Shown: positions 1 to 64,000 of the stretch, piece after piece
Layout: each line of letters starts with the position of its first letter
Position numbering within the stretch: the stretch's first letter is position 1
NCBI GenBank assembly: GCA_030654175.1
Contig: JAURXZ010000030.1
Coordinates: forward strand, 653,510 to 717,509
Length of the DNA stretch: 64,000 nucleotides
Origin: Bacteroidia bacterium
GTDB taxonomy: Bacteria; Bacteroidota; Bacteroidia; 2-12-FULL-35-15
Direction of reading: 5' to 3'
Notes under the pieces: generated by a model
What the model was told of the DNA's origin: nothing
Seen by the model: the letters and a program-made list of their open reading frames with translations, nothing else
The model's database searches: none
Translations under genes and position numbers: made by a program

Positions 1-1067
1 CTGCGATTTTTTTCTTCAGCAATTGCTTGCTGTTTTTCATTCTCGGCTTTTGTTGCGGCTTCTTTTTTATCAAATTCGTAATTCATTTCCTTACGGACAA
101 GCTCTTTTTTGTTTTCCTGGCTGAAAATAGTGTCTTTTAATGCAACTGCATTTTTGTAATGAACAAGCGCAAGTTCAAAACGGTTGGTTTTGGAAAAGAG
201 ATTGGCAAGGAAATTTTCGACATTCATTTCTTCCTTCATCGCTCCAATTTCCTTATCCATTGCCAATGCATCCAACAGATATTTTTCGGCTTGCGCATAT
301 TTTTTTGTATTTGTATATAAGGAGCCTATATTTCCGAGATGTCTTGCAATTCCATTTTTATCTCCAATTTCATTCGCTATTTTCAATGCCTTAAAATAAT
401 ATTCCAATGCCTTGTCGAAATATCCTTGATTTTCATAAACCTTTCCAATGTTGCCCAGTGTGTTTGCAATTTCTGCTTTATTTCCCAATGATTCTTTCAT
501 CTTCAGGGCTTTGAAATAATAATCCAGTGCTTTAGGGAAATCACCCAGATCCCTGTAAACACTTCCGATGTTGCCGAGCCAGATTGAAACATGATTTGTA
601 TTGCCCTGTTCTTTCGCCATTTTCAATGCCTTAAAACCATAGTCCAATGCTTTGGGATAGTCGGCCTGATCGTTATAGATAATCGCGATATTGCCAATTT
701 GTTTTGCCATTCCAATCTGATCATTCAACTCCTCGTATATATTTAAAGCCTTTAGCCAAAACTCCAGAGTTTTAAGGTAGTCGCCCTGATAATAATATAT
801 TATGCCAAGGATGTTGTAAGTATTTGCAAGTTCATTTTTATATGGAGGATTTAATTGTTTGGCAAGTTCCAAAGCAACGTTTCCATAATGAATAGCGGAA
901 TCGTAAAGTCCTCTGATCCGGAACTCCCCGCATAAATTGTTTAAATGAATTACTTTGTTGATGTCTGCTTTATCCTTTTTGAGCAGAGTTTGGATGGAAT
1001 CAATATTTTTATTTTGGCCTTTAAATGAAGCGGGGAAAAGAAAAAAAACAAACATAATGTATAACAT
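1..1067 (-). CDS. TPR-repeat / SpoIIE-type PP2C phosphatase paralog; only the N-terminal part lies in the window (gene 3' end beyond coordinate 1)
   Basis: Reverse strand translates from ATG at 1067 as MLYIMFVFFLFPASFKGQNKNIDSIQTLLKKDKADI, matching the N-termini of the downstream paralogs (QNQNIDSIQILLKKD). Bases 1-90 translate to MNYEFDKKEAATKAENEKQQAIAEEKNR, the coiled-coil segment that precedes the TM helix in the paralogs. Absent from the ORF track because it runs off the window edge. Confidence 0.6.
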   Translation of the reverse strand, partial: MLYIMFVFFLFPASFKGQNKNIDSIQTLLKKDKADINKVIHLNNLCGEFRIRGLYDSAIHYGNVALELAKQLNPPYKNELANTYNILGIIYYYQGDYLKTLEFWLKALNIYEELNDQIGMAKQIGNIAIIYNDQADYPKALDYGFKALKMAKEQGNTNHVSIWLGNIGSVYRDLGDFPKALDYYFKALKMKESLGNKAEIANTLGNIGKVYENQGYFDKALEYYFKALKIANEIGDKNGIARHLGNIGSLYTNTKKYAQAEKYLLDALAMDKEIGAMKEEMNVENFLANLFSKTNRFELALVHYKNAVALKDTIFSQENKKELVRKEMNYEFDKKEAATKAENEKQQAIAEEKNR

Positions 1068-1141
1068 TTGTTTGGATTTGCATCGTGGGTAAAAAGTATA
1101 GAATTTGTGTAGAATCATTTTAGTGTGTTTTTTCAAAAAGG

Positions 1142-3358
1142 TTACACTCTTACCCCAAACACACAAACATCATCTATCTGCTCTAAAGAACCTTTCCATT
1201 CGGTGAAATGATTTTTCAAAATTTCTTTTTGGTCATTCATTGGTAGTTGAGTATTCGCGACTATCAAATCTTCAAGTTGTTTGTATTTGAATTTTTTACC
1301 TTTAGGTCCACCAAACTGATCGGCATAACCATCGGAGTAGAGGTAAATGCTATCACCTTTTTGCATTTGTATTTCATTATTTGTGAAAGGGCGACTTTCA
1401 GGATAATAACCAATTGGCTGCTTGTCAGCTTTTATTTCTTCTAACTTTCCATTTCTAATTAGGTTGAGTGCATTATTGGCCCCTGCCCATTGTAATTCAC
1501 TGGTCTTAAGGTTAAGTCTGCACAAAGAAATATCCATACCATCTTTACTACCACCCGCTTCACCTGTTTGTCTAAGTTCATTAACAACTTTATCACGGAG
1601 TTGATTGAGGATATCGGCTGGATTTAATAAATGTTCCGATGCAACAATACCATTTAAAAAAGAAATGCCAAGCATACTCATAACCGCTCCCGGGACACCA
1701 TGCCCTGTGCAATCAACAGCAGCAAAGTACCAATGCCCTTGCTTTTCGACTCCCCAGTGAAAATCACCACTTACAATATCTTTTGGCATAAAAAGGATAA
1801 AATGTTCGGGCAGGTGAATGCTGATATGTGCTTTTTCACCCATCAAGGCATCCTGTATTCGTTTAGCATAACGAATACTGTCAGTGATATCTTTGTTTTT
1901 TTCCTCAATTATTTTTTTCTGGTTTTCGGTTTCTATATTCTTGATTTCTATTGTTTGTTTTTGTTTACGGGTTTTACGGAGTGAGCGAAAAATAAAACCT
2001 GCAAAAGCAAGGATTATCAACAAACCAGAAACAATTGACCGGGTTATGATTTTTTGTTTTCGGTTATTTTCTTCAGCAACGGCCTGTCGAATTTCACTCT
2101 CCTCTTTTATTAAGGCTTCTTTTTTTTCAAATTGATAATCCAACCCTTTTTTGATAAGTTCTTTTCTATTGGCCTCATTAAATAAACTTTTTTTCATTTC
2201 ATTGGAACGTTTTAAATAATAGAGTGCATACAATCTTGTTTTTTCCAGATTTAAAAGTTTATCACCAACGCTGTCAGGCAATGGAATGTTAGCCTTTTTG
2301 TAGAGGTCACTTAACACTTCGTAATCCTCTTTTACCCCTTCTTTAAAGCCAATGAAATTATCAAGATAGAGAGCGCGATGAAGGTAGCTTGACGATTCTA
2401 TATATTTCTTTTGTTCTAAATACAGCGAACCGATATTGCTCAACCAGGCTGCGGTTTCATTTTTATCTCCAAGCTCTTCGGCCATCTTCAATGCTTTGGA
2501 ATAACAATCGAATGCATCAGTATAATTCCCCTTTTTCTTATATATAGTTCCAATGCAGCCGAGTTGATTCGCAATATATTTTTTATTTCCAAGTTCTTTT
2601 GCGACACCCAATGCCTTAAAATAGCAGTTCAATGCTTTTGGATAATCTCCTTGTATTGAGTAGACATTGCCTATGTTTCCAAAATGCCTTACTATACTAT
2701 TTTTATCTTCTAGCTCTTCGGCCATCTTTAATGCTTTAAAATAGTAGTCCAATGCTTTAGGATAATCACGTTGGTTTTTATAAATAATTCCAATATTGCC
2801 TAAATGTCTTGCTATCCCGCTTTTATCTTCGATCTGTTCGGAAATTTTCAGTGCCCTTAAATAATAGTCCATAGTTTTTGTAAGGTCGCCTTCTTTTGAA
2901 TATACAAGTCCTAAATTACCTAAACTAGTGGCTATACCCATTTTATTGCCAAGTTCTTCATCGAGCCTTAACGCTTTATTATGAAAATCAATTGCACTGG
3001 AATATTCGGATTTAAGGAAATAAAAATTACCTAAGTTGCCATAGGTTTTGGCAAGGAGGGTTTTAGTATATTTTGTCTTTTCTGCCGGAGAAGGAAGTTG
3101 GTTAATGACATCAAGTGCCAGCTTGCTGAGGATTATTGATGTGTCAGGGTTTTGAAACATTAACAGCCGGCTCAGGGCGTTGAGGTGATTTACTTTATTT
3201 GTGTCGGATATATCTTTTTTAAGAAGTATTTGAATTGAATCAATGTTTTGGTTTTGAGCTTTTAAGGGATTTGTTAAATAAAAACAAGCAAATAAAATGG
3301 AAAGCAAGAGTATTCGGTTGCTGTAGAAGTGAAAATAAAAAAACCTTTGCACAATCAT
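1142..3358 (-). CDS. Tetratricopeptide-repeat sensor protein with single TM helix and C-terminal PP2C-family serine phosphatase (SpoIIE/RsbU-like) domain
   Basis: 738 aa. N-terminal signal-like hydrophobic segment, ~8 TPR units (recurring LGN.G..Y...G.Y.KAL.YY.KAL pattern), TM segment IVSGLLIILAFAGFIF, coiled coil, then PP2C/SpoIIE motifs (SGDFHW..., AAVDCTGHGVPGA, YSDGYADQFGG). Confidence 0.85.
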   Translation of the reverse strand: MIVQRFFYFHFYSNRILLLSILFACFYLTNPLKAQNQNIDSIQILLKKDISDTNKVNHLNALSRLLMFQNPDTSIILSKLALDVINQLPSPAEKTKYTKTLLAKTYGNLGNFYFLKSEYSSAIDFHNKALRLDEELGNKMGIATSLGNLGLVYSKEGDLTKTMDYYLRALKISEQIEDKSGIARHLGNIGIIYKNQRDYPKALDYYFKALKMAEELEDKNSIVRHFGNIGNVYSIQGDYPKALNCYFKALGVAKELGNKKYIANQLGCIGTIYKKKGNYTDAFDCYSKALKMAEELGDKNETAAWLSNIGSLYLEQKKYIESSSYLHRALYLDNFIGFKEGVKEDYEVLSDLYKKANIPLPDSVGDKLLNLEKTRLYALYYLKRSNEMKKSLFNEANRKELIKKGLDYQFEKKEALIKEESEIRQAVAEENNRKQKIITRSIVSGLLIILAFAGFIFRSLRKTRKQKQTIEIKNIETENQKKIIEEKNKDITDSIRYAKRIQDALMGEKAHISIHLPEHFILFMPKDIVSGDFHWGVEKQGHWYFAAVDCTGHGVPGAVMSMLGISFLNGIVASEHLLNPADILNQLRDKVVNELRQTGEAGGSKDGMDISLCRLNLKTSELQWAGANNALNLIRNGKLEEIKADKQPIGYYPESRPFTNNEIQMQKGDSIYLYSDGYADQFGGPKGKKFKYKQLEDLIVANTQLPMNDQKEILKNHFTEWKGSLEQIDDVCVFGVRV

Positions 3359-3376
3359 TTTTATTACTTTTTTATA

Positions 3377-5455
3377 TTAAACTCTTACCCCAAATAAACA
3401 AACATCATCTACTTGTTCTAAAGAGCCTTTCCATTGTATGAAATTTTTTTTATAAATTTCTTTTTGATCCTTCAACAATAAATGGTTATTCGCTAAAATC
3501 AAATCTTCAAGTTGTTTGTACTTGAATTTTTTTCCTTTAGGGCCGCCAAACTGATCGACATAACCATCGGAATAAATGTAAATGCTGTCTCCTTTTTGCA
3601 ATTGTATTTCATGATTTGTGAAAGGGCGACTTTCAGGGTAATAACCAATTGGCTGTTTATCAGCCTTTATTTCTTCTAACTTTCCATTTCTAATAAGGTT
3701 GAGTGCATTATTGGCTCCAGCCCATTGCAATTCATTGGTTTTAAGATTTAGTTTACACAGGGAAATATCCATCCCGTCTTTGCTGCCGCCCTCTTCCCCG
3801 GTTTGTCGTAATTCTTTAATGACTTTATCGCGTAACCGATTAAGAATTTCGGCAGAGCTTAATAATTCTTCCGAAGAAATAATGTCATTAAGGAAAGATA
3901 TGCTAAGCATACTCATTATCGCACCAGGGACACCGTGGCCGGTACAATCAACAGCTGCAAAGTACCAATACTGTTGTTTTTCAGCTCCCCAATAAAAATC
4001 TCCGCTTACAATATCCTTTGGCATAAAAAGAATAAAATGCTCAGGCAGATGCATGCTTGTATGCTCTTCGTCTCTCAGTAATGCGCTCTGTATTTGTTTA
4101 GCATAATGGATACTGTCTGTGATGTCTTTATTTTTTTCTTCAATTATTTTTTTTTGAAGTTCGGTTTCGGCACTCTTGCTTTCAATTAGTTGTTTTTGTC
4201 TGCGAGTAATACGAAGTGTACGGAAAATAAAACCAGCGAACAATACCACTAATAAAAAACCAAAAGCAACAAAAAATATGATCATTTTTTGTTTTTGACT
4301 TTTTGCTTCTGCAACAGCTTGTTGTTTTCTGTTTTTTGCTTTTAATTCCTCTTCTTTTTTATCAAACTCATTATTCATCTCCTCGAGTTCAAGATTTTTT
4401 TTGAATTCGCTGCTAAAAATCAGATCTTCAATTGCAATATAATGTTGATAGTAATATATTGAACGCAAGCGCATTTGTTCCATATTTAGCAGTTCTCCGC
4501 CCACGCTATCAAGCAAAGGGATATTTGAACTTTCATAGAGGTTGCTTAAAGCCAAAAAAAGAGTTTTTTCTTCAACTTTTGCTCCCGTCTTTTTATTTAT
4601 TGCGAGTGCATTGTATAGATAATCGTAAGCTTTTCCGTAATTTTTTTGTTTAGTATAAATGGAGCCTATATAGACGAGCGTATTTGCTGTTTCCATTTCA
4701 TTGCCCAATTCTCTCTTCATATTTAATGCCCTAAAAGAATATTCTAATGCTTTAGGGTAATCTCCCGTACTTTCATATATGTTTCCTATAATATCAAGAG
4801 TCCTTGCTATGCTATTATTATTTCCGAGTTCTTCCTTAATCTTTAATGACTTCAAAGAGTAGTAAATCGCCTGGTGAAAATCGTGCATAGACAAATAAAC
4901 TCCTGCGATGTTATGCATAACAGCTGCAGCTAAGTTTTTATCATTTTGTTCTTGAGCCAAATTCAAAGCCTTGAAATAATAGTCTAATGCTCTGGGGTAA
5001 TTTAGTTGAAAAGCATAAGCAATCCCAATATTACAGAAGTTTTTGCTGATGCTTTTTTTGTTGCCGATTTCTTCATTAAGCTTTAATGCTTTTAAGGTAA
5101 AATCAAGTGCTCGCGGAAAGTCTGCTTTGTTCAAATGATAAACTCCAAGATTACCATAAGTATTTGCAAGCAGCGCAAATTTCCTTTTTCCTTTAATCGA
5201 GTTCAGGTGATTAATTATTTCAAGCGCCTGATTGCCCAGTAAAATTGAACTATCTAGGTTTTGATACATCAAAGCCCAGCCCAGGTCATTAAGGTGATTT
5301 ACCTTGCTAGAGTCTTCTTTGTCTTTTTTGAGAAGCGTTATCAGTGTGTCGATGTTTTTGTTTTGGGCAAATGAAGCCCCGCCCCAACCTTCTCCAAAGC
5401 GGAGGAAGAGTGAAAAAAGAATAAAAAGAAAAGAAATTTTATGATTGTATTTCAT
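3377..5455 (-). CDS. TPR / TM / PP2C (SpoIIE-type) phosphatase, paralog of 1142..3358
   Basis: 692 aa with identical architecture. The phosphatase domain is near-identical to its neighbour (SGDFYWGAEKQQYWYFAAVDCTGHGVPGAIMSML). The 4-nt ATGA overlaps the downstream ABM gene. Confidence 0.85.
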   Translation of the reverse strand: MKYNHKISFLFILFSLFLRFGEGWGGASFAQNKNIDTLITLLKKDKEDSSKVNHLNDLGWALMYQNLDSSILLGNQALEIINHLNSIKGKRKFALLANTYGNLGVYHLNKADFPRALDFTLKALKLNEEIGNKKSISKNFCNIGIAYAFQLNYPRALDYYFKALNLAQEQNDKNLAAAVMHNIAGVYLSMHDFHQAIYYSLKSLKIKEELGNNNSIARTLDIIGNIYESTGDYPKALEYSFRALNMKRELGNEMETANTLVYIGSIYTKQKNYGKAYDYLYNALAINKKTGAKVEEKTLFLALSNLYESSNIPLLDSVGGELLNMEQMRLRSIYYYQHYIAIEDLIFSSEFKKNLELEEMNNEFDKKEEELKAKNRKQQAVAEAKSQKQKMIIFFVAFGFLLVVLFAGFIFRTLRITRRQKQLIESKSAETELQKKIIEEKNKDITDSIHYAKQIQSALLRDEEHTSMHLPEHFILFMPKDIVSGDFYWGAEKQQYWYFAAVDCTGHGVPGAIMSMLSISFLNDIISSEELLSSAEILNRLRDKVIKELRQTGEEGGSKDGMDISLCKLNLKTNELQWAGANNALNLIRNGKLEEIKADKQPIGYYPESRPFTNHEIQLQKGDSIYIYSDGYVDQFGGPKGKKFKYKQLEDLILANNHLLLKDQKEIYKKNFIQWKGSLEQVDDVCLFGVRV

Positions 5456-5793
5456 TTGAATTCATAATCCCGTTCTACCAAACAAATACGGGTTTTGTAA
5501 TTTTTATACCAAATTGCTTTTCCATTTTTTTGAGCAACAAGATGTTCTGTATTCAATTTCCATTTTTTGATGGATTCCAGATCCTTCCAATATGAAACGG
5601 TGATTCCCAAATTTTCTCTCGCAAATTCTATCCCTAAAAATCCATCCTGTTGTTTGGCTAAGTTAATCATTCGTTCTGAAGTATCGGAATAACCTTCAAC
5701 TTCCTCGGTTCGCTCGGAAGTGAATATTACCGCATAATAAGGAGGTTTAGGTGTTTCAGCGAATAAATTCATATTTGTTATCGTATATAACAA
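5452..5793 (-). CDS. Small ABM-domain (antibiotic-biosynthesis-monooxygenase-like, ferredoxin-fold) protein
   Basis: 113 aa. The pattern YAVIFTSERTE...EGY...GFLGIE...SYWKDLESIKKWK...HLVAQKNGKAIW fits the ABM/Dabb domain. Start codon overlaps the stop of the upstream phosphatase gene (translational coupling). Confidence 0.5.
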   Translation of the reverse strand: MLYTITNMNLFAETPKPPYYAVIFTSERTEEVEGYSDTSERMINLAKQQDGFLGIEFARENLGITVSYWKDLESIKKWKLNTEHLVAQKNGKAIWYKNYKTRICLVERDYEFK

Positions 5794-5805
5794 ATATAAA
5801 AAAAT

Positions 5806-5843
5806 AAAGCGATAAGTTTTAAATGAATAAAACTTATCGCTTT
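5806..5843. other. Perfect 15-bp-stem hairpin (aaagcgataagtttt / aaaacttatcgcttt, 8-nt loop)
   Basis: Read directly in the 5794-6126 intergenic region, just upstream of the ABM gene start on the minus strand. It is AT-rich, so it may be regulatory rather than a terminator. Confidence 0.5.
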
Positions 5844-5983
5844 TAAAATTAACTATAAAAGTTTTGCTTCTATTCAGGAGCGCACCTCTATAAAACTTCT
5901 AAAAAAACAAACTGTTCCAAAGTTCCAAACTATGGAAATGTTCATCAACAAATTTGATTGCGTGAGGGGTTGTAGCGAAAATC

Positions 5984-6011
5984 CTTCTCCTCGCCTTTTA
6001 GCGAGGAGAAG
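5984..6011 (-). terminator. GC-rich hairpin (cttctcctcgc / gcgaggagaag) followed on the minus strand by a T-rich tract; candidate terminator of the A2M gene
   Basis: 11-bp stem and 6-nt loop read directly from sequence, ~120 nt downstream of the A2M stop on the minus strand. Confidence 0.5.
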
Positions 6012-6126
6012 ATTGAAGCGGAAAGCCAGACCCGCAGCACAGCGAAGGGGCACGCCCTAATAAATCCAATAATAAAAAACGTTTTTACAAAACCTGTTCA
6101 GCAGAACTATATCATTTTACAACAAA

Positions 6127-9100
6127 TTATTTTCCAACCTTCACTCTGATACCTTCTGAGTTGCTTGAAAACTCAGGAGCATACATACATTGAATGGAAG
6201 TAATGCCGTTTGAGAAATTACCATTATGTGTTACCACTAATGGGTATTCAAAAACATAGGTTCCTTTGGGTAACCGGTCAAAAAAGAAATTTGTTGCTGC
6301 ATCACGTGTACTTTCGTAATACCCTAAACCATCCTGCCATTTGTATCTTGAAATAACATTGGTTGGTTCAAAACCAGATGCACGCATATCTTTCATTTGT
6401 ACATATTCCATATCTCTATCAACACGCAACTCGATACGAACCTTAATTTTGTCTCCCACCTTCAATAACGTTTTTTCCGTTATAGGTTCTATCACGGGAC
6501 CGGCATCAGTGTTTTTTTGCAGGAACAATTGTTTCTTCAAATTCAATGGTGTTTTTGAAGGAGTGATCTTGTCCAACTGCTCAAAATATTGCCAATACAA
6601 AGCGCCCCAACTAACACCTTCATCTTTTTTCACAACTGTAACTTCACCCATTTTAGGATTAATATCACCTCCGCTCCAGGATGTTTTAAAATAACCCGTG
6701 CCTGCTTCCTGTTTTAAATCAGGCATTTTTTTAGGATCAATTTTTTGTTCACCCAAACTAATTTCCACATTGCTTTCTGTTGCTAACCAGTCTGTTCCCC
6801 TAAGCAACAATGCATACACCGCTTCAGTTGTTGCTTTAGTCGTTTTCCAATCCTGTGTTTGTTTTGATTTTAGTAACCATACTTTCAAATCATCCACTGC
6901 TTTTTTATCATTTGATACTTCATCAAACGCTTCGATCAAAAGCGCTTGTGCTTCAATCGGTGCCTGATACCAATAAAATCCATCATAATTCTCTTTCCAG
7001 TACATTCCCATTTCTTCGCTGTTCAGAGAGTTCTCTTTCAAGGATTTCATTATATCCTTAGGAGTTACTTTATCATCATAACGATGTAATGCCAATGCGA
7101 TCATTCCTTGCATATACCGGCTGTTTTGCAACCAATATTTTTTCTCCTGGCCTTTATAATAATCAAATGCTGTTTGATTACGATTGTCAATACTAATGTC
7201 CTTAAAATAACTGCGGGCATACAAGTATTGAATTTGCTGGTAACCTAAGTGATTATCATTAAGATGTGCTCTATCGTGTTTCAATATCCATTCATAATCT
7301 TCGCGAATACGATTATCCAGATACTTCACTCCCTCTTTCACCATATTCCATACGGTTGCATCATTATGAATATTTTTAATACCCAGGTGATCCAGATGCC
7401 CCATTCCTGTGATGATATGCTGCGTGATGTAACGATTATCAGGCATTCCTTCAAACCACGGCCACCCACCATTTGACGATTGCTGTTTTTGCAGTTTTTT
7501 TAACGCAACGGCCAACTCATTACTCATTTTATTTAAATCGAACAATACCGCAACACGTTTTTTGCGTTCCGTCTCATCTTTTGCATCCAACACCCATGGG
7601 GTTTCTTCAAGCATCAACGATTTTAATTCCTGATTTTTTTCCAAGTTGGATAGGAGCGCTTTTGAATCCGGAGTGTTTTTCCAGGAATCAAATACCGCTT
7701 TTATTTTTGGTGATGAGTTTGCAATATGCGAAGCAATGCTGTTTGCATAAAAACGTGAAAAAGTTTGTTCCGAACATTCATAAGGATATTCCATCAAATA
7801 TGGCAACGCTTGAACTGCATACCATGCAGGGTTTGCAGTAAACTCCAGCGTAAGTTTATGATTACGTAAAGTTGTGGAACCATTACTTTGATTAATCAGT
7901 TTTTCGAAACGGAATGTTTTGGTTTGGTTGTTTCGGATAGGCAATGGCATTGTTTCAGTAACCAGCATTCTGTTAGTTAATACAGGTAATGCCATTTCCT
8001 CTCCATCTGTAAAGTTCCCGGCCTTAGCAACCACTTTATAGGTGATGGCCCCTACACCTTCGGGAACAGTTATACTCCAGCTTAATGCAGAGCTTTGCCC
8101 TTTTTTAGATGTGAATGAAGTTTGCCCCTCTTTTGTAAGTTGGGCAGTAATATCCTTCATGGATGTTGCATCATAAAAATAGACCTGTGCGGTTCCTGTC
8201 AGATCGCCATCAGATAAATTTGAAATTTTTGTACTGAATTCCATTTTATCATTTTCACGAAAAAAACGAGGAGCGTTTGGTATTACCATCAAGTCTTTTT
8301 GCGTAACCAATTCTTTTTGAATAGTGCCAAATTTCAAATCTTTGGTATGTGCAAAACCCATCATTTTCCATTTGGTTAACGCCTCCGGAATAGTAAATTT
8401 TATTATTACATTTCCATCTTTATCTGTTTCCAGTTGAGGATAGAAAAAAGCTGTTTCAGCAAAATTACTTCGTGCAGCAACTTTTGACATGTCTTCTCCA
8501 CCGCCTGATTTTTCTTCGGGTTCCTGATTTTGTGATTCACCTGTGGAGGCTGTTGTAACATCATTAAGATAACCACTGTTGGAATCTTTTTTCGGTGATT
8601 CTTTTTTATCTTTACTATTTCCTGATAATTCACTTTCATCACTCTCTGCAGATTTTTCTTCGCGAGCCAAAGAACCACCCATTGCAGGAGCACTCATACT
8701 TCTGGATGCCATTTTTTGTCTGCGACCGCCTCCGCCTTCACCATCCATATCATCACCATAACCATAATAGCCATTACTATATCCGAACCAATTTAAATGA
8801 TCGTAATAACGGTATACACCTGATGGATATCTGTTCCACTCAATATTAAAAACCTGCGCATTCGCGGTACCAAAACCACTATTTACATCCCAATATAAAT
8901 TGGAATAATAATTATTGTAAATATCAAAATACCAATAATTGGGCTTAAAAGCATCTAATGACGCATCGTACAAGGTTGCCATCATTTCAGCCGCCAATTT
9001 ATCTCCTTTTTTATCTTTGATCTTTACTTTCCATTCTTCCTGCTGTCCGGGAAGTAATTTATTGCGGAAGGTTTCAAATTCAATATCCAATTCCTTATTT

Positions 9101-12100
9101 GTATATGGCACAGTAATCACACCATCGTGCATGTAGGACCGATTATTTTTTATAAATACACAATGAAAAGAAAAATTACCACGGTGTTTTTCTTCAACAG
9201 GAATTTCAATTAATTTCTGTTCTTTATTAAGTGTGATATACTCTTTTTTAACGATCTCGCCCTTGTGTTCTATTTCATAAAGCACTTTTACATTGTTTTC
9301 TTTTGAGCCGATCACAAACTGGGCTTTGGCGCCAGGTTCAACAGGACGAACAGTGATCATATTAAACCAATCAATATTGTTACCCGGCACTTCGCTTCCG
9401 CTGTTAGAATAAACAGTAAAATATTTTATTTCTTTCACATCTTCGCCATAGGCATCTTTACTATGTGCCTCCATAACATATACTCCCTTTTTCCATGTAT
9501 TAAGATTTGCGATCTTTACAGAGTCGTTCATATTTGGAGATGAAATTTTGCCACTTGCAGAAACTATTTCGGCCGTATTTTTAAATGCTTTTTCAAAAAC
9601 TTTTTCCCCTCGTACCCATTTGTACATATTGTTTTCGTCCTTGTACTCATCATTAGGAAAGGTTTTTTCAAATTCATCTTTACTCAATAAAAATTTATCG
9701 GGCTGAGTCCAGGCACGTGTACGATATGTTTTTTCAGGCTCTTTCAATTTATAGATCTCTACTTTGCCTTGTGCAGCCTGAAACTGACCACTCATATTGG
9801 TAGTAGAAATTGTAAAAGCCTCTTTATTTTCTTTCTCAAGCAAAGCCGGAATGTTTATATCAAGCGTCAATGCTGTGTATGCAACCCTCACATTCGTCTG
9901 TGAACTGTGTGTTTCACCATTGATATCGGTAACATCGGCATAAACCGTAAAGGAGTATGTTGGTTGATACGATTTAGGAATACTAAGATCGGGTTGCGCT
10001 TTAAAATCAATAAAAAAAGCACCTGTATCATTTGAAGTAGTAACACCGTTTGTAATTTCCATTTGCGGAGACTGAGGGTAATAACCTCTCCACCAATACC
10101 ACCAATAAGGGAAGGATGCATTTCTTACCACACGGTATTTTACTTCAGCACCATCAATTTTAGCGCCTGAATAGGCCTTAGCAAGGCCTTCAACTTTTAT
10201 CTTTTCGTCTAAACGAAAACTGCCTTTTACCGGATTAAAACTTACTTCGAACTTAGGACGCTTATACTCTTCCACCGAAAAATAAATAGATCCGCTACCA
10301 TTGCTTAAACTCATTTGCCCATTAAGAACCCCACTTGGCGTTGTGAATGAACCGTTGAAAGTACCATACTCATTGGTGGTTAAACTTACATCGGCCACTT
10401 TCTGAGAATTAACATCATAAAAAGTAACTGTAGTGGATGTTTTGGGCATTATTTCATTTGTTTCACCATCGGTATTAATCATTATGCCTTTGAAATAAAC
10501 GGTCTGTCCGGGTCTATAAATAGCCCTATCCATAAAGAAGAACGTTCTTGGTTGCTTGCGTTTTTCATCAATATATGTTTTGTACTGATAAATTGCATTG
10601 TCCGTTTGAAGACGATCTACCTCCACTTTACCATCCCCTGTGGCAGATGGAGCATTGTAAGAAAAATCCACACTAAAATTTCTATAATCACCAACCGGTG
10701 GAACATTAAAATATCCGGTTTCATCGCTTGTGAATTTTTCTGATCTTACATATTCATATTTACGTAAAGTGTAGTTGTATTTTTCGTAATACAATTGTGC
10801 GGATACTCCTTTCAATGGAGCGCCATTTTCACGGTGTTGTAAATAAAAATCATAACTGCCATTTGTCATTTTCCGATTTATATAGCTGATGTTTGACGAC
10901 CAGATCGGAGCATATGCCACACCATTTTTTTTATAAGAGAATGTTTTGTCAGACCCTATAAGTATCACATAATGTCCGAGTGGCAGTTCGGGTATTTTTA
11001 TTTCTGTGGAATGTGATTGATAATCTTCATCAACCGGTAACTCAATTGTCCATTCCTTTAATGGTGCAAGTTTTAAATATTGCTTGATCAATTGTTCGCC
11101 ATAATAACGTTCAACAGATCTATTATATTTATCAATATCCATTTGTGCAATGCGCACATAAACTGTTTTTACATTTTTATATGTTAAAAGCGCGCGGAAT
11201 GGTTGGTTAGGAAGCGCCACCTTATCTGTAATAAAATCAATGGAATGTTCATTTATCTGAGCTTTCAGCACTTCACAATTAATGGCACCATCACTCTTTG
11301 GATATTTTTTAATTACAGCATCACAAACCTCAAGCGCTTGCTTTTTCAACCACTTGTATTCCTCTGATTGCAAAGGCTTGTATTTATTACCTTGTTCAAA
11401 GTACACTTTAGCTATTTCATAACTTACTTCGGCTGAAGCTGGATTTGCGGCTAAACGTTTTTCCAGATTTTGTAATGCCTTCAGATATAAACTATCTTTT
11501 ATTTCCGAAACAGATTTGTTTTTTACAAATTTCAATCGTTTTAAGTCAACGTCAATTAAAGCGATCTCTCCATGTCCTTCCTTGTATGAAAAGGAGTTGG
11601 TTGCGGAGTGAAACTTTATAAGGTCCTGCAAAATTGTAAGCGCATAATATTTGGAAGACAAGGTGTCTTTTGTTTCAATTTTAAGTTTTGAGAACGACTC
11701 AAAATCATTAAAATAATTATTATCATTTAATTCGAATTTGTAAGCCGGACGAATGATGTCGGGCTCTTCGCTCATATAAAAATCAACGGCACGGTGTGCA
11801 ACAAAATCATATAAGGTTGGGCGAAATTTACGTGAGTTGTTGTTTTCTTTTACTAATATCTCATCGTAAATATTAAGAGGGGTGCGCTTTAAACTATCAA
11901 CACTTTCAAGTGAAGCCTGATAATTTTTTATGACCTGAGAAAAAATTGTTTTTAAATCCCAGGTAGTTATATCATCATTATCAAAATTAACAGTGGCTGT
12001 GCGGTTATAAAATTTCCAACGGTTGTTTTGATAATACTGCCAATAACTTTCGGCTATCATGGATTGCAAAACAGGCTTCACCGGATAGGTGGCTTCTTTG

Positions 12101-12435
12101 GCCTCTTCATTTAATTTGTTGAGTGCTTTCACCAAAGAATATTCTTCGATGTATTTTTCAAATTTCATCCGATGGATGATGGCTTTTACAAATTGAGGTG
12201 AATTGTTTTCGGCTTTTGCTTTATCGTAAATTCCAGCCACCACCTCCAAGGCGGATTTGTTCAGGCCTTTTGCAGTGAGCGAATCGACCTTTTTCCATTC
12301 TTTAACATAATTGCTGCCCTTAGGGAAAATTAATAACATCGTGTTTTTATTTTTTTTATAAGTGGTGATTGTAAATGCTGTTGCAATCAATGAAATTGCG
12401 ATCAAAGCAATAACAGATATTCCCTTGTATTTCAT
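6127..12435 (-). CDS. Bacterial alpha-2-macroglobulin family protein (MG domains, thioester motif CSEQ, bait-like Ser/Glu/Gly-rich region)
   Basis: 2102 aa. N-terminal signal/anchor MKYKGISVIALIAISLIATAF. Low-complexity bait-like segment GEGGGGRRQKMASRSMSAPAMGG...SGGGEDMSK, then SNFAETAFFYPQLETDKDGN (A2M N-terminal region signature), then the thioester site EYPYECSEQTFSRFYANSIASH. Confidence 0.9.
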   Translation of the reverse strand: MKYKGISVIALIAISLIATAFTITTYKKNKNTMLLIFPKGSNYVKEWKKVDSLTAKGLNKSALEVVAGIYDKAKAENNSPQFVKAIIHRMKFEKYIEEYSLVKALNKLNEEAKEATYPVKPVLQSMIAESYWQYYQNNRWKFYNRTATVNFDNDDITTWDLKTIFSQVIKNYQASLESVDSLKRTPLNIYDEILVKENNNSRKFRPTLYDFVAHRAVDFYMSEEPDIIRPAYKFELNDNNYFNDFESFSKLKIETKDTLSSKYYALTILQDLIKFHSATNSFSYKEGHGEIALIDVDLKRLKFVKNKSVSEIKDSLYLKALQNLEKRLAANPASAEVSYEIAKVYFEQGNKYKPLQSEEYKWLKKQALEVCDAVIKKYPKSDGAINCEVLKAQINEHSIDFITDKVALPNQPFRALLTYKNVKTVYVRIAQMDIDKYNRSVERYYGEQLIKQYLKLAPLKEWTIELPVDEDYQSHSTEIKIPELPLGHYVILIGSDKTFSYKKNGVAYAPIWSSNISYINRKMTNGSYDFYLQHRENGAPLKGVSAQLYYEKYNYTLRKYEYVRSEKFTSDETGYFNVPPVGDYRNFSVDFSYNAPSATGDGKVEVDRLQTDNAIYQYKTYIDEKRKQPRTFFFMDRAIYRPGQTVYFKGIMINTDGETNEIMPKTSTTVTFYDVNSQKVADVSLTTNEYGTFNGSFTTPSGVLNGQMSLSNGSGSIYFSVEEYKRPKFEVSFNPVKGSFRLDEKIKVEGLAKAYSGAKIDGAEVKYRVVRNASFPYWWYWWRGYYPQSPQMEITNGVTTSNDTGAFFIDFKAQPDLSIPKSYQPTYSFTVYADVTDINGETHSSQTNVRVAYTALTLDINIPALLEKENKEAFTISTTNMSGQFQAAQGKVEIYKLKEPEKTYRTRAWTQPDKFLLSKDEFEKTFPNDEYKDENNMYKWVRGEKVFEKAFKNTAEIVSASGKISSPNMNDSVKIANLNTWKKGVYVMEAHSKDAYGEDVKEIKYFTVYSNSGSEVPGNNIDWFNMITVRPVEPGAKAQFVIGSKENNVKVLYEIEHKGEIVKKEYITLNKEQKLIEIPVEEKHRGNFSFHCVFIKNNRSYMHDGVITVPYTNKELDIEFETFRNKLLPGQQEEWKVKIKDKKGDKLAAEMMATLYDASLDAFKPNYWYFDIYNNYYSNLYWDVNSGFGTANAQVFNIEWNRYPSGVYRYYDHLNWFGYSNGYYGYGDDMDGEGGGGRRQKMASRSMSAPAMGGSLAREEKSAESDESELSGNSKDKKESPKKDSNSGYLNDVTTASTGESQNQEPEEKSGGGEDMSKVAARSNFAETAFFYPQLETDKDGNVIIKFTIPEALTKWKMMGFAHTKDLKFGTIQKELVTQKDLMVIPNAPRFFRENDKMEFSTKISNLSDGDLTGTAQVYFYDATSMKDITAQLTKEGQTSFTSKKGQSSALSWSITVPEGVGAITYKVVAKAGNFTDGEEMALPVLTNRMLVTETMPLPIRNNQTKTFRFEKLINQSNGSTTLRNHKLTLEFTANPAWYAVQALPYLMEYPYECSEQTFSRFYANSIASHIANSSPKIKAVFDSWKNTPDSKALLSNLEKNQELKSLMLEETPWVLDAKDETERKKRVAVLFDLNKMSNELAVALKKLQKQQSSNGGWPWFEGMPDNRYITQHIITGMGHLDHLGIKNIHNDATVWNMVKEGVKYLDNRIREDYEWILKHDRAHLNDNHLGYQQIQYLYARSYFKDISIDNRNQTAFDYYKGQEKKYWLQNSRYMQGMIALALHRYDDKVTPKDIMKSLKENSLNSEEMGMYWKENYDGFYWYQAPIEAQALLIEAFDEVSNDKKAVDDLKVWLLKSKQTQDWKTTKATTEAVYALLLRGTDWLATESNVEISLGEQKIDPKKMPDLKQEAGTGYFKTSWSGGDINPKMGEVTVVKKDEGVSWGALYWQYFEQLDKITPSKTPLNLKKQLFLQKNTDAGPVIEPITEKTLLKVGDKIKVRIELRVDRDMEYVQMKDMRASGFEPTNVISRYKWQDGLGYYESTRDAATNFFFDRLPKGTYVFEYPLVVTHNGNFSNGITSIQCMYAPEFSSNSEGIRVKVGK

Positions 12436-12581
12436 ACTTAAACTGTTTTTTATTTGTAAATATTGGATTCATAGTTGTTTATAGAAAACATTAAACTTGA
12501 ATACTATAATAATGATGCAGGGTGAATTAAAATTCCATAAAGAATCAAAATATTTTTTTTAATCATTTGATTAAAAGGCCA

Positions 12582-14765
12582 TTAAACTCTAATTCCAATC
12601 ACTAAAATATCATCCACCTGCTCACAATTTCCTTTCCACTGTTGGAGCTGTTTATTTAAAATTTCTTTTTGCATGCGCATTGGCTTATGGCAATTCGCCA
12701 AAAACAACTCTTTCAATTGTTTGGACTGGAATTTTTTACCTTTCGGTCCACCAAACTGATCAACGTAACCATCGCTGAATGTAAAAATACAATCGCCTTT
12801 TTCTAATGGGATCACTGTGCGTGTGAATGGTTTTTCTATACCAATATGTTTTCCTACAGGCATTTTATCTGGTTTAAATACCAATAGTTCACCATTTCTA
12901 ATAATATAAAAAGAATTATTGGCGGCAGAATATTCCAATTCCATTTTTTTAAGATCGAAACGACACAGAACAGTATCCATTCCATCTTTCCCCTCTTCGG
13001 AAGACCCTTCAGGGTTAACTGCTAAAATTATTATTCTACGTAATTCATTAAGAATTTCATCCGTATGTTTAAGATGGGATTTGGAATAAATAATTTCATT
13101 AAGAATCCCCATACTGATCAAACTCATAAATGCACCCGGTATTCCGTGGCCGGTGCAATCAGCTGTACAAACATACAGGTCGTTATCTTTTTCCATCAAC
13201 CAATAAAAATCCCCACTCACAATATTTCGAGGCTGATACAAAATAAAATAATCGGAAAGGCGCTGAGAAATATACCTTTCAGATGTTAAAAAAGAAGATT
13301 GAATTCGTTTTGCATAGCTGATACTCTCGGTAATTTCTTTATTCTTTTGGCTGATCTCAATATTCGCTTTTTGTTTAATCCGATAACGGTTATAAGCAAG
13401 CAACGCAAACAACAATAACAATATACTTACTCCAATAGAACCATTTTTAACAACATTCTGGTTTTTTAACTTCGCCTCTTGTAATGATTTGTCTTTGGTA
13501 AGCAGTTCGATCTCTTTTTCTTTTTTATCAGTTTCATATTTAGTTTGTATTTCCGCCATGTTTTTTGAATTGTTTTCATTCATAAGCGAATCTTTAATAG
13601 TGGCATGATGTCTAAAATAAGTATATGCATTTTTAAAGTCTTCTTTTTTTAAGTATGCTTCTGAAAGTTCTTCATTACCTTCCATCAATATTTCCTTACT
13701 TTTAATAGATTCAGCAAGTACTAAACTTTTTTTTAGATATTTCAATGCCTTTTCAATATCCCCTTTATTAGAATATAAAGTACCAATATTGAGCAATGAT
13801 TTTGCGCTTCCATCTTTATTTTCAATATCATCATTTATAAGCAAGGCTCTCTCATAATATTCTAAGGCTTTTTCGTAATTTTTTTTGTTGCTGTATATGT
13901 TTCCGATATTCATTAGAGAAATTGCAGTTGCGGTTTTATCTTTAATTTCTTCAGTAATTCGCAAAGATTTTAGATAATATACCAATGCAGTATCATTGTT
14001 TTTTAGTTTTTCATAAACATTTCCAATATTAGTTAGGGATTTATTAAGACCCGCTTGACTTTGCACCTCAGTGCTGATTGCCATCGCTTGTTTATAATAG
14101 GTCAAAGCGCTTTCGTAATTCCCGCCTGCCTTATAAACATTCCCAACTCCTAAAGAAGGGTTAATCATTAACTCCCTATTGCCAAGCTGCTCAAATGTTT
14201 TTAATGCCTTGATATAATACTCCAAAGCTTTTTCATAATTCCCTGTATAAAAATACGAGGTCGCAATATTGCTAAGTGGCATGGATTTTTTATCTCCAAT
14301 GAATTCACAAATTTCTAAAGATTTTAAATAATTTTTTAAAGCTTTTTCATAATTTCCTTGATTTATATTAACATTCCCAATACTATTTAAACTATTCGCA
14401 ATTCCTTTTTTATCGGAAATACCTTCTCTGACAGATAATGCTTTAGAATACTGCTCTAATGCTTTATCAAAATCCCCTTGAACAAAATAAATAGCACCAA
14501 TTGCGCTATAAGAGTTTCCTATCCCTTTTTTAAAATCAATTTTTGCAGAAAGTTTTAATGCTTCATGGGAATGTTCTAAAGCTTTTTCAGGGTTTTTTTT
14601 TCTGTATTCTACTGACAGAGCATTTAGAATATTTATTTTTGATGTGTCGACAGAATTTTTTAATTCATTTTCGAGACTATCTATTTTATTGGATTGGGGA
14701 AAGCAACTTGCAGGATGAAATAAAATGCAAACAAAAATCAAAAAGGAAAATAAAAAATATTTCAT
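12582..14765 (-). CDS. TPR / TM / PP2C (SpoIIE-type) phosphatase, fourth paralog
   Basis: 727 aa with signal peptide, TPR units, TM segment SIGVSILLLLFALLAY, and the phosphatase block SGDFYWLMEKDNDLYVCTADCTGHGIPGAFMSL...FSDGYVDQFGG. Confidence 0.85.
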   Translation of the reverse strand: MKYFLFSFLIFVCILFHPASCFPQSNKIDSLENELKNSVDTSKINILNALSVEYRKKNPEKALEHSHEALKLSAKIDFKKGIGNSYSAIGAIYFVQGDFDKALEQYSKALSVREGISDKKGIANSLNSIGNVNINQGNYEKALKNYLKSLEICEFIGDKKSMPLSNIATSYFYTGNYEKALEYYIKALKTFEQLGNRELMINPSLGVGNVYKAGGNYESALTYYKQAMAISTEVQSQAGLNKSLTNIGNVYEKLKNNDTALVYYLKSLRITEEIKDKTATAISLMNIGNIYSNKKNYEKALEYYERALLINDDIENKDGSAKSLLNIGTLYSNKGDIEKALKYLKKSLVLAESIKSKEILMEGNEELSEAYLKKEDFKNAYTYFRHHATIKDSLMNENNSKNMAEIQTKYETDKKEKEIELLTKDKSLQEAKLKNQNVVKNGSIGVSILLLLFALLAYNRYRIKQKANIEISQKNKEITESISYAKRIQSSFLTSERYISQRLSDYFILYQPRNIVSGDFYWLMEKDNDLYVCTADCTGHGIPGAFMSLISMGILNEIIYSKSHLKHTDEILNELRRIIILAVNPEGSSEEGKDGMDTVLCRFDLKKMELEYSAANNSFYIIRNGELLVFKPDKMPVGKHIGIEKPFTRTVIPLEKGDCIFTFSDGYVDQFGGPKGKKFQSKQLKELFLANCHKPMRMQKEILNKQLQQWKGNCEQVDDILVIGIRV

Positions 14766-14964
14766 CTAATTATGAATTTTATTAAAACCTGATTATTAGG
14801 TATAATTTAACGTATAATAACTGTTTTGTTTGAACCAAAAAACACATTTAATAAAAAAAATTTCTTGTTTATAAAAATGCAAACCTTACGAATAACAGAG
14901 ATAAAAAATTATATCATCCTCAACACAAATTTTTTATAACGATGCAATTTACATCAATTTTTTT

Positions 14965-15010
14965 ATAAAAAATAACCCCGATAAATTCTTATCTAAAAAA
15001 TTTATCGGGG
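14965..15010 (-). terminator. Rho-independent terminator for the SBBP/T9SS gene
   Basis: Stem ccccgataaatt / aatttatcgggg (12 bp) with a U-run on the minus strand (top-strand aaaaaataa at 14965-14975), immediately after the stop at 15036. Confidence 0.7.
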
Positions 15011-15035
15011 TATTCAGATGAAGTGTTTTATTGTT

Positions 15036-17459
15036 TTATTCCACTTGTATCATTTTTATTGTGATGATTTCGCTGCCAATTTTTAATTTCAATAAATAAA
15101 CACCTGCTGTCAACCCTATATTATCTGCGTTAAATTTACAGGTAACGACTCCTGCTTGTTTTTTTTCATTTAATACTTCGGCTACCTTTTCCCCCAATAA
15201 ATTAAATACATCCAATTGAATCACATTTGCATCCACTATTGTAAACTGAATAGTGGCAATCCCTTTATTAGGATTTGGATATAAATGTATGTTTGTTTTA
15301 GACGGAGTGATTTGCTTCACAGTTGCTAATGGATCAATATAAATCGAACCCGAATCAGCTATAAAGTCAAGGTTATTGATATTTTGTAAACTATCTAAAC
15401 ATTCATGATACGTTGAATCCATCGGCAAACCGGGGATATTTACATAAATTTTATAACATCCGGCTGGAAGATTGCTAAAAATATACTTTCCATCTACATC
15501 AGTAGATGTATAAGCAATGATGCTGCCAGGGTCCCCTTCTAAACCGATTGGAGTCCCTTGAATGGGCGTCCCAGCTGTGCGGTCATAACCAAAACCTTCT
15601 AAAATAACACCTCCTAATGAAGCACTTCCATTAAGGGAAAGAAGCCCTCTCATATTAATGGTTGCTGTTGAGAAGGTTGTAAATGGGGATGTGATAACTA
15701 TAGGAGTAGCTTGCTCCCAATGTGTAGAATCGGAAAAGTATGTTGCGGCAAGCAAGGGGTAAGTCAAACTATCGGCTATTGCTAATACAAGATAACTATC
15801 TTCATAAACCTCCAAGAAAGCATAATCACCAGCGGTTTGAATTGAAGTGATATCAACTAAATGCATTGCAGCATTCCCATCATTTGTATACTGTGTATAT
15901 AAATAAACATAACCGGCAGTAACAGGGTTTCCGATATTATCAAAAACATTTCCTGAAATTGTAGAGGTTCCGCCCGGGCGATATTTTGCAAAAAAGATAT
16001 CCTGTGTATTAGATGAACTCACGCGGTTTGCTATTCCGGCACCAACATCAAAATTTACCGTGCCTTGATAATATCCTGTAATGTATACATTTTCTGCTGT
16101 ATCAACAGCAATACCTGTTCCTGCATCTTCAACACCTGCACAAAGGCTTTTCGCCCATAAGTAATTCCCTGCATTATCATATTTTGCGAAAAATATATCC
16201 CCTCCATCTGACCCGCTTGTATGGGTGTCATCAACTGTTATTGAAGGGTCAAAATCGGCATCGCCCTGGAAAGATCCTGTTATGTATATATCGCCTTCAT
16301 TGTCAACAACAATGCATGATCCAAGGGCGCTATCAACAGCAGAAGTGGCCGGTGCTCCAATTGGATATGCAAATTCATATTCTCCGAGCTGATTGTATTT
16401 TGCGTAAAATAAATCTTTAACCCCCTTAGAAGTTTGAATTTGGCCACCCATTGGATCAAAAGCTATGGTGCCACTGAAAGCACCTGTTAAATAAAATTTG
16501 CCGGCAGTATCCACTGCAATGCTTGTTCCCACACCAGAACCAGCGCTTCCACTGAGTTTTTGGGCAATAACATATCCTCCAAACGAGTCATATTTAGCAA
16601 AAAATATTGCGTCTTGGGTGCCTAAGGATATTTGATTAATAATACCCGGTCCCGGGTCAAAATCAACCGAACCTTTAAAAGATCCTGTCAAATAAGCATT
16701 TCCTGATTTATCAACAGTAATTGATGTAGCGATATCACGGTCTGCACCTCCTATTTGATTTGACCATTGAAAAATCCCTGCGTTATCGTACTTTGTAATA
16801 AATATATCTTCAACACCTCCTATCGCTGAAAACAGGGCCCCTCCTATGGTTGATTCAAAATTCGCACTTTTAAAAACCCCTGTTACATATACATTTCCGG
16901 TGATATCCAGAGCAACACTATTGGTAATATCAACTAATAAGCCTCCTTGGCTTCTTACCCACATAAAATTTCCACTATTATCATATTTTGCAACAAAACC
17001 GTCCAGTTCTCCTGAGCTTGACGCATAAGATATCACTTGATTGGATGTATTAAAATCCACAGTACCCCAAAAAGCACCGGCTAAGTATACGTTTCCAGCA
17101 GTATCAACTGCAATACTTGCCCCTGAAGACCAACTTGATAAATTATATGCATCTAGTGTTTTCGCCCAAACACAATCACCATTGGCAGTGTATTTTGCGA
17201 AAAAACAATTACGAACTCCTGAACCTACTAAAGAAACGGGAGTTCCGAAAGGATTAAAATCGGCAGGTGCAATCCCTGCGCCAAAAGATCCAGTTACATA
17301 TACAAAGCCCGAATCATCAACAGCAATGCTATATCCTTTATCGTTTCCAAGGCCGGTAGAACTAATACCTTTAACCCATTTATAATTTATTTGAGCTATT
17401 GCATGATTAAATGCTAAACAACCCAATAGAATGAAAAAAAATTGTATTTGTTTTTTCAT
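15036..17459 (-). CDS. Secreted SBBP-type beta-propeller repeat protein with T9SS type A (Por) C-terminal sorting domain
   Basis: Repeated GNVYVTG(S/A)F... SBBP-like blades throughout. C-terminal ~85 aa (NIHLYPNPNKGIATIQF...GVYLLKLKIGSEIITIKMIQVE) has the T9SS type A CTD pattern. Start set at MKKQIQFFFILLGCLAF (signal peptide); the ORF-track start at 17507 adds 16 unlikely residues. Confidence 0.8.
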   Translation of the reverse strand: MKKQIQFFFILLGCLAFNHAIAQINYKWVKGISSTGLGNDKGYSIAVDDSGFVYVTGSFGAGIAPADFNPFGTPVSLVGSGVRNCFFAKYTANGDCVWAKTLDAYNLSSWSSGASIAVDTAGNVYLAGAFWGTVDFNTSNQVISYASSSGELDGFVAKYDNSGNFMWVRSQGGLLVDITNSVALDITGNVYVTGVFKSANFESTIGGALFSAIGGVEDIFITKYDNAGIFQWSNQIGGADRDIATSITVDKSGNAYLTGSFKGSVDFDPGPGIINQISLGTQDAIFFAKYDSFGGYVIAQKLSGSAGSGVGTSIAVDTAGKFYLTGAFSGTIAFDPMGGQIQTSKGVKDLFYAKYNQLGEYEFAYPIGAPATSAVDSALGSCIVVDNEGDIYITGSFQGDADFDPSITVDDTHTSGSDGGDIFFAKYDNAGNYLWAKSLCAGVEDAGTGIAVDTAENVYITGYYQGTVNFDVGAGIANRVSSSNTQDIFFAKYRPGGTSTISGNVFDNIGNPVTAGYVYLYTQYTNDGNAAMHLVDITSIQTAGDYAFLEVYEDSYLVLAIADSLTYPLLAATYFSDSTHWEQATPIVITSPFTTFSTATINMRGLLSLNGSASLGGVILEGFGYDRTAGTPIQGTPIGLEGDPGSIIAYTSTDVDGKYIFSNLPAGCYKIYVNIPGLPMDSTYHECLDSLQNINNLDFIADSGSIYIDPLATVKQITPSKTNIHLYPNPNKGIATIQFTIVDANVIQLDVFNLLGEKVAEVLNEKKQAGVVTCKFNADNIGLTAGVYLLKLKIGSEIITIKMIQVE

Positions 17460-17724
17460 GTGTCCGAGATTTAAATGTTGTATGCCAAAGATAGTACAAA
17501 AAATCAATTTTCCTACTCTAAAATTCAGGCATTAAGTCTAACAACATCAGGCCTGAAATCAATAAATAGTTTTTATAAAAACTGAAAAAACAATTCTAAT
17601 TGGGCCTGAAATCAGCCTTTTAAAAAAGGCGAGGGCCTTTAGTTGAACTATTCAAAATTTTTGAATTCGAATTTGAATTTTTGAATCTGAGCGCAGGAAA
17701 AAAATTGAAATAAAAAACAGAAAA

Positions 17725-18324
17725 TTAATCAATGTCAGTAACTCCACCTGAAACAACAAATTTCATTACTTCGGATGAGGAAGCCTCCACGTAAGTAATA
17801 TGGTCAAGCGGTACTATCAATAAATTGCCTGAAAAAGAATAGGATAATGGCATATAAACGGCTACGGTACCCTCCTTAATTTTGAGTTCACTAAGATCTT
17901 CCTGGGTCACAAAACCTAACTGCTGAATGTTATTTTCTTTATTAATGGTAACCAATACAGGCTTATTAAAACGTTTTTTACTACCAACAAATGCGGAAAA
18001 TAAATCTTTTATTGATGAATACACTGTTTTAATAAGGGGCGTATGCTCCATAATGCTGTCAAACATTATAAACAAAGGGCGTAAAATGATTGATGAACCC
18101 AACAAGCCCATTAAAAAAATCAATGCCAATGCAGAACCAAGTACTATGAATGGATCCACTACGGGACTTACAATTACCCCAAAAATGCTAAAAAAAGACC
18201 CTACTAAAACAACAATGCTGTATACCACATAGGCGGTGATCGCAACCGGCACTGTGATAATTAACCCTTGAATAAAATAACGTAAAATTTTGTTCATTTT
18301 TTGTAGCTTTTTTAATGGAAACAA
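17725..18324 (-). CDS. DUF502-family small membrane protein
   Basis: 199 aa with two N-terminal TM helices, then a conserved soluble part (LIKTVYSSIKDLFSAF...VLVTINKENN...GFVTQE...LSYSFSGNLLIVP) typical of COG2928/DUF502. Confidence 0.7.
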   Translation of the reverse strand: MFPLKKLQKMNKILRYFIQGLIITVPVAITAYVVYSIVVLVGSFFSIFGVIVSPVVDPFIVLGSALALIFLMGLLGSSIILRPLFIMFDSIMEHTPLIKTVYSSIKDLFSAFVGSKKRFNKPVLVTINKENNIQQLGFVTQEDLSELKIKEGTVAVYMPLSYSFSGNLLIVPLDHITYVEASSSEVMKFVVSGGVTDID

Positions 18325-18560
18325 AATTAGTCAAATATTTTTTTGTTTCAGTAGGAATCAAGCCTTAAAACAAAATGGGAGCACAAATAAGGCAGATTCA
18401 ACCATATTGAATATGTGGAAATATGTGAGAAGGATTTAAATAGTGATATTGCTATCAATTTTATAAAAATTAAACAGCCTCTGACAACCATTATTTTATT
18501 ATTTTTGAAAACAGCCATAAGATGATTCCCCGGAATCACAACAAAAAATAATTATTCTGA

Positions 18561-20105
18561 ATGGAAAACAAGATACAAGAACTCAACAAAAAGATAGCTG
18601 AAGCACAATTAGGTGGTGGAGAAAAACGCATTGAATCTCAGCATAAAAAAGGAAAACTTACAGCGAGAGAACGCTTACATTTTTTAATGGATGAAGGTAG
18701 TTTTGAAGAAATAGGAATGTTTGTAACACACCGTTCTGTTGAATTTGGTATGGAACGCGAAAAGTATTTAGGAGACGGTGTAGTAACGGGTTACGGAACT
18801 ATCAACGGACGATTGGTTTATGTTTTTTCCCAGGATTTTACAGTGTTTGGAGGATCGTTAAGTGAAACGCATGCCGAAAAAATTTGTAAGATCATGGATC
18901 TGGCCATGCAAAATGGTGCACCTGTAATTGGGCTGAACGATAGTGGTGGTGCACGTATCCAGGAGGGTGTTGTTTCACTGGGTGGTTATGCAGATATTTT
19001 TTATCGTAATACCCGAGCTTCAGGAGTGATCCCTCAACTATCAGCAATAATGGGACCTTGCGCTGGTGGCGCAGTATACTCTCCTGCTATTACAGATTTT
19101 ATTATGATGGTTGAAAACACTTCTTATATGTTTGTTACAGGTCCGAACGTGGTAAAAACAGTAACACACGAAGAAGTAACATCAGAAGAATTAGGAGGCG
19201 CCTCTACACACTCAACAAAATCAGGAGTAACCCATTTTTCATGTGCCAACGAAATTGAGTGTATCAATAACATTAAAGCACTATTGAGCTATATGCCGCA
19301 AAACTGTGAAGATGAAGCACCGAGCGTTTTGTATGAAAGTAATGGCAAAGAAAAACGCCCTGAACTAAATTCAATTATTCCTAAAAACCCAAATCAACCC
19401 TATGATATTCGTGAAGTAATTAATGGGGTGATCGATTCGGAATCTTTTTTGGAAGTACACAAAAATTTCGCAGAAAACATTGTAGTTGGTTTTGCAAGAC
19501 TGGCAGGTAAAAGCATTGGTATTGTTGCAAATCAACCTGCTTTTTTGGCCGGGGTATTGGATATTGATTCATCCACTAAAGCTGCACGTTTTGTTCGTTT
19601 TTGCGATAGCTTTAATATTCCCTTACTGGTGTTTGAAGATGTCCCTGGATTTTTACCGGGTACCGACCAGGAATGGAACGGTATCATTACCAGCGGTGCA
19701 AAATTATTGTATGCTTTTTGTGAAGCAACTGTACCGCGCATTACTGTAATTACCCGCAAAGCTTATGGTGGTGCTTATGATGTGATGAACAGCAAACATA
19801 TTGGTGCCGACATGAACTACGCCTGGCCAACAGCTGAAATTGCTGTAATGGGTGCTAAAGGTGCTGCTGAAATTATTTTCAAAAACGAAATTGCATCCTC
19901 TAAAGATCCTGCAGCCACTCTTGCTGAAAAGGAAAGAGAATATATTAAACACTTCGCAAATCCCTACCGTGCTGCCGAAAGAGGTTATGTAGATGAAGTG
20001 ATTAATCCGGAAGATACACGTGAAAAATTAATAAAAGCATTTGGTATGCTTAAAAACAAAGTAGATGTATTACCAAAGAAAAAACATGGTAATATTCCGT
20101 TGTAA
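18561..20105 (+). CDS. Acyl-CoA carboxylase carboxyltransferase subunit (propionyl-CoA carboxylase beta / methylmalonyl-CoA carboxyltransferase family)
   Basis: 514 aa with strong family resemblance (N-terminal [18 protein letters not shown]..., GGARIQEGV, the carboxyltransferase N and C halves). Confidence 0.9.
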
Positions 20106-20112
20106 CGATTTG

Positions 20113-20186
20113 ATGTTGGACGTTGGATGTTAGATATTGGGACTCAGGGTGTTTGATTAACCAATATCTAATTTCCAATATCCAAC
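20113..20186. terminator. Imperfect long inverted repeat between convergent genes (candidate bidirectional terminator)
   Basis: gttggatgttagatattgg ... ccaatatctaatttccaatatccaac form an ~18-bp imperfect stem with a ~20-nt loop between the stops at 20105 (+) and 20192 (-). Confidence 0.45.
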
Positions 20187-20191
20187 TTTAG

Positions 20192-21838
20192 TTATTTCTT
20201 ATTTAACAATTGAAGATACAGATCCTTGTCCGCTAAAAAATTGCGGGCATATACCACTTCAGGGTCAGTTTGCAAGCTGTTTTCCATAAAGCCGGTATAG
20301 TAATAATACCTTGAAACAATTTCCTCTTGCAGCGCTTTTTTGATCTGCTCTTTATTTTGCAAAAGCATTTCTTTTTTCGATTCTATAATTTGCTGATTCA
20401 ATGCTTTGTATTTTTTTTCGAAAAGTTTTATCGTATTGTTGTTTTTTGAAAGTTCTTCAAACTCCATCAATTTCAACTCTTCGGGAGTTTTAAAAGGGTA
20501 TTTTCTGTTTTCGATATAACCCACAAACGTATAAAAACTAACATCTGTAACAATCATCTTATCGGCTGGAACATTCACCTCTTTGGTGTTTCGAAAATAA
20601 GTAGCATAATCAAAGATCAATGAAGACTTTTTTAATGCTTCAACTATAGGTGCGTTTTTTTGTACCGGTTCTGTTTTTATATCCGGCTCTATTCCTCCTA
20701 TGTCAAATACTTTTCTTCCATTCCGGGTATAAAAAACTTTTTTCAGGCTATCAGAAAATATTTTTTCTTTTCCATTAATATATCTACTGGAGTAATCCCG
20801 TTTTTGAATACATCTCCCGGAAGGTGTGTAATACCTGGCCGCTGATAAATACAAACTTGTTCCCTGACCCGGAAAACGAGTGCCTTGTACGAGGCCTTTT
20901 CCAAACGTTTTTTGCCCAATAATAACGGCCCTGTCAAGATCCTGCATGGCCCCGGTAAAAATCTCACCCGCAGAAATGGTATTACTATTTGTTAGAATTA
21001 CCAAAGGTAAAAGTGTATCAAGAGGTTCGTTGTGCGTTATATTATTATAGTCAGTGGCTTTCCCTTTTATATGTAAAATAAGAGTGTTTTTTGGAACAAA
21101 AACATTCACACAATTAACGGCTTCCTCCACCAAACCACCAATATTATCGCGCAGATCAAGAATGATCGATCTTAATTTAAGATTTTTTTTCAGGTTTGTT
21201 ACTGCTTCCAGAAATTGAATATCGGAGCCTCTCAAAAACTGCTGCACCTGGATATAGCCAGTTGCAGAGTCGAGCATGGTGTAAAAAGGAATTGACTTGG
21301 TTACAATTTGTTTGCGGATGATCGTTTTTTGTACCAATCCCACATGAGGCCTTTTAACAGTAACGTTAACGCTCGTTTCCGGAGTACCTCTCAATAGTTT
21401 TAATGTTTCATCAAGAGATTTCCCTTCCATTGATACCCCATCCACCTCTTTATAAATATCCCCGGCTCTCAGATCATTTTGCTCAGCACCGTATCCCTCA
21501 ATAACAGCTGTAATAATAACTGCAGAATCTCTATAATCTACTCTGGCACCAATGCCTGAATAATTTATCCCCGCCCATACATTTTCTCTTTCTCTTGTTT
21601 CGAGCGAATCAAAAAAAACGGTATGAGGGTCAACTGACTTTACCATGCCATCAATCGCACGCCTGATAAGGATATCAGAGTCGAGCGTGTCAACAAAATC
21701 GCTTTTGAGAATTTTAAAAACAGAGGAAAATAAACTTATATTTTTTGCATTTTTTTCATCATCCGAACTGGCAATAAAAAATGCTGTTGAGGTTATTGCA
21801 ATAAAAAAAATGAGGCCGTAAATAAAAAATTTTTTCAT
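20192..21838 (-). CDS. S41 family C-terminal processing (tail-specific) peptidase with PDZ domain
   Basis: 548 aa. Signal peptide, PDZ-like LRAGDIYKEVDGVSMEGKSLDE, and the S41 catalytic region NSNTISAGEIFTGAMQDLDRAVIIGQKTFGKGLVQ. Confidence 0.85.
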   Translation of the reverse strand: MKKFFIYGLIFFIAITSTAFFIASSDDEKNAKNISLFSSVFKILKSDFVDTLDSDILIRRAIDGMVKSVDPHTVFFDSLETRERENVWAGINYSGIGARVDYRDSAVIITAVIEGYGAEQNDLRAGDIYKEVDGVSMEGKSLDETLKLLRGTPETSVNVTVKRPHVGLVQKTIIRKQIVTKSIPFYTMLDSATGYIQVQQFLRGSDIQFLEAVTNLKKNLKLRSIILDLRDNIGGLVEEAVNCVNVFVPKNTLILHIKGKATDYNNITHNEPLDTLLPLVILTNSNTISAGEIFTGAMQDLDRAVIIGQKTFGKGLVQGTRFPGQGTSLYLSAARYYTPSGRCIQKRDYSSRYINGKEKIFSDSLKKVFYTRNGRKVFDIGGIEPDIKTEPVQKNAPIVEALKKSSLIFDYATYFRNTKEVNVPADKMIVTDVSFYTFVGYIENRKYPFKTPEELKLMEFEELSKNNNTIKLFEKKYKALNQQIIESKKEMLLQNKEQIKKALQEEIVSRYYYYTGFMENSLQTDPEVVYARNFLADKDLYLQLLNKK

Positions 21839-21853
21839 GAACTCCTGCCCTCT

Positions 21854-23797
21854 TTATTCTTTTATGAATGATTTATAATTAACTCCTGATTTAAGCACGG
21901 TTTTAATAAAATAAGTGCCTTTAGCATATTGACCAGTATTTATTGTTACCAACTTTTGAATACCATTATATATTTCCGACCTAAAAACAATTCTCCCCAA
22001 AACATCTGTTATTTCAATGGATTCAACAGTATTTGCATTGTTTAAGGAAAGAATGTTAATGTTATCTTTTGCAGGATTTGGGTAAACAATTACCTGGTCA
22101 CCTATTAAAGGGTATTCTGATATTCCGGAAATAGTATTACCAGCTGAAAGTAGCCATAACATGGGGTCAAATTGAACACTTACAATTGGGAACGGAACAG
22201 TAACATTAAATATTTGTCCGGAATTTGTATGATCAAACACAATAGTTGTATCGGTATTTTGCCCGATGAACTGAACAGGAACAGGCATTTCAAAAAAAGA
22301 AACCGAAGGATCCGACTGCGTTTGATTAACCGTTAAAGTAACGTCATTTAAAGTCTGGCCCCACAAAAGATGATAGGACGGAAAGCCTTGATTATAATAC
22401 CATTGATTAAAAAATCCGGTCAAACTCTGGTTTCCGGCAGCTTCAAAATGTGCTATCAGATCAGGTGTACGGGCATATTTTCCGGCAAGCAAGGGGTCAT
22501 TCAAATAATTTTTTATTGATAAAAAAAACAAAGAGTCGCCTAATTTCCAGCGAAGCATGTGAAGGAGGTAGGCGCCTTTTTTATAGGATAATCGTCCGTC
22601 AAATATTCTTCCAACAGAGGTTGTATCATCGCATAATACTGTGCCACCGGGAGAAGAAGTGATAGAGACAATTGCGGAGGCTTTCCATTGCATCCAGGAG
22701 TCAGGAAAAAAACGTTCTTCCGTTAAGCCTTCAAAATAGGTTGCAAAGCCTTCATTAAGCCAAATATCCTGCCAGCTGCCACAAGTGATGTGATCGCCAA
22801 ACCATTGATGGGCACATTCATGCGCCATTAACGAATGATTAAAATCCACAACAAAACTCATTGTTTGATGTTCCATTCCTCCACCCCAACCGAATTGAGC
22901 ATGGCCGTATTTTTCATTTACAAATGGATATGTAATGGTGAGGCTATCGAAGAATTTTATGATGTTGATAATACCTGTTGTTTGGGTGCGTGCCAAAGAA
23001 TCGTTTTCGGGGTAAACATAATTCAATACCTGAAGCGAGTCCCCTCCTGGCAAAGGCACATAGTCGGAGTAAGATGAATAGTTAGTAACTGCAATTGCTA
23101 TAAGGTAGGCTGCAATCGGGTAACGGGTTTTCCAATGGTAAATCTTATCACCTGCTGATGTGTTTTCAGAAAGCAATATTCCATTGCTTCCTACCCTGTT
23201 TATTTGTGGAGTAATTACAATTATATCAACTGAATCAATCTTATCATTTAAACTTTGTTTGCACGGCCACCATTCTTTTGCTCCAAAAGGTTCGGAAAGC
23301 GTCCAAATAACAGGTGTGCCATTATGCGTTGATTGAATAAATGAACCCAGGCCTGTGCTTGGTGGTACGCCCTGATAATAAACAGTTATTGAGTCGAGGG
23401 TGTTTATAGGAATAGCGGCAGGAAGGCTGATCTGTAAAACATCAGCGGTTAAGCGGCTGAACGACAAAACGGAGTTATGATATTTTACCGAATCCACCGT
23501 TAAGGAATCGGAGAGATCAAATTCTATTTGATCAAATCCATTTACAATGGGTTTAAAATAAGAAGTAATACCCCCCCGGATATAATTTACAGCGGGATCT
23601 ATATTCCATTCACAGCGATGGTATTTTAGATCATAGTTATCAGAAACTCCCGACAAAACCGATCTCCACTTACCAGCTTGTGCCTTTTGCTCTGATGATG
23701 GAATGTCTATTATATTACTGTTTGGGGAAACAAACTGAGCATCAACCTTTAATGAAAAAATAAAAAGTGAAAACAATAACAAAACCATTGTTTTCAT
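21854..23797 (-). CDS. M1-family zinc aminopeptidase with T9SS type A C-terminal sorting domain
   Basis: HExxH...E zinc motif (AHECAHQWFGD...WLNEGFATYFE). C-terminal VIVYPNPAKDNINILS...GTYFIKTVLKSG is a T9SS CTD. Start chosen at MKTMVLLLF (signal peptide); the ORF-track start is 23818. Confidence 0.8.
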   Translation of the reverse strand: MKTMVLLLFSLFIFSLKVDAQFVSPNSNIIDIPSSEQKAQAGKWRSVLSGVSDNYDLKYHRCEWNIDPAVNYIRGGITSYFKPIVNGFDQIEFDLSDSLTVDSVKYHNSVLSFSRLTADVLQISLPAAIPINTLDSITVYYQGVPPSTGLGSFIQSTHNGTPVIWTLSEPFGAKEWWPCKQSLNDKIDSVDIIVITPQINRVGSNGILLSENTSAGDKIYHWKTRYPIAAYLIAIAVTNYSSYSDYVPLPGGDSLQVLNYVYPENDSLARTQTTGIINIIKFFDSLTITYPFVNEKYGHAQFGWGGGMEHQTMSFVVDFNHSLMAHECAHQWFGDHITCGSWQDIWLNEGFATYFEGLTEERFFPDSWMQWKASAIVSITSSPGGTVLCDDTTSVGRIFDGRLSYKKGAYLLHMLRWKLGDSLFFLSIKNYLNDPLLAGKYARTPDLIAHFEAAGNQSLTGFFNQWYYNQGFPSYHLLWGQTLNDVTLTVNQTQSDPSVSFFEMPVPVQFIGQNTDTTIVFDHTNSGQIFNVTVPFPIVSVQFDPMLWLLSAGNTISGISEYPLIGDQVIVYPNPAKDNINILSLNNANTVESIEITDVLGRIVFRSEIYNGIQKLVTINTGQYAKGTYFIKTVLKSGVNYKSFIKE

Positions 23798-23843
23798 ATT
23801 TACCGAATAGAATATCATTCTATAAAGATAATAAGATTAATTC

Positions 23844-23876
23844 AAAAAAAATCCCCTAAAAAAGGGGATTTTTTTT
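23844..23876. terminator. Hairpin atcccc(N7)ggggat flanked by A-run and T-run: terminator for the punA-lpxK transcription unit, and possibly bidirectional
   Basis: Read directly; overlaps the purine nucleoside phosphorylase stop at 23875. Confidence 0.65.
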
Positions 23877-24687
23877 AAATCAGTTTCATAAGCTCTTTCA
23901 TAATTAATGTCATCTTTTTCTCGGCCTGTGCGGCCACATGTTGAACCTCTTCGTGGGTTACCTGAACAATTTTGCCCGGTACCCCTAAATCAGTAATGAT
24001 TGACATCGCGAAACAAGGAATTCCCATGTGTCGTGCAACAATTACTTCGGGCACAGTACTCATTCCAACAGCATCTGCTCCAACGTTAAAAACATATTTG
24101 TATTCGGCAGGTGTTTCAAATGTTGGGCCTGTTAGGCCTGCATAAACACCTTCCTGCACTTTTATGTTATTTGCCGAAGCCACTTGCTTTGCTTTATCAA
24201 TAAGGTCTTTATTATACGCATCGCTCATATCCGGGAAACGTGGTCCAAGTTCAGCCATATTTTTACCTATCAATGGATTGGATGGAAAAAGGTTAATATG
24301 ATCGTTGATGATCATCAGATCACCAATTTCGAAATTCGGATTAACACCACCGGAAGCATTGGAAACAAAAAGTTTTTGAATGCCTAAAAATTTCATCACC
24401 CTTACCGGAAAGGTAACCTGTTGCATATCATATCCTTCATAAAAATGAAAACGCCCTTGCATGGCAACCACGTTCTTTCCACCTAACTCACCAAAGATCA
24501 GTTTACCTGTATGGCCTTCTACCGTTGAAACAGGGAAGTTCGGGATCTCTTCGTAAGGAATGGTATGTTTAATATTTATTTCCTTTACCAGGCCACCAAG
24601 TCCGGTACCCAAAATAATTCCAATTTCCGGCTCAATGGATATTTTACTTTTAATGTACGCTGCTGTTGTTTTGATTTGTTCTAACAT
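23875..24687 (-). CDS. Purine nucleoside phosphorylase (PNP family 1, PunA/inosine-guanosine type)
   Basis: 270 aa with family signature ([49 protein letters not shown]). Confidence 0.85.
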
Positions 24688-25738
24688 AATGTAAAATTTG
24701 TTCGTTAAATTCGTTTTTGTCCTTTTCGTAAAAATCTATTTCAATTGGCATATAAAAAAGCGGCATGTGGCTTAAAATGTCTGAAAAATCAGGGTTTCTT
24801 AAACGCATTGCATCTTTTTCGGTGGTCACTATTATTTTATTTGACGATGCAATATTATCAAATATTTTTTTAACTTCTTCTAAATCATTTTTTGTGAACG
24901 TATGATGGTCCCGAAACTTAACAGGAATAAGGGTTTTTACTTTATCTTTTAAATAATATTCCAGAGATTGAGTATTGGCTATTCCGGTAAGCAGGACAAC
25001 GGAATAATGTCTTTCAAAATAATATTCTTTACTAAACGGGTTAATCGTTTGGGCATGCAAAGGAAGGAAGTCACCATATTTAATATATGAAAAATAAATA
25101 TGCTGATGCGGTAATGGCTTGATCTCCTTTGTTAAACGATTACGTTCAATTGGTAAAAGCACTTCCGGACACTTGGTAACAATAATAATATCGGCACGTT
25201 TTATTCCCGAACCAAATTCCCGCAAACTTCCTGTAGGCATTACAAAATCGTTGAAATACAATTTATCGAACTCGGTTAAAACAATTGACAACCCCGGTTT
25301 TATTGCCCTGTGCTGAAAAGCATCATCCAATAAAATGGTTTGTACCATCGGGAAAAGGTTTACTATCTTTTTTACGCCTCTCACCCGTTTCGCATCCACA
25401 GCAACATGTACATTACTAAATTTAACGGCAAACTGAAGTGGTTCATCACCAATATCGGCAACTGTAGATTGTGCATTCGCTAAAACAAAACCTTTGGTTT
25501 TTCTTCCATAACCACGGCTGAGTGTGGCTAAGTAAAACTCCGGACTTAATAAACGGATTAAATATTCGATATGTGGTGTTTTCCCTGTGCCACCAACAGT
25601 CAGGTTCCCCACAGAAATATTGAGGACCTTAAATTCGGTAGAAGAAAATATCCCCCAATCATATAATTTATTGCGCATAGAGAGCAACAGGCCATATAAG
25701 AGTGAAACAGGAAAAAGTAGTATGCGCAAAAATTTCAT
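24650..25738 (-). CDS. lpxK: Tetraacyldisaccharide 4'-kinase (lipid A biosynthesis)
   Basis: 362 aa with P-loop [22 protein letters not shown] and overall LpxK similarity. The 3' end overlaps the PNP gene start by 38 nt. Confidence 0.85.
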
Positions 25739-25765
25739 TGGCTAAAAGTACGAATATTAATGTAT

Positions 25766-26064
25766 CGATGTGCTGATGTGCTGATTCCTGATGAGATAAT
25801 GTGCTAAATTTTTGATGTGCTAATGTGCTGATTAGTTGATGTGCTGATGAACCAGTGAACAAAATTTTAATGTACAACATACTAATGACTAAGATGATGC
25901 GTAGATGTGCTGATTAGTTGACTTTCCAGTCACTGATTAGCTCTTTTCTCACAAATTCTGAAATCAAATTTATGCCAACTAAATCGTTATATTTGTACAT
26001 TGCTAATCAGTACATCAACTAATCAGCACATTAGCACATTAGCACATCGGTAAATCAGCACATT
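25766..26064. repeat. Composite repeat filling the lpxK/DUF3109 divergent intergenic region. Tandem TGTGCTGAT-type units form a left arm (25766-25850), a right arm (26001-26064) is their reverse complement, and a partial middle copy lies at 25903-25922.
   Basis: Left arm cgatgtgctgatgtgctgattcctgatgag...tgatgtgctaatgtgctgattagttgatgtgctgatg. Right arm aatcagtacatcaactaatcagcacattagcacattagcacatcggtaaatcagcacatt. The right arm ends 6 nt before the DUF3109 ATG. Confidence 0.7.
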
Positions 26065-26070
26065 AAAATT

Positions 26071-26637
26071 ATGATAGCAATAGATAATACAATAGTTTCG
26101 GAGCATTTGCTTGAAAAAAAATTCGTGTGTGATTTGAATGCATGCAAAGGAGAATGTTGCGTAGCCGGTGATTCGGGTGCTCCGCTTGAACTGGAAGAGA
26201 TCGCGATAATGGAAGACCTGCTGGATAAGGTAAAACCCTACCTGCCTAAGGATGGACTTAAATCGATTGAAAAACAAGGTGTTTTTGTGATCGATGAGGA
26301 TGGAGATTATACAACTCCATTAGTAAAAGGCAAGCACTGCGCTTTCACCTATTTTGAAAATGATATTGCTAAATGTGCTATTGAAAAAGCCTATTATGCA
26401 GGTGATATCACCTGGAAAAAGCCTATTTCCTGCCATTTATACCCTGTACGCATCACTAAATACAAGGATTACGATGCAGTAAACTTCCACAGCTGGGAGG
26501 TATGCAAACCGGCATGTGAATGCGGAGCTAAGCTGGATGTACCGGTATATAAATTTTTGCGCGAACCATTGATCCGTAAATACGGTGAAGATTGGTACAA
26601 ACAATTGGAATTTGCTGATAAAATAAAAAAGGCATAG
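26071..26637 (+). CDS. Cys-rich conserved hypothetical protein (DUF3109-like)
   Basis: 188 aa with CDLNACKGECC and further Cys (C...C...CKPACEC). Matches my recollection of Bacteroidetes DUF3109 proteins; family assignment not verified. Confidence 0.55.
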   Translation: MIAIDNTIVSEHLLEKKFVCDLNACKGECCVAGDSGAPLELEEIAIMEDLLDKVKPYLPKDGLKSIEKQGVFVIDEDGDYTTPLVKGKHCAFTYFENDIAKCAIEKAYYAGDITWKKPISCHLYPVRITKYKDYDAVNFHSWEVCKPACECGAKLDVPVYKFLREPLIRKYGEDWYKQLEFADKIKKA

Positions 26638-27050
26638 CTTCAAAAGTATTAATTGTAAAGGAGTACCTAAGCATACCCCCTCCAAACACTTGTATATGTA
26701 ATACGGATATTTCCCTATTAGCTCCAAATTTTTTTACATTTAATTTTCAGTTTTTTTTCCAATAGAGTTAATGTCGTGTTTTTAAATACGTTAGTGATTT
26801 ATCAACATTCATCTGTTAATTCTGCATGTTTATAACTTCAACCAAATGTTAATTCAATCCACTTGACTACCCGTTTTTTTTTGACAAGATTTGTACACCT
26901 TAATTCAATAACCAATTCTTTACTTAAAACGCTCAAAAAGAAAGCAATAGGCTTTCAGGGGAATTCAACCCTCTGTTTTTAAGAAAGACCTGAAAGCAAC
27001 AGGTTGATTAAGAGGTAGTTAAAAAAAAACAAACAAGAAAAAAGATATAA

Positions 27051-28019
27051 ATGACAGCAGAACCAATATTAAAAGAGAACAAAGACAGATTTGTACTTTT
27101 CCCTATCAAACATAATGATATATGGGAAATGTATAAAAAAGCAGAAGCGAGCTTTTGGACTGCAGAAGAAATTGATCTGAATCCTGATCTTCAGGATTGG
27201 GACAATAAATTAAATGACGATGAGAAACATTTTATTAAACATGTGCTTGCTTTTTTTGCTGCAAGTGATGGTATAGTAAATGAAAACCTGGCCGTTAACT
27301 TCATGAGTGAAGTTCAATATCCGGAAGCTCGTTGTTTTTATGGTTTCCAGATCATGATGGAAAATATTCATTCTGAGACCTATTCTCTATTAATAGATAG
27401 CTATATTAAAGATCCTAAAGAAAAAGATAGACTTTTTCATTCTGTAGATACACTGCCATGTGTTGGGAAGAAAGCCGATTGGGCTATTAAATGGATAGGA
27501 AACGGAACCTTCGCTGAACGGTTAATTGCTTTCGCTGCAGTGGAAGGGATATTCTTTTCAGGAAGTTTCTGTTCTATCTTTTGGTTGAAAAAACGTGGAT
27601 TAATGCCGGGCCTTACTTTTTCGAACGAACTTATTTCCCGTGACGAGGGTTTACATTGCGATTTTGCATGTTTGCTTTATTCACAGTTGGAAAATCAGTT
27701 GCCACAGGAAAATGTAACAGCCATCATTACCAATGCCGTTGAAATTGAAAAAGAATTTGTATCCGATGCACTTCCTGTTCGTTTGATAGGTATGAATGCC
27801 GATATGATGTGCCAGTATATTGAATTTGTTGCCGACAGATTATTAGTTGCTCTTGGATGCCCTAAAGCATACAATGCAACCAACCCATTCGATTTTATGG
27901 AATTGATCTCCTTACAAGGCAAAACTAATTTCTTTGAAAAACGCGTTGCTGAATATCAAAAATCAGGAGTAATGGGTAAGAAGGAAGACAATGTTTTCAA
28001 ACTTGACGAAGACTTTTAG
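27051..28019 (+). CDS. nrdB: Class Ia ribonucleotide reductase small (beta/R2) subunit
   Basis: 322 aa. [29 protein letters not shown] and di-iron ligands (E...H motifs) are typical of eukaryote-like R2. Confidence 0.9.
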
Positions 28020-28137
28020 TGTCATTTCGAGCTTGTCGAGAAATCTTTATTAATAAATAAAAAGATGCTTCGACTCCGCTCAGCATGACCCAGGCGAGAT
28101 AGATTAATAAATTAGAAAAATACTTAATACAAAATAT
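28020..28137. repeat. Small Bacteroidetes-type interspersed repeat modules in the nrdB-nrdA spacer
   Basis: gtcatttcgagcttgtcgagaaatc and gatgcttcgactccgctcagcatgac (reverse complement gtcatgctgagcggagtcgaagcatc). They are responsible for the spurious VMLSGVEAS-containing antisense ORF. I recognise this motif family from Sphingobacteriia intergenic regions (memory, unverified). Confidence 0.45.
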
Positions 28138-30633
28138 ATGTACGTAATAAAAAGAGACGGAAACCGGGAATCGGTAAAATTTGACAAGATCACAGCACGT
28201 ATCCAAAAACTTTGCTACGGATTAGATGCTACTCACGTAACAGCTATCAGTGTTGCGATGAAAGTGATTGAAGGTATTTACGAAGGTGTAAGTACCAGTG
28301 AATTGGACAACTTAGCGGCTGAAACAGCTGCAGCACTTACTACCAAACACCCTGACTATGCGCTTTTGGCATCACGCATAGCTGTTTCTAACTTACACAA
28401 AAACACTAATAAATCGTTTTCCAAAACAATGGAAGCGCTTTATTCATACATCGACCCGAAGACAAGCAAAAAAGCACCTTTGATCGCTGATGATGTTCAT
28501 GAGATCATTCAAAAAAATGCACAGGAATTAGATTCCACCATTATTTATGACCGCGATTTCGGTTATGATTATTTCGGATTTAAAACATTGGAGCGTTCTT
28601 ACCTTTTAAAATTGAACGGAATGGTGGCTGAACGCCCTCAACACATGATCATGCGTGTGGCTGTTGGTATTCACAAAGATGATATTGCATCCGTTATTGA
28701 AACATATAACCTGATGAGCGAGCGTTGGTTTACACATGCTACACCAACATTGTTTAATGCAGGAACTCCAAAACCACAAATGTCGTCATGCTTTTTGTTA
28801 ACGATGAAAGATGATAGCATTGATGGTATCTATGACACATTGAAAAACTGTGCAAAAATTTCACAAAGTGCAGGTGGTATCGGATTAAGCATTCATAACA
28901 TACGTGCTACAGGTTCTTACATACGTGGTACAAATGGTACTTCGAACGGTATCATCCCGATGTTGCGTGTATTTAATGATACTGCACGTTATGTTGATCA
29001 GGGCGGTGGGAAACGTAAAGGTTCATTCGCTATTTATTTAGAGCCTTGGCATGCTGATATCTATGAGTTTTTAGATATCCGTAAAAACACTGGTAAAGAA
29101 GAAGCCCGTGCACGTGACCTTTTCACTGCAATGTGGACTCCCGATCTATTCATGAAACGTGTAGAAGCGAATGGCGACTGGTCATTGTTCTGCCCTAACG
29201 AAGCACCAGGCTTGGCTGATTGCTGGGGTGAAGCATTCGAAAAATTATATACTAAATACGAAAAAGAAGGCCGTGCACGTAAAGTAATTAAAGCACGCGA
29301 ACTTTGGACAGCTATTATCGATTCACAAATTGAAACCGGTAACCCTTACATGCTTTACAAAGATGCTTGTAACGCAAAGAGCAATCAACAAAATTTGGGT
29401 ACTATCAAATCATCTAACCTTTGTACCGAAATTTTAGAGTACACTGCACCAGATGAGATCGCTGTGTGTAACCTGGCTTCTATCGCTCTTCCACGTTTTG
29501 TTGAAGGTGGAAAATTTGATCACCAAAAATTATTTGATATCACGTATGTGATCACTAAAAATTTAAATAAAGTAATTGATCGTAATTACTACCCGGTTGC
29601 TGAAGCAAAAAAATCTAATTTACGTCACCGCCCTATTGGTATTGGTGTACAAGGTTTGGCTGATGCATTTATTTTAATGCGTTTCCCTTTCGATTCTCCG
29701 GAAGCAATATTATTGAATAAAGAAATTCACGAGACCATCTATTATGCTGCAATGACAGCATCAAAAGACCTTGCGAAAGTAGAAGGCACTTATGAAACAT
29801 ACGAAGGATCACCTGTTTCGAAAGGTGTATTCCAATATGATATGTGGAATGTTACCCCATCTAGCCGTTGGGAGTGGGATGTGTTGAAAGAGGAAGTAAA
29901 AAAACACGGTGTGCGTAACTCCTTGTTATTAGCGCCAATGCCAACTGCAAGCACTTCACAGATCTTAGGAAATAACGAATGTTTTGAACCGTATACTTCC
30001 AATATTTATTCGAGACGTGTATTATCAGGTGAGTTTGTGATCGTGAACAAACACTTGTTGAAAGACCTTGTTAAATTGGGTATCTGGAATGACAGCTTGA
30101 AAAATAAAATTATTATTGCCAATGGTTCCGTACAAAACATTGAAGTAATACCGGCTAACATTAAAGCATTGTACAAAACAGTTTGGGAAATTTCTCAAAA
30201 GGTGATCATCAACATGGCTGCTGACCGTGGAGCATATATCTGCCAGTCACAATCATTGAACCTGTTTGTACAGGATGCTAATTTTGCGAAACTATCTTCT
30301 ATGCATTTTTATGGTTGGAAAGCAGGATTAAAAACCGGCATGTATTACTTACGTACCAAAGCTGCTGCTGATGCAATTAAATTTACTGCTGATGCTTCTG
30401 CTGCTAATGAAAAACCATTAACAGTTACTACCACAACTGCAACTACTGCAACAACAACAGCCCCTACCGAAGTATTGGGTAACGAGGATGTATTGATACA
30501 GGAGCGCCAACAACAAATAAGCAATGAACGCCAGGCACTATTAGAAGCTGAAGCACAAAAAGCTGCTGAGATCGCTGCTCAATTGACTTGTTCGCTGGAT
30601 AACCCGGATGCTTGTGAGGCTTGTGGGAGTTAG
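28138..30633 (+). CDS. nrdA: Class Ia ribonucleoside-diphosphate reductase large (alpha/R1) subunit with ATP-cone
   Basis: 831 aa. N-terminal ATP-cone ([16 protein letters not shown]), catalytic NLCTEI and Cys residues, and a C-terminal CxxC tail (CEAC). Unusual Thr/Ala-rich plus Gln-rich insertion before the tail. Confidence 0.9.
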
Positions 30634-30654
30634 GTAACAAAAAATAATTAATGT

Positions 30655-30693
30655 AAAAAGCCCCGATTACATAAAGTAGTTGGGGCTTTTTAG
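30655..30693 (+). terminator. Rho-independent terminator after nrdA
   Basis: agcccc(gattacataaagtagtt)ggggct followed by ttttt. Confidence 0.7.
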
Positions 30694-30890
30694 TCTAAAA
30701 TTCTATCATTAATTTTTTAACGAATAGCTATGAAGGAAGAATTACAGACACCAAGAAAAACGACACAAACATTCGCATATCTACCCAAAAACTGGTTGCT
30801 ATGCGCTACTTTGTAGCGAGTATAAACTGGTTAGTGGTAATTTTAAGAACTACTTTATAGACAACATAATTCTTCACATAAATCAATACT

Positions 30891-31280
30891 ATGGACTTAA
30901 AAGATTTTATTAAAAACACTATTTCTTCCATAAGCACTGCAATTACTGAAAGTCAAACAGAATTAGCAGAGAAAGGTGTAATTGTTAATCCTGAAAGGAT
31001 GGAAATTGGAAAAAATGGGGAGAAGCTACTTCGAAGTGATGGTTGGCGTTATATTCAAAGTTTGGAATTTGATATTTTAGTTGGCGTTGAGGAACAACAA
31101 AATGGAAATGGAAAAGCAGAACTAAAGGTTGCCGGGATTTTAAACATTGGTGGAGGCTTAACTGAACAGAGTACGAATCAAAACCAAAATCGCATTAAAT
31201 TTAATATCCCAGTTGCTTTTCCTACAAGCGATACTCCTGAAAAATATAAAAGCAGCAAGGGTCAATATAGTGTTGCATAA
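30891..31280 (+). CDS. Hypothetical protein (no recognisable domain; Gly/Asn/Gln-rich central region)
   Basis: 129-aa ORF flanked by a terminator upstream and the REP foldback downstream. Coding status rests on ORF length only. Confidence 0.4.
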   Translation: MDLKDFIKNTISSISTAITESQTELAEKGVIVNPERMEIGKNGEKLLRSDGWRYIQSLEFDILVGVEEQQNGNGKAELKVAGILNIGGGLTEQSTNQNQNRIKFNIPVAFPTSDTPEKYKSSKGQYSVA

Positions 31281-31372
31281 GAATACGAGTTACAATCAGG
31301 AATCAAATGACCTATAGTGTAGATTTCCAAACCGAAAAAAAAAGCCTAGTTGATTTTGTTGATAGACCCCCG

Positions 31373-31552
31373 GTAGGCGCTAAGCTGAAGCGTTGCAAGT
31401 GTGTGAGGGCTTAGTGACGTTTTGTAACAGGTAAGCTGTGCTTACAATCCCAATATTTAATTCGAAGACAAAGTTTACTATGTTTGAAGTACTGTGTATG
31501 GTAAGCACAGCTTACCTGTTAAGATAGTCACTAAGCGCAGCTTAGCGCCTAC
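31373..31552. repeat. REP-like nested foldback. Outer inverted repeat is gtaggcgctaagctg / cagcttagcgcctac; inner is taacaggtaagctgtgcttac / gtaagcacagcttacctgtta.
   Basis: Read directly, immediately upstream of the transposase gene. Arm copies recur at 32231-32287, 33865-33882 and 34436-34504. Confidence 0.75.
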
Positions 31553-31671
31553 ATACACCATACACATACCTACACATACATAGTAAATCAAATCCAAAAA
31601 ATAAAGTTACTGTTGAATTTAAAAACAATACCAATTGTTTTGTTTATTTTTAAAATTAAATTCACAAAAGA

Positions 31672-32205
31672 ATGTCAGAAAAATATAAAACACATAGTGA
31701 TGGTTTATACTTTGTTAGCTTTAGTGTTGTAGGCTGGATCGATGTTTTTACAAGAAGAGAATATCAGGAAATTTTGGTGGATAGTATTTCGTATTGTCAA
31801 CAACACAAAAACCTTAAAATTTATTGTTATTGTGTTATGCCAAGTCATGTTCATTTTATAACGTATTCTGAAAATGGCGAAATATCAAATGTTTTAAGAG
31901 ATTTAAAATCATTTACTGCTAAACAAATAATAAAGGCAATAGAAGAAAACCCTACAGAAAGCAGAAAAGAATGGATGTTAAATAAGTTTGAGTATCATGG
32001 AAAAAACAGTCCTCAAAAACAAAAGATGCAATTCTGGAAACATGATAATCATCCATTTTTTTTATATAGCAATAAAATGATCCAGCAAAAAGTGGATTAT
32101 ATTCATAACAACCCTGTTGAAGCAGGTTTTGTTAACGACCCTAAAGAGTGGCGGTTGAGCAGCGCTAATGAACAAAGCCCGATAAAATTGGATGAACGCA
32201 TTTAG
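31672..32205 (+). mobile_element. IS200/IS605-family HuH tyrosine transposase (Y1 / REP-associated RAYT-like TnpA)
   Basis: 177 aa. HuH motif in CVMPSHVHFI and size/organisation typical of RAYT. Flanked on both sides by copies of the same palindromic repeat ending ...cactaagcgcagcttagcgcctac (31524-31552 and 32263-32287). Confidence 0.7.
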
Positions 32206-32230
32206 CTGGCTACTATATTTGAAGAACTGA

Positions 32231-32287
32231 GTATGGTATTCATAACTTACCAATTAAGGATATCACTAAGCGCAGCTTAGCGCCTAC
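32231..32287. repeat. Degenerate copy of the right arm of the REP-like foldback, downstream of the RAYT gene
   Basis: gtatggta...cttacc..ttaagga tatcactaagcgcagcttagcgcctac aligns to 31496-31552 with an internal deletion. Confidence 0.65.
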
Positions 32288-32353
32288 GCGAGTATACTAA
32301 ACTAAACAAAAAAGAGTTTTCTACCAATACAGTCAAAACAGAGGTTACAAACA

Positions 32354-32920
32354 ATGGATATGGATCTGATCACTTTTCTAAAGAGTCTCACTACTATCGT
32401 ACCCCAAACAGAAGCAGAAATACACAAAGTGTTTTTTGCCGAACAATTGCCCAAAGGCCACAAACTTCACGAAGAAGGTGAAGTCTGTAATCAATTATTT
32501 TACATTGAAAGTGGTTTATCGCGCACCTTTTATTTTAATGAAGAGGGGAAAGACATTACCTACCGCTTTAATGGAGAAAACACCTTTACTTCACTCATAG
32601 AAAGCTATTACGATCACAAACCAAGCTTTTATACAATTGAATTGCTTGAGGATGCTGTTGTGCACACTGCACCATTCCCTGAATTTGAAAAACTCCTGGA
32701 AAAACACCCTGAACTGATGAAAGTTTATAACCATGTACTGCGCAATTTTGTTCTTCAATCCAATGAACGAATTGTTGCACTTCAGTTTCACAATGCACAG
32801 GAACGCTACCAAATGTTTGTCGACAAAAACCCGCACCTTCTTCAACGGGCGTCATTGGGCCATATCGCTTCTTACCTTGGCATTACACAGGAAACATTAA
32901 GTCGTATCCGCTCAAAATAA
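32354..32920 (+). CDS. Crp/Fnr-family transcriptional regulator (cNMP-binding domain + C-terminal HTH)
   Basis: 188 aa. Beta-roll region (GEVCNQLFYIESGLSRTFYFNEEGKDITY) and HTH ASLGHIASYLGITQETLSRIRSK. Confidence 0.8.
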   Translation: MDMDLITFLKSLTTIVPQTEAEIHKVFFAEQLPKGHKLHEEGEVCNQLFYIESGLSRTFYFNEEGKDITYRFNGENTFTSLIESYYDHKPSFYTIELLEDAVVHTAPFPEFEKLLEKHPELMKVYNHVLRNFVLQSNERIVALQFHNAQERYQMFVDKNPHLLQRASLGHIASYLGITQETLSRIRSK

Positions 32921-32936
32921 TTGGCAGGAAAAAAAA

Positions 32937-32961
32937 TTTTTTGACAAATGTCAAAAATTTT
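32937..32961. promoter_or_regulatory. AT-rich palindrome containing TTGACA-AA-TGTCAA (TTGAC-N4-GTCAA), a Crp/Fnr-family-type operator candidate between the regulator gene and the hemolysin-III gene
   Basis: Perfect 6+2+6 inverted repeat at 32941-32954 with extended A/T symmetry. Downstream lies a TAacTTTG element (32980-32987) resembling the Bacteroidetes -7 promoter motif. Confidence 0.45.
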
Positions 32962-33015
32962 CTCATTGCTGCGGCTGTAACTTTGCATTACAAAACAATT
33001 ACTATCAGCAAGGTT

Positions 33016-33840
33016 ATGAAAACAATAAAAAAAACAGATCGATTTCCAAAATACGGAAGCCTTTTAAAAGACATTAGCCCATTTACCCATTCCGAATTAG
33101 ACAAATTTCTGTATGAGCCGGAAAACAGGACCAGCCCCCGTTTTGACATGCATCAACAAGAGTTAAGTACCGGGAACAATGTATTTTACCGGGCTGTTAA
33201 GGTGAAAGCAAAAGGAAAGATCCAGAGTACCAGCGAAGAAATTGTAAATACCACTACGCACGCAGCTGGTGTTTTACTAATACTCTTATTTTTGCCGGTG
33301 CTTATCAGCAAGGCGATCCATAACAATAACCCACAAATGATCTGGAGCCTTGTAATTTTTGGTTTCGGTATGTTCATGGCTTACCTGGCATCAACAATGT
33401 ATCATCTTGTAAAAAAAGAAGCTACAAAACGTAAGCTGAGGGTGTTGGATCACATTGGTATTTTCCTGTTAATTGGTGGAACATATACCCCAATCGTTTG
33501 TAAATACACAGATACCACTACTGCAATTTATTTCTTGAGTGTGATGTGGTCATTGATAGTTGCCGGTAGTGTACTCAAAGTTTTTTTTACCGGCAGGTTT
33601 GAGCTGTTATCTACCATTATATACCTGTTCCTGGGATGGATGGTGGCATTTATCATACAACCTTTGCACGAACAAATGCCATTGGATGTTTTTCTCTGGA
33701 TATTAGGGGGTGGATTGGCGTATACAACAGGCATTGTTTTTTACCTGTGGCACAGGCTTAAATACCAGCATGGAATATGGCACCTGTTTGTACTTGCCGG
33801 CACCGTACTACAGTTTATAGCTATTTATAAAAGTGTGTAA
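33016..33840 (+). CDS. Hemolysin-III / PAQR family membrane protein
   Basis: Seven-TM protein with hallmark EEIVNTTTHAAG...MYHLVKK...HIGIFLLIGGTYTP...WHLFVLAG. ATG 33016 is preferred over the ORF-track TTG start at 32941, which sits inside the palindrome. An alternative ATG at 33148 is also possible. Confidence 0.7.
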   Translation: MKTIKKTDRFPKYGSLLKDISPFTHSELDKFLYEPENRTSPRFDMHQQELSTGNNVFYRAVKVKAKGKIQSTSEEIVNTTTHAAGVLLILLFLPVLISKAIHNNNPQMIWSLVIFGFGMFMAYLASTMYHLVKKEATKRKLRVLDHIGIFLLIGGTYTPIVCKYTDTTTAIYFLSVMWSLIVAGSVLKVFFTGRFELLSTIIYLFLGWMVAFIIQPLHEQMPLDVFLWILGGGLAYTTGIVFYLWHRLKYQHGIWHLFVLAGTVLQFIAIYKSV

Positions 33841-33896
33841 GTGTTTTTTTAATATAGTTTTGCAGTAGGCGCTAAACTGAAGTATTGTAAATAATT

Positions 33897-34301
33897 TTAT
33901 TGCCGTATTTTATCCTCGTTCATTTTTTCTTTTATCCAGGATAGGGCTGCATTGCTATCTTTAAATAATTTTATATCCGTTTTGTGGTTACATTTATTTA
34001 GTCGCAATAAAAAAAGTCCAATTAAACGTGTACTCAATGATCTTACCACAATGGCCATAGCAATAGTATTTTCGAATGCTTCAGCTGTAGAAGAAAATTC
34101 ACGAGCGTCCTTGTCAATGTTAACAAAATCATGTCCTTCAACCAAAACACTAAACCGCTTCGAATTTGTTAATTGTACAGCAGCGTTATAATTTTCCCGG
34201 GCATCCTCAAGCGTTAAATTAATATTTTCTTTAACTACCACTTTAAGTATTCCTTCTTCTATTAAACTGTTAACAACTGTTCGTGTTTCAATTTCTTGCA
34301 T
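33897..34301 (-). CDS. Hypothetical protein with possible STAS/SpoIIAA-like fold (anti-sigma-antagonist-like)
   Basis: 134 aa. C-terminal ...IKLFKDSNAALSWIKEK resembles STAS-domain C-termini (F-x-s-x-e-A-l-x-W). Assignment from pattern only. Confidence 0.4.
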   Translation of the reverse strand: MQEIETRTVVNSLIEEGILKVVVKENINLTLEDARENYNAAVQLTNSKRFSVLVEGHDFVNIDKDAREFSSTAEAFENTIAMAIVVRSLSTRLIGLFLLRLNKCNHKTDIKLFKDSNAALSWIKEKMNEDKIRQ

Positions 34302-34435
34302 AGCAAAGTAAAAATAAAAATAATTTTTATTATTTAAAAGAACTTAAAACAAAAAAATCTTGAATCAGGGGGGAGCCAAAAGGGAATATTTATACGAAGT
34401 TCGGTTTGGTTTTACTTAAAAACTGGACTTTGCTC

Positions 34436-34504
34436 CCTGTAACCGCCAAGCTGAGGCGTTGCAAGGATGTGAGGACTATTGACTTTTTTAACAGGTAAAC
34501 TGTT
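34436..34504. repeat. Copy of the REP-like left arm, followed by the same ttatttttaaaattaaatt tract that precedes the RAYT gene, here upstream of the M23 peptidase gene
   Basis: ccctgtaaccgccaagctgaggcgttgcaaggatgtgaggactattgacttttttaacaggtaaactgt aligns to 31366-31438. Confidence 0.6.
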
Positions 34505-34535
34505 TTTTGATTATTTTTAAAATTAAATTTATTTT

Positions 34536-35138
34536 ATGTCAAACTTTCTTCTTATTCTGATCACAACATTTTTAATTCAAGGTCCAATCTCCATACCCAT
34601 AGGTTCGGGGAACCGCCAGGATATTTCAAAGATCCATCTGACTAAGATCGGACAGTTTGGGTTGATCAGAAAAGCAAGACCAAATGTACCTGAACATTAT
34701 CATACAGGAATTGACATCAAACGACCAACTGATAATTATGAATCGGAACCGATCTACCCAATCGCAAAAGGCATAGTAATAAGCAAAAGAACGGATGGCA
34801 CTTATGCAAACTTAATAATTGAACATGAAATAAATGGGATCAAACTGTGGACATTATATGAACATATTTCAGGTGTGAAGGTGAAGGTTAATGATGTTGT
34901 GAATTCTAAAATTCCAATTGCACGCTTTATGAATAAAGGGGAGTTAGATCGTTTTGGTTGGCAATTTGATCATTTCCATTTTGAATTAATAAAAGTTAAA
35001 CCGGGTAAAATAAAACCAAGCAATAAAACTCCTGAACGATTTTTTAATTCGTATTCGTTGATCTGTTATAGCATTAATGATCTGAACAAATATTATTTTG
35101 ATCCGATTGAATACTTCAATTATAATATCAATAAATAA
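34536..35138 (+). CDS. M23 (LytM-type) metallopeptidase family protein, secreted
   Basis: 200 aa. Signal peptide, HxxxD motif (HYHTGIDI) and HxH motif (HFHFEL). Confidence 0.65.
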   Translation: MSNFLLILITTFLIQGPISIPIGSGNRQDISKIHLTKIGQFGLIRKARPNVPEHYHTGIDIKRPTDNYESEPIYPIAKGIVISKRTDGTYANLIIEHEINGIKLWTLYEHISGVKVKVNDVVNSKIPIARFMNKGELDRFGWQFDHFHFELIKVKPGKIKPSNKTPERFFNSYSLICYSINDLNKYYFDPIEYFNYNINK

Positions 35139-35413
35139 TAAAGCACCCTGTAAAAATCCATAAAACATTTCTAATAAGTTTGCCTGCCAAGAAAAATTAA
35201 TTTTTGCATCCATCACCAATTAAAAAAGAAATTACGTGCCTGTTTAAATTTCCTGTGTTCGTTTTTCGGAGAATTTAAAATGTGTGAATGATGTAATTTA
35301 TTCCTAAAGTTATGTAATGTATATCCTTTACGAGGGGCTGATCTTTGTAGATCATAATCTACCTATCAGAGATGGTGCACCCTGCTTAAGTAAAACCCTT
35401 TTATTCTTTTATA

Positions 35414-36388
35414 ATGGATCATGTAAATTGGTTTTTAATTCTTCTGAACTTCCTTGCCGGGCTTACCCTGTTTTTATTGGGAGTGTCGAATATGTCGAAA
35501 GGAATGAAAGCGCTTGCTTCGGATAAAATGAAGCAAATACTTGAAAAATTTACATCAAATGTTTTTACCGGGATCTTAACAGGTGCTATTGCTACAACAA
35601 TTTTAGACTCGTCTTCTGTTGTGATCATTATGGTGATAGCTCTGGTAAATGCGCAGCTATTAACTTCTAAGCAATCGTTAGGAATTATATTGGGTTCAAA
35701 TATCGGAACAGCGGTAGGCAGCCAGATCATCGCATTTGATGTTGGAGCATATTCAGCAATTCCATTATTAATAGGCTTTATCATTTTTTTAGCAGGGAGA
35801 AATGATAAAACAAAACAAATTGGAACATGTATTTTGGGGCTTGGATTAATTTTTTTCGGCTTGTATTACATCGGAGCATCCGCTGAACCATTAAAAACAA
35901 TACCTTCTTTTGCTAACCTGATGACGCAAATAGAAACGCCTTACAAAGGCGCTTTAACGGGTGCCATCACCACATTATTAATTCAATCCTCCTCGGCTAC
36001 TCTTGGTATTGTGATATCGCTGGCAAATCAAAATCTAATTACTTTATCTGCTGCAATAGCTGTAATGCTCGGTGCTGAATTAGGCACGTGTTCAAACACT
36101 TTAATTGCCTCCATTGGTAGGTCAAGAGACGCGGTAAGAGCAGGGGTTTTTCATTTGTTTTTCAACATCGTATCCCTGGTATTAGGATTGATATTAATAA
36201 TACCATTTACTTCATTGGTAAATTTAATTTCCGGGGCAGCAACACTTACGCGACACATTGCCAATGCACACGTACTGTTTAATATTTTAGGGGTTGCACT
36301 ATTCATAGGATTTGTTCCAATGATCTCGAAAGTACTTTTAAAAATAATTCCTGACAAAACGGAGCTGAAAACAGTAAACACAATTTGA
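35414..36388 (+). CDS. Na+/phosphate cotransporter family protein (two Na_Pi_cotrans repeats, no PhoU tail)
   Basis: 324 aa. Two copies of the conserved motif (LDSSSVVIIMV...GSNIGT and LIQSSSATLGIVISLA...GAELGT). Confidence 0.8.
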   Translation: MDHVNWFLILLNFLAGLTLFLLGVSNMSKGMKALASDKMKQILEKFTSNVFTGILTGAIATTILDSSSVVIIMVIALVNAQLLTSKQSLGIILGSNIGTAVGSQIIAFDVGAYSAIPLLIGFIIFLAGRNDKTKQIGTCILGLGLIFFGLYYIGASAEPLKTIPSFANLMTQIETPYKGALTGAITTLLIQSSSATLGIVISLANQNLITLSAAIAVMLGAELGTCSNTLIASIGRSRDAVRAGVFHLFFNIVSLVLGLILIIPFTSLVNLISGAATLTRHIANAHVLFNILGVALFIGFVPMISKVLLKIIPDKTELKTVNTI

Positions 36389-36826
36389 GTTATACCGTTA
36401 ATAAAAGCAGTTGACAAGTCCAATTTTTAGTTTATTATCATCATAAAAATCATTATCCGGAAGGATTAGAAAAAAATAATTCTGAACTATCGGACTTGAA
36501 ACGTAAGAAATATTCCAAGTAGGATGGAACAATTTCGACTCAAATGTTTTTTATTCACCGGAAAAAAAACACCCTTCCGCACAGAAAGCCATTCACTCTC
36601 GCTTTTTTGTAATTTTTGCAATCGCCCTTACCAGTGGATGATTTAGACAAGTCTGCATAAATTATATCCAATTACAAACGCTTACAAACAGGTATATCCG
36701 TATATAAACACTTACGAACCGAATCAGGAATGCCGATCTCCACACCTTTGCATCGTCAAAAAACAGCAAACCGTTTTATTGATAACGATATTAAAAACAG
36801 TATTAACAACTAAAAAAACAAAAACC

Positions 36827-37168
36827 ATGAATGCATTACGTAACAAAGTACAATTGATCGGTAACTTAGGAATGGCTCCGGAGATCAAAACATTAGAGAG
36901 CGGAAGAAAACTGGCAAAAATGAGTATTGCCACAAATGAATCGTATAAAAACGCGAAAGGCGAACTTGTAAAAGAAACACAATGGCATAACCTTATTGCC
37001 TGGGGTAAAACTGCAGAGATCATCGAAAAATACCTGAAAAAAGGAAGCGAAGTTGCCATTGATGGAAAACTGATCAACAGAAATTATAACGATAAGGATG
37101 GCGTAAAGCGATATGTAACCGAAATTGAAGTGAATGAAGTGCTTCTAATTGGTGGAAATAAAGCCTAG
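36827..37168 (+). CDS. ssb: Single-stranded DNA-binding protein (OB fold), copy 1 of a tandem duplication; lacks acidic C-terminal tail
   Basis: MNALRNKVQLIGNLGMAPEIKTLESGRKLAKMSIATNESYKNAKGELVKETQWHNLIAWGKTAEIIEKYLKKGSEVAIDGKL is an SSB OB-fold. Start placed at 36827 to match copy 2; the ORF-track start 36779 adds 16 residues. Confidence 0.8.
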   Translation: MNALRNKVQLIGNLGMAPEIKTLESGRKLAKMSIATNESYKNAKGELVKETQWHNLIAWGKTAEIIEKYLKKGSEVAIDGKLINRNYNDKDGVKRYVTEIEVNEVLLIGGNKA

Positions 37169-37224
37169 TCAATTAAAAAATTTCAAAAAAATAAAAAAAA
37201 ATTAACAATTAAAAAACAAAAACC

Positions 37225-37563
37225 ATGAATGCATTACGTAACAAAGTACAATTGATCGGTAACTTAGGAATGGCTCCGGAGATCAAAACATTAGAGAGCG
37301 GAAGAAAGCTGGCAAAAATGAGCATTGCCACACATGAATCCTATAAAAACGCGAAGGGCGAACTTGTAAAAGAAACACAATGGCATAACCTTATTGCCTG
37401 GGGCAAAACCGCAGATATCATCGAAAAATATTTGAAAAAAGGCAGCGAAGTTGCTATTGATGGAAAACTGATCAACAGTAATTATACCGATAAGGATGGC
37501 GTAAAGCGATATGTAACCGAAATTGAGGTGAATGAAGTACTGATTTTGGGCGGAAAAGAATGA
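37225..37563 (+). CDS. ssb: Single-stranded DNA-binding protein, copy 2 (near-identical to copy 1); lacks acidic C-terminal tail
   Basis: 112 aa, ~93% identical to copy 1. The upstream 17 nt (aaaaaacaaaaaccatg) is also duplicated; repeat unit 398 bp. Confidence 0.8.
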   Translation: MNALRNKVQLIGNLGMAPEIKTLESGRKLAKMSIATHESYKNAKGELVKETQWHNLIAWGKTADIIEKYLKKGSEVAIDGKLINSNYTDKDGVKRYVTEIEVNEVLILGGKE

Positions 37564-37584
37564 ACCAAACTAATTATTTTTTAA

Positions 37585-37617
37585 AGCCCCTGAAAAAAAT
37601 TCAGGGGCTTTTTTTAT
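37585..37617 (+). terminator. Rho-independent terminator after the ssb pair
   Basis: agcccctga(aaaaaat)tcaggggct followed by ttttttt. Confidence 0.75.
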
Positions 37618-37757
37618 TTGCAATATTCCTGAACTAAAGCAATACGTTTGCCTTCAGGTGGCAAGAATCGTTTCAGGCACAACACCTATTTTCAAAAAAG
37701 AAGAAAAGATTGGATCATAATTTATTTTTTAATCCCTTGAAAACAAATCAGGATCCA

Positions 37758-40700
37758 CTACCCTTCCATCTCAATCACAAGATCATCCGCATCCACCATT
37801 CTGCCTTCTTTCAGTTGAACACTTTTTATTTTTGAATTTTGATTTGCAACAATAGTTGTTTCCATTTTCATTGCTTCAATAGTAAATAAAGGAGCATTCT
37901 TTTTTACAACATCACCTGCTTTTACAAATATTTTTGAGATCATGCCCTGTAAAGGCGCGCCAATTTCATTTGCTCCCGACACTTTGATATTAGCATGTTT
38001 TACGATCTGAATATGATTGTCTTTAATTTCAATGGCCCGGTTTTGTCCGTTCAATTTAAAAAAAACGGTTCTCACTCCATTTTCATCAGGCTCTCCAACA
38101 TATTCCAGTTTTACAATAATATTTTTTCCATGAGAAATTTCAATCATAATTTCATCATTGTTCTTCATTCCATAAAAGAATTCCAGGCTTGGAATAGGAC
38201 TAACATTGCCATAGGTTTGAAAATGTTTAAAATAATCTTCAAACACTTTAGGATAGAATTTATAAGAAAGGAAATCAAGAAAACTTAAATTATTATCAAA
38301 TTTCTGACGAAATGCGATCATTTCTTTTTCAAAATCTACAGGCTTTAAATGAGCATTTGGTAATTCGGTATAGGGCTTTTCATCTTTTAAGATAAGTTTT
38401 TGAAGATGCTCCGGAAACCCTCCAAAAGGCTGGCCAAGATCACCCTTGAAAAAACTTTTTACCGATTCAGGAAACGAAATGCTATCCCCTTTTTCAAGAA
38501 TATCCTTTTTTGAATAATTATTGGAAACCATGTATTGAGCAAGATCTCCAACTACTTTTGAGGAAGGTGTTACTTTAACAATGTCACCAAAAAGTTCGTT
38601 CACATCCTCATAGGCTTTTTTTATTTCAACCATCTTATCTCCCAAACCTAATGATATCGCTTGTGATTTAAGATTTGAATATTGTCCGCCCGGTATCTCA
38701 TGTTTATAAACCTCGGCTGTACCTGCTTTTAAGCCTGATTCAAAAGGATAATAATGTTCCCTGATGGTTTCCCAATAATTTGAATATTCATTCAACGAAT
38801 CCATATTAAATTCCTGGTGACGTGGTGTTCCTTTTAACCCTTCTACCAGTGAATTAAAACTTGGTTGAGATGTTAAGCCCGACATCGATGCCAGCGCAAC
38901 ATCAATAACATCAACTCCTGCTTCAATCGCTTTTAAATAGGTGGCACTCTGGATAGAAGAAGTATCGTGCGTGTGCAGATGTATTGGCAGATCAACAGTT
39001 TTCTTTAACTCCGTAATTAACAACTCAGCAGAATACGGTTTTAATAATCCCGTCATATCCTTGATCCCAATAATATGAGCTCCGGCATCCTCCAACTGTT
39101 TAGCAAGATCCAGATAATATTGTAACGTGTATTTTGTTTTTGATTTATCCAGTATATCACCTGTATAACAGATGCATACTTCTGCAAGTCCTCCTGTACG
39201 CTCTCTTACCGCGTTAATACTCACCTTCATACTATCAACCCAGTTAAGGGAATCAAATATTCTGAAAAGATCCACCCCATGTCCCCATGATTTTTCAATG
39301 AATTTCTCAACCAGGTTGTCCGGATAAGCAGTATATCCAATAGCATTGGAGCCTCTTATTAACATTTGCAACAATACATTTGGAATTGCTTCGCGTAATA
39401 GTTGTAAACGTTTCCACGGACTTTCATGCAGGAACCTCAGTGCAACATCAAAGGTTGCCCCTCCCCACACTTCCATCGAAAATGTTTGAGGGTGATTGTA
39501 AGCGAATCCTTCTGCAACAGCCATCATGTCTTTTGTTCTTACCCTTGTGGCAAGTAGCGACTGATGGGCATCACGGAAAGTTGTATCTGTATATTGTATT
39601 TCTTTTTTTTCTTTAAGCCACTTGGCAAAATTTTCAGGGCCAAGTTTGGTTAACAATTGTTTTGTTCCCGAAGTAATTGGATGTGACCTGTCAAAATCAG
39701 GAACCTTAGCGACTTCAAACTTTTTATTAATGTCAATTATTTTTACATCCGGATTTCCATTCACAGTAATATCTGCAAGAAAACGCAGTGTTTTTGTCCC
39801 GCTATCCAATCCGTTATTAAAATGTAATAATTCAGGATGCTCCCCAATAAAATTAACGGTAGCATTACCCTCCTGAAACACATGATGGTTGATCACATTT
39901 TCAAGAAATTGAATATTGGTTTTCACCCCTCTTATCCTGAATTCGGTTAATGCGCGATGAAGTCTCTGACTTGCTCCTTTAAGTGTTCTTCCGGAAGCGG
40001 TTACTTTTACAAGCATTGAATCAAAGAACGGTGATATCTTAACTCCATTATAGGAACTGCCTTCATCTATTCTTATACCATAACCTCCTGCATTACGGTA
40101 GGCTGTAATGGTACCGTAATCGGGTTTAAAATCATTTTGAGGATCCTCTGTGGTGATACGGCATTGAATTGCAAATCCATTGCATTTAATTTCTTCCTGG
40201 CTATTGATAAAGATCCCGGAGGATTTAAGAGAATGTCCACTCGCAATTAAGATCTGACTTCTTACAATATCAATTCCTGTTATTTCTTCGGTAACAGTAT
40301 GTTCTACCTGTATGCGGGGATTCACTTCTATGAAATAAACATTTTCCTGTGTATCAACCAAAAATTCAACAGTTCCGGCATTATTATAGCCGACTTTTTT
40401 AGCTAAACGAAGGGCGTATTCATACAATTTATTTTTGGTTTCCTGTTTCAGATTAGGAGCCGGTGCAATCTCCACTACCTTCTGAAACCTGCGCTGTATA
40501 GAACAATCCCTTTCAAAAAGATGAACAATGTTACCATGTTTGTCCCCTAAAATTTGTACTTCAATGTGTTTTGGTTTATCAATAAATTTTTCAAGGAAAA
40601 CAGTATCATCACCAAAAGCATTTTTAGCTTCCCGTCTTGCTTCATTATACGATTTTTCCAGATCTTCTTCATTCCGGATGATGCGCATGCCCCTTCCTCC

Positions 40701-41198
40701 GCCACCGGCAGCAGCTTTTAGCATTACCGGGAAACCAATTTTTTTCGCTTCCGCTAATGCTATCTCCGCTGTAATAAGATCTTGTTTACTGTCTTCAATA
40801 ATAGGAACACCCGCTTCTATCGCCACTTTTTTTGCTGCGATCTTATCGCCCAACTGTTCCATGATTTCAGGATCAGGACCAACAAAAACAATTCCCTCTT
40901 CACGGCAGCGTTTTGCAAACGTTACATTCTCCGATAAAAAACCATAACCCGGATGGATCATATCAATACCCTCTCTTTTTGCAACGCGGATTATTTCCTC
41001 AATATCCAGATAAGGTTTTAAAGGCTCGTTCTCTTTACCGATGATGTAGGATTCGTCCGCTTTATAGCGATGTAAGGAATACCTGTCCTCATAGGTATAT
41101 ATTGCAACGGTTTTTATTTTTAATTCAGACGCAGCCCTTAACACTCTAATGGCAATTTCTCCACGATTTGCAACAAGCAGTTTTTTAATTTTATCCAT
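37758..41198 (-). CDS. pyc: Pyruvate carboxylase (biotin carboxylase + carboxyltransferase + biotinyl domains)
   Basis: 1146 aa. N-terminal KKLLVANRGEIAIRVLRA (biotin carboxylase), central TIM-barrel CT region, C-terminal biotinylation motif EAMKMET. Confidence 0.9.
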   Translation of the reverse strand: MDKIKKLLVANRGEIAIRVLRAASELKIKTVAIYTYEDRYSLHRYKADESYIIGKENEPLKPYLDIEEIIRVAKREGIDMIHPGYGFLSENVTFAKRCREEGIVFVGPDPEIMEQLGDKIAAKKVAIEAGVPIIEDSKQDLITAEIALAEAKKIGFPVMLKAAAGGGGRGMRIIRNEEDLEKSYNEARREAKNAFGDDTVFLEKFIDKPKHIEVQILGDKHGNIVHLFERDCSIQRRFQKVVEIAPAPNLKQETKNKLYEYALRLAKKVGYNNAGTVEFLVDTQENVYFIEVNPRIQVEHTVTEEITGIDIVRSQILIASGHSLKSSGIFINSQEEIKCNGFAIQCRITTEDPQNDFKPDYGTITAYRNAGGYGIRIDEGSSYNGVKISPFFDSMLVKVTASGRTLKGASQRLHRALTEFRIRGVKTNIQFLENVINHHVFQEGNATVNFIGEHPELLHFNNGLDSGTKTLRFLADITVNGNPDVKIIDINKKFEVAKVPDFDRSHPITSGTKQLLTKLGPENFAKWLKEKKEIQYTDTTFRDAHQSLLATRVRTKDMMAVAEGFAYNHPQTFSMEVWGGATFDVALRFLHESPWKRLQLLREAIPNVLLQMLIRGSNAIGYTAYPDNLVEKFIEKSWGHGVDLFRIFDSLNWVDSMKVSINAVRERTGGLAEVCICYTGDILDKSKTKYTLQYYLDLAKQLEDAGAHIIGIKDMTGLLKPYSAELLITELKKTVDLPIHLHTHDTSSIQSATYLKAIEAGVDVIDVALASMSGLTSQPSFNSLVEGLKGTPRHQEFNMDSLNEYSNYWETIREHYYPFESGLKAGTAEVYKHEIPGGQYSNLKSQAISLGLGDKMVEIKKAYEDVNELFGDIVKVTPSSKVVGDLAQYMVSNNYSKKDILEKGDSISFPESVKSFFKGDLGQPFGGFPEHLQKLILKDEKPYTELPNAHLKPVDFEKEMIAFRQKFDNNLSFLDFLSYKFYPKVFEDYFKHFQTYGNVSPIPSLEFFYGMKNNDEIMIEISHGKNIIVKLEYVGEPDENGVRTVFFKLNGQNRAIEIKDNHIQIVKHANIKVSGANEIGAPLQGMISKIFVKAGDVVKKNAPLFTIEAMKMETTIVANQNSKIKSVQLKEGRMVDADDLVIEMEG

Positions 41199-41280
41199 AA
41201 AAAGTATAATTTTTTCGGTATTTTAATTTAATAAATGGGCGGCCAAAAATAAGAATAAAAGGGCATTGTTTTTTTTGATT

Positions 41281-42564
41281 TTAATCATTGTTTTGCGCAA
41301 CCAACTGAACTGTATATCTGCTCTTCACTTCCAATAACACTTTTTTATCCATCGTTACTCTGTCAATAGTGGCCTGATCGTAATAACGTATCGTTATTAA
41401 TTCGAGGTTTTCGTTATACAAAACACGATACTCTTTTTGTAATGTTTTTATCAGGTCGGGTAATTTATGAGCATCGTTATCTATACACACTGAAAAGCTG
41501 ATAGCAGAATTTTGCATCATATTTATTTTCACCTGTTTTTCGGCAAACAATTTATAGATAGCACTAAAATTTTCTTCTACAATAAACGAAAAATCTTTTG
41601 GCGAAATAGAGATCAATACCTGGTCTACCTTAAAAATAAAGCAAGGCAAGGGCAGTGACGATTGATCTTCATTAATAATTGTGCCTGCTTCCTTTGGATT
41701 CAAAAATGATTTTACGTACAAAGGAATTTTTTTATTTTGTAGTGGTTTTATCGTTTTTGGGTGAATAACAGTAGCCCCGTAATAAGCCAACTCTATTGCA
41801 TCGTGATAAGAAAGATGTTCAATTTTTTTTGTTTCAGCAAACCATTTAGGATCGGCATTTAAAACCCCGGGTACATCCTTCCAGATAGTAACACTCTCTG
41901 CATTGCTTGTAAATGCTATAATAGCAGCGGTATAATCAGAACCTTCACGCCCCAAAGTGGTAGTATAATTTTCGGAAGTACCACCAATGAATCCCTGGGT
42001 AACTGTGATTCCTTCGCTTGTAGCAAGGGCTTGGGAGAGGCGCTGTGTAAGTTCCCAATCCACATTGCCCTGGCGGTAAGTATTATCTGTTTGAATAAAA
42101 TCCCTCACATCCTGCCATTTACTTTTAATACCGGCTTGATTCAAGTATGCATTTACAATTTTTGTGGAAACAATTTCACCAATGCTTACGATCTGATCAT
42201 ATTCATGGTCATAACTATGAGTAGGTGATTCTTCAATTGCCCAATCCAACTCAACAAATGCATTATTAATTTCATTATATATTGGATGACCTTTGTCAGT
42301 GAACAATTGCTCTATAATATCAAAATGATACTTTTTTATTTCTTCTAAAATTGTAGTAGCATTTTCTGTTTCAGTTGTTTTATTTTCCTCCGAAAAAAAA
42401 TACGCATTGGTTAACCGTTCCAATGCATTGGTGGTTTTACCCATTGCCGACAAAACAACCACAATGTTTTGATCAGGATACTGTTTTAAAATTGTTGCAA
42501 CATTTTTTACAGCTTCTGCATCTTTAACGGACGCTCCTCCGAATTTAAATACCTTCATTTTCAA
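41281..42564 (-). CDS. lysC: Aspartate kinase
   Basis: 427 aa. N-terminal MKVFKFGGASV and the KFGGTSV-type kinase motif, with C-terminal ACT-like regulatory region. Confidence 0.85.
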   Translation of the reverse strand: MKMKVFKFGGASVKDAEAVKNVATILKQYPDQNIVVVLSAMGKTTNALERLTNAYFFSEENKTTETENATTILEEIKKYHFDIIEQLFTDKGHPIYNEINNAFVELDWAIEESPTHSYDHEYDQIVSIGEIVSTKIVNAYLNQAGIKSKWQDVRDFIQTDNTYRQGNVDWELTQRLSQALATSEGITVTQGFIGGTSENYTTTLGREGSDYTAAIIAFTSNAESVTIWKDVPGVLNADPKWFAETKKIEHLSYHDAIELAYYGATVIHPKTIKPLQNKKIPLYVKSFLNPKEAGTIINEDQSSLPLPCFIFKVDQVLISISPKDFSFIVEENFSAIYKLFAEKQVKINMMQNSAISFSVCIDNDAHKLPDLIKTLQKEYRVLYNENLELITIRYYDQATIDRVTMDKKVLLEVKSRYTVQLVAQNND

Positions 42565-42583
42565 TTATTCAATTTATTCAATT

Positions 42584-42835
42584 TTGCAGCAGGCAATTTT
42601 ATACCCGGTAATTGCAAAAAGTTAATCTCTGTTTTTTTATTGATATATTTTAAAGAAAAGTTAATTATTATCCAACACTTCTAATTTTTTGTTAATTGCT
42701 TACTTCAAAATTGTTTAATTCTATCATTTGCCTACTGCAAAATTGCTCAAATTGTAATATTTGCCTACTGTAAAATTGCTTAATTGTTTAATTGTAATAT
42801 TTGCCTACTGACCTAATGCAAAATTGCCTACTGGT
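42584..42835. repeat. Cluster of TTGCCTACTG(c/t)AAAATTGC-type short repeats between the GNAT gene and lysC
   Basis: Four direct copies (42728, 42762, 42802, 42826), including two ~40-bp tandem units aattgtaatatttgcctactg, plus an inverted imperfect copy gcagcaggcaa at 42586-42596. Confidence 0.6.
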
Positions 42836-43322
42836 AATTTAGTATTTGTTCCTTGGTCAACTTACAGTTGATCCATTCTTTATCTAAGTTTGAATTTATT
42901 TTTTCGTAAAACCGGATTGCCGGTTCATTCCATTCCAATACCTGCCATTCCAACCTCTGAACATTCTTTTCTTTCGAGACCTTTACGACTTCATCAAATA
43001 GTTTTTTCCCAACACCCTGTTTTCTGTACTGTTCGGTCACAATTATATCTTCCAGGAAAATACATTTGCCTTTCCAGGTAGAATACTTCACATAATAGAG
43101 GGAGATGCCTACAATTTCGCCCTCCACCTCAGCAACAAAAAAATAAAAAACAGGATCTTCACCAAACCCATCCCTTTCCATGTCTTCAGTGGTAACAATT
43201 ACTTCGTCAGGCGCATTTTCATATAAAGCCAACTCTTTTATTAATCCCAAAGCCGCTGACAAGTCTGATTTAACTCCTTTTCTTACTGAAATAGTCATAC
43301 GTACATGTTTTTTTAACTTCAA
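42828..43322 (-). CDS. GNAT-family N-acetyltransferase
   Basis: 164 aa with acetyl-CoA binding motif RKQGVGKKLF. Confidence 0.75.
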   Translation of the reverse strand: MKLKKHVRMTISVRKGVKSDLSAALGLIKELALYENAPDEVIVTTEDMERDGFGEDPVFYFFVAEVEGEIVGISLYYVKYSTWKGKCIFLEDIIVTEQYRKQGVGKKLFDEVVKVSKEKNVQRLEWQVLEWNEPAIRFYEKINSNLDKEWINCKLTKEQILNYQ

Positions 43323-43505
43323 CCCTCCCCATTTTCAATTGCAGATGGCTAACCGGCAGGTTCTGATGAGATAAATAACCTGTTTATTCCCTTTATCTAC
43401 TAAAGTAACAAAGATATTTAAATCTTTGAAGGACTAAGTGACATTTATCATTTTCATTATCACAAAATTAACACGACATTTGCGTAAATTCAAACAAAAA
43501 AAACA

Positions 43506-44534
43506 ATGAGCAGGGTAAAAACACTAGGACAATTTATAATTGAAAAGCAGGCTGACTTCCCATTCTCTAAAGGTGAATTATCAAGACTTTTACGTGATAT
43601 CGGAATTGCCTCAAAAATTGTGAACCGTGAAGTAAACAAAGCCGGATTAGCTGATATTTTGGGCGATGCAGGTGAAATAAATATTCAGGGCGAAAATGTA
43701 AAAAAACTGGATGTATTTGCAAACGAACAATTTATTGCTGCATTAAGCGTAGGTGGCGAATGCTGTGCTATTGCTTCTGAAGAAAATGAAGACATCATTA
43801 TTATTAATAATGAAATGTCGAAAAATGCAAAATATGTGGTGGCCATTGATCCTTTGGATGGTTCATCCAATATTGATGTAAATGTTTCTGTAGGTACTAT
43901 TTTTTCGATCTATCGCAGAACATCACTTACAGGACCGGGAACAAATGAAGACTTTTTTCAACGTGGAACCGAGCAGGTAGCAGCAGGATATGTAATTTAC
44001 GGATCTTCCTGCATGATGGTGTACACCACAGGTAAAGGGGTCAATGGCTTTACATTAGACCCTTCTATCGGAGAATTTTGTTTGTCGCACCCTAACATGC
44101 AAACCCCTAAAACCGCAACAACTTATTCTATTAACGAAGGGAACTATGTGCATTTCCCTGATGGTGTAAAAAAATATTTGAAATATTGCCAGGAAGAAGA
44201 TGATTCAACAAATCGCCCGTTCTCATCACGTTATATTGGATCGGGTGTTGCTGATATTCATCGTAACCTGATCACAGGTGGTATTTATATTTATCCAACT
44301 ACTGCAAAATCACCTAAAGGAAAATTACGTTTATTATATGAATGTAATCCTTTGGCCTTTATTATTGAACAAGCCGGAGGTAAAGCCACTGACGGATTTC
44401 GCAGGATCATGGAATTAGATATCAAGGAACTTCACCAACGTACACCCTTATTTATCGGTTCTTCTGAAATGGTTGATACAGCCTGTGCTTACATGAAAAA
44501 ATATTCAACAATGGATGCTGTGATAAATGAATAG
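43506..44534 (+). CDS. fbp: Fructose-1,6-bisphosphatase class 1
   Basis: 342 aa with FBPase I signature (LGQFIIEKQ..., [22 protein letters not shown]). Confidence 0.9.
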
Positions 44535-44551
44535 ATAAATTCTACAATTTA

Positions 44552-44590
44552 GCAGTAGGCAATTATTCAATTTGAACAATTGCCTACTGC
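44552..44590 (+). terminator. 13-bp perfect hairpin gcagtaggcaatt / aattgcctactgc built from the TTGCCTACTGC repeat; candidate terminator after fbp
   Basis: Read directly 18 nt after the fbp stop. The loop is 13 nt and the downstream tract is only weakly T-rich. Confidence 0.5.
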
Positions 44591-44636
44591 CCAATTGTGA
44601 AATTGTAAAATTTATTTCTTTTAATCGTTTTTTAAT

Positions 44637-45827
44637 ATGAAAACAATTGACAATTATAATTTCAAGGGAAAAAGAGCTGTAGTTCGTGTTGATTTTAACG
44701 TGCCGCTCGATGCCCAATACAACATTACTGACGACACCAGGATCACTGCTGCTACGCCTACCATCAAAAAGATACTAAATGATGGTGGTTCTGTTATTTT
44801 AATGTCACACTTAGGAAGGCCTAAAGAGGGCCCCGAAGAAAAATTCTCGTTAAAACACATTGTACCGCATTTAAGTAAATTATTAAATACTCCTGTATCA
44901 TTTGCCCCCGACTGTATTGGTGCAGAAGCCAAATCAATGGCAAAAGCGCTTAAACCGGGTGAAGTGCTTTTATTAGAAAACCTGCGTTTTTATAAACAAG
45001 AAACAGCAGGTACAGAATCCTTTGCCCATGAACTGGCTTCACTGGGCGATGTATTTGTTAATGATGCTTTTGGCACAGCGCATCGTGCACATGCATCAAC
45101 TACTATCATTGCAAAATTTTTTCCTAACGATAAAGTGTTCGGCTATGTAATGGCCAACGAAATTGCAAACATCAATAAGGTATTGAACAAATCAGAGAAA
45201 CCATTTACTGCTATTATGGGTGGGGCAAAGGTTTCCGGTAAAATTTTAATTATTGATAAGCTACTGGATAAAATTGATAATCTTATTATCGGTGGAGGAA
45301 TGGCCTATACATTTATTAAAGCTCAAGGCGGAAAAGTGGGTAGCTCCTTAGTGGAAGAAGACAAACTGGACATTGCTTTAAAAATAATAAAAGATGCAAA
45401 AGCAAAAGGTGTAAATATTTTTATTCCCGTTGATACTGTTGCCGCTTCTGCTTTTTCAAACGATGCAAACAAACAAACTGTTGATATCAACGCCATACCT
45501 GATGGCTTTATGGGTTTAGATATTGGCCCTGAATCAGAAAAAATATTTGCTGAAGTAATTTACAATTCAAAAACTATTTTATGGAACGGCCCAATGGGTG
45601 TTTTTGAAATGGACAATTTTGAGCATGGCACCAAAGCCATTGCTGAAGCCATTGTTGTGGCCACAAAAAAAGGTGCGTATTCTTTAATTGGCGGAGGCGA
45701 TTCTGTTGCAGCTATCAATAAATATAATCTTGTGAATGATGTTAGTTATGTATCTACTGGTGGCGGGGCATTACTTGAATATATTGAAAGTGGGAATTTG
45801 CCGGGGGTACAGGCGATAGAAGAATAA
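44637..45827 (+). CDS. pgk: Phosphoglycerate kinase
   Basis: 396 aa with [15 protein letters not shown]-terminal motif and C-terminal GGGDS...STGGGA. Confidence 0.9.
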
Positions 45828-45937
45828 AAGAATTGCTGATAAAGTCCAATTTGACAATTCTATAAATGGTGAATTTGATCCTATCGCCAATTTAATATCT
45901 CCTCACGCGGAATTGAGTAAGAGAATGAACTTCCAAA

Positions 45938-48900
45938 TTACCGTATTAAAGTTACAATCCCTTTATACTTATGTTTCCGATCTTTTAGATCAATCGCTTC
46001 TACAACATAAACATATACTTCAGCCTGAGCAATTTCGCCACCATGATTTGCTTTTCCATCCCAGGGTTTATCTATATCATCGGTTTTGTAAATTAAATTA
46101 CCCCAACGATCAAAAATAGTCATTTCATATTTTTTTATAAAAATGCCTCTGCCTGAAAAGCTATCATTTATTCCATCTCCATCAGGGGTAAATGCATTAG
46201 GGATATAAAATAAAAAATCGGGTTCAATAATTACGGTTTGATAAGCTGTATCCATACAATTGTATTGAGTGGATGTGATAAGTGTCACTAAGTATGTACC
46301 ACTATCTGCGTAAGTATAAGGAGCAGGGCTTAAGACAGAAGATGTATCAGAACCATCACCAAAATTCCAGTTCCAATGATCGGCTCCCGTGGATAGATCT
46401 GAAATTGAAATGACTGGATTTGTAATCGTTGTTGTTGGGGGGGTAACTGTGAAACTCGCATTTGGAGAGGGATAAACAGTAATGTAATTATTTTTAGTAA
46501 CGGTACTAACGCATCCACTGTCGGAAGTGGCTGTTAGCGTAACATTGAAATGTTCAGGTAAAAATACAGATTCAGTACCGTAACAATGGAATAGGTCCTG
46601 TGCTACTGTGGAAGAGCTTCCATCGCCAAGCGTCCACAACCACTGATCGATACTGCCCGTTGTACTATAGGAGAAATTTAAAAATAAAACACACAAGGGT
46701 TCACAGCCTATTGTATCATAACCATCAAAACGTACTATCGGATTTGGATTGACGGTAATAATTTTAACAGCTGAATCCTCACATCCGAAGTTAGAAACAA
46801 CCAACAGCTCAACAGTATAGGAACCGGAAGAAGTATAAAGGTGAGATGTGTTTTGATTTGTATTTAATGAACTGCTATCTCCAAAGTCCCATAACCAGGA
46901 TGCAATCACGTTATTGGTTGGGATAGTAGAAATATCAGTAAACTGAACATTGTTTCCATCACAAACATTTGCAGTGGAAAACTGTGCATCAGGCGGAGGA
47001 TAAACGATCACATTTTTAATAACTGTATCCGAACATCCATTGCCGGTAATTACTTTCAGAAAAACAGGATATGTTCCCGCCTGAGTATATAATTTATCGG
47101 GGCTCTGAGTGCTAGCGTCAATGCCGGTATTGTAATCAAAATCCCATTGCCAGCTGGCAATATTATCCGGAACTGCAACCGTTGAAAGATCTGTAAATTG
47201 AGTAAGCGCATTTAAACAAACACTATCAGCTTTAAAAGCTGCAAGGGGTTTAGCATAAACATCTATTGTATGAAGCACACTATCTTTGCACCCCTGCGCT
47301 GTAATAGCCATTAATTCTATATCGTAGCTACCCGGAGAGTAGGTATGTGTTGGCGAAAACGATGTATCATCAATTCCGGTAGTATGATCAAAATCCCAAC
47401 TGTAAACAGAAGCGCCTGTGGAAGTGTTTTGAAAAGCAGCTTGTAAGTAATCACAAACATTATTGACAGTAAAAGCTGCTACCGGAAGACAATAAACGTC
47501 CAAAGGTTTGGTGCTGGTAGAAGTACATCCGCTATCAGATGTTGCTGTGAGGCTGACAGTATAGGTATTGCAAACAGAATACAAATACGTAGGATTTTGT
47601 AAAATTGAACCTGCTGTCCCTTGTCCGAAAGTCCAGTTGTAAGCATCAATAGTACCGCTGTTAATAGTGCTACTATCTATAAATACGGAAGTAAGCCCAA
47701 CACATACGGCAGATGCTCCAAAGTTCACCACAGGATTAGGATTTACGTAAACAATACTACTGTCTTTTGCTACACAATTGTTTTGATCTGATACTGTTAA
47801 AATATAATTTGCGGTAATAGTTGGAGAAAAAGTTATGTTCTGAGTGGTTAAGCCTCCCGGCTGCCAACTATAATTATAAGAGCCAGTTCCGCCTGTATTT
47901 GTTGAGTTTAAGGTGCCGCTGCTTCCCTGGCAGATAGAAACGAAATTTGTAATATCTGATATTAGTTTGGTTGGTTCTGTGATAGTCACATTTTGAGTAA
48001 CCGTGCATAAATTCGAATCGGTTACCGTGCAGGTATAACTGCCTTGAATAAGCGCTGTGGCTTGTTGCGAGGTTTGAACAGGTGTGCTGTTCCAGCTATA
48101 AGAATAAGGCGGTGTGCCTCCTATGGCAATAATAGTGGCATCTCCTGTGGCATCTCCAAAACATTTAACATGATCAATAAAAACATTGTCAATACCGAGT
48201 GCCGCTGCCGGACTTGTGATCACAGTGCTGTCTTGCGATGCGCAGCCCTTTATATCCGCTACTGTTACTATATACTTTACCGGGGTCAAACCTGTTATCA
48301 CTGCGGTAGTAGATGTGTTACTCCATGCATACGTATAAGGAGCTGTTGTGCCCGAACCTGCAGCAGTTATTGCTCCGTCATTCAGGCCGAAGCAGCTTAC
48401 ATTAGTAGGATCGAGAGAAACGACAGGCAGGGGCAATATGCTGAGTGTATCATAAATAGTATCTGTGTAACAGGCATAGTGATTAATAGCAGTTACCAGG
48501 TAATCTGCTGTACTATCAAATTGCATAACCGGATTGTAAACTGAGGCTGTTCCGATCAATACATTAGGAGTTGTAAGTAATGCAAACCGCCAATCATAAC
48601 TTACTATTTTAAATGTATCCAACAATCCGAACTGTACAAATCGATTTACACAACTGTCGCTTGCAACTATTTTGTTTACTGGCCGGATCAAACTGGTAAC
48701 AATTGCGGGTAAGCCTAATGTTGATGATCGTCCACCCAAACTTTGTTGCATATCCACATATCCGCAGCCTGTACCCAATATATTCGGACTATTAATTACG
48801 CCTAAAGATGTTTGTCCATGCAAGGCAGCGTATATTTTACCATTGGCGGCAATCTGCAATGCACACATCTTATAACCTATTGCATTAGCTGTGGTTCCAA

Positions 48901-49825
48901 TGATCTGCCTGGATGCCAAAAACGCAGCATTATTTGCCACTGTTAAATCGTACTGATAAATGTTTGAGTTGTTCAATAAAGCATAATAAAGTATTTTGTT
49001 ATCAGGAGAAAATTCCTGACTGTATGAATAACCTCCGGGTGAAGAATCCGAAAACTTAGTACTCAAAACACCTGATGTATTGTTAAAATCATATACATAT
49101 ATACCATTGGGCACTGAGCCATGGGTTGCTGTAACTATCTTGCTATCAGGCGATGACTTTAATGAGCCCAAATGGGCATCCATCGCTGGACCAACAGAAC
49201 TAATAACAGGTGTATTGTTAAAACCGGCAGATGTTATGGCATAAGCATAATAATCAGGCGTTCCTACCGGCTTTCCTATTACCCAAAAATCACAATTATT
49301 GGAATGTTGTGCTACACATATTTTTTCTGTTGTAGTGGTACCATACAGATGTATGTTTTTTACTGCAGTTACGCTTCCCAGTCCGCCATTCAACGTCATA
49401 TCTACTTCAGAATAACGTACACCGTTGGGGCCACCAACATATTCAACTGTAACTATAAAATATTTATCAAAACGTTTACTTCCGTAGTTATAGGTTCCGG
49501 GGTAAGGAACTATAATAGCTGATTGAGTTGCAGAAGGATTACCAAACAAGCCTGTTCCATTGGGCATTGCCACATGATTTTTATTCCAGACAGTTATACC
49601 ATCCGTATAAAATACCAATGCGCCATTTTTGTCCGCCACAGATGCACAGCCTTCTGAAGTGCTAAGTACTCCATCGGTAAGTGGTGTTGGAGGGTCCGTG
49701 TTAAAATCAAGTCCCGCATTAACCCCAAAATACCAAATGTTGGCTTCACCCTGTGCAAAAATAGCAGATGTAAAACTTAGTATAAAAAAAGTGTAAAAAA
49801 ATAATATTTTTAATCGTGTGCCCAT
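45938..49825 (-). CDS. Giant secreted adhesin-like protein: N-terminal beta-propeller-like region, SprB repeats, PKD-like repeats, T9SS type B (gliding-motility-associated) C-terminal domain
   Basis: 1295 aa with signal peptide. SprB-repeat matches (VSCFGLNDGAITAAGSGTTAPYTYAWSN..., HVKCFGDATGDATIIAIGGTPPYSYSWNS...). C-terminus YIPNAFTPDGDGINDSF...FDRWGNLIYKTDDIDKPWDGK...YVYVV is the TIGR04131-type CTD. Confidence 0.85.
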   Translation of the reverse strand: MGTRLKILFFYTFFILSFTSAIFAQGEANIWYFGVNAGLDFNTDPPTPLTDGVLSTSEGCASVADKNGALVFYTDGITVWNKNHVAMPNGTGLFGNPSATQSAIIVPYPGTYNYGSKRFDKYFIVTVEYVGGPNGVRYSEVDMTLNGGLGSVTAVKNIHLYGTTTTEKICVAQHSNNCDFWVIGKPVGTPDYYAYAITSAGFNNTPVISSVGPAMDAHLGSLKSSPDSKIVTATHGSVPNGIYVYDFNNTSGVLSTKFSDSSPGGYSYSQEFSPDNKILYYALLNNSNIYQYDLTVANNAAFLASRQIIGTTANAIGYKMCALQIAANGKIYAALHGQTSLGVINSPNILGTGCGYVDMQQSLGGRSSTLGLPAIVTSLIRPVNKIVASDSCVNRFVQFGLLDTFKIVSYDWRFALLTTPNVLIGTASVYNPVMQFDSTADYLVTAINHYACYTDTIYDTLSILPLPVVSLDPTNVSCFGLNDGAITAAGSGTTAPYTYAWSNTSTTAVITGLTPVKYIVTVADIKGCASQDSTVITSPAAALGIDNVFIDHVKCFGDATGDATIIAIGGTPPYSYSWNSTPVQTSQQATALIQGSYTCTVTDSNLCTVTQNVTITEPTKLISDITNFVSICQGSSGTLNSTNTGGTGSYNYSWQPGGLTTQNITFSPTITANYILTVSDQNNCVAKDSSIVYVNPNPVVNFGASAVCVGLTSVFIDSSTINSGTIDAYNWTFGQGTAGSILQNPTYLYSVCNTYTVSLTATSDSGCTSTSTKPLDVYCLPVAAFTVNNVCDYLQAAFQNTSTGASVYSWDFDHTTGIDDTSFSPTHTYSPGSYDIELMAITAQGCKDSVLHTIDVYAKPLAAFKADSVCLNALTQFTDLSTVAVPDNIASWQWDFDYNTGIDASTQSPDKLYTQAGTYPVFLKVITGNGCSDTVIKNVIVYPPPDAQFSTANVCDGNNVQFTDISTIPTNNVIASWLWDFGDSSSLNTNQNTSHLYTSSGSYTVELLVVSNFGCEDSAVKIITVNPNPIVRFDGYDTIGCEPLCVLFLNFSYSTTGSIDQWLWTLGDGSSSTVAQDLFHCYGTESVFLPEHFNVTLTATSDSGCVSTVTKNNYITVYPSPNASFTVTPPTTTITNPVISISDLSTGADHWNWNFGDGSDTSSVLSPAPYTYADSGTYLVTLITSTQYNCMDTAYQTVIIEPDFLFYIPNAFTPDGDGINDSFSGRGIFIKKYEMTIFDRWGNLIYKTDDIDKPWDGKANHGGEIAQAEVYVYVVEAIDLKDRKHKYKGIVTLIR

Positions 49826-49885
49826 TACTTAGAACATTTATTAATTAACCCGTTGGTGAAGCATAAATCATACAGCAATCATGAT

Positions 49886-52800
49886 CTATTTCATCAATGT
49901 AACAATCCCATTGTAGGCGTGATCTCTATTTTTAAAATCGGTAAGTTTTACAACATAAACGTATACGTCTTTTTGCGCAATTTCGTTACCTCTATTTGCT
50001 TTTCCATCCCATGGTTTATCAATATCATCGGTTTTGTAAATTAAATTACCCCAGCGATCAAAAATAGTCATCTCGTATTTTTTTATAAAAATGCCTTTAC
50101 CTGAAAAGCTATCATTTATACCATCTCCATCCGGTGTAAATGCATTAGGAATATAAAATACAAAGTCAGGTTCAATAACAATAGTTTGATGTGCCGTATC
50201 AACACAATTATATTGAGTGGATGTGATCAGTATTAATGTGTATGTGCCGGTATCAGCATAAGTATATGAGGATGTATTATAAACAGAGGAAGTATCAGAA
50301 CCATCGCCAAAATTCCAATTCCAATGATCAACTCCTGTGGATAGATCAGTAATTGAAATAACAGGGTTAGTAATGGTCATTGCTTGAGGCTCAACAATGA
50401 AACTCGCATCAGGATTGGGGTATACGGTGATGTAATTGTTTTTAGGCAACGTTGTAACACAACCACTATCGGAAGTAACCGTTAATGTAACATTAAAAGA
50501 ATTAGGCGAACCTACAGAATCATTGATATAACAATGGTCGAAAGATTGGGAAGTTGTTCCCGGGCTGCCGTCTCCAACATTCCATGCCCATTGAACATTA
50601 ACACCGGTGAGAACAGAAGATGAATTTTGAAAAGAAATACACAAAGGCTCGCATCCAACCGTATCGCTTGAACTAAAATTCACAACAGGATTTGGGTTTA
50701 CCGTAACCGGTTTTGTGGTAGAATCCAAACAGCCAAAATTGGATACGATCACCAACTCAACATTATAATCATTTGCAGTAGCATACAAATGGCCACCAGG
50801 AACAGATTGGCCGGAGTGAACTAAACTGCCATCTCCAAAATTCCAGGTCCAGGACTGTATAGTGGTGTTAACAGGGGTGCTTGACAAATCAGTAAATGAT
50901 ACCGCAGTTCCTGCACAAACGTTGGCTGTAGAAAATTCTGCTGTAGGGTTAGGATAAACCGAGATGTAATTAATTTTAGAAAGAGTACTAACGCATCCAC
51001 TATCGGAAGTAACCGTTAATGTTACATTAAAAAAAACTGGGGAAGAGTTGTTGCTATAACAATGATTGGAATTTGTAGTATTGCTTGTTGCACTTCCATC
51101 ACCAAAATCCCAGAGCCAGCTAAAATTATTTCCTGTGTTAACGGACGATAAGTCCTGGAAGGAAACGCATAACAATGCACACCCGGCCGTGTCGTCAGCG
51201 GTAAAATTTACCATTGGTTTAGGATTTATTGTAACTATTTTAATGATGGAATCGGAGCAGCCGAAATTGGAAACTGCTTGTAATTGTACACTATAAGAAC
51301 TGTCCAAAGCAAAAAGGTAAGAAGGACTTTGAGTATTATTTAATGGACTTCCATCACCAAAGTCCCATGAATAGGCTTGTATCGTCTCTGGAGAATTAAT
51401 TGTTGATAAATTAATGAACATTACAGAGCTTCCAACACATACATTGGCAACAGAAAATTGAGGAACCGGTAGCGGATGAACATCAACATTTATTGAAGCG
51501 CTGCCAATGCAATCGTTACTGTTTTTTACAATAACTGAATAAGTTGCAGGTGAAGAAGGCGATACCGAAATTGCAGTTGTGGTGGCTCCCGTGCTCCACA
51601 AATACGTTCCACCACCAGATGCAGTAAGTGTAGTGCTATCACCATTACAAATACTTGCATTACCGGTTATTGAGGCTATTGGTAATGAGTCTACCGTTAT
51701 TATCAGGCTGTCTGTAACGGAACAATTATTAATATCTGTGCCGGTAACAAAATATTCGGTAGTGATCAGAGGGCCGGCAATTACAGTTGTTCCTGAAGGT
51801 GCATTCAGTCCTGCAATTGGCAACCATGAATAAGTAAATGCACCACCGGCATTTATTTGCACGGAATCTCCAATACAAACGGATGAGCTGGGGCTGAGCG
51901 ATAGGGTAGGTAATTGATGAACAACAATTTGTATTTGCGCAGTATCCTTACAATTATTATAATTAGAGATCACCTGATAAGTGATATCGGTGATCGGTGA
52001 TGCGATAACTGTTTTTGCAGTATCACTGCTTAAAGTTATTGCCGGGGACCATAAATAATTTGACTGACCATTTGCAGTGAGTGTTAACGTATCACCATTA
52101 CAAATGCTGTCTTTGCTTGCACTTATTGTTAAATCGTCTATTGGTTCAAACCATTGTATTACCACTAAACCATCACCACCTGTTTTTATATCGCCAACAG
52201 CACCAACCGTCATATCATAATCGTTCCCCACTCCTGCTCCTGAAATATAGTGAACATCGGTCATATCAGGTGGATAAATATTTAGCTCCGGTGTAAACTT
52301 AACAAATCCCCCCGAAGTATATTTAAAGCCAGAACCACCTTCACCGCCATCTGCAAAGTCTTCCGGAAGGTGGCCGGAAAACGAAAACCTGCTTATCCCT
52401 GAAATACCTCCAACATACCCACCACCGCCACCGCCAAAACCTGTAGAATTTGTAATTGCATTTTGCCCTGTTAATGGTAAATACCCTCCTGATAAAGGAC
52501 CATTGCCATTACCACCGGACGTTTCATCTAACCCATTAGCATCTGCCATACCGCCTCCACCACCTGCTATAACCCTTGCATTAGCCTGAGTAACGGTTGA
52601 AAAGAACACTCCACTTAATCCGCCACCAGAACCGGTTTCGGAAGTACTTGCTGATGCCATAGAATTTCCGCTGCCTCCAAAACCAAAAGTTGATCTTGCT
52701 GTTTGATTTTCGGCCCTTGTAGCCCAACCTCCTTCACCGGAAATTACAACGTACGTTTCACCGGGAGAAGTTATAAACTCGTCAACAGTGAAGCCTCCAG

Positions 52801-53143
52801 CTCCAGCCCCAAAACCATACGCAGCAACATAACCACCACCACCACCGGCTCCCCAGGCTTTAACTTTTATTGAAGTTACTCCTGCAGGTATAATAAAATG
52901 CTGATCAAACCCTGTATATTTTACTGCAATACCTCTATTATAGCCTAATTCAGGCAATACTGTTTTCCAGGCGGTTGAATTATAACCGCAAACATAACAT
53001 TGGTTTAAAGTTGCCAGATCAGGATCTGCACAATCAATCAAGCCATCACTATCATCATCAATTCCGTTACCGGAGATCTCAGTTTGCGCAAAAAAAGACA
53101 AACTATAGAAGGTGAATAATATAAAAAATAAAAGTTGTTTCAT
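49886..53143 (-). CDS. Secreted multi-domain protein with Gly-rich N-terminal module, PKD-like repeats and T9SS type B C-terminal domain
   Basis: 1085 aa with signal peptide. Long GGGGG-rich segment (aa ~95-260). Repeated ...FGDGS...TVTSDSGC... PKD-like units. C-terminal 95 aa near-identical to the neighbouring genes. Confidence 0.85.
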   Translation of the reverse strand: MKQLLFFILFTFYSLSFFAQTEISGNGIDDDSDGLIDCADPDLATLNQCYVCGYNSTAWKTVLPELGYNRGIAVKYTGFDQHFIIPAGVTSIKVKAWGAGGGGGYVAAYGFGAGAGGFTVDEFITSPGETYVVISGEGGWATRAENQTARSTFGFGGSGNSMASASTSETGSGGGLSGVFFSTVTQANARVIAGGGGGMADANGLDETSGGNGNGPLSGGYLPLTGQNAITNSTGFGGGGGGYVGGISGISRFSFSGHLPEDFADGGEGGSGFKYTSGGFVKFTPELNIYPPDMTDVHYISGAGVGNDYDMTVGAVGDIKTGGDGLVVIQWFEPIDDLTISASKDSICNGDTLTLTANGQSNYLWSPAITLSSDTAKTVIASPITDITYQVISNYNNCKDTAQIQIVVHQLPTLSLSPSSSVCIGDSVQINAGGAFTYSWLPIAGLNAPSGTTVIAGPLITTEYFVTGTDINNCSVTDSLIITVDSLPIASITGNASICNGDSTTLTASGGGTYLWSTGATTTAISVSPSSPATYSVIVKNSNDCIGSASINVDVHPLPVPQFSVANVCVGSSVMFINLSTINSPETIQAYSWDFGDGSPLNNTQSPSYLFALDSSYSVQLQAVSNFGCSDSIIKIVTINPKPMVNFTADDTAGCALLCVSFQDLSSVNTGNNFSWLWDFGDGSATSNTTNSNHCYSNNSSPVFFNVTLTVTSDSGCVSTLSKINYISVYPNPTAEFSTANVCAGTAVSFTDLSSTPVNTTIQSWTWNFGDGSLVHSGQSVPGGHLYATANDYNVELVIVSNFGCLDSTTKPVTVNPNPVVNFSSSDTVGCEPLCISFQNSSSVLTGVNVQWAWNVGDGSPGTTSQSFDHCYINDSVGSPNSFNVTLTVTSDSGCVTTLPKNNYITVYPNPDASFIVEPQAMTITNPVISITDLSTGVDHWNWNFGDGSDTSSVYNTSSYTYADTGTYTLILITSTQYNCVDTAHQTIVIEPDFVFYIPNAFTPDGDGINDSFSGKGIFIKKYEMTIFDRWGNLIYKTDDIDKPWDGKANRGNEIAQKDVYVYVVKLTDFKNRDHAYNGIVTLMK

Positions 53144-53157
53144 TCGTTTGTGTCGAT

Positions 53158-55647
53158 TTATCTTATCAATGAAACGATCCCTTTGTAATTGTGTTTCCGG
53201 TTTTTAAAATCAGTTGCTGTAATTGAATAAATATACACATCTGCCAATGCAATTTCTTTTCCCTTGTTAGCCTTTCCATCCCAGGGTTTATTTATATCTT
53301 CAGAAACAAAGATCATATTTCCCCAACGATCAAAAATATTCATTTTAAATTCTTTTATAAAAACTCCTTTGCCTGAAAAGTTGTCGTTGATTCCATCACC
53401 ATCCGGTGTAAATGCATTTGGAATAGAAAACACAAAGTCACTTTCTATACTTATGGTTTGAGATGCCGTATCTAAACAATTAAATTGAGTGGATGTAATA
53501 AGCGTTATCAGGTAAGTACCGGTGTCGCCATAAGTGTGTGGGGCCGGATTATTTAAGGACGAAGTTGTAAGATCACCAAAATCCCAGATCCAATTAACAG
53601 CTCCAACAGATAGATCTGTGATGGAAATAACAGGATCTATAATAGTTGTTGTTTCCGGTAGGGCTGTAAAAGAGGCAATAGGATTGGGATATACGGTAAT
53701 AAAATTGTTTTTAGATAATATACTAACGCATCCGCTATCGGAGGTAACTGTTAAAGTAACATTGAAAAAATTTGTGGCAAACACAGAATCGTTGGTGTAA
53801 CAATGATCAAAAGATTGAGAATTAATTATGGGGCTGCCATCACCCACATTCCATTGCCATTGAATATTATCGCCCGGACTTACAGAAGATGAATTTTGAA
53901 AAGAAACACATAAAGGTTCACATCCGGTAGTATCATTTGCAGTAAATGATACGGTAGGGTTTGGATTAACAATAACTATTTTAGTAACAGAATCGGAACA
54001 ACCGAAATTGGAGACCGTTAATAATTGGACCGTATACGAACCCACGGCAGCATACAGGTGGGAAACATTTTGAGTTGTAATAAGAGGAGTACCATCGCCC
54101 AAATTCCATGTCCGGGATTCTATCGTATCTGTTGCAGGAATGGTTGATAGGTCGGCAAACAACGTATTTGCTCCCAAACAAACATTTGTTGTTGCGAATT
54201 TCGCATCAGGGGGGGGGTGAACCACAGCACTTGTTATTAATGTGTCTTTACAACCATTATTGGTAGTAACGATCAGAGAAACCGGGTAGGAACCTGGATT
54301 TGAATATGTATGAGTAGCATTCTGAGTGCTTCCTGATGGGCTGCCATCAGCGAAATTCCATGACCAGCTTGAAACAGTTCCGCTTGAAACAGTTGACGAA
54401 TCATTAAAATTCATTGCCTGGTTTAAACAAACATCACCAAAACTATAGTCCGCAACAGGCAGAGGATAAATAAGCACCGAATCCACATATGTATTGCTTA
54501 CACAACCATCCTTAACAAACGTCATACTAACAGTATGATAGCCCGGTGTTAAAAAAACAATTCCAACAGGATTTTGTAAAATGGATGTAGCTGGCGAAGC
54601 ATTTGCAAAGGTCCAGAGGAAAGTAGAGTTTGATAAAAAATTTCCACCTGCAGTAAAGCTGAAACTATTGCCACCCAGGCATTTTCCGGCAGGAGCCGTG
54701 AAAGTAGAAACGGGTGTTGGACTAACAATTACCGAATCGGTTGTAAGCGGTGAAACACATCCGTTTGCATCCACCGAAAGTGTTATGATTTTTGTCCCTG
54801 CACTTGGCCAGCTAACTGTATAAGGCCCCTGACCGGAGCCCGAAACAATAGTACCAGAATCGAAATCCCATGTATAGGCGTCACCAGTTGTACCTGTGCC
54901 TGTGTATGTGATAGTAGAGTTTGTTCCTATACAAACAGGAGATGTAGCTGTGAATGTTGAAGTTGGAGGTGTTGACACCGTTACTCCAACTACTGTTGGT
55001 CCGGTTGTTACTCCGCAGTCGGTTATATCCATTGAAACATTATATGTTCCGGGGCTTGCATAAATATGACTCGGACTTTGATCAGCACTATGTGGTGTAC
55101 CATCACCAAAATCCCAGTTGTACACAGCTGTGCTTCCGGCTGTACCCGTGTAAGTGAAGACGATATTATTTCCGGCACAAGCGGGAGCGCTAATAGTGAA
55201 GGTAAGCGTAGGGGTTATTGCTGTTGGACAATAGGTGAAATTAATTTTATAATTATGAGCCGCAGAAGGACCACTATCATCAAATCTATAGATCGTTTCC
55301 CAGCCATTACTTCCGGTTGGCGCCTGCACCAACGCACAAACATTAGAGCATTGGGTAACAGTGGAAGTCATATCCATACATTCGGTAACACCTGAAAGTG
55401 TGAAAGGAGTACTCCAGTTTCCCCAGGGAGTACCATTTACCGACAACACATCTCCTGAACAACTGGAATGCTGCCCCGGGTTGGAACCACCCTGGTGCAC
55501 CCACCACATTTGATTTCCCTGAACATGAAGTAAATCTACAACATCGATACAGGCATGAACGTCATAAGAAACACATTGCGAAAAGCCAGTAACAATGGGA
55601 AACAAACAATTGATAAACCAGAATAAAACAAGTAATTTTTTTTTCAT
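53158..55647 (-). CDS. Secreted PKD-repeat protein with T9SS type B C-terminal domain
   Basis: 829 aa. Signal peptide, multiple PKD-like units, and the same CTD (SIPNAFTPDGDGINDNF...FDRWGNMIFVSEDINKPWDGK). Only a 14-nt gap to the upstream gene. Confidence 0.85.
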   Translation of the reverse strand: MKKKLLVLFWFINCLFPIVTGFSQCVSYDVHACIDVVDLLHVQGNQMWWVHQGGSNPGQHSSCSGDVLSVNGTPWGNWSTPFTLSGVTECMDMTSTVTQCSNVCALVQAPTGSNGWETIYRFDDSGPSAAHNYKINFTYCPTAITPTLTFTISAPACAGNNIVFTYTGTAGSTAVYNWDFGDGTPHSADQSPSHIYASPGTYNVSMDITDCGVTTGPTVVGVTVSTPPTSTFTATSPVCIGTNSTITYTGTGTTGDAYTWDFDSGTIVSGSGQGPYTVSWPSAGTKIITLSVDANGCVSPLTTDSVIVSPTPVSTFTAPAGKCLGGNSFSFTAGGNFLSNSTFLWTFANASPATSILQNPVGIVFLTPGYHTVSMTFVKDGCVSNTYVDSVLIYPLPVADYSFGDVCLNQAMNFNDSSTVSSGTVSSWSWNFADGSPSGSTQNATHTYSNPGSYPVSLIVTTNNGCKDTLITSAVVHPPPDAKFATTNVCLGANTLFADLSTIPATDTIESRTWNLGDGTPLITTQNVSHLYAAVGSYTVQLLTVSNFGCSDSVTKIVIVNPNPTVSFTANDTTGCEPLCVSFQNSSSVSPGDNIQWQWNVGDGSPIINSQSFDHCYTNDSVFATNFFNVTLTVTSDSGCVSILSKNNFITVYPNPIASFTALPETTTIIDPVISITDLSVGAVNWIWDFGDLTTSSLNNPAPHTYGDTGTYLITLITSTQFNCLDTASQTISIESDFVFSIPNAFTPDGDGINDNFSGKGVFIKEFKMNIFDRWGNMIFVSEDINKPWDGKANKGKEIALADVYIYSITATDFKNRKHNYKGIVSLIR

Positions 55648-55700
55648 GAATAAATTTTCTTTTATTTAATTTACAATATGAATATAGCCTCTGTTTTCAA

Positions 55701-58700
55701 CTACCTTACCAACGTTACAATTCCTCTGTATTTGTGTTTTATCATTTTAAAATCAGTAACCTTAACAACATATACATACACATCGCTCTGCGCTAATTCA
55801 TTACCATGATTTGCTTTTCCATCCCATGGTTTTCTGATGTCGTCTGTTTGATAAATGAGGTTACCCCACCTGTCAAAAATAAGCATTTCAAAATCTATAA
55901 TTCCATATGCTTTTGCAGGAAAGGAATCATTTATTTCATCGCCATTAGGTGTAAATGCATTGGGAATATAAATTACCCAATCAAGGCCTATTAAAATGGT
56001 TTTCTGAATGGTATCTGCACAGGAATAGATATTATTAACTATCAGGGTAACATCAAACTGCCCCGTATCCGTATAGGTATAATAAGGATGTTGTAAAGTA
56101 GAAATACTATCCTGCAGGCCAATACTAAGATCCCATTGCCAGATAGTGGCTCCCAATGATTCGTTTTGAAAAGAAATAAGTGGGCTTAATATTGTTGCTG
56201 GTTGCGGACTATAATTAAATGCAGCAACAGGGATAGGATTTACCGTAATATAATCATTCTTAATGAGGGTAGTGGTACAACCATCATTTGATGTTACAGT
56301 TAATTTTACGGTATAGGTTACCGGAGAATATACGGTGTTGTTTTCAAAACAGTGAAAGGGATTTGTGAGGTTACTCAACGTACCATCACCAAAATCCCAG
56401 AACCACTGCTGGTTTATACCTGTTGCTATGGTAGATAGATCCTGAAAGTTCACGCATAAAGGAGAGCATCCGATACTGTCAGGTTGAAAATCAACAACAG
56501 GGCTGGAACGAACTGTTATTGGAAGAGTGACCGTATCCTGGCACCCAATAGCATCTGTGACAATAACTGTATAAGAAGAATCTGCCATTGGTGAAACCGT
56601 TATACTCTCTGTGGTTTCGGAAGTGTTCCATAAAAAAGAATACCCCGGAGTGCCGCCTGAAGCCGAAGCAGTGATTGTTGTGCTTTGTCCCTGGCAAATA
56701 TTTGTGGAGGTTGCGCTGGCGGTAACGGCCACCGCTGGTGTGACAACAGCACTGAACGTTTGTACACAACTATTGGAATCCGACACCGTAACGCTGTAAG
56801 TCCCCGATGATAAACCGGTTATTGCGTTAGTGGTTTGTCCATTGCTCCACAAGTAGGTGTATGCACCTGTTCCACCGCTTGCTGTTACAGTTGCTGTTGC
56901 ATTATTACCTGTGTTACAAGTTCCACTTAATATCGCAATACTTGCCGTTAAAGCAGATGGTTCTGTTATAGTTAACGATGCGCTTGAATCGCAACCGGCA
57001 GCATCGGTTACAACGATGGTATAGTTGCCTGCACAAATGCCATTGGCCGCGGAGGTTGTTTGTGCAGGTGTTGTGTTCCATGAATAAGTGTAACCGGGGG
57101 TGCCGCCCGAGGCCGTTACTGTTGCTGTTCCATTACAGATCGCATTGCAGTTCAAATTAACCTGAGCAGTAATAGCAACTGTAATAGCTAAGGCTGGCTC
57201 AATGATGGTAACAGTTTCAGTTGCAGAGCAACCGTTTGCATCAGTAACAATAACAGAATAAGTGCCTCCGGAAAGAGTTGTGGCGGTATCGTTCAGCTGA
57301 GTCGGTGTTGTGTTCCATACATAAGTGTATGGTGCAGTTCCACTCCCTGTAACAGTGGCTATAGCGCTACCATTGCTTTCCCCCTTGCAGATGGTGTCCG
57401 GATCGCTCATAGAAAGAAGAGGATTTGGATTTGTAATTACCTCCACTGTATCTTTAGAAACACAATTGATCCTGTTTATTGTTACTTCGAAATTATTTGT
57501 TACCGGTAAGCCGGAATTATTTAATGCCGCAAACGTTGCCTCTGAAGAATTCAGGTTACTTAATCCTGGGGAAGCGGTCCATAAATAGGTGTATCCGGTG
57601 ATGGGCGGATAACCCAATGTAATTGTTTGGCCGGAACATACACTGGTATCAATACCAATTTGTGTCATTGGTATAGTGATGGCCAACTGGTCGGATATGC
57701 AGGAACAATGGTTTACAGAAGTGTCCAATACCGCAATAACAGAACAGGAATTTCCGGCAGGTAAAAAAACATCCGATGAATAAGAATAGCTTCCATTTTC
57801 GGGTATCGAAGCATTGAGTGTATCGTTTACAATAAAAACATCCCCGGTATTATAAACTCCGTTTCCATTGGCATCAAAATAATAACTGATGACCACATCA
57901 TTTACCGGTAAAATATCTTCGCCCGTATTATTAATAGTAAAGCTAATAGTAGCGGTTTCCCCTGTGGGTGGGTTAGGTACAGAATATCCGCTTGGATCGC
58001 TTAGGGATAAATAAGCTTTGTACGCGAAAACAGCCAGGGTATCAAATCCGTTTATAACATTGATATTACAGGCATTTCCTGTAGAGGTACATACTACGTT
58101 GGCGATACTCAATGTGCTGGCCTGGAAATAAGAAATACCACAGGAGATAGCAGCTGGTGTTCCGGCATAATTAAAATCAAAAACAACACTATCCCCGGCT
58201 TGCATTCCTGCGGGCATCTTCCATTTAAGAGTCAACTGCCCGTTCAACATGGTTTGCACCGGATTTGGGTTTGCAGGAGCATTGTGAATACCTGCAAAAG
58301 AACTGTTTTCATAGCTTACACCATACGGAAGAGTAATGACGATTGAATCCGTTGCTCCAATAGCGCCCGGACCAAGATTTACAGCATTTACATGCATTAT
58401 CGAACTGGCAGCACACGGAGAAATATAAGTGGTTGACAAAAAAACATCGGTAGTATAAGTGGCCTCGGCACCTGTTATTACAAGCTGTACAGGAGGTATC
58501 AGGTCCTGGTTCACAGGAAGTCCGCAGGCTGCTTTCCCCTTAATGTTAAACTGAATACTATTGCCCGATGTGTAACTGCAATTGGTAATTATTTTGAATG
58601 TGACCTTCACTAAGTTCAATGTTGAATCGAGATAACCTTTTAAACCATTGCTACCAATAAGGTTATTTATGGCCGACAGATCCCATTGCCAGGTAGTTCC

Positions 58701-61700
58701 ATTCAGTAAAACAGGGTCGGGAATAACGCTATAAGGGCTATATTCAGGATAACTAAGTTTTGACGAACCCGGTACAATAACCACTCCTACCGGCAAAACA
58801 GTGGTTAATAATACATTGTATAAGGTTCCTGCCTGAAAATTTACCAATTCAACACTATAGTTGCTTGTGTCGCATAGCGGGACTGAACCGGATGGACCGG
58901 TCACCGCAATATCCAATGCAGGAATGAGTGGTGTTTCTTTCAAGGTAATTTTACCGGGTAAGCAGGGATAATCAGATAAATTAACAGGATAACCCTCGGA
59001 ACAATTCCAACCTGCATAAATGATAATGCTGTCCTGGAAACAGGAAGTAAAATTGGCTGTAACCCGAAAACTTCGGATAGTAGCAGCATTTACTGTTCCA
59101 AGCTGATAAATATCACCTGTAGCCGGAATAGAAACATTGTTATCCACATCAAATACATCAATGATAGCTACGCCCGAAATTGTGGGGCAACTTATCCAGG
59201 AGTTTTCTGTATTAGAGGTGTTGGAAGGGTTTGATAATGTGACATCCCAGGTAGCCATACTATCAGGAGCATTAACGGATGGCAATATGGATTGAAGAAA
59301 AAAAGACGGGGCATCATAAATGACATAATCCTGTGTCGCGGATACAACCAAAGGATAACTTCCGGAGCCGGTTAAATAACCGGTTGGTGAAAAGGTCCAA
59401 TCATATTGTATTCCCTGCGACACAACAGGTGTGACCTCACAGGAGGGGACAATTATAACATCAAGGGTGCCAGAGAACCCATCATCGCTCAATGGAAGAG
59501 TTCCTCCATAACCATTAAAATAGTTTTCTACCGGAAACACAAGCAATGCAGTATCCGCGTAAAGCGGTGTTAAAGCAATCGCTGCACTTGTGCTCGAGAG
59601 TCCTGATCCGGCTGTTCTATCTTCAGTGAACTGAGCAGAAACAAATTTATAGCCGAGTGGAATAAGGGCTGTCAAATTACTGATATGCGCCCAGTTCCGG
59701 TATTCGTTAGGAAACAAATTCCCTCCATTGTAATTGCTGCAACAGGGCCCGATACTTAAATAATACTTCTGTGAGATGGTAATATTTTCGCAGGATTTTA
59801 CAGTATAATAACTATCGTCATGGCTCTCAAACCGATACCCCATGATAAAACACTGACTAAAAAAACCGTCACACTGGTATCTGTTAAAGCCCGGGGGAGG
59901 ATTCGCAACATCGGTTAAATAAAATTCATTGGTAGTTTCACAAGTGTAAATCGGACCTATGGTGTTAGTTGAGACTTTATATCGAGGTATAAACACCAAA
60001 GAATCGCTGTTTAAATATTGAAATCCATTGGGCATACAGCCGGAAGAAATAAGTCCCGCCACACTTAAATTATAAGAAAAAGAACGTGTGGTGCCCGTTG
60101 TAGTCACCCCGGCAGTGAAATTAGTACAGGTGGCAACAAGCACTCCTCCTCTGAATACAGTTAATTTTGCATCCTGATACGTTAACAAATTACCATTTGT
60201 TATGGAACTGTTTATATAACAATACACCCAGAAAGGATGTGCTGTGCTGGTTCGCACTTTTCCATGATAACCTTCTGAAATGGTATCACCAAACATGGCC
60301 CTGTTGGTTTTTATACTTGAAAAATTCAGATTTCCGCTCACATCAGGGACACCGTTTCCACCTCCCGGTTCATTATCCGGCAGGCCATAGCTGGTGCGTT
60401 TGAAATAATAATTACGGACCATCATCCCCTCAGGACATACACTAACTTCCGGTTCAACAGGGATCACAATAAATGTTGCACAAAGAATGCTTACCGGTGC
60501 ACTTTGACAGGAAACCGCCACTTCACACGCACATGAAACGGAGGGTACATAAAACACCTTTATGTCCACAGAACCAAACCCTCCGGAACAACCATTACAA
60601 TCTACTGCAAGGTCAATTTTTACCTGTGCCTGATTCAGATCAAAAGGTGGCATTCCGTTAAAAATTGCAGTTATGATATTGCCGGAAGTTGTCACTGAGG
60701 TGGGGTTCCAGGTGTCAACTCCATTTATACTTAATACATAAGGATTAACCAAATTAACTAAACAGGGAGGCAGTGTGAAAACAAATTTCCAGTAACCACT
60801 TGCATCACCCGGATAAGGTACCTGAAGTCCATAACTAGTGAATTTAAAATTAAATGCACCCGTCTGACCGGAATCTAAAGTGGAAGGAGAATAGTTATTA
60901 CTTAAAATACCATACAACTGGGAATACACTCTTCCCCAGCCCTGGCTGATAATATAAGAGCTCTGACAGAAATTGCTGTAACTTCCACGATACGCCCAAC
61001 CGTTCAGATAAGATTGCCCGGTACCTGCGCAGGCATTGTAGCAGCAGCTGTAGGTATTCCATTCCAAATAGGCCGTATCCCCTGCATTAAGAGCAGGAAT
61101 AGTTAAGTATACCCTCCCCTTGGAGTTTGCGGCCATACAATTTAACTGATCTGTGATTTCTGTACTATCAGCGGTAACGCTGGTGATTGGGCCTGAGTCT
61201 ATTTGTAACTTAAAGCTGGATTCATCAATATTTGAACCCACACTGCTGTTATACCCTGAACCGTTTGTCTGAAATATATCCAGCTGAATATTAGTGGCTT
61301 GTCCCAATCCGGTATTCACGATCATCAACCTTTGAAGACTGGCATTTCCCGCACCCAAACAAGGATTCATATCGGGGTTCAGGGGGGTGATCTCTATATT
61401 TGGTATCAGGTTAGGAAACACCACATTGGCGCCAAGAATAGACGTCTGGCAAACCTGGTTGTTACACCCCCATGCGGCAGTGATGTCTGAAGCAACAAGG
61501 AAACAGTTATTAACCTTTACTGTTTCGCAAATAATAATAGATTCGCCCTGCTCAAATAAACCGTTATTATTACCAACAGAACTGAAATGCGAAGCATTAA
61601 ATGTAATTGTTTCGGTAGTACCTGAATTCACCCAAACACCATTATTTATGTTGTTAACCTGTATCCCGGTTCCATGAATATCGGTAAGCGTAAACTGGGC

Positions 61701-62267
61701 CAAATCGCCAAGTCCACTGTTAGTGATCGTTATACACCGTGTATAGATGTCACCAATATTGGCGGTGTAAGACTGATTGGTAATGTTAGAAATGTTTAAA
61801 ACCGGTTGTTTTACAGAATATGTTAAAGTAGTATGGTTATCATAATTTTGGCTGTTATTAGCAGTGTAATCAACACGTATTTTATTTTCCACTACCCCTC
61901 CTCCCGCAATATATGCGATAATATCACAATTGGCAGATGCAGTAATTGTAATGCTTAAGGCTTGCGCCAAAGGAATAATAGAGGGCAATAAAAATACTGG
62001 TTTGTTCGGGGTGCTGGTGTTCAGTTCTGTCACTCCGGCACCTGTTACTGATCCTACCTGGTAAACCATCCCCGATGGCATTGTAAGCTTTAACGTATCA
62101 CTTGTAACGGTGAAGGGGGAGGGGTTATAGATGGTAATGGTAAAAACTTTGGCTGCCCCGCAAACGCTGATCTGAGAGGGTAAGTTACTGCCAATAGTAA
62201 TAATATTGCCCTGGCTATAGCACTGATAATAGACTAAAGAGAAAATAAAGAGTAAAAACTTTTTCAT
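55701..62267 (-). CDS. Giant (2188 aa) cell-surface adhesin-like protein with SprB repeats, PKD-like domain and T9SS type B C-terminal domain
   Basis: Signal peptide MKKFLLFIFSLVYYQCYS. At least five consecutive SprB-type repeats (ICKGESNGSAIATVTGSGTAPYTYVWNTTP..., TYTYLWSNGQTTNAITGLSSGTYSVTVSD...). C-terminal IPNAFTPNGDEINDSF...FDRWGNLIYQTDDIRKPWDGK. Confidence 0.85.
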   Translation of the reverse strand: MKKFLLFIFSLVYYQCYSQGNIITIGSNLPSQISVCGAAKVFTITIYNPSPFTVTSDTLKLTMPSGMVYQVGSVTGAGVTELNTSTPNKPVFLLPSIIPLAQALSITITASANCDIIAYIAGGGVVENKIRVDYTANNSQNYDNHTTLTYSVKQPVLNISNITNQSYTANIGDIYTRCITITNSGLGDLAQFTLTDIHGTGIQVNNINNGVWVNSGTTETITFNASHFSSVGNNNGLFEQGESIIICETVKVNNCFLVASDITAAWGCNNQVCQTSILGANVVFPNLIPNIEITPLNPDMNPCLGAGNASLQRLMIVNTGLGQATNIQLDIFQTNGSGYNSSVGSNIDESSFKLQIDSGPITSVTADSTEITDQLNCMAANSKGRVYLTIPALNAGDTAYLEWNTYSCCYNACAGTGQSYLNGWAYRGSYSNFCQSSYIISQGWGRVYSQLYGILSNNYSPSTLDSGQTGAFNFKFTSYGLQVPYPGDASGYWKFVFTLPPCLVNLVNPYVLSINGVDTWNPTSVTTSGNIITAIFNGMPPFDLNQAQVKIDLAVDCNGCSGGFGSVDIKVFYVPSVSCACEVAVSCQSAPVSILCATFIVIPVEPEVSVCPEGMMVRNYYFKRTSYGLPDNEPGGGNGVPDVSGNLNFSSIKTNRAMFGDTISEGYHGKVRTSTAHPFWVYCYINSSITNGNLLTYQDAKLTVFRGGVLVATCTNFTAGVTTTGTTRSFSYNLSVAGLISSGCMPNGFQYLNSDSLVFIPRYKVSTNTIGPIYTCETTNEFYLTDVANPPPGFNRYQCDGFFSQCFIMGYRFESHDDSYYTVKSCENITISQKYYLSIGPCCSNYNGGNLFPNEYRNWAHISNLTALIPLGYKFVSAQFTEDRTAGSGLSSTSAAIALTPLYADTALLVFPVENYFNGYGGTLPLSDDGFSGTLDVIIVPSCEVTPVVSQGIQYDWTFSPTGYLTGSGSYPLVVSATQDYVIYDAPSFFLQSILPSVNAPDSMATWDVTLSNPSNTSNTENSWISCPTISGVAIIDVFDVDNNVSIPATGDIYQLGTVNAATIRSFRVTANFTSCFQDSIIIYAGWNCSEGYPVNLSDYPCLPGKITLKETPLIPALDIAVTGPSGSVPLCDTSNYSVELVNFQAGTLYNVLLTTVLPVGVVIVPGSSKLSYPEYSPYSVIPDPVLLNGTTWQWDLSAINNLIGSNGLKGYLDSTLNLVKVTFKIITNCSYTSGNSIQFNIKGKAACGLPVNQDLIPPVQLVITGAEATYTTDVFLSTTYISPCAASSIMHVNAVNLGPGAIGATDSIVITLPYGVSYENSSFAGIHNAPANPNPVQTMLNGQLTLKWKMPAGMQAGDSVVFDFNYAGTPAAISCGISYFQASTLSIANVVCTSTGNACNINVINGFDTLAVFAYKAYLSLSDPSGYSVPNPPTGETATISFTINNTGEDILPVNDVVISYYFDANGNGVYNTGDVFIVNDTLNASIPENGSYSYSSDVFLPAGNSCSVIAVLDTSVNHCSCISDQLAITIPMTQIGIDTSVCSGQTITLGYPPITGYTYLWTASPGLSNLNSSEATFAALNNSGLPVTNNFEVTINRINCVSKDTVEVITNPNPLLSMSDPDTICKGESNGSAIATVTGSGTAPYTYVWNTTPTQLNDTATTLSGGTYSVIVTDANGCSATETVTIIEPALAITVAITAQVNLNCNAICNGTATVTASGGTPGYTYSWNTTPAQTTSAANGICAGNYTIVVTDAAGCDSSASLTITEPSALTASIAILSGTCNTGNNATATVTASGGTGAYTYLWSNGQTTNAITGLSSGTYSVTVSDSNSCVQTFSAVVTPAVAVTASATSTNICQGQSTTITASASGGTPGYSFLWNTSETTESITVSPMADSSYTVIVTDAIGCQDTVTLPITVRSSPVVDFQPDSIGCSPLCVNFQDLSTIATGINQQWFWDFGDGTLSNLTNPFHCFENNTVYSPVTYTVKLTVTSNDGCTTTLIKNDYITVNPIPVAAFNYSPQPATILSPLISFQNESLGATIWQWDLSIGLQDSISTLQHPYYTYTDTGQFDVTLIVNNIYSCADTIQKTILIGLDWVIYIPNAFTPNGDEINDSFPAKAYGIIDFEMLIFDRWGNLIYQTDDIRKPWDGKANHGNELAQSDVYVYVVKVTDFKMIKHKYRGIVTLVR

Positions 62268-62420
62268 CCTTTGCTATTTTGGCAAATTAAAATTACTGAA
62301 AACAATAGTTTTGAAAGGTAATAAAAAAGATGCTGTAAATTGGAAAATAGTTGCATTGGGAGGACAAGCTATATCAAAACGAAATATTGAGATATCAGTA
62401 TATCAAGAAAAGAAAGAAAT

Positions 62421-64000
62421 TCACCTCAACAATGTTACAATCCCTTTATAGAGGTATTCCTCTTTTTTAAAATCAACAACTCTTATCGAATAAACATATA
62501 CATCTTGTAGTGCAATTTCCGTCCCGCGTTTTATTTTTCCATCCCAGGCTTTGTTAATGTCATTGGAAATGAAAATCAGATTTCCCCAACGATCAAATAT
62601 CCTCATTTCAAATTCTTTTATAAAAACACCTTTGGCTGAGAAACTGTCATTTTTTTCATCTCCATTTGGTGTAAATGTATTTGGGATATAGAATTCAAAT
62701 TCCGGTTCAATAATGACAGTTTCATAGGCGGTATCTATACAATTGTAAGTAGTGGATGTAATTAACGTTATTGTATAGGTGCCTGCTTTTTGATAAGTAT
62801 GAGAACCGGGATCGGATAAGGCATAAGTTGTGCTATCTCCAAAATTCCAATTCCAAAAATCTGTTCCTATTGATAGGTCGTTAATTGAAATAACAGGATC
62901 GGTAATAGTTGTAGCCTGTGGTTGAGCTGTAAAATCTGCTATGGGATTTGGAAATACAGTGATAAAATTATTTTTAGATAGTGTGCCAACACAACCACTA
63001 TCAGAGGTTACTGTTAAAGTAACATTAAAAATGTTTGGAGAAGATACATTATCATTGGTATAACAATGATCAAAAATTTGAGAGTTATTTACAACACTGC
63101 CATCGCCTACATTCCAGTCCCACTGAACGTTACCTCCGGTTGCAATAAAAGACGAATCCTGAAAACCAACACATAAAAGTTCACATCCGGTTTTATTAAT
63201 TGCAGAAAAATTAACAAGGGGGGTAGGGTTAACAGTAATTGTTTTAGTTACAGAATCTCTGCACCCGAAATCAGAAACTGCCAATAATTGAACCGCATAA
63301 GAACCAACAGCAGCATACAGGTGTGTGGTGTTTTGGTTATTAATAACAGGACTGCCATCACCAAAACTCCATGCCAGATTTAAATTATTGCCGCTTGCAA
63401 TCATTGATGAATCGTTGAAATTCATAATTTGTGTCAAACACTTTCCGGTAAAGCTAAAATCAGCAAGCGGCAATGGCTGCACAGTTACAGTGGCTGTTCC
63501 GCTTTGTGTCGGAGAACAGTTCCCTGAACCAGCATCCTGCATACTTACCAAAGAATACAAATATATTCCCGAAACGCTTGTAGCAACATTAACTGTCGCA
63601 TTATTTCCCACACTGGTTACCGTTTGAGCTGTTCCGCCATTAACCATATACGTGAAGGTATAAGGCGCTGTTCCACCTGCCCCTGTAAAAGTAATGAATG
63701 GTGCTGTAGCATTCTTACATATTGCTGTTGTTCCTGTAATTGTTGCGGTTGGCAATGGATTTATGGTTATTGTTATCCCGGAGCTGCTTGCAGTTGCTGG
63801 ATTTGCACATGCATCGTTAGATGTTATTACACAGGAGACCACCTGTCCGTTAGTTAATGCTGCTGTTGTAAACGTTACACTGTTTGTTCCAACATTCGAT
63901 CCGTCCACCTGCCATTGGTAAGCAGGAATTGTTCCACCATTAACAGGTACAGCGGTAAAAGTGACGCTGGCACCGGGACAGATACCTCCGCTTGGTGATA
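62421..64000 (-). CDS. Fifth T9SS type B CTD / PKD-repeat protein; 5' end beyond the window
   Basis: C-terminal YIPNTFTPNGDEKNDSF...FDRWGNLIFISNDINKAWDGK with PKD-like units upstream. The reading frame stays open past the internal Met (63908) to the window edge. Confidence 0.7.
   Translation of the reverse strand, partial: SPSGGICPGASVTFTAVPVNGGTIPAYQWQVDGSNVGTNSVTFTTAALTNGQVVSCVITSNDACANPATASSSGITITINPLPTATITGTTAICKNATAPFITFTGAGGTAPYTFTYMVNGGTAQTVTSVGNNATVNVATSVSGIYLYSLVSMQDAGSGNCSPTQSGTATVTVQPLPLADFSFTGKCLTQIMNFNDSSMIASGNNLNLAWSFGDGSPVINNQNTTHLYAAVGSYAVQLLAVSDFGCRDSVTKTITVNPTPLVNFSAINKTGCELLCVGFQDSSFIATGGNVQWDWNVGDGSVVNNSQIFDHCYTNDNVSSPNIFNVTLTVTSDSGCVGTLSKNNFITVFPNPIADFTAQPQATTITDPVISINDLSIGTDFWNWNFGDSTTYALSDPGSHTYQKAGTYTITLITSTTYNCIDTAYETVIIEPEFEFYIPNTFTPNGDEKNDSFSAKGVFIKEFEMRIFDRWGNLIFISNDINKAWDGKIKRGTEIALQDVYVYSIRVVDFKKEEYLYKGIVTLLR

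Follow-up and report, generated by a model that had tools for sequence, protein, structure and literature searches.

Described relatives of the proteins in the locus

In the partner-switching systems of Firmicutes, the RsbU/RsbP/SpoIIE-type phosphatases act by dephosphorylating a phospho-STAS protein. Another PP2C phosphatase, SiaA of the SiaABCD pathway of Pseudomonas aeruginosa, has a solved catalytic domain (PDB 6K4E), and the corresponding paper gives C475, D534, D600, and D604 by name, besides three conserved aspartates that it leaves unnumbered. FimS of Porphyromonas gingivalis is instead a histidine kinase with a periplasmic TPR domain, in which point mutations change the output (PMC11053733). 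Bacterial alpha-2-macroglobulins (A2Ms) are divided into type I, e.g., YfhM/ECAM of Escherichia coli and Sa-A2M of Salmonella, and type II, e.g., MagD of P. aeruginosa and YfaS of E. coli, which is devoid of the CxEQ motif and belongs to the six-gene mag operon (PMC5764988).

Gene order

The window, namely, the whole stretch of 64,000 nucleotides that was analyzed, contains four co-oriented TPR-PP2C genes on the minus strand. They lie on both sides of an A2M gene encoding a thioester protein and of an ABM-like gene, as recognized in the original prediction. The relevant features are:

1 to 1067, minus strand: P0, TPR-TM-PP2C sensor phosphatase truncated at the window edge, with its first 355 codons inside
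1142 to 3358, minus strand: P1, 738-aa TPR-TM-PP2C sensor phosphatase; TM 1979-2035, PP2C module 1145-1888
3377 to 5455, minus strand: P2, 692-aa TPR-TM-PP2C sensor phosphatase; TM 4226-4282, PP2C module 3380-4123
5452 to 5772, minus strand: ABM-like gene, starting at ATG 5772 and encoding 106 aa; the TGA stop codon overlaps the start codon of P2
5791 to 5798, minus strand: candidate -7 promoter motif TATATTTG, matching the TAnnTTTG consensus, 19 nt upstream of the ABM ATG
5806 to 5843, minus strand: terminator-like hairpin between A2M and ABM, 16-bp stem then ATTTTTTTAT
5955 to 6036, plus strand: Flavo-1 RNA motif (RF01705) between A2M and ABM, on the strand opposite to the genes
6127 to 12435, minus strand: A2M, 2102-aa alpha-2-macroglobulin family protein with Pfam domains and a CSEQ thioester
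12514 to 12539, minus strand: conserved bipartite promoter-like motif TATGGAAT-N13-TGCATC, preceding the A2M ATG by about 100 nt
12582 to 14765, minus strand: P3, 727-aa TPR-TM-PP2C sensor phosphatase, upstream copy with stable orthology; TM 13398-13454, PP2C module 12585-13334
14975 to 15011, minus strand: terminator-like hairpin, 16-bp stem and T run, after the upstream SBBP/T9SS gene
33897 to 34301, minus strand: DUF7793 gene, SpoIIAA/STAS fold, unlinked to the cluster

The sensor phosphatases

The four genes were confirmed to share one architecture, with a signal peptide, a TPR array, one TM helix, and a SpoIIE/PP2C domain. The SpoIIE family (PF07228) was matched by P1, P2, and P3 with 80.9, 76.7, and 68.8 bits, respectively (cutoff 25), together with TPR families. 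The part of P0 inside the window matched TPR families alone (Pfam), and its 354 residues are identical to the N-terminus of a 660-aa database protein, P0154, which has a TM helix at 359-377 and a PP2C domain with all the metal-site motifs. P2 is identical to the database protein P0124, and the NCBI call for P1 uses a later start and gives 721 aa (P0121).

The PP2C motifs of P1 are SGDFHW (530), DCTGHG (549), DGMD (606), SDGYADQ (675), and IDDV (728), and P2 and P3 also possess the full set of metal-site motifs. With P1 as the query, the solved structure closest to the catalytic module is SiaA-PP2C (1.7e-31 over 249 residues), and our own mapping of the alignment onto the SiaA numbering matches D457, D474/C475, D534, D600, D604, and D653/D654. 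Every metal-binding aspartate of SiaA is present in the four paralogs (P0 via P0154), and the mapped positions are conserved in 32 of the 32 family members collected. In the paralogs, the alignment with the NCBIfam SiaA model begins about 70 residues ahead of the PP2C domain and reaches the C-terminus, with 151-173 bits (P1, 173; P3, 151), and both SiaA and the paralogs combine a membrane-anchored sensor with a cytoplasmic PP2C output. However, these scores are far under the equivalog cutoff of 700, the paralogs have no HAMP domain in Pfam and NCBIfam scans and sense by a TPR array in place of the SiaA periplasmic domain, and siaB, siaC, and siaD are not adjacent to them.

As for the sensor, the paralogs resemble FimS in the hydrophobic N-terminus, TPR array, and TM helix (65-160 bits; P1, 134), and the agreement of the TPR-TM module with the FimS model covers the region as far as the second TM. 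The match of P3 (160 bits, residues 168-467) runs through the TM region. The scores stay under the FimS cutoff of 600, the output is PP2C and not HisKA/HATPase, and no response regulator adjoins the paralogs. The homologs are annotated at JGI as "serine phosphatase RsbU", and the PF07228 matches are above threshold. An RsbU N-terminal domain, a PAS domain, and the multi-TM domain of SpoIIE are all missing from the paralogs, which also have no STAS or anti-sigma kinase gene in their operon.

In P1 and P3, a hydrophobicity scan identified one N-terminal hydrophobic segment as well as one internal TM helix, whereas the N-terminal segment of P0 and P2 fell under the threshold of the scan and was assessed visually. 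The Lys plus Arg counts are similar on either side of the TM helix (4 vs 4-6). The likely topology, which agrees with the one first proposed, places the TPR array outside, in the periplasm, and the PP2C domain inside, in the cytoplasm.

The A2M protein

The A2M protein starts with a TM or signal anchor, followed by an all-alpha domain of about 350 aa, the MG domains, a bait-like low-complexity stretch (about residues 1234-1319), the thioester, and bMG10; the Pfam families detected are MG2, A2M_BRD, A2M, and bMG10. The CSEQ thioester (residues 1554-1557, encoded at 7765-7776) corresponds to a CxEQ motif conserved in 111 of the 120 homologs checked and in all 82 locus copies. The homologs of this A2M number more than 2000. 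An AF2 model of residues 1-640 has a pLDDT of 83.7. The bait-like part evolves fastest, with an omega of 0.25 compared to 0.01-0.05 elsewhere in the protein.

This A2M is a member of a large subfamily that spans Bacteroidota and a small number of other phyla. It shares with type I A2Ms the CxEQ, the bait-region family match, the MG and bMG10 domains, and the predicted periplasmic location with tethering to the inner membrane. It differs in having an anchor at the N-terminus instead of a lipobox Cys, and in the extra all-alpha domain within its 2102 aa. Moreover, pbpC (PBP1c) is not near this A2M, as first noted, and was found in none of 80 loci of the family. Type II A2Ms are likewise large multi-MG periplasmic proteins, and JGI annotates the homologs as "YfaS", but the conserved CxEQ and the lack of a mag-like operon set this A2M apart. 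Sequence searches matched no solved bacterial A2M and gave weak MG2 matches to eukaryotic ones alone. No neighbor is shared by more than 15 of the 80 loci, and the recurrent neighbors have housekeeping functions.

The ABM-like gene and the transcription signals

The proposed ABM-domain gene has a PF03992 match above the cutoff, albeit a marginal one (23.9 vs 23.1 bits; PF13826, 22.4 bits). Its start is most likely ATG 5772, and not TTG 5793, as this gives 106 aa, as in the orthologs (105-107 aa in L001, L081, L003, L004, L009, and L065, where L numbers designate the loci compared). The ATGA overlap with P2 at 5452-5455, already noticed, is real, and the same 4-nt overlap of ABM with the first downstream phosphatase occurs in L001 and L081. 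The adjacency of ABM and A2M predates the phosphatase linkage, and it is also seen in outgroup genomes without phosphatases.

The gaps within the ABM-P2-P1-P0 unit are short, with 18 nt between P2 and P1 and 74 nt for the other. Judging from the sequence signals, this unit is separated from A2M by terminator-like hairpins and a candidate promoter motif of the TAnnTTTG type, which is the -7 consensus of the Bacteroidetes primary sigma factor (PMC7366714). The Flavo-1 motif in the same spacer scores 53.7 bits (gathering score 42); it occurs at the same spot in L082 (62 bits) and is absent from the A2M-ABM spacer of L001, a gap of 237 nt.

On the other side, P3 would begin a transcription unit of its own after the hairpin at 14975-15011, and read-through from P3 into A2M is possible because no terminator-like site was found in the 146-nt spacer between them. 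A2M also has its own candidate signal. The TATGGAAT-N13-TGCATC motif is an invariant block in the alignment of nine clade members, and a looser version precedes A2M at 41 of the 80 loci, whereas its background frequency is 0.055 per kb per strand. Positions that the search pattern does not cover show no variation in 28 of 28 cases, about 48 of the 53 strict matches are located in front of A2M, and the motif is conserved with or without phosphatase neighbors. It would drive the transcription of A2M itself.

Distribution of the linkage and divergence of the paralogs

The linkage between A2M and the phosphatases was found in one monophyletic clade of uncultured Bacteroidia, which includes 10 assemblies (the window, L001, L002, L010, L012, L081, L082, L083/84, and L085) with A2Ms 76-95% identical. 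It is absent from 12 sister-lineage loci, whose A2Ms are 68-81% identical, and from about 60 more distant loci, so that its conservation holds within this clade and not beyond. In the nine other assemblies of the clade, a one-to-one ortholog of P3 always lies directly upstream of A2M, co-oriented and with a short spacer. The family is not specific to this locus, as tandem arrays also follow glutamate dehydrogenase (GDH) in L086/87 and L088/89. The genome of L083 carries the latter array, 30-50 kb away from A2M.

The upstream and downstream copies behave differently. In a tree of the PP2C domains, the upstream copies are tight 1:1 orthologs, whereas the downstream ones, whose number varies from 0 to 4 per genome, form a bushy clade mixed with the copies from the GDH arrays. 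The upstream copy is a stable ortholog and the downstream copies turn over, and those of the window have no clear orthologs in L001 (TPR 40-56% and PP2C 73-83% identical). Diversified sensors on conserved catalytic modules, as anticipated, are indeed what is observed: compared with L001, omega is 0.02 for the PP2C domain of P3, 0.1-0.2 for its TPR part, and 0.04 for A2M, so the TPR sensors diverge fast and the catalytic domains are under strong constraint.

Function of the locus and alternative explanations

Taken as a whole, the region probably consists of two independent things, a stand-alone A2M and an expanded, tandemly duplicating family of sensor phosphatases. Our verdict on the latter is an ordinary lineage-specific expansion, with a FimS-like TPR sensor and a SiaA-like PP2C, around A2M, and their adjacency is most likely a gene order inherited within the clade rather than a functional coupling. 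The A2M, held by its N-terminal anchor, would presumably trap proteases that reach the periplasm, like other CxEQ A2Ms. Each phosphatase would sit in the inner membrane, which it crosses by one TM helix next to a juxtamembrane coiled coil, with the FimS-like TPR array in the periplasm and the PP2C domain, closest to SiaA, in the cytoplasm. A ligand, probably a peptide or a protein, may bind the TPR array and shift the dimer or helix arrangement across the membrane, turning the Mn/Mg-dependent PP2C on or off; this in turn would dephosphorylate a STAS- or SiaC-like switch protein, phosphorylated on Ser/Thr, whose gene would lie in another part of the genome. Many paralogs that differ in their sensors, but hardly in their catalytic surfaces, could then convey varied signals into one shared substrate. 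P3 would have become fixed upstream of A2M in this clade, while a birth-and-death array of 0-4 copies developed downstream, here presumably co-transcribed with the ABM-like gene.

The original prediction connected these parts in a periplasm-sensing partner-switching module tied to a protease-trapping or defense protein. In such an envelope-defense module, the TPR arrays would detect an attack by proteases or the condition of A2M, and relay it into the cytoplasm through dephosphorylation of a partner-switching protein. The order SpoIIE-A2M-(SpoIIE)n in 10 of 10 clade assemblies agrees with it, as do the constant placement of P3 with no detected terminator and the prediction that A2M and the TPR domains both face the periplasm from the inner membrane. 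The P3-A2M pair, usually with a downstream copy, is also kept together in two assemblies with rearranged outer flanks (L081 and L085), and the synonymous sites of the clade members are near saturation (dS 0.5-0.9), so some selection for linkage is possible. Nevertheless, this module is unlikely, and the claim is not supported: sister lineages with equally similar A2Ms and the rest of the family do without the linkage, the same phosphatases form arrays beside GDH, the promoter-like motif of A2M is conserved independently of them, hairpins and a TAnnTTTG motif lie between A2M and the downstream operon, and the downstream copies vary in number. Slightly more doubtful still is that the functional unit is the ABM-P2-P1-P0 operon, with A2M irrelevant and the ABM-like protein making, modifying, or binding a small molecule or cofactor linked to the activity of the phosphatases translated with it. 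The ATGA overlaps, the promoter-like motif directly before ABM, and the short gaps fit this idea, but ABM stands beside A2M without phosphatases in outgroups, and in one of them (L007) it overlaps an unrelated 335-aa gene by 4 nt; furthermore, L083 and L085 have a downstream phosphatase and no ABM, ABM is not present in the GDH-linked arrays, and the domain assignment is marginal.

A further alternative concerns the similarity of the catalytic parts, which might reflect ongoing gene conversion of the 3' regions, i.e., concerted evolution instead of purifying selection. These regions had been described as nearly identical in nucleotides, which they are not: P1 and P2 are 76.6% identical across 1177 nt, with 86% in the final 300 nt, and P3 is just 63-72% identical to either. 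That identity, together with a dS of about 1.0 (dN/dS about 0.1) and a longest identical run of 29 nt in the PP2C part, excludes a recent conversion between P1 and P2. Additionally, the PP2C of P3 is just 49-52% identical to the others, and copies from the same genome are mostly not each other's closest relatives in the tree. On the other hand, the dS between P1 and P2 shows a local fall from 1.1-1.9 upstream to 0.5-0.7 in the final ~100 codons, and in L001 the best partner of the TPR part of P1 is not that of its PP2C part, a hint of old exchange between paralogs. Overall, conversion is largely refuted for recent events, and as an ongoing process it is very improbable.

Candidate signaling partners

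No STAS, kinase, or anti-sigma gene lies inside the cluster, as stated in the original prediction, and none adjoins any of the 12 TPR-phosphatase loci examined. The STAS-like gene placed 19 kb away does encode a protein with a SpoIIAA/STAS fold. This DUF7793 protein (PF25056, 77.6 bits) appears in our own motif alignment to have Lys64, and no Ser/Thr, at the position matching Ser58 of SpoIIAA. Its profile matches PDB 3BL4 (2e-18), and Foldseek aligned its AF2 model (pLDDT 94) with 2Q3L (SpoIIAA-like fold), 4XS5 (STAS), and 8IH8 (anti-sigma-F antagonist) at TM scores of 0.53-0.72.

Organization of the cluster and domain architecture of the phosphatases

Four minus-strand sensor phosphatase genes (P0 to P3) lie around a gene for a protein of the alpha-2-macroglobulin family (A2M) and a small ABM-like gene.

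Features of the cluster (window positions, strand, feature)
1-1067 (-): P0, cut by the window edge
1142-3358 (-): P1, 738 aa
3377-5455 (-): P2, 692 aa
5452-5772 (-): ABM, the small gene next to P2
6127-12435 (-): A2M, 2102 aa
12582-14765 (-): P3, 727 aa

The common TPR-TM-PP2C architecture that the original prediction gave to the four paralogs is real. P1, P2 and P3 match the SpoIIE family PF07228 with 80.9, 76.7 and 68.8 bits (Pfam cutoff 25) and contain TPR families as well, and P0 is represented at full length by P0154, a 660-aa database protein that is identical to it in all residues inside the window and that has PF07228 (from a precomputed list), a TM helix and a PP2C domain. According to a hydrophobicity scan, P1 and P3 each have a hydrophobic segment at the N-terminus and a single internal TM helix; the N-terminal segments of P0 and P2 are under the threshold of the scan and were judged by eye. 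The TPR array would thus be located outside and the PP2C domain inside, provided that the N-terminus is exported.

Among solved structures, the C-terminal module is closest to the PP2C domain of SiaA from P. aeruginosa (PDB 6K4E, 1.7e-31 over 249 residues). In the paper on the SiaA structure, C475, D534, D600 and D604 are given by number and three aspartates are described as conserved (PMC7647112). Transferred to SiaA numbering, the 6K4E alignment gave D457, D474/C475, D534, D600, D604 and D653/654, and all these metal-site positions are kept in P0-P3, in the motifs SGDF[HY]W, DCTGHG, DGMD, SDGYxDQ and [VI]DD. Four simpler motifs for the same sites (GDx, DxxGHG, [ST]DG and a C-terminal DD) are present in 32 of the 32 homologs collected. 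With the metal-binding aspartates intact, P0-P3 look like active phosphatases, and the assignment of this function survives the check.

The likeness to SiaA is confined to the C-terminal part, as the last ~280 residues match the NCBIfam SiaA model NF038263 with 151-173 bits (equivalog cutoff 700), and the alignment is limited to model positions ~377-657 instead of the full length. Moreover, SiaA belongs to the siaABCD operon, with the kinase SiaB, the substrate SiaC and the cyclase SiaD, none of which was found in the window or in 12 TPR-phosphatase loci. For the N-terminal TPR-TM module, the match is to NF053520, the model of the sensor histidine kinase FimS, with 65-160 bits (cutoff 600); FimS has a HisKA/HATPase kinase output, whereas P1-P3 have no kinase domains according to Pfam. 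The feature shared with FimS is a TPR sensor, preceded by a hydrophobic segment at the N-terminus and followed by a TM helix, for which a periplasmic location is predicted. The TPR domain of FimS is periplasmic, and single substitutions in it alter signalling (PMC11053733). These profile matches show the proteins to be composites, in which a FimS-like TPR-TM sensor is joined to a SiaA-like PP2C output. This combination is very common in Bacteroidota: the search for P1 homologs gave at least 3531 proteins at E <= 1e-20, and among the best 120 of these nearly all have TPR and SpoIIE domains, many of them on shared contigs. No experimental study of TPR-PP2C phosphatases in Bacteroidota was found in the literature.

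Linkage of A2M and phosphatase genes across genomes

The sample consisted of 80 A2M loci from GTDB species representatives, to which contigs with closer A2M homologs and with phosphatase homologs were added. The gene immediately upstream of A2M belongs to the TPR-PP2C family in the window and in the compared loci L001, L002, L010, L012, L081, L082, L083/84 and L085, with 0 to 4 further phosphatase copies downstream of A2M; L010 ends inside A2M, and the downstream side is outside its contig. In the A2M tree the phosphatase-linked loci form one clade, whose A2M proteins are 76-95% identical to that of the window. The linkage predicted for related genomes is therefore conserved within this clade and is not found outside it: 12 loci of sister lineages (A2M 68-81% identical), most of them reaching far beyond A2M on one side or both, are without a phosphatase neighbour, and about 60 more distant A2M loci lack one too, except for a PAS-SpoIIE gene in L011 and a TPR-SpoIIE gene 3 kb away in L077. 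In the sister lineages A2M is set between genes for an FAD oxidoreductase and for cupin, ABM and RsmB proteins. The most recurrent A2M neighbours occur in at most 15 of the 80 loci and are housekeeping genes (RimK, AstE, BipA, MFS, methylmalonyl-CoA mutase and others); pbpC is not among the recurrent neighbours in these 80 loci.

ABM is adjacent to A2M in L003, L004, L007, L009, L018 and L065, and this adjacency predates the phosphatase linkage. The TGA of ABM and the ATG of P2 overlap in the window (ATGA, 5452-5455), while in L007 ABM overlaps an unrelated 335-aa gene by 4 nt. The ABM domain itself is a marginal match (PF03992, 23.9 bits with a cutoff of 23.1; PF13826, 22.4 bits, under its cutoff of 25).

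A match to a group II intron domain (RF00029, 47.8 bits) was observed at the contig edge of L012, positions 1-70 (+).

Transcription units and the motif upstream of A2M

Signals in and around the cluster (positions, strand, feature)
14975-15011: strong terminator-like hairpin, 3' of the upstream SBBP/T9SS gene
5983-6012 and 5806-5843: two hairpins between A2M and ABM
5955-6036 (+): Flavo-1 RNA motif (RF01705), 53.7 bits, gathering score 42
L082 16387-16466 (-): Flavo-1 RNA motif (RF01705), 62 bits, gathering score 42
19 nt before the ABM ATG at 5772: TATATTTG, matching the -7 consensus of Bacteroidetes

The -7 promoter consensus of Bacteroidetes is TAnnTTTG (PMC7366714). Because of the position of TATATTTG, the ABM gene probably encodes 106 aa from the ATG at 5772, in line with its orthologs, rather than 113 aa from the TTG at 5793. 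A scan for sigma-70 promoters, the consensus of which is not applicable to Bacteroidota, gave 60 sites versus 71 in shuffled sequences.

The 146-nt spacer between P3 and A2M gave no terminator-like site in the scan and contains an invariant block, TTATGGAAT-N13-TGCATC, at 12514-12539 (-). The corresponding bipartite motif, TTATGGAAT-N12/13-(T)TGCATC, is set in front of the A2M genes of the whole family, at a distance of 40-110 nt. A loose version of it precedes A2M in 41 of the 80 loci, some of them with unrelated neighbours, over a background of 0.055 per kb per strand; motif positions that the search pattern did not specify are the same in 28 of 28 cases, and in 1.7 Mb about 48 of the 53 strict matches lie just upstream of A2M. 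Since the motif accompanies A2M across loci, including those with unrelated neighbours, a regulatory signal is predicted that belongs to A2M throughout the family and does not depend on the phosphatases. The conserved motif could lead to the regulator of A2M; no paper on an A2M regulon motif was found in the literature.

As to its nature, a sigma-54 promoter was ruled out, as 16 nt separate GG and GC against the 10 nt expected from the sigma-54 consensus. The motif looks like an alternative-sigma promoter, and may be of the ECF type. It also occurs at L071 2689-2714 and L040 3137-3162, where it precedes four small co-oriented ORFs (~170-200 aa) that lie ~7 kb from A2M and have no Pfam match. 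No ECF sigma gene was found behind this second copy, where the four ORFs lie; the run may belong to the same regulon as A2M.

Both Flavo-1 matches, in the window and in L082, are in the spacer just 3' of A2M and antisense to it. The RNA motif is not present at this spacer in L001 (with a 237-nt gap there), L012, L081, L083 or L085, a patchy distribution that suggests a mobile element or repeated loss.

The A2M protein

A CSEQ thioester motif occupies residues 1554-1557, and CxEQ is shared by 111 of 120 homologs and by 82 of 82 locus copies. Pfam recognizes MG2, A2M_BRD, A2M and bMG10 domains, with A2M_BRD at residues 1031-1138 (29.9 bits, cutoff 22.7). The low-complexity stretch at ~1234-1319, which precedes the A2M domain, evolves fastest (omega 0.25), as expected for a putative bait region.

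Both CxEQ and an operon with pbpC are features of Type I bacterial A2M (PMC5764988). The window protein shares CxEQ with this type, but lacks its lipobox Cys and its pbpC (PBP1c) operon; no Cys at all occurs in the first 60 residues of the protein or of 15 homologs with inspected N-termini. It also differs from Type II (MagD/YfaS), which is without CxEQ and is encoded in a six-gene mag/yfa operon, as the window A2M has CxEQ and no such operon.

The AF2 model of residues 1-640 (10516-12435, -; pLDDT 83.7) has a helix near the N-terminus (5-29), followed by ~350 residues that form an all-alpha domain (helices 43-394) and by beta-sandwich domains. According to this model, an N-terminal TM or signal anchor would take the place of the lipobox. 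A weak TPR-like sequence match at residues 310-356 falls inside the all-alpha domain, for which Foldseek returned no informative match, the N-terminal model giving only generic beta-sandwich matches with TM ~0.15. These features describe a Bacteroidota-type subfamily of thioester A2M, without pbpC or lipobox and with an extra N-terminal helical domain. No NCBIfam model matched the A2M or ABM proteins or the DUF7793 protein discussed below, and a PADLOC scan gave generic TPR matches only, with none for A2M or ABM.

Evolution of the phosphatase array

The 3' parts of the paralogs had been described as nearly identical at the nucleotide level and attributed to gene conversion, and neither claim holds. 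P1 and P2 are 76.6% identical over 1177 nt, with 86% in the last 300 nt, and P3 is 63-72% identical to P1 and P2. Because dS in the PP2C part of P1 and P2 is 1.0 (dN 0.10) and identical runs reach 29 nt at most, their protein identity of 81% reflects purifying selection on old duplicates rather than recent gene conversion. The only hint of an older exchange is that dS falls locally to 0.5-0.7 over the final ~100 codons.

Comparison with L001 (dS 0.5-0.9): amino acid identity and omega
A2M: 95%, omega 0.04
P3 PP2C part: 96%, omega 0.02
P3 TPR part: 65-79%, omega 0.1-0.2

Positive selection on the TPR part was considered and rejected, as omega is 0.1-0.27 and not >1, which corresponds to relaxed or faster evolution. 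In the tree of PP2C domains, the copies upstream of A2M (P3-type) group tightly as one-to-one orthologs. Those downstream belong to a bushy clade, which also includes copies from arrays linked to glutamate dehydrogenase (GDH) and has some genome-specific duplicate pairs. No clear orthologs of the downstream paralogs were found in L001, the TPR parts being 40-56% and the PP2C parts 73-83% identical. Collinearity with L001, at 88%, extends over ABM and ~45 codons at the start of P2, and then collapses. The best L001 partners of the TPR half and of the PP2C half of P1 differ, which weakly suggests domain-level mosaicism. The array evolves by birth and death, and its fast-evolving sensors on a nearly frozen catalytic core suggest many inputs and one substrate, a notion that is testable.

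The genome of L083 has a second tandem array, 30-50 kb from A2M and directly after GDH. It comprises four tandem TPR-PP2C genes at L088 6261-17782 (GCA_040384225.1, same contig as L083), where GDH is also preceded by a 400-aa SpoIIE-only gene. Two further tandem copies are linked to GDH at L086 5927-10118 (L086/87). The position downstream of GDH is a second conserved array site of the TPR-PP2C family.

The window contains another tandem family expansion, formed by five large co-oriented genes at 45938-63908 (-). Four of them have PKD repeats, CHU_C type IX secretion signals and 3' ends that are 66-82% similar; the fifth (55701-62267, 2188 aa) has the repeated 3' end in common with them. Two tandem genes for single-strand-binding proteins, at 36779-37168 and 37225-37563 (+), are 95% identical over 300 nt.

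Candidate partners and the STAS-fold gene

No gene for a STAS substrate, a kinase or an anti-sigma factor was found in the first 18.5 kb of the window (positions 1-18.5 kb) or at related loci, and the 12 TPR-phosphatase loci examined have no adjacent STAS, RsbW-like or SiaB/C-like gene. The sole STAS-fold gene of the window encodes a DUF7793 protein (33897-34301, -), 19 kb from the cluster and not linked to it. The original prediction had called it an orphan STAS-like gene, and the SpoIIAA/STAS fold was borne out. Although a sequence search against the PDB gave no match, a profile of 60 homologs matches PDB 3BL4 at 2e-18, and the AF2 model (pLDDT 94) retrieves with Foldseek 2Q3L (TM 0.64-0.70), 4XS5 (TM 0.65-0.72) and 8IH8 (prob 1.00), with TM 0.53-0.72 overall to SpoIIAA-like and STAS structures.

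Motif alignment places NID63-K64-D65 opposite FMD57-S58-S59 of SpoIIAA, which we take to be the canonical phospho-Ser site at the beginning of helix 2, so that Lys64 would occupy this site. The family consensus, IxxEARE, has no conserved Ser/Thr at the aligned position. Therefore, DUF7793 appears to lack the canonical phosphorylatable Ser and not to be an obvious PP2C substrate. The protein has 1310 relatives at E <= 1e-3, some of them multi-domain proteins of up to 1056 aa.

Interpretation of the A2M-phosphatase neighbourhood

The most likely reading is that A2M is a stand-alone, independently regulated thioester protein of a subfamily found mainly in Bacteroidota, and that the phosphatases around it are members of an expanded family with FimS-like sensors and SiaA-like PP2C outputs. 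The phosphatase genes would flank A2M by descent in one clade, and their products would probably pass several periplasmic signals to a phospho-Ser/Thr switch protein whose gene lies elsewhere. The cluster becomes an ordinary lineage-specific gene-family expansion, and the tempting reading as a defence module is removed.

For the stable upstream copy, a functional module with A2M is a less likely reading, clade-level synteny being the one line of evidence that points to it. A more specific version, which we consider very improbable, is that in this clade of Bacteroidia the P3-type phosphatase and the thioester A2M are a coupled breach sensor: the periplasmic TPR array would recognize A2M, perhaps its all-alpha domain or a protease-cleaved form, dephosphorylation by the PP2C domain would report envelope proteolysis to the cytoplasm, and the downstream array would hold variant sensors for other ligands.

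Other features of the window

The rest of the window is an ordinary Bacteroidota chromosome, with T9SS cargo, LpxK, ribonucleotide reductase and central metabolism. Between lpxK and DUF3109 (25797-26065) there is a 56-nt inverted repeat of ATGTGCTAATGTGCTGAT-like units, and intergenic short tandem repeats of ~33-40 nt, with the core AATTGCCTACTG, are located at 42685-42829 and 44569-44608, around the genes for GNAT and FBPase. An IS200-like Y1 transposase gene at 31672-32205 (PF01797, 29.8 bits), within 31476-32287, is bracketed by 77-nt direct repeats (31476-31552 and 32211-32287, 83% identical) and, together with them, resembles a REP-associated tyrosine transposase.

Follow-up and report, generated by a model that had tools for sequence, protein, structure and literature searches.

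A long gene in the 64-kb stretch of DNA analysed here (the whole of which is referred to as the window) raises the question of whether its product is a bacterial alpha-2-macroglobulin (A2M) and, if so, of which type. A sequence-only reading of the window had taken it to be an A2M homologue on account of an AETAFFYPQ block and a YECSEQ thioester motif, and had pointed to a low-complexity region of ~110 aa where a bait would sit, to the lack of a lipobox Cys, unlike the lipoprotein A2Ms, to the lack of a pbpC neighbour and to two hairpins downstream. To our knowledge, work on bacterial macroglobulins has so far dealt almost only with Proteobacteria. The picture of a 'periplasmic defence and repair' system owes much to the lipid anchor of the proteobacterial proteins and to their link with PBP1c.

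An intact gene of a large family

According to the ORF list and its translation, the open reading frame is intact and represents a real gene of 2102 aa (Table 1). The protein matches the Pfam models MG2, A2M_BRD, A2M and bMG10, with E-values of 4.7e-32, 8.3e-19 and 6.7e-16 that lie far beyond chance, and these domains, together with Foldseek matches to bacterial A2Ms, bear out the proposed homology; both signatures are present, at aa 1326-1334 (AETAFFYPQ) and aa 1552-1557 (YECSEQ). More than 2000 homologues were found, full-length relatives spanning 2050-2130 aa, and the family occurs in at least 594 genomes (a lower bound on its size), mostly of Bacteroidota with a few from allied phyla. The gene is ordinary for its lineage: the features that had been flagged are true of it, but they are common to the family and represent its norm rather than a peculiarity of this gene. 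Databases already label such proteins 'alpha-2-macroglobulin family protein'. An NCBIfam search of the protein gave no match, no entry for an identical protein was found in the contig index, and the searchable literature yielded nothing on Bacteroidota macroglobulins and no biochemistry of any subfamily member.

Table 1. Features of the A2M gene and its 3' flank (positions in the window).
Feature	Position	Strand	Basis
Complete CDS including stop codon, alpha-2-macroglobulin family protein, 2102 aa	6127..12435	(-)	ORF list and translation, Pfam
Probable Sec signal peptide, aa 1-20 (MKYKG, hydrophobic core, A18-T19-A20/F21), without lipobox Cys	12376..12435	(-)	sequence reading
All-helical (TPR/alpha-solenoid-like) N-terminal domain, ~aa 40-395, without YfhM counterpart	11251..12318	(-)	
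Array of ~5 macroglobulin (MG) beta-sandwich domains, aa 398-1010	9406..11244	(-)	
Pfam MG2 match, aa 631-712	10300-10545	(-)	
MG domain with bait-region insert, Pfam A2M_BRD, aa 1031-1138	9022..9345	(-)	Pfam E 7.8e-07
Tyr/Trp/Asn-rich conserved segment, aa 1165-1225	8761..8943	(-)	family conservation
Hypervariable disordered bait-like region, Ser/Gly/Glu/Lys-rich, aa 1226-1318	8482..8760	(-)	
MG domain after bait, Pfam A2M, aa 1328-1414	8194..8454	(-)	Pfam 8.3e-19
Helical thioester domain (TED), ~aa 1537-1877	6805..7827	(-)	AlphaFold secondary structure, Foldseek
Candidate thioester motif C1554-S-E-Q1557	7765..7776	(-)	aligned to YfhM C1187-L-E-Q1190
C-terminal MG10 domain, aa 1967-2088	6172..6537	(-)	Pfam bMG10 4.7e-32, hhalign
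Intrinsic terminator-like hairpin, 16 bp then T run	5806..5843	(-)	-20 kcal/mol, z -9.2

Domain architecture

The protein is homologous to the bacterial type I A2Ms and collinear with them. It comprises an MG array, a bait-carrying MG, a further MG, CUB, TED and MG10; the tandem MG beta-sandwich domains that characterize the A2M/thioester-protein superfamily are present. Characterised A2Ms share very little identity with it (11-12% in structural alignments), and fold comparison was needed because PDB sequence searches, single-sequence as well as profile-based, gave weak matches to the MG2-type domain only. With the AlphaFold model of the C-terminal half, Foldseek returned Salmonella A2M (4u48, 1.9e-26) as the best match, followed by E. 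coli ECAM (5a42, 4.2e-26), both of which outrank TEP1, A2ML1, C3 and C5, the matches covering whole A2M, C3 and TEP chains; this model is of moderate quality (pLDDT 64, pTM 0.48) and too weak to settle domain packing or thioester burial. hhalign aligned the family profile collinearly with E. coli YfhM from ~aa 395 to 2099, with a probability of 93%.

Domain annotation, which had been suggested as a check, recovered the four Pfam domains named above but no Pfam TED match, and the TED and CUB were assigned from AlphaFold. The TED has a pLDDT of 70-94 throughout, and the modelled beta segments on either side of it (aa 1382-1533 and 1890-1953) are consistent with a split CUB domain, so that AlphaFold, Foldseek and alignment point to the superfamily arrangement of a helical TED with CxEQ between beta (CUB) segments. 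The A2M_BRD match scores 29.9 bits, the cutoff being 22.7, and sits on YfhM 759-905 in hhalign, and the Pfam A2M domain starts within the invariant ARSNFAETAFFYP motif (aa 1320-1333). R1322, N1324, E1327, T1328, F1330, F1331 and P1333 are invariant in the family, and HMMER aligned the Pfam A2M region to VRQYFPETWLWD of A2ML1. A weak match to Por_Secre_tail at ~aa 952-994 (E 1.4e-4, below cutoff) was treated as generic beta-sandwich similarity; being internal, in a protein whose true C-terminus is bMG10, it does not qualify as a type IX sorting signal.

The N-terminus: a probable signal peptide and a helical domain

The earliest Cys of the protein is C371, hence there is no lipobox Cys, as had been stated, whereas YfhM carries the lipobox LAGC at residues 15-18. 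The lipobox typical of type I A2Ms is thus lacking here, and a lipobox-like motif was detected in only 1 of 121 homologues. The N-terminus is probably a cleavable signal peptide with the site ATA/F. It is also conceivable, though somewhat unlikely, that the hydrophobic segment stays uncleaved as a signal anchor and that the trap, its chemistry unchanged, remains attached to the inner membrane on its periplasmic side, an attachment that would do the job of the lipid anchor in E. coli YfhM. The uncharged run of 21 residues from I6 to Y26 is of membrane-spanning length, AlphaFold shows a single helix over aa 3-31, and characterised bacterial A2Ms are inner-membrane-associated (PMC5764988). On the other hand, the conserved small residues at positions -3 (A18; Ala in 88 of 121 homologues) and -1 (A20; Ala in 104 of 121) are typical of a signal peptidase I site, and the segment is followed by a flank (KKNKN) of more basic character than the one on its N-terminal side, a distribution that would disfavour a stable N-in anchor.

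The signal peptide, which is the preferred reading of this segment, is followed by a helical N-terminal domain of ~350 aa that the sequence-only reading had not mentioned. YfhM has bMG1 in this place, while aa 40-395 are helical here; hhalign aligns aa 398-590 with YfhM bMG2-bMG3. The Pfam models bMG1, bMG2, bMG3, bMG5 and bMG6, as well as CUB_A2MG and TED_complement, all match YfhM, whereas none of them matches the 2102-aa protein.

The thioester motif and its pocket

BLASTP and the collinear hhalign profile alignment both place CSEQ on, rather than off, the YfhM thioester CLEQ (C1187-Q1190; numbering of PMC4498604). A conserved CXEQ thioester is a defining trait of type I A2Ms (PMC5764988), and beyond the query the motif occurs in 73 of 77 species-level relatives and is missing from 3 of 121 close homologues. 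The residues of the pocket are conserved too: the position four residues ahead of the Cys (Y1550) is Tyr in 69 of the 77 relatives, and the [CS]MYAP motif with the pocket residues M2084/Y2085 is found in 71. Within MG10, hhalign sets QCMY (2082-2085) against YfhM ESMY and TRDAAT (2043-2048) against YfhM RDDR, the latter a partial match in which R-D is kept. In YfhM, the RDDR and ESMY motifs shield the thioester and bind the cleaved bait (PMC4498604). The pocket-lock residues of type I A2Ms (Tyr, RDDR, ExMY) are present here, RDDR only in part.

A hypervariable region at the bait position

The low-complexity region proposed from the sequence exists, but its length had been overestimated: the stretch quoted (GEGGGG...GEDMSK) comprises 87 aa (aa 1232-1318), the hypervariable part 93 aa, and the conserved anchors G1218 and R1322 enclose 103 aa, the inter-anchor length in 77 relatives being 62-134 aa (median 90). 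Its location, by contrast, had been judged correctly, since the stretch lies between A2M_BRD and A2M in the Pfam annotation and, in hhalign, faces YfhM residues 905-975, which contain the disordered bait R923-L942. It stops at an R-x-x-F-x-ET motif, aligned by HMMER just past the bait of human A2ML1; this FAET motif follows the bait in known A2Ms, and a flexible insert ahead of the 'A2M' domain that ends in this manner is a trait of the superfamily. AlphaFold predicts the hypervariable part to be disordered (pLDDT <50), as it does the whole insert (aa 1149-1333). Identity within the family is 22% in the hypervariable part versus 60-90% elsewhere, and even a 97%-identical homologue retains 77% there versus 98-99% elsewhere; dN/dS is 0.27-0.50 versus 0.03-0.05 in the rest of the protein, corresponding to ~10 times faster evolution. 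Position, predicted disorder and hypervariability thus all fit a bait.

Positive selection on the bait is unsupported, as dN/dS stays below 1, and the fast evolution is what relaxed constraint would produce in any disordered linker, bait or not. In this regard, the stretch could be a mutation-tolerant spacer, or a processing site for the organism's own protease as in C3/C4 maturation, rather than a sensor of foreign proteases, with the thioester serving otherwise, for example in covalent attachment to envelope components. Such a role, which would also accommodate a stretch that exceeds the YfhM bait two- to threefold in length and semi-conserved islands ([YIV]RG[AGS]R, EEK and KKE) that could be specific processing or binding sites, is nevertheless improbable, given that all A2M-type inhibitors studied so far have their bait where this insert lies in the topology, with the same R-x-x-F-x-ET end, that the MG10 motifs responsible in YfhM for binding the cut bait are conserved, and that an anaphylatoxin-like fold is not predicted in the stretch. 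The presumed bait is preceded by a conserved segment in which W1168, W1182, W1200, L1214, W1216 and F1217 are invariant and AlphaFold confidence is low; by analogy with the topology of A2ML1 (PMC9156758), it is possibly equivalent to the LNK region.

Genomic neighbourhood

The A2M gene is flanked by genes for TPR-SpoIIE phosphatases and an ABM monooxygenase. The claim that pbpC is absent from its vicinity was confirmed across the 64-kb window, where neither a six-frame tblastn search with E. coli PbpC nor Pfam scans of large ORFs detected pbpC/PBP1c; likewise, tblastn found pbpC adjoining the A2M gene in none of 83 related loci, the one distant match lying ~9 kb away. This adjacency, a type I trait that is lacking here, has been described for 'a number of bacteria' and is typical rather than strictly defining. 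Gene lists of the window and of related loci L002-L004 showed no six-gene magABCDEF-type operon, and no operon-like run of genes on the same strand follows the A2M gene in the window or in the listed related loci.

Both hairpins reported downstream exist, although only one of them appears to belong to the gene. The one with the T run (Table 1) is identical in a syntenic relative (L005), where it lies ~35 nt past the stop codon, and is probably the terminator of the A2M gene. The GC-rich hairpin (5983-6012; 13 pairs, -22 kcal/mol, z -5.3) is an unrelated Flavo-1 RNA motif within a ~240-bp insertion, and a functional link to the A2M gene was rejected, since the six closest related loci lack the element and, compared with L005, it is part of inserted sequence.

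Relation to characterised macroglobulins

Judged by its sequence, the protein is a variant of the type I bacterial A2Ms, among which E. coli YfhM/ECAM (PDB 5a42, 4ziq, 4rtd) and Salmonella SaA2M (4u48) are its best structural matches. It shares with them a collinear arrangement that begins with the second MG domain and runs to the C-terminus, an equivalently placed CxEQ with a Tyr four positions ahead of its Cys, the xMY and R-D motifs, a disordered insert at the bait position and, as predicted here, Sec-dependent export to the envelope. The differences are an identity of only ~11-12%, the N-terminal features described above, the missing pbpC, and a bait insert of ~157 aa (P1165 to A1321) with ~93 hypervariable residues, versus ~55 aa with ~20 disordered residues in YfhM.

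Type II macroglobulins (P. aeruginosa MagD, E. coli YfaS) are likewise large periplasmic proteins with many MG domains, a bait region and a signal sequence in place of a lipid anchor (scheme of PMC5764988), and several homologues are named 'uncharacterized protein YfaS (alpha-2-macroglobulin family)' by JGI. It is hardly credible, however, that the protein belongs to this type, and the label was rejected: the defining marks of type II are a missing CXEQ and a mag operon of six genes (PMC5764988), whereas CxEQ is conserved here and the gene stands alone.

Among eukaryotic monomeric inhibitors (A2ML1 7q1y, CD109 8s3o, insect TEP1 2pn5), human A2ML1 is the best sequence-level PDB match (profile E 6.6e-12 on the MG2-type domain). 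Like the present protein, these inhibitors have the R-x-x-F-x-ET motif after the bait, a bait insert in an MG domain, preceded by an LNK region that has a possible equivalent here, and a TED inside CUB, and they act as thioester-dependent traps in monomeric form (PMC9156758), a mode of action proposed here by analogy. They differ in being glycosylated and extracellular, in having no helical N-terminal domain, in their CGEQ motif versus C[ASTVN]EQ in the present family, and, for A2ML1, in a bait of ~32 aa (S695-D726) versus the ~93-aa hypervariable stretch.

Proposed function

The gene quite probably encodes a thioester-containing A2M-type protease trap, and the subfamily to which it belongs occurs chiefly in Bacteroidota and less often in allied phyla. 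Following the trapping steps described for ECAM, SaA2M and A2ML1 (PMC4498604, PMC5764988, PMC9156758), the protein would be exported by Sec and freed into the periplasm by cleavage past A20, where a protease entering this compartment would cut the disordered bait of ~90 aa. The cut would release the TED-MG10 lock and expose the C1554-Q1557 thioester, which, by analogy, may then bind the protease covalently via one of its surface lysines as the MG domains enclose it. The gene stands alone, probably with a terminator of its own, and the helical-repeat domain, which takes the place of the E. coli lipid anchor and MG1, may serve for docking, either to a partner or to the envelope. A bolder and rather unlikely extension is that the subfamily forms a third, mechanistically distinct class of bacterial macroglobulins, namely single-gene, periplasm-soluble thioester traps in which the helical domain docks to an envelope component in place of the lipid anchor and PBP1c, and in which a long, island-bearing bait is tuned to the organism's own type IX-secreted proteases crossing the periplasm as well as to those of invaders.

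Significance

For the 64-kb window itself the practical result is modest, its A2M gene being a normal member of its family. Nevertheless, a very widespread form, mainly of Bacteroidota, keeps the thioester machinery without the lipid anchor or the PBP1c link, together with a helical domain at the N-terminus and a bait lengthened two- to threefold. The biochemistry of a cultured member could tell whether function depends on anchoring and PBP1c, and could also reveal which proteases the mostly free-living hosts of this family guard against.

Domain architecture and predicted fold

The open reading frame on the minus strand is intact and codes for 2102 amino acids. Domain annotation with Pfam recovered MG2, A2M_BRD, A2M and bMG10, all four exceeding the curated cutoffs, while TED, also expected for an alpha-2-macroglobulin (A2M), gave no Pfam match; a search of NCBIfam returned no match. 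Sequence searches of the PDB reached no further than the MG2-type domain, in eukaryotic A2Ms and in YfhM (ECAM), the lipoprotein A2M of E. coli, and the protein is therefore a distant relative of all studied A2Ms. Two AlphaFold models were obtained from alignments of 61 sequences. The model of aa 1003-2102 (pLDDT 64, pTM 0.48) comprises, in this order, a beta domain, a low-confidence stretch, beta domains, a helical block and further beta domains; pLDDT lies below 50 almost throughout aa 1111-1379, which include a disordered insert at about aa 1149-1333, and at 70-94 in the helical block of about 340 aa (1537-1877). Its top Foldseek matches in the PDB were Salmonella A2M (4u48, 1.9e-26) and E. 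coli ECAM (5a42, 4.2e-26), followed by TEP1, A2ML1, C3 and C5.

Features of the window and domains of the macroglobulin (positions in nucleotides of the window unless marked aa)
Feature	Position	Strand	Score or remark
TPR-SpoIIE phosphatase gene, one of three paralogs	1142-3358	-	
TPR-SpoIIE phosphatase gene, one of three paralogs	3377-5455	-	
ABM monooxygenase gene	5452-5793	-	
AT-rich hairpin	5806-5843		16 bp, with T run
Flavo-1 (Rfam RF01705)	5955-6036	+	53.7 bits, gathering score 42
GC-rich hairpin	5983-6012		
Macroglobulin gene	6127-12435	-	2102 aa
MG2	aa 631-712		Pfam E 6.7e-16
A2M_BRD	aa 1031-1138		Pfam E 7.8e-07
A2M	aa 1328-1414		Pfam E 8.3e-19
bMG10	aa 1967-2088		Pfam E 4.7e-32
Bait-like region with recurring islands	8482-8760 (aa 1226-1318)	-	
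TPR-SpoIIE phosphatase gene, one of three paralogs	12582-14765	-	
Gene for type IX-sorted SBBP beta-propeller-repeat protein	15036-17507	-	
S41 peptidase gene	20192-21838	-	PDZ domain
M1 peptidase gene	21854-23818	-	Por_Secre_tail
Five consecutive PKD/SprB-repeat genes	45938-63908	-	CHU_C type IX secretion domains
Largest PKD/SprB-repeat gene	55701-62267	-	2188 aa

The thioester site

Both signatures on which the sequence-only reading was built, AETAFFYPQ and YECSEQ, are found in the protein, at aa 1326-1334 and 1552-1557, respectively (CSEQ, aa 1554-1557). The comparison genes were yfhM and pbpC of E. coli K-12. BLASTP aligned LPYLMEYPYECSEQTFSRFY of the protein to KELKAYPYGCLEQTASGLF of YfhM, and when hhalign compared the family profile with YfhM, about aa 395-2099 ran collinear with YfhM 165-1649 (probability 93%), in the same thioester register. 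Since the two registers agree, C1554-Q1557 falls on the thioester pair C1187-Q1190 of YfhM (PMC4498604), the placement on which the A2M reading had been staked beforehand.

The motif YPYEC[AS]EQ occurs in nearly all of 121 close homologues, CxEQ being absent from three. In a second set, in which the protein was joined by 76 relatives, each taken from a separate species-level genome and 43-95% identical, 73 of the 77 sequences have CxEQ, with A, S, T, V, N or M at the variable position. Four residues upstream of the cysteine, Y1550 is a tyrosine in 69/77; its Salmonella equivalent is Y1175, the residue mutated in PDB 4u4j. The C-terminal [CS]MYAP, opposite ESMY of YfhM, is likewise kept (71/77 sequences). 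In the native protein, these MG10 motifs have been described to shield the thioester, and after activation to bind the cleaved bait (PMC4498604). That the whole motif set is conserved speaks for a functional thioester lock.

The bait-like region

The low-complexity run GEGGGG...GEDMSK is present at aa 1232-1318, although at 87 aa it is shorter than the roughly 110 aa first estimated. Its assignment to the bait position held: in the hhalign alignment it sits opposite YfhM 905-975, within which the crystal structure of the cleaved form shows bait residues R923-L942 as disordered (PMC4498604), and the two Pfam domains that bracket it are the same in YfhM as here. Its C-terminal limit is ARSNFAETAFFYP, which HMMER pairs with VRQYFPETWLWD of human A2ML1, a motif adjoining the C-terminal end of the predicted A2ML1 bait S695-D726, though this placement is approximate because chain and precursor may be numbered with an offset (PMC9156758). 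Upstream, a conserved aromatic-rich segment (aa 1165-1225) may, by analogy, be the counterpart of the LNK region in eukaryotic A2Ms (PMC9156758). From P1165 to A1321 the insert spans about 157 aa, compared with about 55 aa for its equivalent in YfhM. In the 77 sequences, 62-134 aa (median 90) separate the conserved anchors G1218 and R1322, and the protein, with 103, is thus typical of its family.

At aa 1251-1300 family-wide identity drops to 22%, the other parts of the protein standing at 60-90%, and even a homologue 97% identical overall shares only 77% in the bait-like region as opposed to 98-99% in the remainder. Nei-Gojobori dN/dS against three relatives was 0.27-0.50 in this region and 0.03-0.05 in the remainder, and judging from these comparisons the region is under strongly relaxed constraint; positive selection was not demonstrable at such ratios. 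Embedded in the otherwise hypervariable region are short recurring islands, namely [YIV]RG[AGS]R (27/121 homologues), EEK (56/121), KKE (49/121) and TT[AS][ST] (36/121), each well above shuffled controls in counts that take sequences regardless of shared ancestry.

Export and localisation

That the protein carries no lipobox cysteine was borne out, its first cysteine being C371, and a lipobox-like motif was seen in one of 121 homologues. The family N-terminus runs from a basic start through a hydrophobic core to A-x-A followed by F, with alanine at -3 in 88 and at -1 in 104 of the 121. No type IX sorting domain was found by Pfam at the C-terminus, which is occupied by bMG10. This pattern suggests Sec export with cleavage after A20, which would leave the protein soluble in the periplasm; alternatively, the N-terminal segment may stay uncut and serve as a signal anchor.

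Genomic neighbourhood

Three paralogous genes for SpoIIE/PP2C phosphatases with TPR repeats lie on both sides of the macroglobulin gene, all on its strand. At L003, a locus carrying a more distant relative, two Y_Y_Y-sensor SpoIIE genes lie just upstream of the macroglobulin gene, which may be mere synteny or abundance. Further along the window are five consecutive genes for PKD/SprB-repeat proteins.

The proposed lack of a pbpC neighbour was confirmed in the 64-kb window, where tblastn with E. coli PbpC gave no match and Pfam scans of the large ORFs revealed no transglycosylase or transpeptidase. Across 83 related loci (1.66 Mb), the same query gave one distant match, about 9 kb from the macroglobulin gene, and three relatives' loci (L002-L004) held neither a PBP gene nor an operon-like gene run with the A2M gene. 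Taken together, these searches indicate that the macroglobulin gene stands alone throughout the family.

Both hairpins noticed downstream exist, with stability far above shuffled controls. The AT-rich one is identical in the syntenic locus L005, there about 35 nt past the stop codon, and is likely the terminator of the macroglobulin gene. The GC-rich one is the core of a Flavo-1 match, the sole Rfam match in the window, and lies within about 240 bp (~5868-6108) that L005 is without; 'TATAG' flanks both edges of this stretch and may represent a target-site duplication. As Rfam detected no Flavo-1 in the six closest related loci either, the stretch is read as an inserted element unrelated to the macroglobulin. 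Equally unrelated is a match to RF00029, a domain of group II introns (47.8 bits), at the cut contig end of another relative's locus (L008, 1-70, plus strand).

Distribution, classification and proposed role

More than 2000 proteins match at E <1e-10 under the names 'alpha-2-macroglobulin family protein', 'MG2 domain-containing protein' or 'YfaS', the best full-length matches measuring 2044-2134 aa. In a scan of one genome per species, relatives were encoded in at least 594 genomes; the best 80 of these loci, in which the match nearly always covers residues ~40-2100, come from Flavobacteriales, Cytophagales, Chitinophagales, Saprospiraceae and Bacteroidales. A few of the 80 carry the labels Cloacimonadota, Chitinispirillaceae, Ignavibacteriaceae, Acidobacteriota or Synechococcus; each of these is a metagenome bin, and some of the labels may be binning errors. 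Cultured species among the matches listed include Aquimarina litoralis, Gelidibacter pelagius and Dawidia soli, and the closest locus listed is L005, from a Bacteroidota metagenome bin (95% identity). No published account of this macroglobulin form was found in the literature searched, which is absence of evidence only.

CXEQ being the criterion for type I bacterial macroglobulins (PMC5764988), its presence makes the protein type I, and type II was rejected on the same ground. Studied type I proteins typically have a lipoprotein anchor, a bMG1 domain and a pbpC neighbour, whereas this one is without all three; it has, in addition, a helical domain at its N-terminus, and its bait is much longer. 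Its architecture and conserved residues are shown here, and the original reading as an A2M homologue is supported. The mechanism judged most likely is the classical one, in which bait cleavage would trigger covalent trapping. Within its very common but uncharacterised subfamily, the gene is an ordinary member. Two exported peptidases, S41 and M1, are encoded within 10 kb of the macroglobulin gene and, with the neighbouring type IX-sorted protein, bear on the conjecture that the trap may protect the periplasm from proteases which the cell itself secretes.

Follow-up and report, generated by a model that had tools for sequence, protein, structure and literature searches.

The window, the 64,000-nt stretch of Bacteroidia bacterium DNA analyzed here, contains a divergent gene pair separated by a 332-bp spacer (25739-26070) that consists mostly of 8-nt repeat units. 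To the left of the spacer, lpxK, encoding tetraacyldisaccharide-1-P 4'-kinase, is located on the minus strand (24650-25738), and to the right a DUF3109 gene of the Rv0495c family is located on the plus strand (26071-26637). Both genes, already named in a preliminary description of the locus, were confirmed with Pfam (PF02606, E = 3.9e-72, and PF11307, E = 4.7e-79, respectively). An exact-protein look-up with the LpxK of the window returned no record. A neighboring peptidase carries a T9SS sorting domain, and the nearest matches are MAGs labeled 'Bacteroidia bacterium', the source being an uncultured member of Bacteroidota. A protein with a cNMP-binding domain is encoded at 32354-32920, 6.3 kb from the spacer.

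The repeats were found where they had been reported: the motif ATGTGCTRAT occurs 10 times in the 64 kb, every copy inside 25768-26063, compared with 0.36 copies expected from shuffles, and TGTGCTGATTAGTTGA occurs three times compared with 0.04 expected. The unit had been described as 9 bp long, which had to be corrected, since both TRF and the lag-autocorrelation gave a period of 8 and the 9-mers (such as tgtgctgat) overlap by one base. The 8-nt unit is GATGTGCT/AATGTGCT on one strand and ATCAGCAC on the opposite strand, with the consensus ATYAGCAC. TRF delimited the left array at 25767-25849 with period 8 and 10.5 copies, and the right array at 26025-26065 with period 8, reaching 25997 at period 16. 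According to the lag-autocorrelation, strong 8-periodicity in the 64 kb is confined to the two arrays, and shuffled sequences gave none; a search elsewhere in the 64-kb window for (ATCANNNN)4 and for generic 8-periodic arrays also found none. With 10.5 and about eight copies of a short unit iterated head-to-tail beyond chance, the arrays have the defining property of long simple sequence repeats.

The left array (25767-25849, minus strand), delimited by TRF, autocorrelation, alignment, and unit parsing, comprises about ten units, one of which has 7 nt. Read in the lpxK sense, its first five units are ATCAGCAC ATCAACTA ATCAGCAC ATTAGCAC ATCAAAAA and its last five are TTTAGCAC ATTATCTC ATCAGGA ATCAGCAC ATCAGCAC. 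It stops 28 nt short of the lpxK ATG, and the register carries on through these degenerate, highly conserved 28 nt, which unit parsing resolved on the minus strand as ATCGATAC ATTAATAT TCGTACTT TTAGCCA-ATG. The lpxK-proximal segment ctaaaagtacgaatattaatgtatcgatgtgctgat (25739-25777, minus strand) is invariant over alignment columns 3-39 in the window and the orthologous loci L123, L122, and L001. The right array (26003-26065, plus strand, or from 25997 in one call) was delimited by TRF, autocorrelation, and unit parsing and has eight units, of which the first four are ATCAGTAC ATCAACTA ATCAGCAC ATTAGCAC and the last four ATTAGCAC ATCGGTAA ATCAGCAC ATTAAAAT, followed by T-ATG. By coordinates its end lies 5 nt from the DUF3109 ATG, and in the unit parsing a single base (T) separates the last unit from the ATG.

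The inverted arms and the partial middle copy of the preliminary description were both recovered. The best inverted-repeat arms, 25815-25848 and 26006-26039, are 34 nt long and 97% complementary, with a gap of 157 nt, and a 17-nt middle copy (25905-25921, TCAACTAATCAGCACAT when read on the minus strand) is complementary to 26015-26031 at 17 of 17 positions. Folded as a single RNA, the whole spacer gave -122.1 kcal/mol (z = -9.8). Rfam, applied to the spacer in E-value mode and to the whole window in gathering mode, returned for the spacer only chance snoRNA-like matches. In the window outside the spacer, the Rfam search reported Flavo-1. A reading of the locus as oriC or a set of DnaA boxes, prompted by the resemblance of TTATCACA to TTATCCACA, was rejected, since there was no sustained GC-skew switch and the arrays occur at many loci per contig. 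A 70-aa ORF on the minus strand (25668-25880) had been called spurious, and we agree, because its counterpart has 25 aa in L123 and is absent in L122; it has no Pfam match, and it exists because the A/C-rich array units hold few stop codons.

When read in the sense of the adjoining gene, both arms are (ATYAGCAC)n, with the units ATCAGCAC, ATTAGCAC, and ATCAACTA. In this orientation the leaders contain no ATG, GTG, or TTG in the 68 nt on the DUF3109 side and none in the 118 nt on the lpxK side, compared with 10 and 17, respectively, in the opposite orientation. The single arms are unstructured: the right arm folded alone had an MFE of -4.7 kcal/mol (z = +0.3 vs. shuffles) and the left arm -8.8 kcal/mol (z = +1.3), while orthologous leaders folded alone had z values of +2.5 and -0.4.

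Directly 5' of the right array, a Bacteroidetes-type -7 promoter box, TATATTTG (25988-25995, plus strand), faces DUF3109, and a box is found at the same position in L123 and L122 (TACATTTG). We take the consensus of this box to be TAnnTTTG, as in Bacteroides and Flavobacterium promoters. In array-free relatives, a -7 box TATCTTTG is located 4-26 nt upstream of the DUF3109 ATG. The box scan also gave a weak candidate -7 box facing lpxK, TAAATTTG (25965-25972, minus strand), and the lpxK-facing strand of L123 and L122 had no exact TAnnTTTG match. A sigma-70 promoter and terminator scan was uninformative for Bacteroidota. Judging from this arrangement, the right array is most likely the DUF3109 5' leader, transcribed from the conserved -7 box upstream of it, and the left array would lie within, or just upstream of, the lpxK leader. 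Because the conserved -7 box sits between the arms, we infer that the two arms belong to separate divergent transcripts, and since they would then be on different RNAs, the long hairpin would be a by-product. Across the family, an exact -7 box was present just upstream of 5 of 117 arrays, compared with 3-4 per control flank, which is no enrichment. Consequently, we discarded the general rule that an array is a leader directly after a promoter.

At the loci that share the divergent lpxK/DUF3109 synteny (L123, L122, L255, and L001, the last on its left side), the arrays keep their orientation and vary in unit count, from 2 to 10 on the left and from 8 to about 16 on the right. The flanking genes at these loci share 80-94% nucleotide identity (92-96% vs. 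L123). L123, about 94% identical to the window at the nucleotide level, has ATCATCTC variants in its right array, and L122, about 80% identical, has ATCAACTC/ATCAAAAC variants there. L255, with 88% protein identity to the window, has four copies of TTGNTAAT on the left and about 16 ATTTTCAA/ATTAGCAC/ATTAACAC units on the right. In L001 (about 94% nucleotide identity), the left array is present and duplicated, while on the right side a GC-rich element of about 640 bp with long terminal inverted repeats replaces the array; a search for copies of this MITE-like element in the 64-kb window found none. L253 and L254 (93% protein identity) also have MITE-like DNA where the right array would be. Relatives with other upstream neighbors of DUF3109 (NAD kinase, GlyRS, OprB) had no arrays. 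The preliminary description had looked to orthologous spacers lacking the repeat, with no other copies in the genome, as an argument against a MITE, and the outcome was divided by synteny, with arrays where it is the same and none where it is different. In L122, the arrays cause an N-terminal extension, and two related contigs end close to the lpxK/DUF3109 spacer.

Close relatives differ in array length by whole units: the left array has 10, 3, 3, and 2 units in the window, L123, L001, and L122, and the right array has 8, 9, and 12 units in the window, L123, and L122. At the same time, the unit sequence itself changes among the orthologous loci, ATCAGCAC giving way to ATCAACTC/ATCATCTC and then to ATTTTCAA. 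Judged by alignment, the long near-perfect stem is recent and limited to the lineage of the window. The left arm of the window has a 55-nt insertion of seven units (one of 7 nt) that is absent from L123, L001, and L122, and the two arms have a four-unit block in common with 31 of 32 matches (P = 0.002, unit permutation), compared with 25 of 32 in L123 (P = 0.71). Since the block ATCAGTAC-ATCAACTA is also found in the right arm of L122, the right-arm copy appears to be ancestral and the left-arm copy derived. The window-only expansion, which made the shared block, thus explains the 34-nt near-perfect inverted repeat. Spacers of relatives also fold, with z values of -4.1 and -4.5 that are weaker than that of the window, because two arrays of one unit in opposite orientations will always pair; the arms of L122 and L123 are of unequal length and in different registers. 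The inter-arm segment is collinear and in the same orientation in the window and L123, and the middle copy of L123 matches its own right-arm variant at 16 of 16 positions, as the middle copy of the window matches the right arm of the window.

A metagenome scan with ATCAGCACATNNNNNNATCAGCACAT gave at least 120 contigs with GC contents mostly of 34-52%, and the matches listed contained 127 arrays. The scan of viral contigs with three copies of TGTGCTRA gave dozens of contigs among the matches listed, including phage contigs of 17-37 kb (HNH, TerS, TerL, portal, protease, capsid) with several arrays each; one repeat-rich viral contig had no match to GenBank phages by megablast. Among the metagenome matches listed, the units vary around ATYANCAC, with the leading AT best kept. 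Tandem arrays in the listed contigs have almost exclusively periods of 7 and 8 (33 and 107 regions, respectively); the doubled periods of 14 and 16 nt were also seen, lag 15 gave 10 regions, and all other lags gave 0-5. In related contigs, the arrays differ while the flanks are 87-97% identical.

Long ORFs starting with ATG within 11 nt downstream were found for 24 arrays in sense and 5 in antisense among the 127 arrays listed. All ten start codons tested directly after arrays were the exact starts of proteins in public collections, and the five of ten protein clusters that had organism names were all from Bacteroidota (Chitinophagaceae, Bacteroidales, Bacteroidia). The genes downstream of the listed arrays are unrelated housekeeping genes, including rfbC, nrdA, fmt, fabF, accC, panB, pth, ung, folA, and others.

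Inverted pairs were found in a single polarity. Among the 103 listed arrays with both flanks, an inverted array was located upstream in 32 cases and downstream in none, about 31% of these arrays being in inverted pairs and about 70% unpaired. The sole pair type among the metagenome matches listed was 5'-(GTGCTGAT)n...(ATCAGCAC)m-3', with the G/T-rich arm first (32:0), and the same G/T-then-A/C polarity was observed in 8 of 8 inverted pairs of other 7-/8-nt unit families and in about 46 of 46 pairs in the viral contigs listed. According to crude ORF calls, pairs most commonly take up a full co-directional spacer, beginning 1-9 nt past a stop codon and ending 0-9 nt short of an ATG (12 of 31 pairs; 18 of 31 if both strands are counted). 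Pairs in divergent spacers, like that of the window, are rare (2 of 31), and the polarity was also kept in about five apparently convergent-gene contexts. The metagenome copies have the repeat unit alone in common. The arms of the pairs have no mirrored unit order (0.849 observed vs. 0.849 permuted, 22 pairs), which speaks against a general origin of the pairs in selection to preserve hairpins or in inverted duplication.

Several known repeat classes can be compared with these arrays. As cited in a later paper, long simple sequence repeats with units of 5-11 nt, including the cyanobacterial STRR heptamers, have a patchy phylogeny, are mostly intergenic and hypervariable, and were ascribed to polymerase slippage (Mrazek et al. 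2007, via PMC4679880). The octamers resemble them in forming imperfect head-to-tail arrays that are mostly intergenic and hypervariable between strains, with many unit types per genome, but they have a period of 8, where 7 is the classic mode, and occur in Bacteroidota and presumed phages; strict polarity of inverted pairs was not found described for long simple sequence repeats as cited there. In Beggiatoaceae, Cyanobacteria, and five Bacteroidetes, TAACTGA heptamer arrays closely precede start codons, and translational regulation was suggested for them (MacGregor 2015, PMC4679880). Like the octamers, they stand in forward orientation a few nucleotides upstream of the starts of unrelated, often essential genes, some follow stop codons in reverse, and the shorter spacers of close relatives are free of repeats. 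The distances of 5 nt (right) and 28 nt (left) between the arrays of the window and the ATG codons, both in sense, agree with this placement. However, the octamers have another unit and period, and about 31% of them are in inverted pairs, compared with one indirect repeat reported for TAACTGA (PMC4679880); with the unit ATYAGCAC, they are an analogue and not a member of that class.

The GGGAATC/GGGGAYT heptamer arrays of Xanthomonas and Nostoc (Rehm et al. 2015, PMC4692102) are also intergenic near ORF ends, with loci that are kept in relatives while length and sequence vary, and some of those in Nostoc form paired inverted arrays. These heptamers are G-rich and form G-quadruplexes, whereas the octamers are not G-rich. 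The REP/BIME/REPIN elements, mobilized by RAYTs, resemble the octamers as short extragenic palindromic DNA after genes with a fixed arm polarity, but REPs are imperfect palindromes with a conserved 5' tetranucleotide, while the octamers are tandem arrays and mostly unpaired. In the 5' UTR of Moraxella catarrhalis uspA2, the copy number of AGAT repeats affects expression, as cited in PMC4679880; this is likewise a tandem repeat between promoter and start with a copy number that varies by strain, but uspA2 is a surface-protein contingency locus and the octamers here are beside housekeeping genes. A survey reported that 6-9-bp repeats are enriched in some prokaryotic phyla and that Bacteroidota have a high repeat density (PMC12699852). 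Searches of the searchable literature for the octamer repeat strings and for octanucleotide repeats in Bacteroidota found nothing specific.

With moderate confidence, we favor the reading that the spacer contains octanucleotide simple-sequence arrays, one beside each divergent gene, with the A/C-rich, G-poor version on the gene's own strand. The long inverted repeat is then probably a by-product rather than a purpose-built hairpin or a transposon. Replication slippage in steps of whole 8-nt units would generate the arrays and alter them, as would copying from one inverted array to the other by template switching or gene conversion; such copying may recently have given this lineage its 34-nt near-perfect repeat. 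The right array would be transcribed as the DUF3109 5' leader and the left array in, or just upstream of, the lpxK leader, with start sites placed by the consensus -7 box alone. Bacteroidota ribosomes initiate without Shine-Dalgarno pairing and depend on open leaders (e.g., PMC9976891). In this phylum, an array beside a start codon may be tolerated only in its A/C-rich orientation, which is unstructured and free of start codons, and such a start-codon filter acting on two divergent genes would automatically give an inverted repeat. It would also give the pair polarity in co-directional and divergent spacers, that is, in most spacers. The arrays would lengthen the leaders, with an effect on expression that would be modest at most. 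With about 15% convergent spacers, a polarity of 40/40 is only mildly beyond the expectation from the filter.

The arrays on both sides of the spacer, which are kept down to about 80% nucleotide identity, and the compact phage genomes, which carry several arrays each, go beyond the expectation under pure neutrality. The polarity also extends to the apparently convergent contexts, in which the start-codon filter should have no effect. In both the window and L123, the middle copy matches the right arm of its own genome, which could stem from selection for pairing instead of gene conversion. Therefore, the persistence of the arrays, their presence in phages, the polarity in convergent contexts, and the middle-copy match leave room for a function.

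One such function, which we consider possible though unlikely, would be that of an RNA element: the A/C-rich arrays could be an iterated landing pad for a general factor that binds single-stranded RNA, such as ribosomal protein S1 or a cold-shock or RRM protein, and that aids or regulates SD-independent translation, and between co-directional genes a stem with a paired G/U arm could join stop and start codons and so keep translational coupling. This would agree with the sense bias of array ends at most 11 nt from real starts (24 vs. 5 among the listed arrays), with pairs that most often span the whole distance from stop to ATG, with the same layout in phages (e.g., between TerS and TerL in L010), and with the retention of arrays at lpxK/DUF3109 in four lineages; binding of S1, Csp, or CsrA was proposed by MacGregor for the analogous TAACTGA arrays (PMC4679880). 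However, the unit sequence is poorly conserved beyond the leading AT, arrays are also located upstream of promoters and after stop codons, close relatives lack them (L124-L132 and some of L253-L259), the downstream genes have no functional theme, and the unit order of paired arms is not mirrored. We are slightly more doubtful of the broader proposal that ATYAGCAC octamers are a Bacteroidota-wide, phage-shared class of cis-elements for SD-independent expression, with an open landing pad before starts, a polar pair (stop, G/U arm, loop, A/C arm, AUG) that couples translation or makes a processing site, and 8-nt slippage that tunes expression. A long hairpin in either transcript, as the preliminary description had envisaged, would require the arms to be co-transcribed and could act as an RNase III site, stabilizer, or attenuator in the lpxK or DUF3109 mRNA. 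Its pairing potential was borne out by the folding energy of the spacer, the relatives also beat their shuffles, and in both the window and L123 the middle copy can pair with the right arm without a mismatch, through genome-specific variants. We nevertheless regard it as improbable in view of the conserved -7 box between the arms, the unstructured single arms, the z values of only about -4 in relatives, the automatic pairing of inverted arrays of one unit, the very unequal arms (2 vs. 12 units in L122, 3 vs. 9 in L123), the derived, lineage-limited long stem, and the missing right arm in L001 and L253.

The remaining readings treat the arrays as DNA elements, and we rate them lower still. By analogy with the MetJ met-boxes and the ParG/parH operators, a cooperative protein of the ribbon-helix-helix type with an 8-bp period might co-regulate lpxK and DUF3109, perhaps by looping. 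The 8-bp period, the direct and inverted layout around divergent promoters, and the retention of arrays at the locus would suit such an operator, but iterated sites for a dedicated sequence-specific regulator, which had been suggested earlier, are very unlikely: the unit drifts between orthologous loci from ATCAGCAC to ATTTTCAA, the family occurs between more than 100 unrelated gene pairs, housekeeping genes among them, and in phages, the arrays reach right up to stop and start codons instead of being centered on promoters, and no such regulator was found among nine Pfam-scanned genes within 8 kb on either side. A MITE, as also suggested earlier, or a REPIN-like element moved by a Y1 transposase would account for the strict polarity through octamer-built terminal inverted repeats. 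The paired octamer elements fill intergenic spacers as REP/BIME elements do, a RAYT gene lies 5.6 kb away (31672-32205), and relatives (L001, L253) show the locus to be a hotspot for insertions. We give this reading very little weight, since the 64 kb contain no further copy, an unsystematic look noticed no conserved non-repeat core, termini, target-site duplication, or empty-site allele, array length changes in whole units, as is usual for simple-sequence repeats, about 70% of the listed arrays are unpaired, and the unit order of the arms is not mirrored. A link to the neighboring RAYT gene was rejected, since the REP sequence on its flanks, CACTAAGCGCAGCTTAGCGCCTAC, is unrelated to the octamer. 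An invertible promoter segment switching between lpxK and DUF3109 deserves hardly any credence. It could be read into the 34-nt arms at 97% around a 157-bp segment with promoter-like boxes on both strands, but between the window and L123 this segment is collinear, lpxK and DUF3109 are both housekeeping genes, and the octamer family is mostly found between co-directional genes. In addition, a scan of the ORFs of 130 aa or more from 12.6 to 36.4 kb, covering all except one of 134 aa, found no recombinase; the sole transposase-like match there is the RAYT. Taken as explanations of the spacer, the MITE, the dedicated operator, and the obligate hairpin are not supported.

In the favored reading of paired simple-sequence arrays, the striking inverted repeat would be a recent, lineage-specific by-product of two arrays and not a conserved riboswitch-like hairpin, MITE, or operator, and the locus would be an ordinary member of a repeat class. 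This class, an octamer family whose pairs keep one strict polarity in Bacteroidota and in phages, appears to be a so far undescribed variant of simple-sequence repeats, and three of its regularities were not found in the searchable literature: the 8-nt period, the A/C-rich strand facing starts, and the strict pair polarity. For annotation, octamer arrays give rise to spurious ORFs and, as in L122, to N-terminal extensions, and they probably also break assemblies; the 70-aa ORF of the window should stay unannotated. If the arrays affect translation, they would provide a natural handle on leader function in a phylum without Shine-Dalgarno recognition.

In two of the closest relatives compared at the lpxK/DUF3109 locus, the place of the right octamer array upstream of DUF3109 was taken by GC-rich, MITE-like DNA (contig L001, approximately 666-1305; contigs L253/L254, 1-258), which in L001 was bounded by long terminal inverted repeats (ggcgtgccccttcgggtcgggctt ... 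aagcccgacccgcttggggaacgcc). The window itself has no copy of this DNA. The lpxK/DUF3109 spacer looks like an insertion hotspot.

The window also contains a gene for a REP-associated tyrosine transposase (RAYT) of 177 aa (31672-32205, + strand), identified by NCBIfam NF047646 at 100.8 bits (cutoff 80). Its repeat-bearing flanks (31373-31553 and 32264-32288) carry two identical, directly oriented copies of the REP-like palindrome CACTAAGCGCAGCTTAGCGCCTAC. A partial copy in inverted orientation lies upstream, and there is also a long hairpin at approximately 31427-31518. The rest of the window has no copy of this REP, which bears no relation to the octamer arrays. A second family of intergenic repeats, composed of 8/16-nt pieces (AATTGCCTACTGCAAAATTGCTTAATTGTAA...), was located at 42690-42838 and 44558-44615, with TRF periods of 33 and 40. 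It includes the inverted pair GCAGTAGGCAATT...AATTGCCTACTGC, followed by AATTGTGAAATTGTAAAATTT around 25 nt upstream of the ATG at 44637. A 398-nt unit opening with ATG-led, coding-like sequence is tandemly duplicated at 36802-37573 (1.9 copies, 90% identity), probably representing two small paralogous genes in tandem. Of all Rfam families, Flavo-1 alone exceeded its threshold in the window (RF01705; 5955-6036, + strand), scoring 53.7 bits where the gathering score is 42.

In the metagenome contigs carrying the ATCAGCAC family (L133-L252), other 7- and 8-nt arrays were also abundant, with units including GGTTGTC/GACAACC, GACAGTT, TCAAATCT, CGAATAA, GACTGTAC, and more. Inverted pairs were frequent among them, with the G/T-rich arm first. 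Viral contigs of 17-37 kb from IMG/VR, mostly of sample 3300045988 (L002, L010, L015, L016, L026, L029, L034, L057, and L066; also L024), each carried several polar inverted octamer arrays, with pair units TGTGCTAA/TGTGGTAA ... TTAGCACA/TTATCACA. The arrays filled the spacers separating co-directional phage structural genes, such as TerS/TerL and portal/protease in L010. The GC content was about 52% in L010, the contig sampled, and a nucleotide comparison of one repeat-rich viral contig with GenBank phages gave no match.

In the related contig L122, a TTG-start ORF (3616-4293, - strand) comprises DUF3109 plus 37 additional residues (MYTGKSVHQLISTSTNQHINTSKHQLISTSTHQHIKT-), since no stop codon interrupts the A/C-rich array, which shares the reading frame of the gene. 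This extension shows a route by which A/C-rich arrays can give rise to false N-terminal annotation.

Follow-up and report, generated by a model that had tools for sequence, protein, structure and literature searches.

In a 64-kb stretch of DNA from an uncultured member of the Bacteroidia (hereafter the window), we have found what is very probably a Bacteroidota REPtron: an intact gene for a REP-associated tyrosine transposase (RAYT) of a Bacteroidota-specific subclass (TnpAY1 subclass 2.6, or RAYT Group 5) together with its cognate repeat ends. The locus is a new example of a type described in 2017–2018, when a Bacteroidetes-specific RAYT class with flanking secondary structures was reported (PMC6006769 and PMC5581495). 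An initial, sequence-only reading of this DNA had described the REPtron organisation as known mainly from Proteobacteria; in view of these reports, its occurrence elsewhere is no surprise. RAYT/REP systems have nevertheless been studied almost entirely in Proteobacteria, while the Bacteroidota subclass has only been catalogued.

The transposase and its subclass

The RAYT gene, coding for a TnpAREP-like Y1 HuH transposase of 177 aa, lies at 31672–32205 on the plus strand, with its catalytic codons at 31846–31848 (H59), 31852–31854 (H61) and 32098–32100 (Y143) on the same strand. The HuH motif PSHVHFI that the sequence-only reading had noticed in this ORF was borne out at residues 57–63. Its call of the protein, an IS200-like HuH (RAYT) transposase, was right, and among Y1 HuH enzymes the ORF belongs with the RAYTs and not with the IS200 transposases: the NCBIfam model NF047646 (REP_Tyr_transpos) matches with 100.8 bits against a curated cutoff of 80, whereas NF033573 (transpos_IS200) reaches only 22.2 bits against a cutoff of 55. 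The Pfam family Y1_Tnp, against which the initial reading had proposed to check the ORF, also matches (29.8 bits).

In an alignment with E. coli TnpAREP (4ER8), H59-V-H61 lies opposite HMH, and Y143 with N147-P148 (YIHNNP) aligns with Y115 and N119-P120, the roles of the aligned HuH, Tyr and Asn residues being those given in PMC6006769. The initial reading had staked its case on the catalytic tyrosine, which is present opposite Y115, and the reading therefore stands on this point. Across 42 homologues of 60–97% identity, H59, Q120, W122, Y143, N147 and P148 are invariant and H61 is conserved in at least 90%. An AlphaFold model of the protein (pLDDT 91, pTM 0.85) finds 4er8_A as its best PDB match (E = 3.8e-7, TM 0.64/0.68), with the TnpA structures of ISDra2 and IS608 ranking behind it, at a sequence identity to E. 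coli TnpAREP of only ~20%. The enzyme may be active today. The named homologues, like the metagenome-assembled genomes (MAGs) that bear the repeat, all belong to the Bacteroidota. Look-ups by exact sequence of the window's RAYT, of the M23 peptidase described below and of an upstream 129-aa ORF returned no match.

TnpAY1 subclass 2.6 (Quentin et al. 2018, PMC6006769) corresponds to RAYT Group 5 (Bertels et al. 2017, PMC5581495), and Aequorivita sublithincola AFL81591, Belliella baltica AFL82922 and Fluviicola taffensis AEA44309 are among its members. The traits given for the subclass in PMC6006769 are a mean length of 179 aa, a median HuH–Y distance of 82, the motif YIH[QN]NP and a C-terminal SS motif; the window protein has 177 aa, a HuH–Y spacing of 82, YIHNNP, S163-S164 and a Bacteroidota host. 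It departs from the consensus in having SHVH rather than NH[LIV]H and W122-K rather than WQ, positions that are consensus rather than catalytic, with the His and Trp themselves retained. By these traits, the window RAYT appears to fit subclass 2.6 / Group 5.

Repeat ends at the RAYT locus

Each arm of the repeat family is ~75–95 nt long and holds two hairpins. Read foot first, the outer hairpin comprises a C-run, N, the foot GTA(G), a stem of 8–10 bp (CGCTAAGC/GCTTAGTG) and a 3-nt loop, the second pair of the stem being a conserved G·T that the search pattern did not prescribe and that 33 of 34 copies share. The inner hairpin, GGTAAGC-TGY-GCTTACC, lies 12–16 nt from the outer one in 26 of 41 distinct right-end copies and occurs in compensatory variants (GTAAGC/GCTTAC, GTAGGC/GCCTAC, GTAAGT/ACTTAC and TTAAGC/GCTTAA). 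The left end (LE) and right end (RE) are inverted copies of one another, which puts the foot-first hairpin on one strand at the LE and on the other at the RE. Because the short hairpins, when folded singly, were no more stable than shuffles (z ~0 to -1.4), their significance was judged by repetition and covariation. In 34 copies of the outer stem from related genomes, pair 12–34 occurs as CG (14), GC (14), AU (2), GU (2), UG (1) and other (1), the covariation score is 0.156 compared with 0.040 in shuffles (0/500 as high), and two free pairs show CG, GC, AU, UA and GU types; 95% of cells are paired, as opposed to at most 45% with the partner slid. In relatives the left-end foot is preceded by a C-run, and a G-run comes after the right end. 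We considered whether these runs represent a target-site duplication and rejected the idea, since the two are inverted, not direct, and are anything between 4 and 11 long; they may be the ends of the element or a palindromic target.

In the window, a run of CCCCC followed by G (31367–31372, plus strand) stands directly 5' of the left-end foot, in keeping with the consensus of CCCCC before GTA in the 34 copies. The outer module of the LE follows at 31373–31418 (plus), with the foot GTAGG, the stem CGCTAAGC...GCTTAGTG(AC) and, within the hairpin loop, a 22-nt insert (31388–31409, plus) that is shared by the left ends of relatives L005, L020, L028, L030 and L041; our covariance model of the repeat, R1, matches here at 31373–31424 (25.6 bits, E = 2.5e-5). 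The inner module (31425–31445, plus) contains the hairpin GGTAAGC-TGT-GCTTAC inside TAACAGGTAAGCTGTGCTTAC and gives a partial R1 match at 31432–31444. After a foldback spacer, or loop (31446–31497, plus), whose 3' part (31476–31497) copies the sequence after the RAYT stop codon, comes an extra RE on the minus strand (31498–31552), made up of an inner hairpin (31500–31516), an outer hairpin (31529–31547) and the foot CCTAC (31548–31552), which is GTAGG on the minus strand; R1 matches it at 31521–31560 (minus) with 44 bits (E = 9e-11). The RAYT leader then occupies 31553–31671 (plus), and its core (31638–31662) is conserved in relatives and duplicated at 34505–34529. Beyond the gene, the right end of the gene-bearing unit (RE') lies at 32211–32287 on the minus strand, with its outer hairpin and foot at 32264–32287 and an R1 match at 32256–32295 (minus; 46.8 bits, E = 1.4e-11). 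Its inner hairpin has decayed to GGTATTCATAACTTACC, while that of the same right end is still intact in the close relative L038. All three ends, LE from 31373 (plus), RE from 31552 (minus) and RE' from 32287 (minus), thus carry a GTAGG foot with a hairpin.

All the sequence features listed in the initial reading were found where it had placed them. The degenerate right-arm copy with the same ending that had been noticed downstream of the gene is real: 32211–32287 repeats 31476–31552 directly at 83% identity, and the final 24-mer CACTAAGCGCAGCTTAGCGCCTAC is the same in both (2 matches in the window compared with 0.00 expected). The mismatches, 13 in the first 53 nt, are absent from the last 24, which form the outer hairpin and foot. 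Upstream, the initial reading had described a nested foldback of 180 nt, which is real (31373–31552), although its interpretation needs a qualification. The outer arms (31373–31387 and 31538–31552) are complementary at 15/15 positions and the inner arms (31425–31448 and 31498–31521) at 96%, and with their short spacer the two inverted arms form one long REPIN-type hairpin; folded as single-stranded DNA, 31360–31565 reaches -50.8 kcal/mol compared with -21.9 +/- 3.0 for shuffles (z = -9.7; 0/200 as good). Beyond being a nested palindrome, the structure is best read as an LE plus an extra RE, an internal-deletion-type derivative of the whole unit. The notion that these palindromes arose by chance, or are intergenic structure of a general kind with no tie to the ORF, could appeal to the unremarkable energies of the single short hairpins, yet it is refuted by the foldback energy, by the co-varying stems, by the recurrence of the same ends around homologous genes at unrelated loci and by the abundance of the 15-mer GTAGGCGCTAAGCTG, which with up to 3 mismatches has 5 matches in the window compared with 0.46 expected (0/100 shuffles reach 5).

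The canonical unit in relatives measures ~0.77 kb and consists of LE, a ~70-nt leader, the gene and RE. The window copy is non-canonical, with an extra copy of the 3' flank and RE between LE and leader. This extra RE splits the LE from the leader, RE' has a decayed inner hairpin and neither RE nor RE' is followed by a G-run; the rearranged window copy may have lost the ability to move as a whole.

Within subclass 2.6, the Aequorivita repeat, GCTAG-CGCGAGCG-TCC-CGCTCGTG, shares with the window family a 5-nt foot, an 8-bp stem, a G·T second pair and a 3-nt loop, and Belliella has a foldback of 122 nt where the window has one of 180 nt (both from Table S1 of PMC6006769). In the subclass the gene lies between secondary structures of which a few further copies are present in the genome; the window gene is likewise flanked, and a few further copies of its repeat are seen in related MAGs, whereas the sequence family of the repeat differs (the CGCTAAGC stem in the window). 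The repeats of the subclass have been called 'atypical', and PMC6006769 describes them as lacking the GT[AG]G consensus, whereas those of the window family do carry a GTA(G/C/A/T) foot; the two-hairpin arm, the C-run/G-run flank and the gene-less internal-deletion derivatives go unmentioned in the text and Table S1 entries consulted. With the REPtron of E. coli K-12 (tnpAREP/yafM, REP/BIME) the window locus shares the Y1 HuH fold with HuH and Y-x-x-x-N-P, inverted flanking hairpins, a 5' GTAG-type foot and a stem irregularity. However, E. coli has hundreds of REPs, whereas the family described here appears to be low-copy, with arms of ~75–95 nt and two hairpins, and no movement of the E. coli gene as a unit is known, while relatives of the window contain duplicated gene-bearing units.

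An ordinary IS200/IS605 insertion sequence, with an IS200-type TnpA and subterminal hairpins and moving as a unit by peel-and-paste transfer of single-stranded DNA, would account for the HuH/Tyr single-strand transposase fold and Y1_Tnp match that the locus shares with IS608 and ISDra2, for hairpins at both ends, for the lack of any visible direct target duplication at the units and for the multiple and truncated copies in one MAG. Against it, the protein fails the IS200 model by a wide margin while passing the RAYT model, and its tyrosine motif is the class 2 Y-x-x-x-N-P rather than the IS200 Y-x-x-x-Q. IS200/IS605 ends lack terminal inverted repeats, and in IS608 the hairpins of LE and RE lie on the same strand. 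The ends here are instead long inverted repeats of ~95 nt with foot-first hairpins on opposite strands, as in REPINs, and most repeat copies are gene-less. We therefore regard this explanation as very improbable.

Copy number and downstream relics

All five GTAGGCGCTAAGCTG matches fall within 31373–34453, and R1, run with filters off over the whole 64-kb window, found no repeat outside 31373–34503, so that within the window the repeat is limited to 3.1 kb around the RAYT gene. An 8-mer, GTAGGCGC, at 22568 was considered as a further copy; R1 gave it no support and we take it as chance. In other genomes, 25 repeat-bearing stretches were found in 13 Bacteroidota MAGs, with 1–7 core matches per MAG, numbers that are lower bounds because repeats assemble poorly and because the search needs an exact 19-base core. 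No RAYT-coding remnant is present in 19 of the 25 stretches (within the stretch fetched), and 39 of 41 core matches are extragenic, defined as outside stop-to-stop frames of at least 90 aa. Many contigs of relatives end in or near repeats (L001–L004, L008 and L038), which we rejected as proof of multi-copy status, given that a long inverted repeat can by itself interrupt an assembly made from short reads. The repeat family appears to be low-copy, its observed dispersal limited to related MAGs. The initial claim of REPtron organisation is upheld insofar as the gene has its own inverted hairpin repeats, found also at unrelated loci, but within the window these repeats keep to the 3.1 kb; with this confinement and the low copy number in MAGs, the data fall short of demonstrating a REP population of the classical, high-copy kind.

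The window might nevertheless hold only the gene-adjacent copies of a classical domesticated REPtron, in which, as in E. coli or Pseudomonas, a single immobile RAYT maintains tens to hundreds of REP/REPIN copies genome-wide. Consistent with this, the RAYT gene is single-copy in the window, the contigs read from the P0070 lineage (24/24) all have it at one fixed locus, the protein is highly conserved and constant in length across ~2,000 homologues, and RAYT-less copies are dispersed in MAGs. Moreover, the plasmids searched yielded only 5 homologues, all distant, and the phages searched yielded none, and for Group 5 Bertels et al. (2017, PMC5581495) report ~31 occurrences of the flanking 16-mers. 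Conversely, the remaining 60 kb of the window contain no copy, the 20 kb of L005 and the 8.5 kb of L044 show no repeats other than those of the flanks, core matches do not exceed 7 per MAG, and a JGI metagenome collection holds only 10 stretches with the repeat. One MAG also contains two 93%-identical units besides truncated genes, which would be unexpected for a domesticated single-copy gene. On balance we consider a domesticated REPtron of this kind unlikely.

Left-end relics lie 1.6 and 2.2 kb downstream of the RAYT locus, where arm copies near 33865 and 34436 had been claimed from the sequence; both are real (33865–33890, and 34435–34477 with 34484–34503). The first, at 33865–33890 (plus), is a foot with the 5' half of the outer module at 85% identity (D2), sits between hlyIII and a DUF7793 gene and is conserved in position in two relatives, L001 and L038. 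The second, at 34435–34535 (plus), is a decayed left end (34435–34503) onto which a second RAYT leader core (34505–34529) is directly fused, without the ~198 nt found at the RAYT locus; its similarities are 81% at 34435–34477 (D3), 90% at 34484–34503 (D9) and 96% for the leader core (D5), while the R1 match at 34431–34463 was weak and not significant (8 bits, E = 3.6). It runs up to the ATG of an M23 peptidase gene at 34536. The tract said to precede both this gene and the RAYT gene, TTATTTTTAAAATTAAATT, was confirmed to occur exactly twice in the 64 kb, at 31644 and 34511. Neither R1 nor a further look found a right end downstream of the M23 gene, which is therefore not carried within a complete element.

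These relics bear on the possibility that the element is dead, with no movement now and with hairpins that persist because they serve the host, for instance by stabilising mRNA, in regulation or as the 5' region of the M23 gene. The rearranged arrangement in the window is common to a 93%-identical relative and is thus stable, RE' has a decayed inner hairpin, relatives retain the relics at 33865 and 34435 in the same places, and the leader copy adjoins the M23 start codon, all of which speaks for a dead relic. However, the ORF is intact with its catalytic residues invariant, RE and RE' agree fully in the outer hairpin and foot but differ by 25% in the sequence next to it, and synteny between close relatives breaks exactly at an LE-like end, which suggests recent activity. 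Furthermore, a scan of 31250–34650 revealed no terminator-like T-runs after the hairpins, and the foot-first-strand G·T would become an A·C mismatch in right-end mRNA, making an mRNA-level role for that hairpin unlikely. The same scan for sigma-70 promoters and terminators, which does not extend to Bacteroidota promoters, gave fewer sites than shuffles and none at the repeats, and an Rfam scan of 30500–35500 returned only two sub-threshold chance matches. A dead relic seems to us quite unlikely.

Units in relatives and possible mobility

The gene is bracketed by an LE and RE of the same architecture at seven unrelated loci (L005, L008, L020, L028, L030, L041 and L044). Two of these, L028 and L030, come from the same MAG (CAMBDK01, a metagenome bin in which strains might be mixed) and share 93% identity along their whole length of 773 nt, with unrelated flanks; the MAG contains truncated RAYT gene copies besides these two gene-bearing units. 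Shortened forms also occur: L019 consists of LE, leader, 7 RAYT codons, 3' flank and RE, L032 joins 15 N-terminal RAYT codons to an RE, and L033 and L035/L036 are gene-less doublets of REPIN type. The presence of two 93%-identical units in one MAG, together with gene-less internal-deletion derivatives, suggests that the family behaves like an IS with its MITEs rather than like a high-copy REP population. These comparisons among relatives suggest that the gene-bearing unit may itself have moved and spawned gene-less derivatives by internal deletion.

A similar arrangement is known from the REPINs of Pseudomonas fluorescens SBW25 (PMC3116915), with which the window shares inverted REP-type arms and a long hairpin beside the RAYT gene, and gene-less doublets are likewise present in relatives here (L033, L035). 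SBW25, however, has hundreds of REPINs and one copy of the RAYT, whereas here the doublets are few and some retain RAYT codons (L019, L032). For the origin of REPINs, Bertels and Rainey (2011, PMC3116915) proposed the ends of an ancestral autonomous element.

By analogy with E. coli TnpAREP and with IS608/ISDra2, from which we infer both the cleavage chemistry and the recognition of single-stranded DNA, a monomeric or dimeric Y1 enzyme would bind the hairpins in single-stranded DNA, for example at the replication fork, and would read the foot and the G·T irregularity. Cleavage beside the foot through the HuH-bound metal and Tyr143 would leave a 5'-phosphotyrosine link, and strand rejoining could then excise, copy or insert the DNA bounded by the ends.

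At the level of the genome, the repeats appear to provide the 5' region of the neighbouring M23 peptidase gene, and in genome annotation they stand out as markers of synteny breakpoints between close strains. The alignable architecture described here (foot, G·T stem, second hairpin and C/G-run flanks) offers substrates for what would be the first biochemical test of a subclass 2.6 enzyme. More tentatively, and as a possibility that we entertain rather than favour, the RAYT of this uncultured Bacteroidia clade may not be fully domesticated: the 0.77-kb unit might still transpose and shed REPIN-like gene-less derivatives, making the clade a living intermediate between an IS200-type IS and a REPtron. 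The coexistence of gene-bearing units and deletion derivatives, as candidate evidence, bears on the origin of REPINs from autonomous elements and, if this possibility proves true, the clade would show the ancestral state that Bertels and Rainey (2011) postulated.

The transposase and its class

The gene at 31672-32205 (+) encodes a 177-aa protein that the sequence-only reading had assigned, from its HuH motif, to the Y1 or RAYT (REP-associated tyrosine transposase) type, and this assignment holds. The protein passes NF047646, the curated NCBI equivalog for REP-associated tyrosine transposases (100.8 bits, cutoff 80), falls short of the cutoff for the IS200 model (22.2 against 55 bits) and is also matched by Pfam Y1_Tnp, the model that had been suggested as a check. 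Among solved structures, sequence search returned E. coli TnpAREP (4ER8) as the only meaningful match; in that alignment H59-V-H61 coincides with its HMH motif, Y143 falls on Y115 and N147 on N119, a residue that PMC6006769 marks as essential. The catalytic tyrosine on which the earlier assignment depended is therefore in place as Y143 and is invariant, together with H59, Q120, W122, N147 and P148, in 42 homologues of 60-97% identity. The best structural match of an AlphaFold model (pLDDT 91, pTM 0.85) is again 4er8_A (E = 3.8e-7), with the ISDra2 and IS608 transposases ranking behind.

Subclass 2.6 (Quentin et al. 2018), equivalent to Group 5 of Bertels et al. 2017, is described in PMC6006769 as hosted mostly by Bacteroidetes, with a mean protein length of 179 aa, a median HuH-Y distance of 82, the Y motif YIH[QN]NP and a C-terminal SS motif. 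At 177 aa, with a HuH-Y spacing of 82, the motif YIHNNP and S163-S164, the window protein fits this description apart from minor deviations (SHVH for NH[LIV]H, WK for WQ). Its approximately 2,000 database homologues measure 176-183 aa, and all those whose organism is named by a source belong to Bacteroidia or Bacteroidota. Table S1 of PMC6006769 includes a 122-nt foldback for Belliella and a subclass 2.6 repeat from Aequorivita, GCTAG-CGCGAGCG-TCC-CGCTCGTG, which matches the window repeat in its design of 5-nt foot, 8-bp stem with G·T second pair and 3-nt loop; a system of this design is therefore already known. The evidence supports the reading of the locus as a RAYT gene with its own cognate hairpin repeats, of a class previously described for Bacteroidetes.

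Hairpin ends and their proposed recognition

The repeats noticed in the sequence-only reading were all recovered. The 180-nt foldback upstream of the gene (31373-31552) has perfectly complementary outer arms, GTAGGCGCTAAGCTG and CAGCTTAGCGCCTAC, and 24-nt inner arms that are 96% complementary; as single-stranded DNA it folds to -50.8 kcal/mol, compared with -21.9 +/- 3.0 for shuffles (z = -9.7). The degenerate right-arm copy reported downstream (32211-32287) is a direct repeat of 31476-31552, 83% identical to it, with all 13 mismatches in the first 53 nt and the last 24 nt, CACTAAGCGCAGCTTAGCGCCTAC, identical. Partial left-arm copies lie at 33865-33890 and 34435-34503, the latter continuing directly into a 24/25 match to the tract preceding the transposase start codon, of which there is no other copy in the 64 kb. 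A 15-mer core gave five matches at up to 3 mismatches (0.46 expected), all inside 31373-34453.

Homologues were retrieved together with their flanks, and the right-end sequence was scanned as a degenerate 22-mer through GTDB species genomes and as a 24-mer through JGI metagenomes. In seven loci with unrelated neighbors (L005, L008, L020, L028, L030, L041 and L044) the RAYT gene always sits between the same two ends, in a canonical unit of 761-777 nt that reads C-run, [G/T]TAGG foot, outer hairpin, spacer, inner hairpin (GGTAAGC-TGY-GCTTACC), ATACACAGTACTTCAAAC, a leader of ~70 nt, gene, the same arm inverted and a G-run. In the window lineage, the left-end outer hairpin carries a ~22-nt insert in its loop. 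In 26 of 41 distinct copies the outer and inner hairpins are separated by 12-16 nt, and sequence changes in the inner one are compensatory. Across 34 distinct right-end copies, two stem pairs not fixed by the search pattern covary, pair 12-34 being CG in 14, GC in 14, AU in 2, GU in 2, UG in 1 and unpaired in 1. The outer-stem covariation score was 0.156, compared with 0.040 in shuffles (0/500 as high), and 95% of outer-stem cells are paired; sliding the partner leaves no more than 45% paired.

A G·T as the second pair of the stem, likewise not imposed by the search pattern, occurs in 33 of the 34 copies and also in left ends of other stem sequence (e.g., CGCGAAGT/ACTTCGTG in locus L035). At either end it is the foot-first strand that carries this pair, which places it on opposite strands at the two ends, and at the right end it would read as an A·C mismatch in mRNA. 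From this arrangement we infer that the ends would be recognized as single-stranded DNA, as for REPs and TnpAREP, rather than acting at the RNA level. By homology to TnpAREP and the IS608/ISDra2 transposases, for which the chemistry is established, the enzyme would bind the hairpins in single-stranded DNA, read the foot and stem irregularity, cut beside the foot using a HuH-bound metal and Tyr143, and form a 5'-phosphotyrosine intermediate before rejoining the strands.

The rearranged copy in the window and its relics

Compared with the canonical unit of ~770 nt, the window unit measures 915 nt and runs left end (31373-31445), 30 nt, a 3'-flank copy with right end (31476-31552), leader (31553-31671), gene and second right end (32211-32287). 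The foldback noted in the sequence-only reading is thus a left end plus an additional right end, and has the form that an internal deletion of the whole unit would give. L001, a relative of 93% nucleotide identity, shares the arrangement; the inner hairpin of the downstream right end is decayed in the window and intact in L038 (96.8% relative).

The relic at 33865 is kept at the same place in L001 and L038. At 34435-34535, a decayed left end is fused to the proximal leader, with ~198 nt missing (junction CTGT/TTGT), and the copy runs up to the ATG of the M23 peptidase gene; no right end was found downstream of that gene. Because the decayed end and leader copy directly precede the gene in this region (34435-35138), its 5' part looks element-derived, possibly including its promoter. 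Synteny between the window and L001 stops at window 34120, within the DUF7793 gene, and L001 carries a left-end-like GCAGGCGCTAAGCTGAAGC exactly at the break (~2650-2720), where its DUF7793 gene is truncated to 90 aa. A large PKD/CHU_C protein adjoins the RAYT locus in L001.

Copy number and possible mobility in relatives

A covariance model of the outer hairpin module, run on the entire window with filters off, matched significantly only at 31373-31424, 31521-31560 and 32256-32295, plus the two inner hairpins. Restriction of the repeat to this locus, which the sequence-only reading had held would refute it, is thus strictly true of the 64 kb. In related genomes the right-end core occurs in 25 stretches from 13 Bacteroidota MAGs (1-7 per MAG). 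Nineteen of these stretches hold no RAYT-coding remnant within the fetched sequence, and 39 of 41 core matches lie outside long open frames. The JGI collection yielded only 10 stretches with the 24-mer, and searching 20 kb surrounding the gene in L005 and 8.5 kb surrounding that in L044 gave no additional copies. The family appears to be low-copy, its density far below that of E. coli or Pseudomonas REPs, the MAG counts being lower bounds because MAGs under-represent repeats.

Other repeats in the window include extensive internal repeats at 1-5000 and 13800-14600 (120-nt periodicity) and 45900-63400 (250-270-nt units), which are unrelated to the RAYT repeats. Four ~24-nt units based on TGATGTGCTGATGTGCTGAT lie at 25766-25921. 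Two tandem SSB-like genes (36779-37168 and 37225-37563) have 300-nt cores of 95% identity, which suggests recent tandem duplication, and the 4-5 tandem units of ~33-40 nt with ATTTGCCTACTG[C/T]AAAATTGC at 42685-42835 (and 44569-44608) may be protein-binding iterons.

One MAG, CAMBDK01, holds two gene-bearing units, L028 (frameshifted) and L030 (intact), which are 93% identical end to end over 773 nt and have unrelated flanks, homology ending at the C- and G-runs. Also in this MAG are L014 and L029, in which 3' fragments of the gene are accompanied by right ends, and L019, a gene-less form comprising left end, leader, the first 7 RAYT codons, 3' flank and right end. In a different MAG, 15 N-terminal codons are joined to a right end (L032), and L033 and L035/L036 are gene-less left-right doublets of ~100 nt. 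Such duplicated, truncated and gene-less forms are what an autonomous element with MITE-like derivatives would be expected to leave. REPINs have been proposed to derive from the ends of an ancestral autonomous element, and known RAYTs appear unable to mobilize themselves (Bertels & Rainey 2011, PMC3116915). That the whole unit is still autonomous in this clade is a possibility we entertain only tentatively; against it, the gene occupies a single fixed locus in 24/24 contigs read from the P0070 lineage, and the CAMBDK01 bin may mix strains.

Tandem partial duplications of the last 20-50 RAYT codons plus right end, with junctions at the G-run, directly follow a complete right end in L014 (862-1096), L028 (3386-3582), L040 (706-887) and L016 (~3550-3700); these duplications recur in several genomes and may have arisen by slippage or by faulty processing of the ends. 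In P0070 locus L044, the unit lies between direct copies (3780-3815 and ~4740-4780) of a ~45-nt terminator-like hairpin, caacaaaaagCCCCGYtccttttcaggACGGGGctttttg. L005/L006/L007 encode a divergent second RAYT paralogue (11486-12052; 188 aa, 47% identity) ~1 kb downstream of an 86%-identical homologue, and L021 (408-669) has a tandem cluster of three hairpin-module matches in the same orientation, ~110 nt apart, with no RAYT gene nearby.

To a class already on record for Bacteroidetes, this analysis adds the exact repeat architecture with its covariation and interprets the foldback as derived from the unit; in relatives, it adds the apparently low copy number and partly IS-like behavior of the family.
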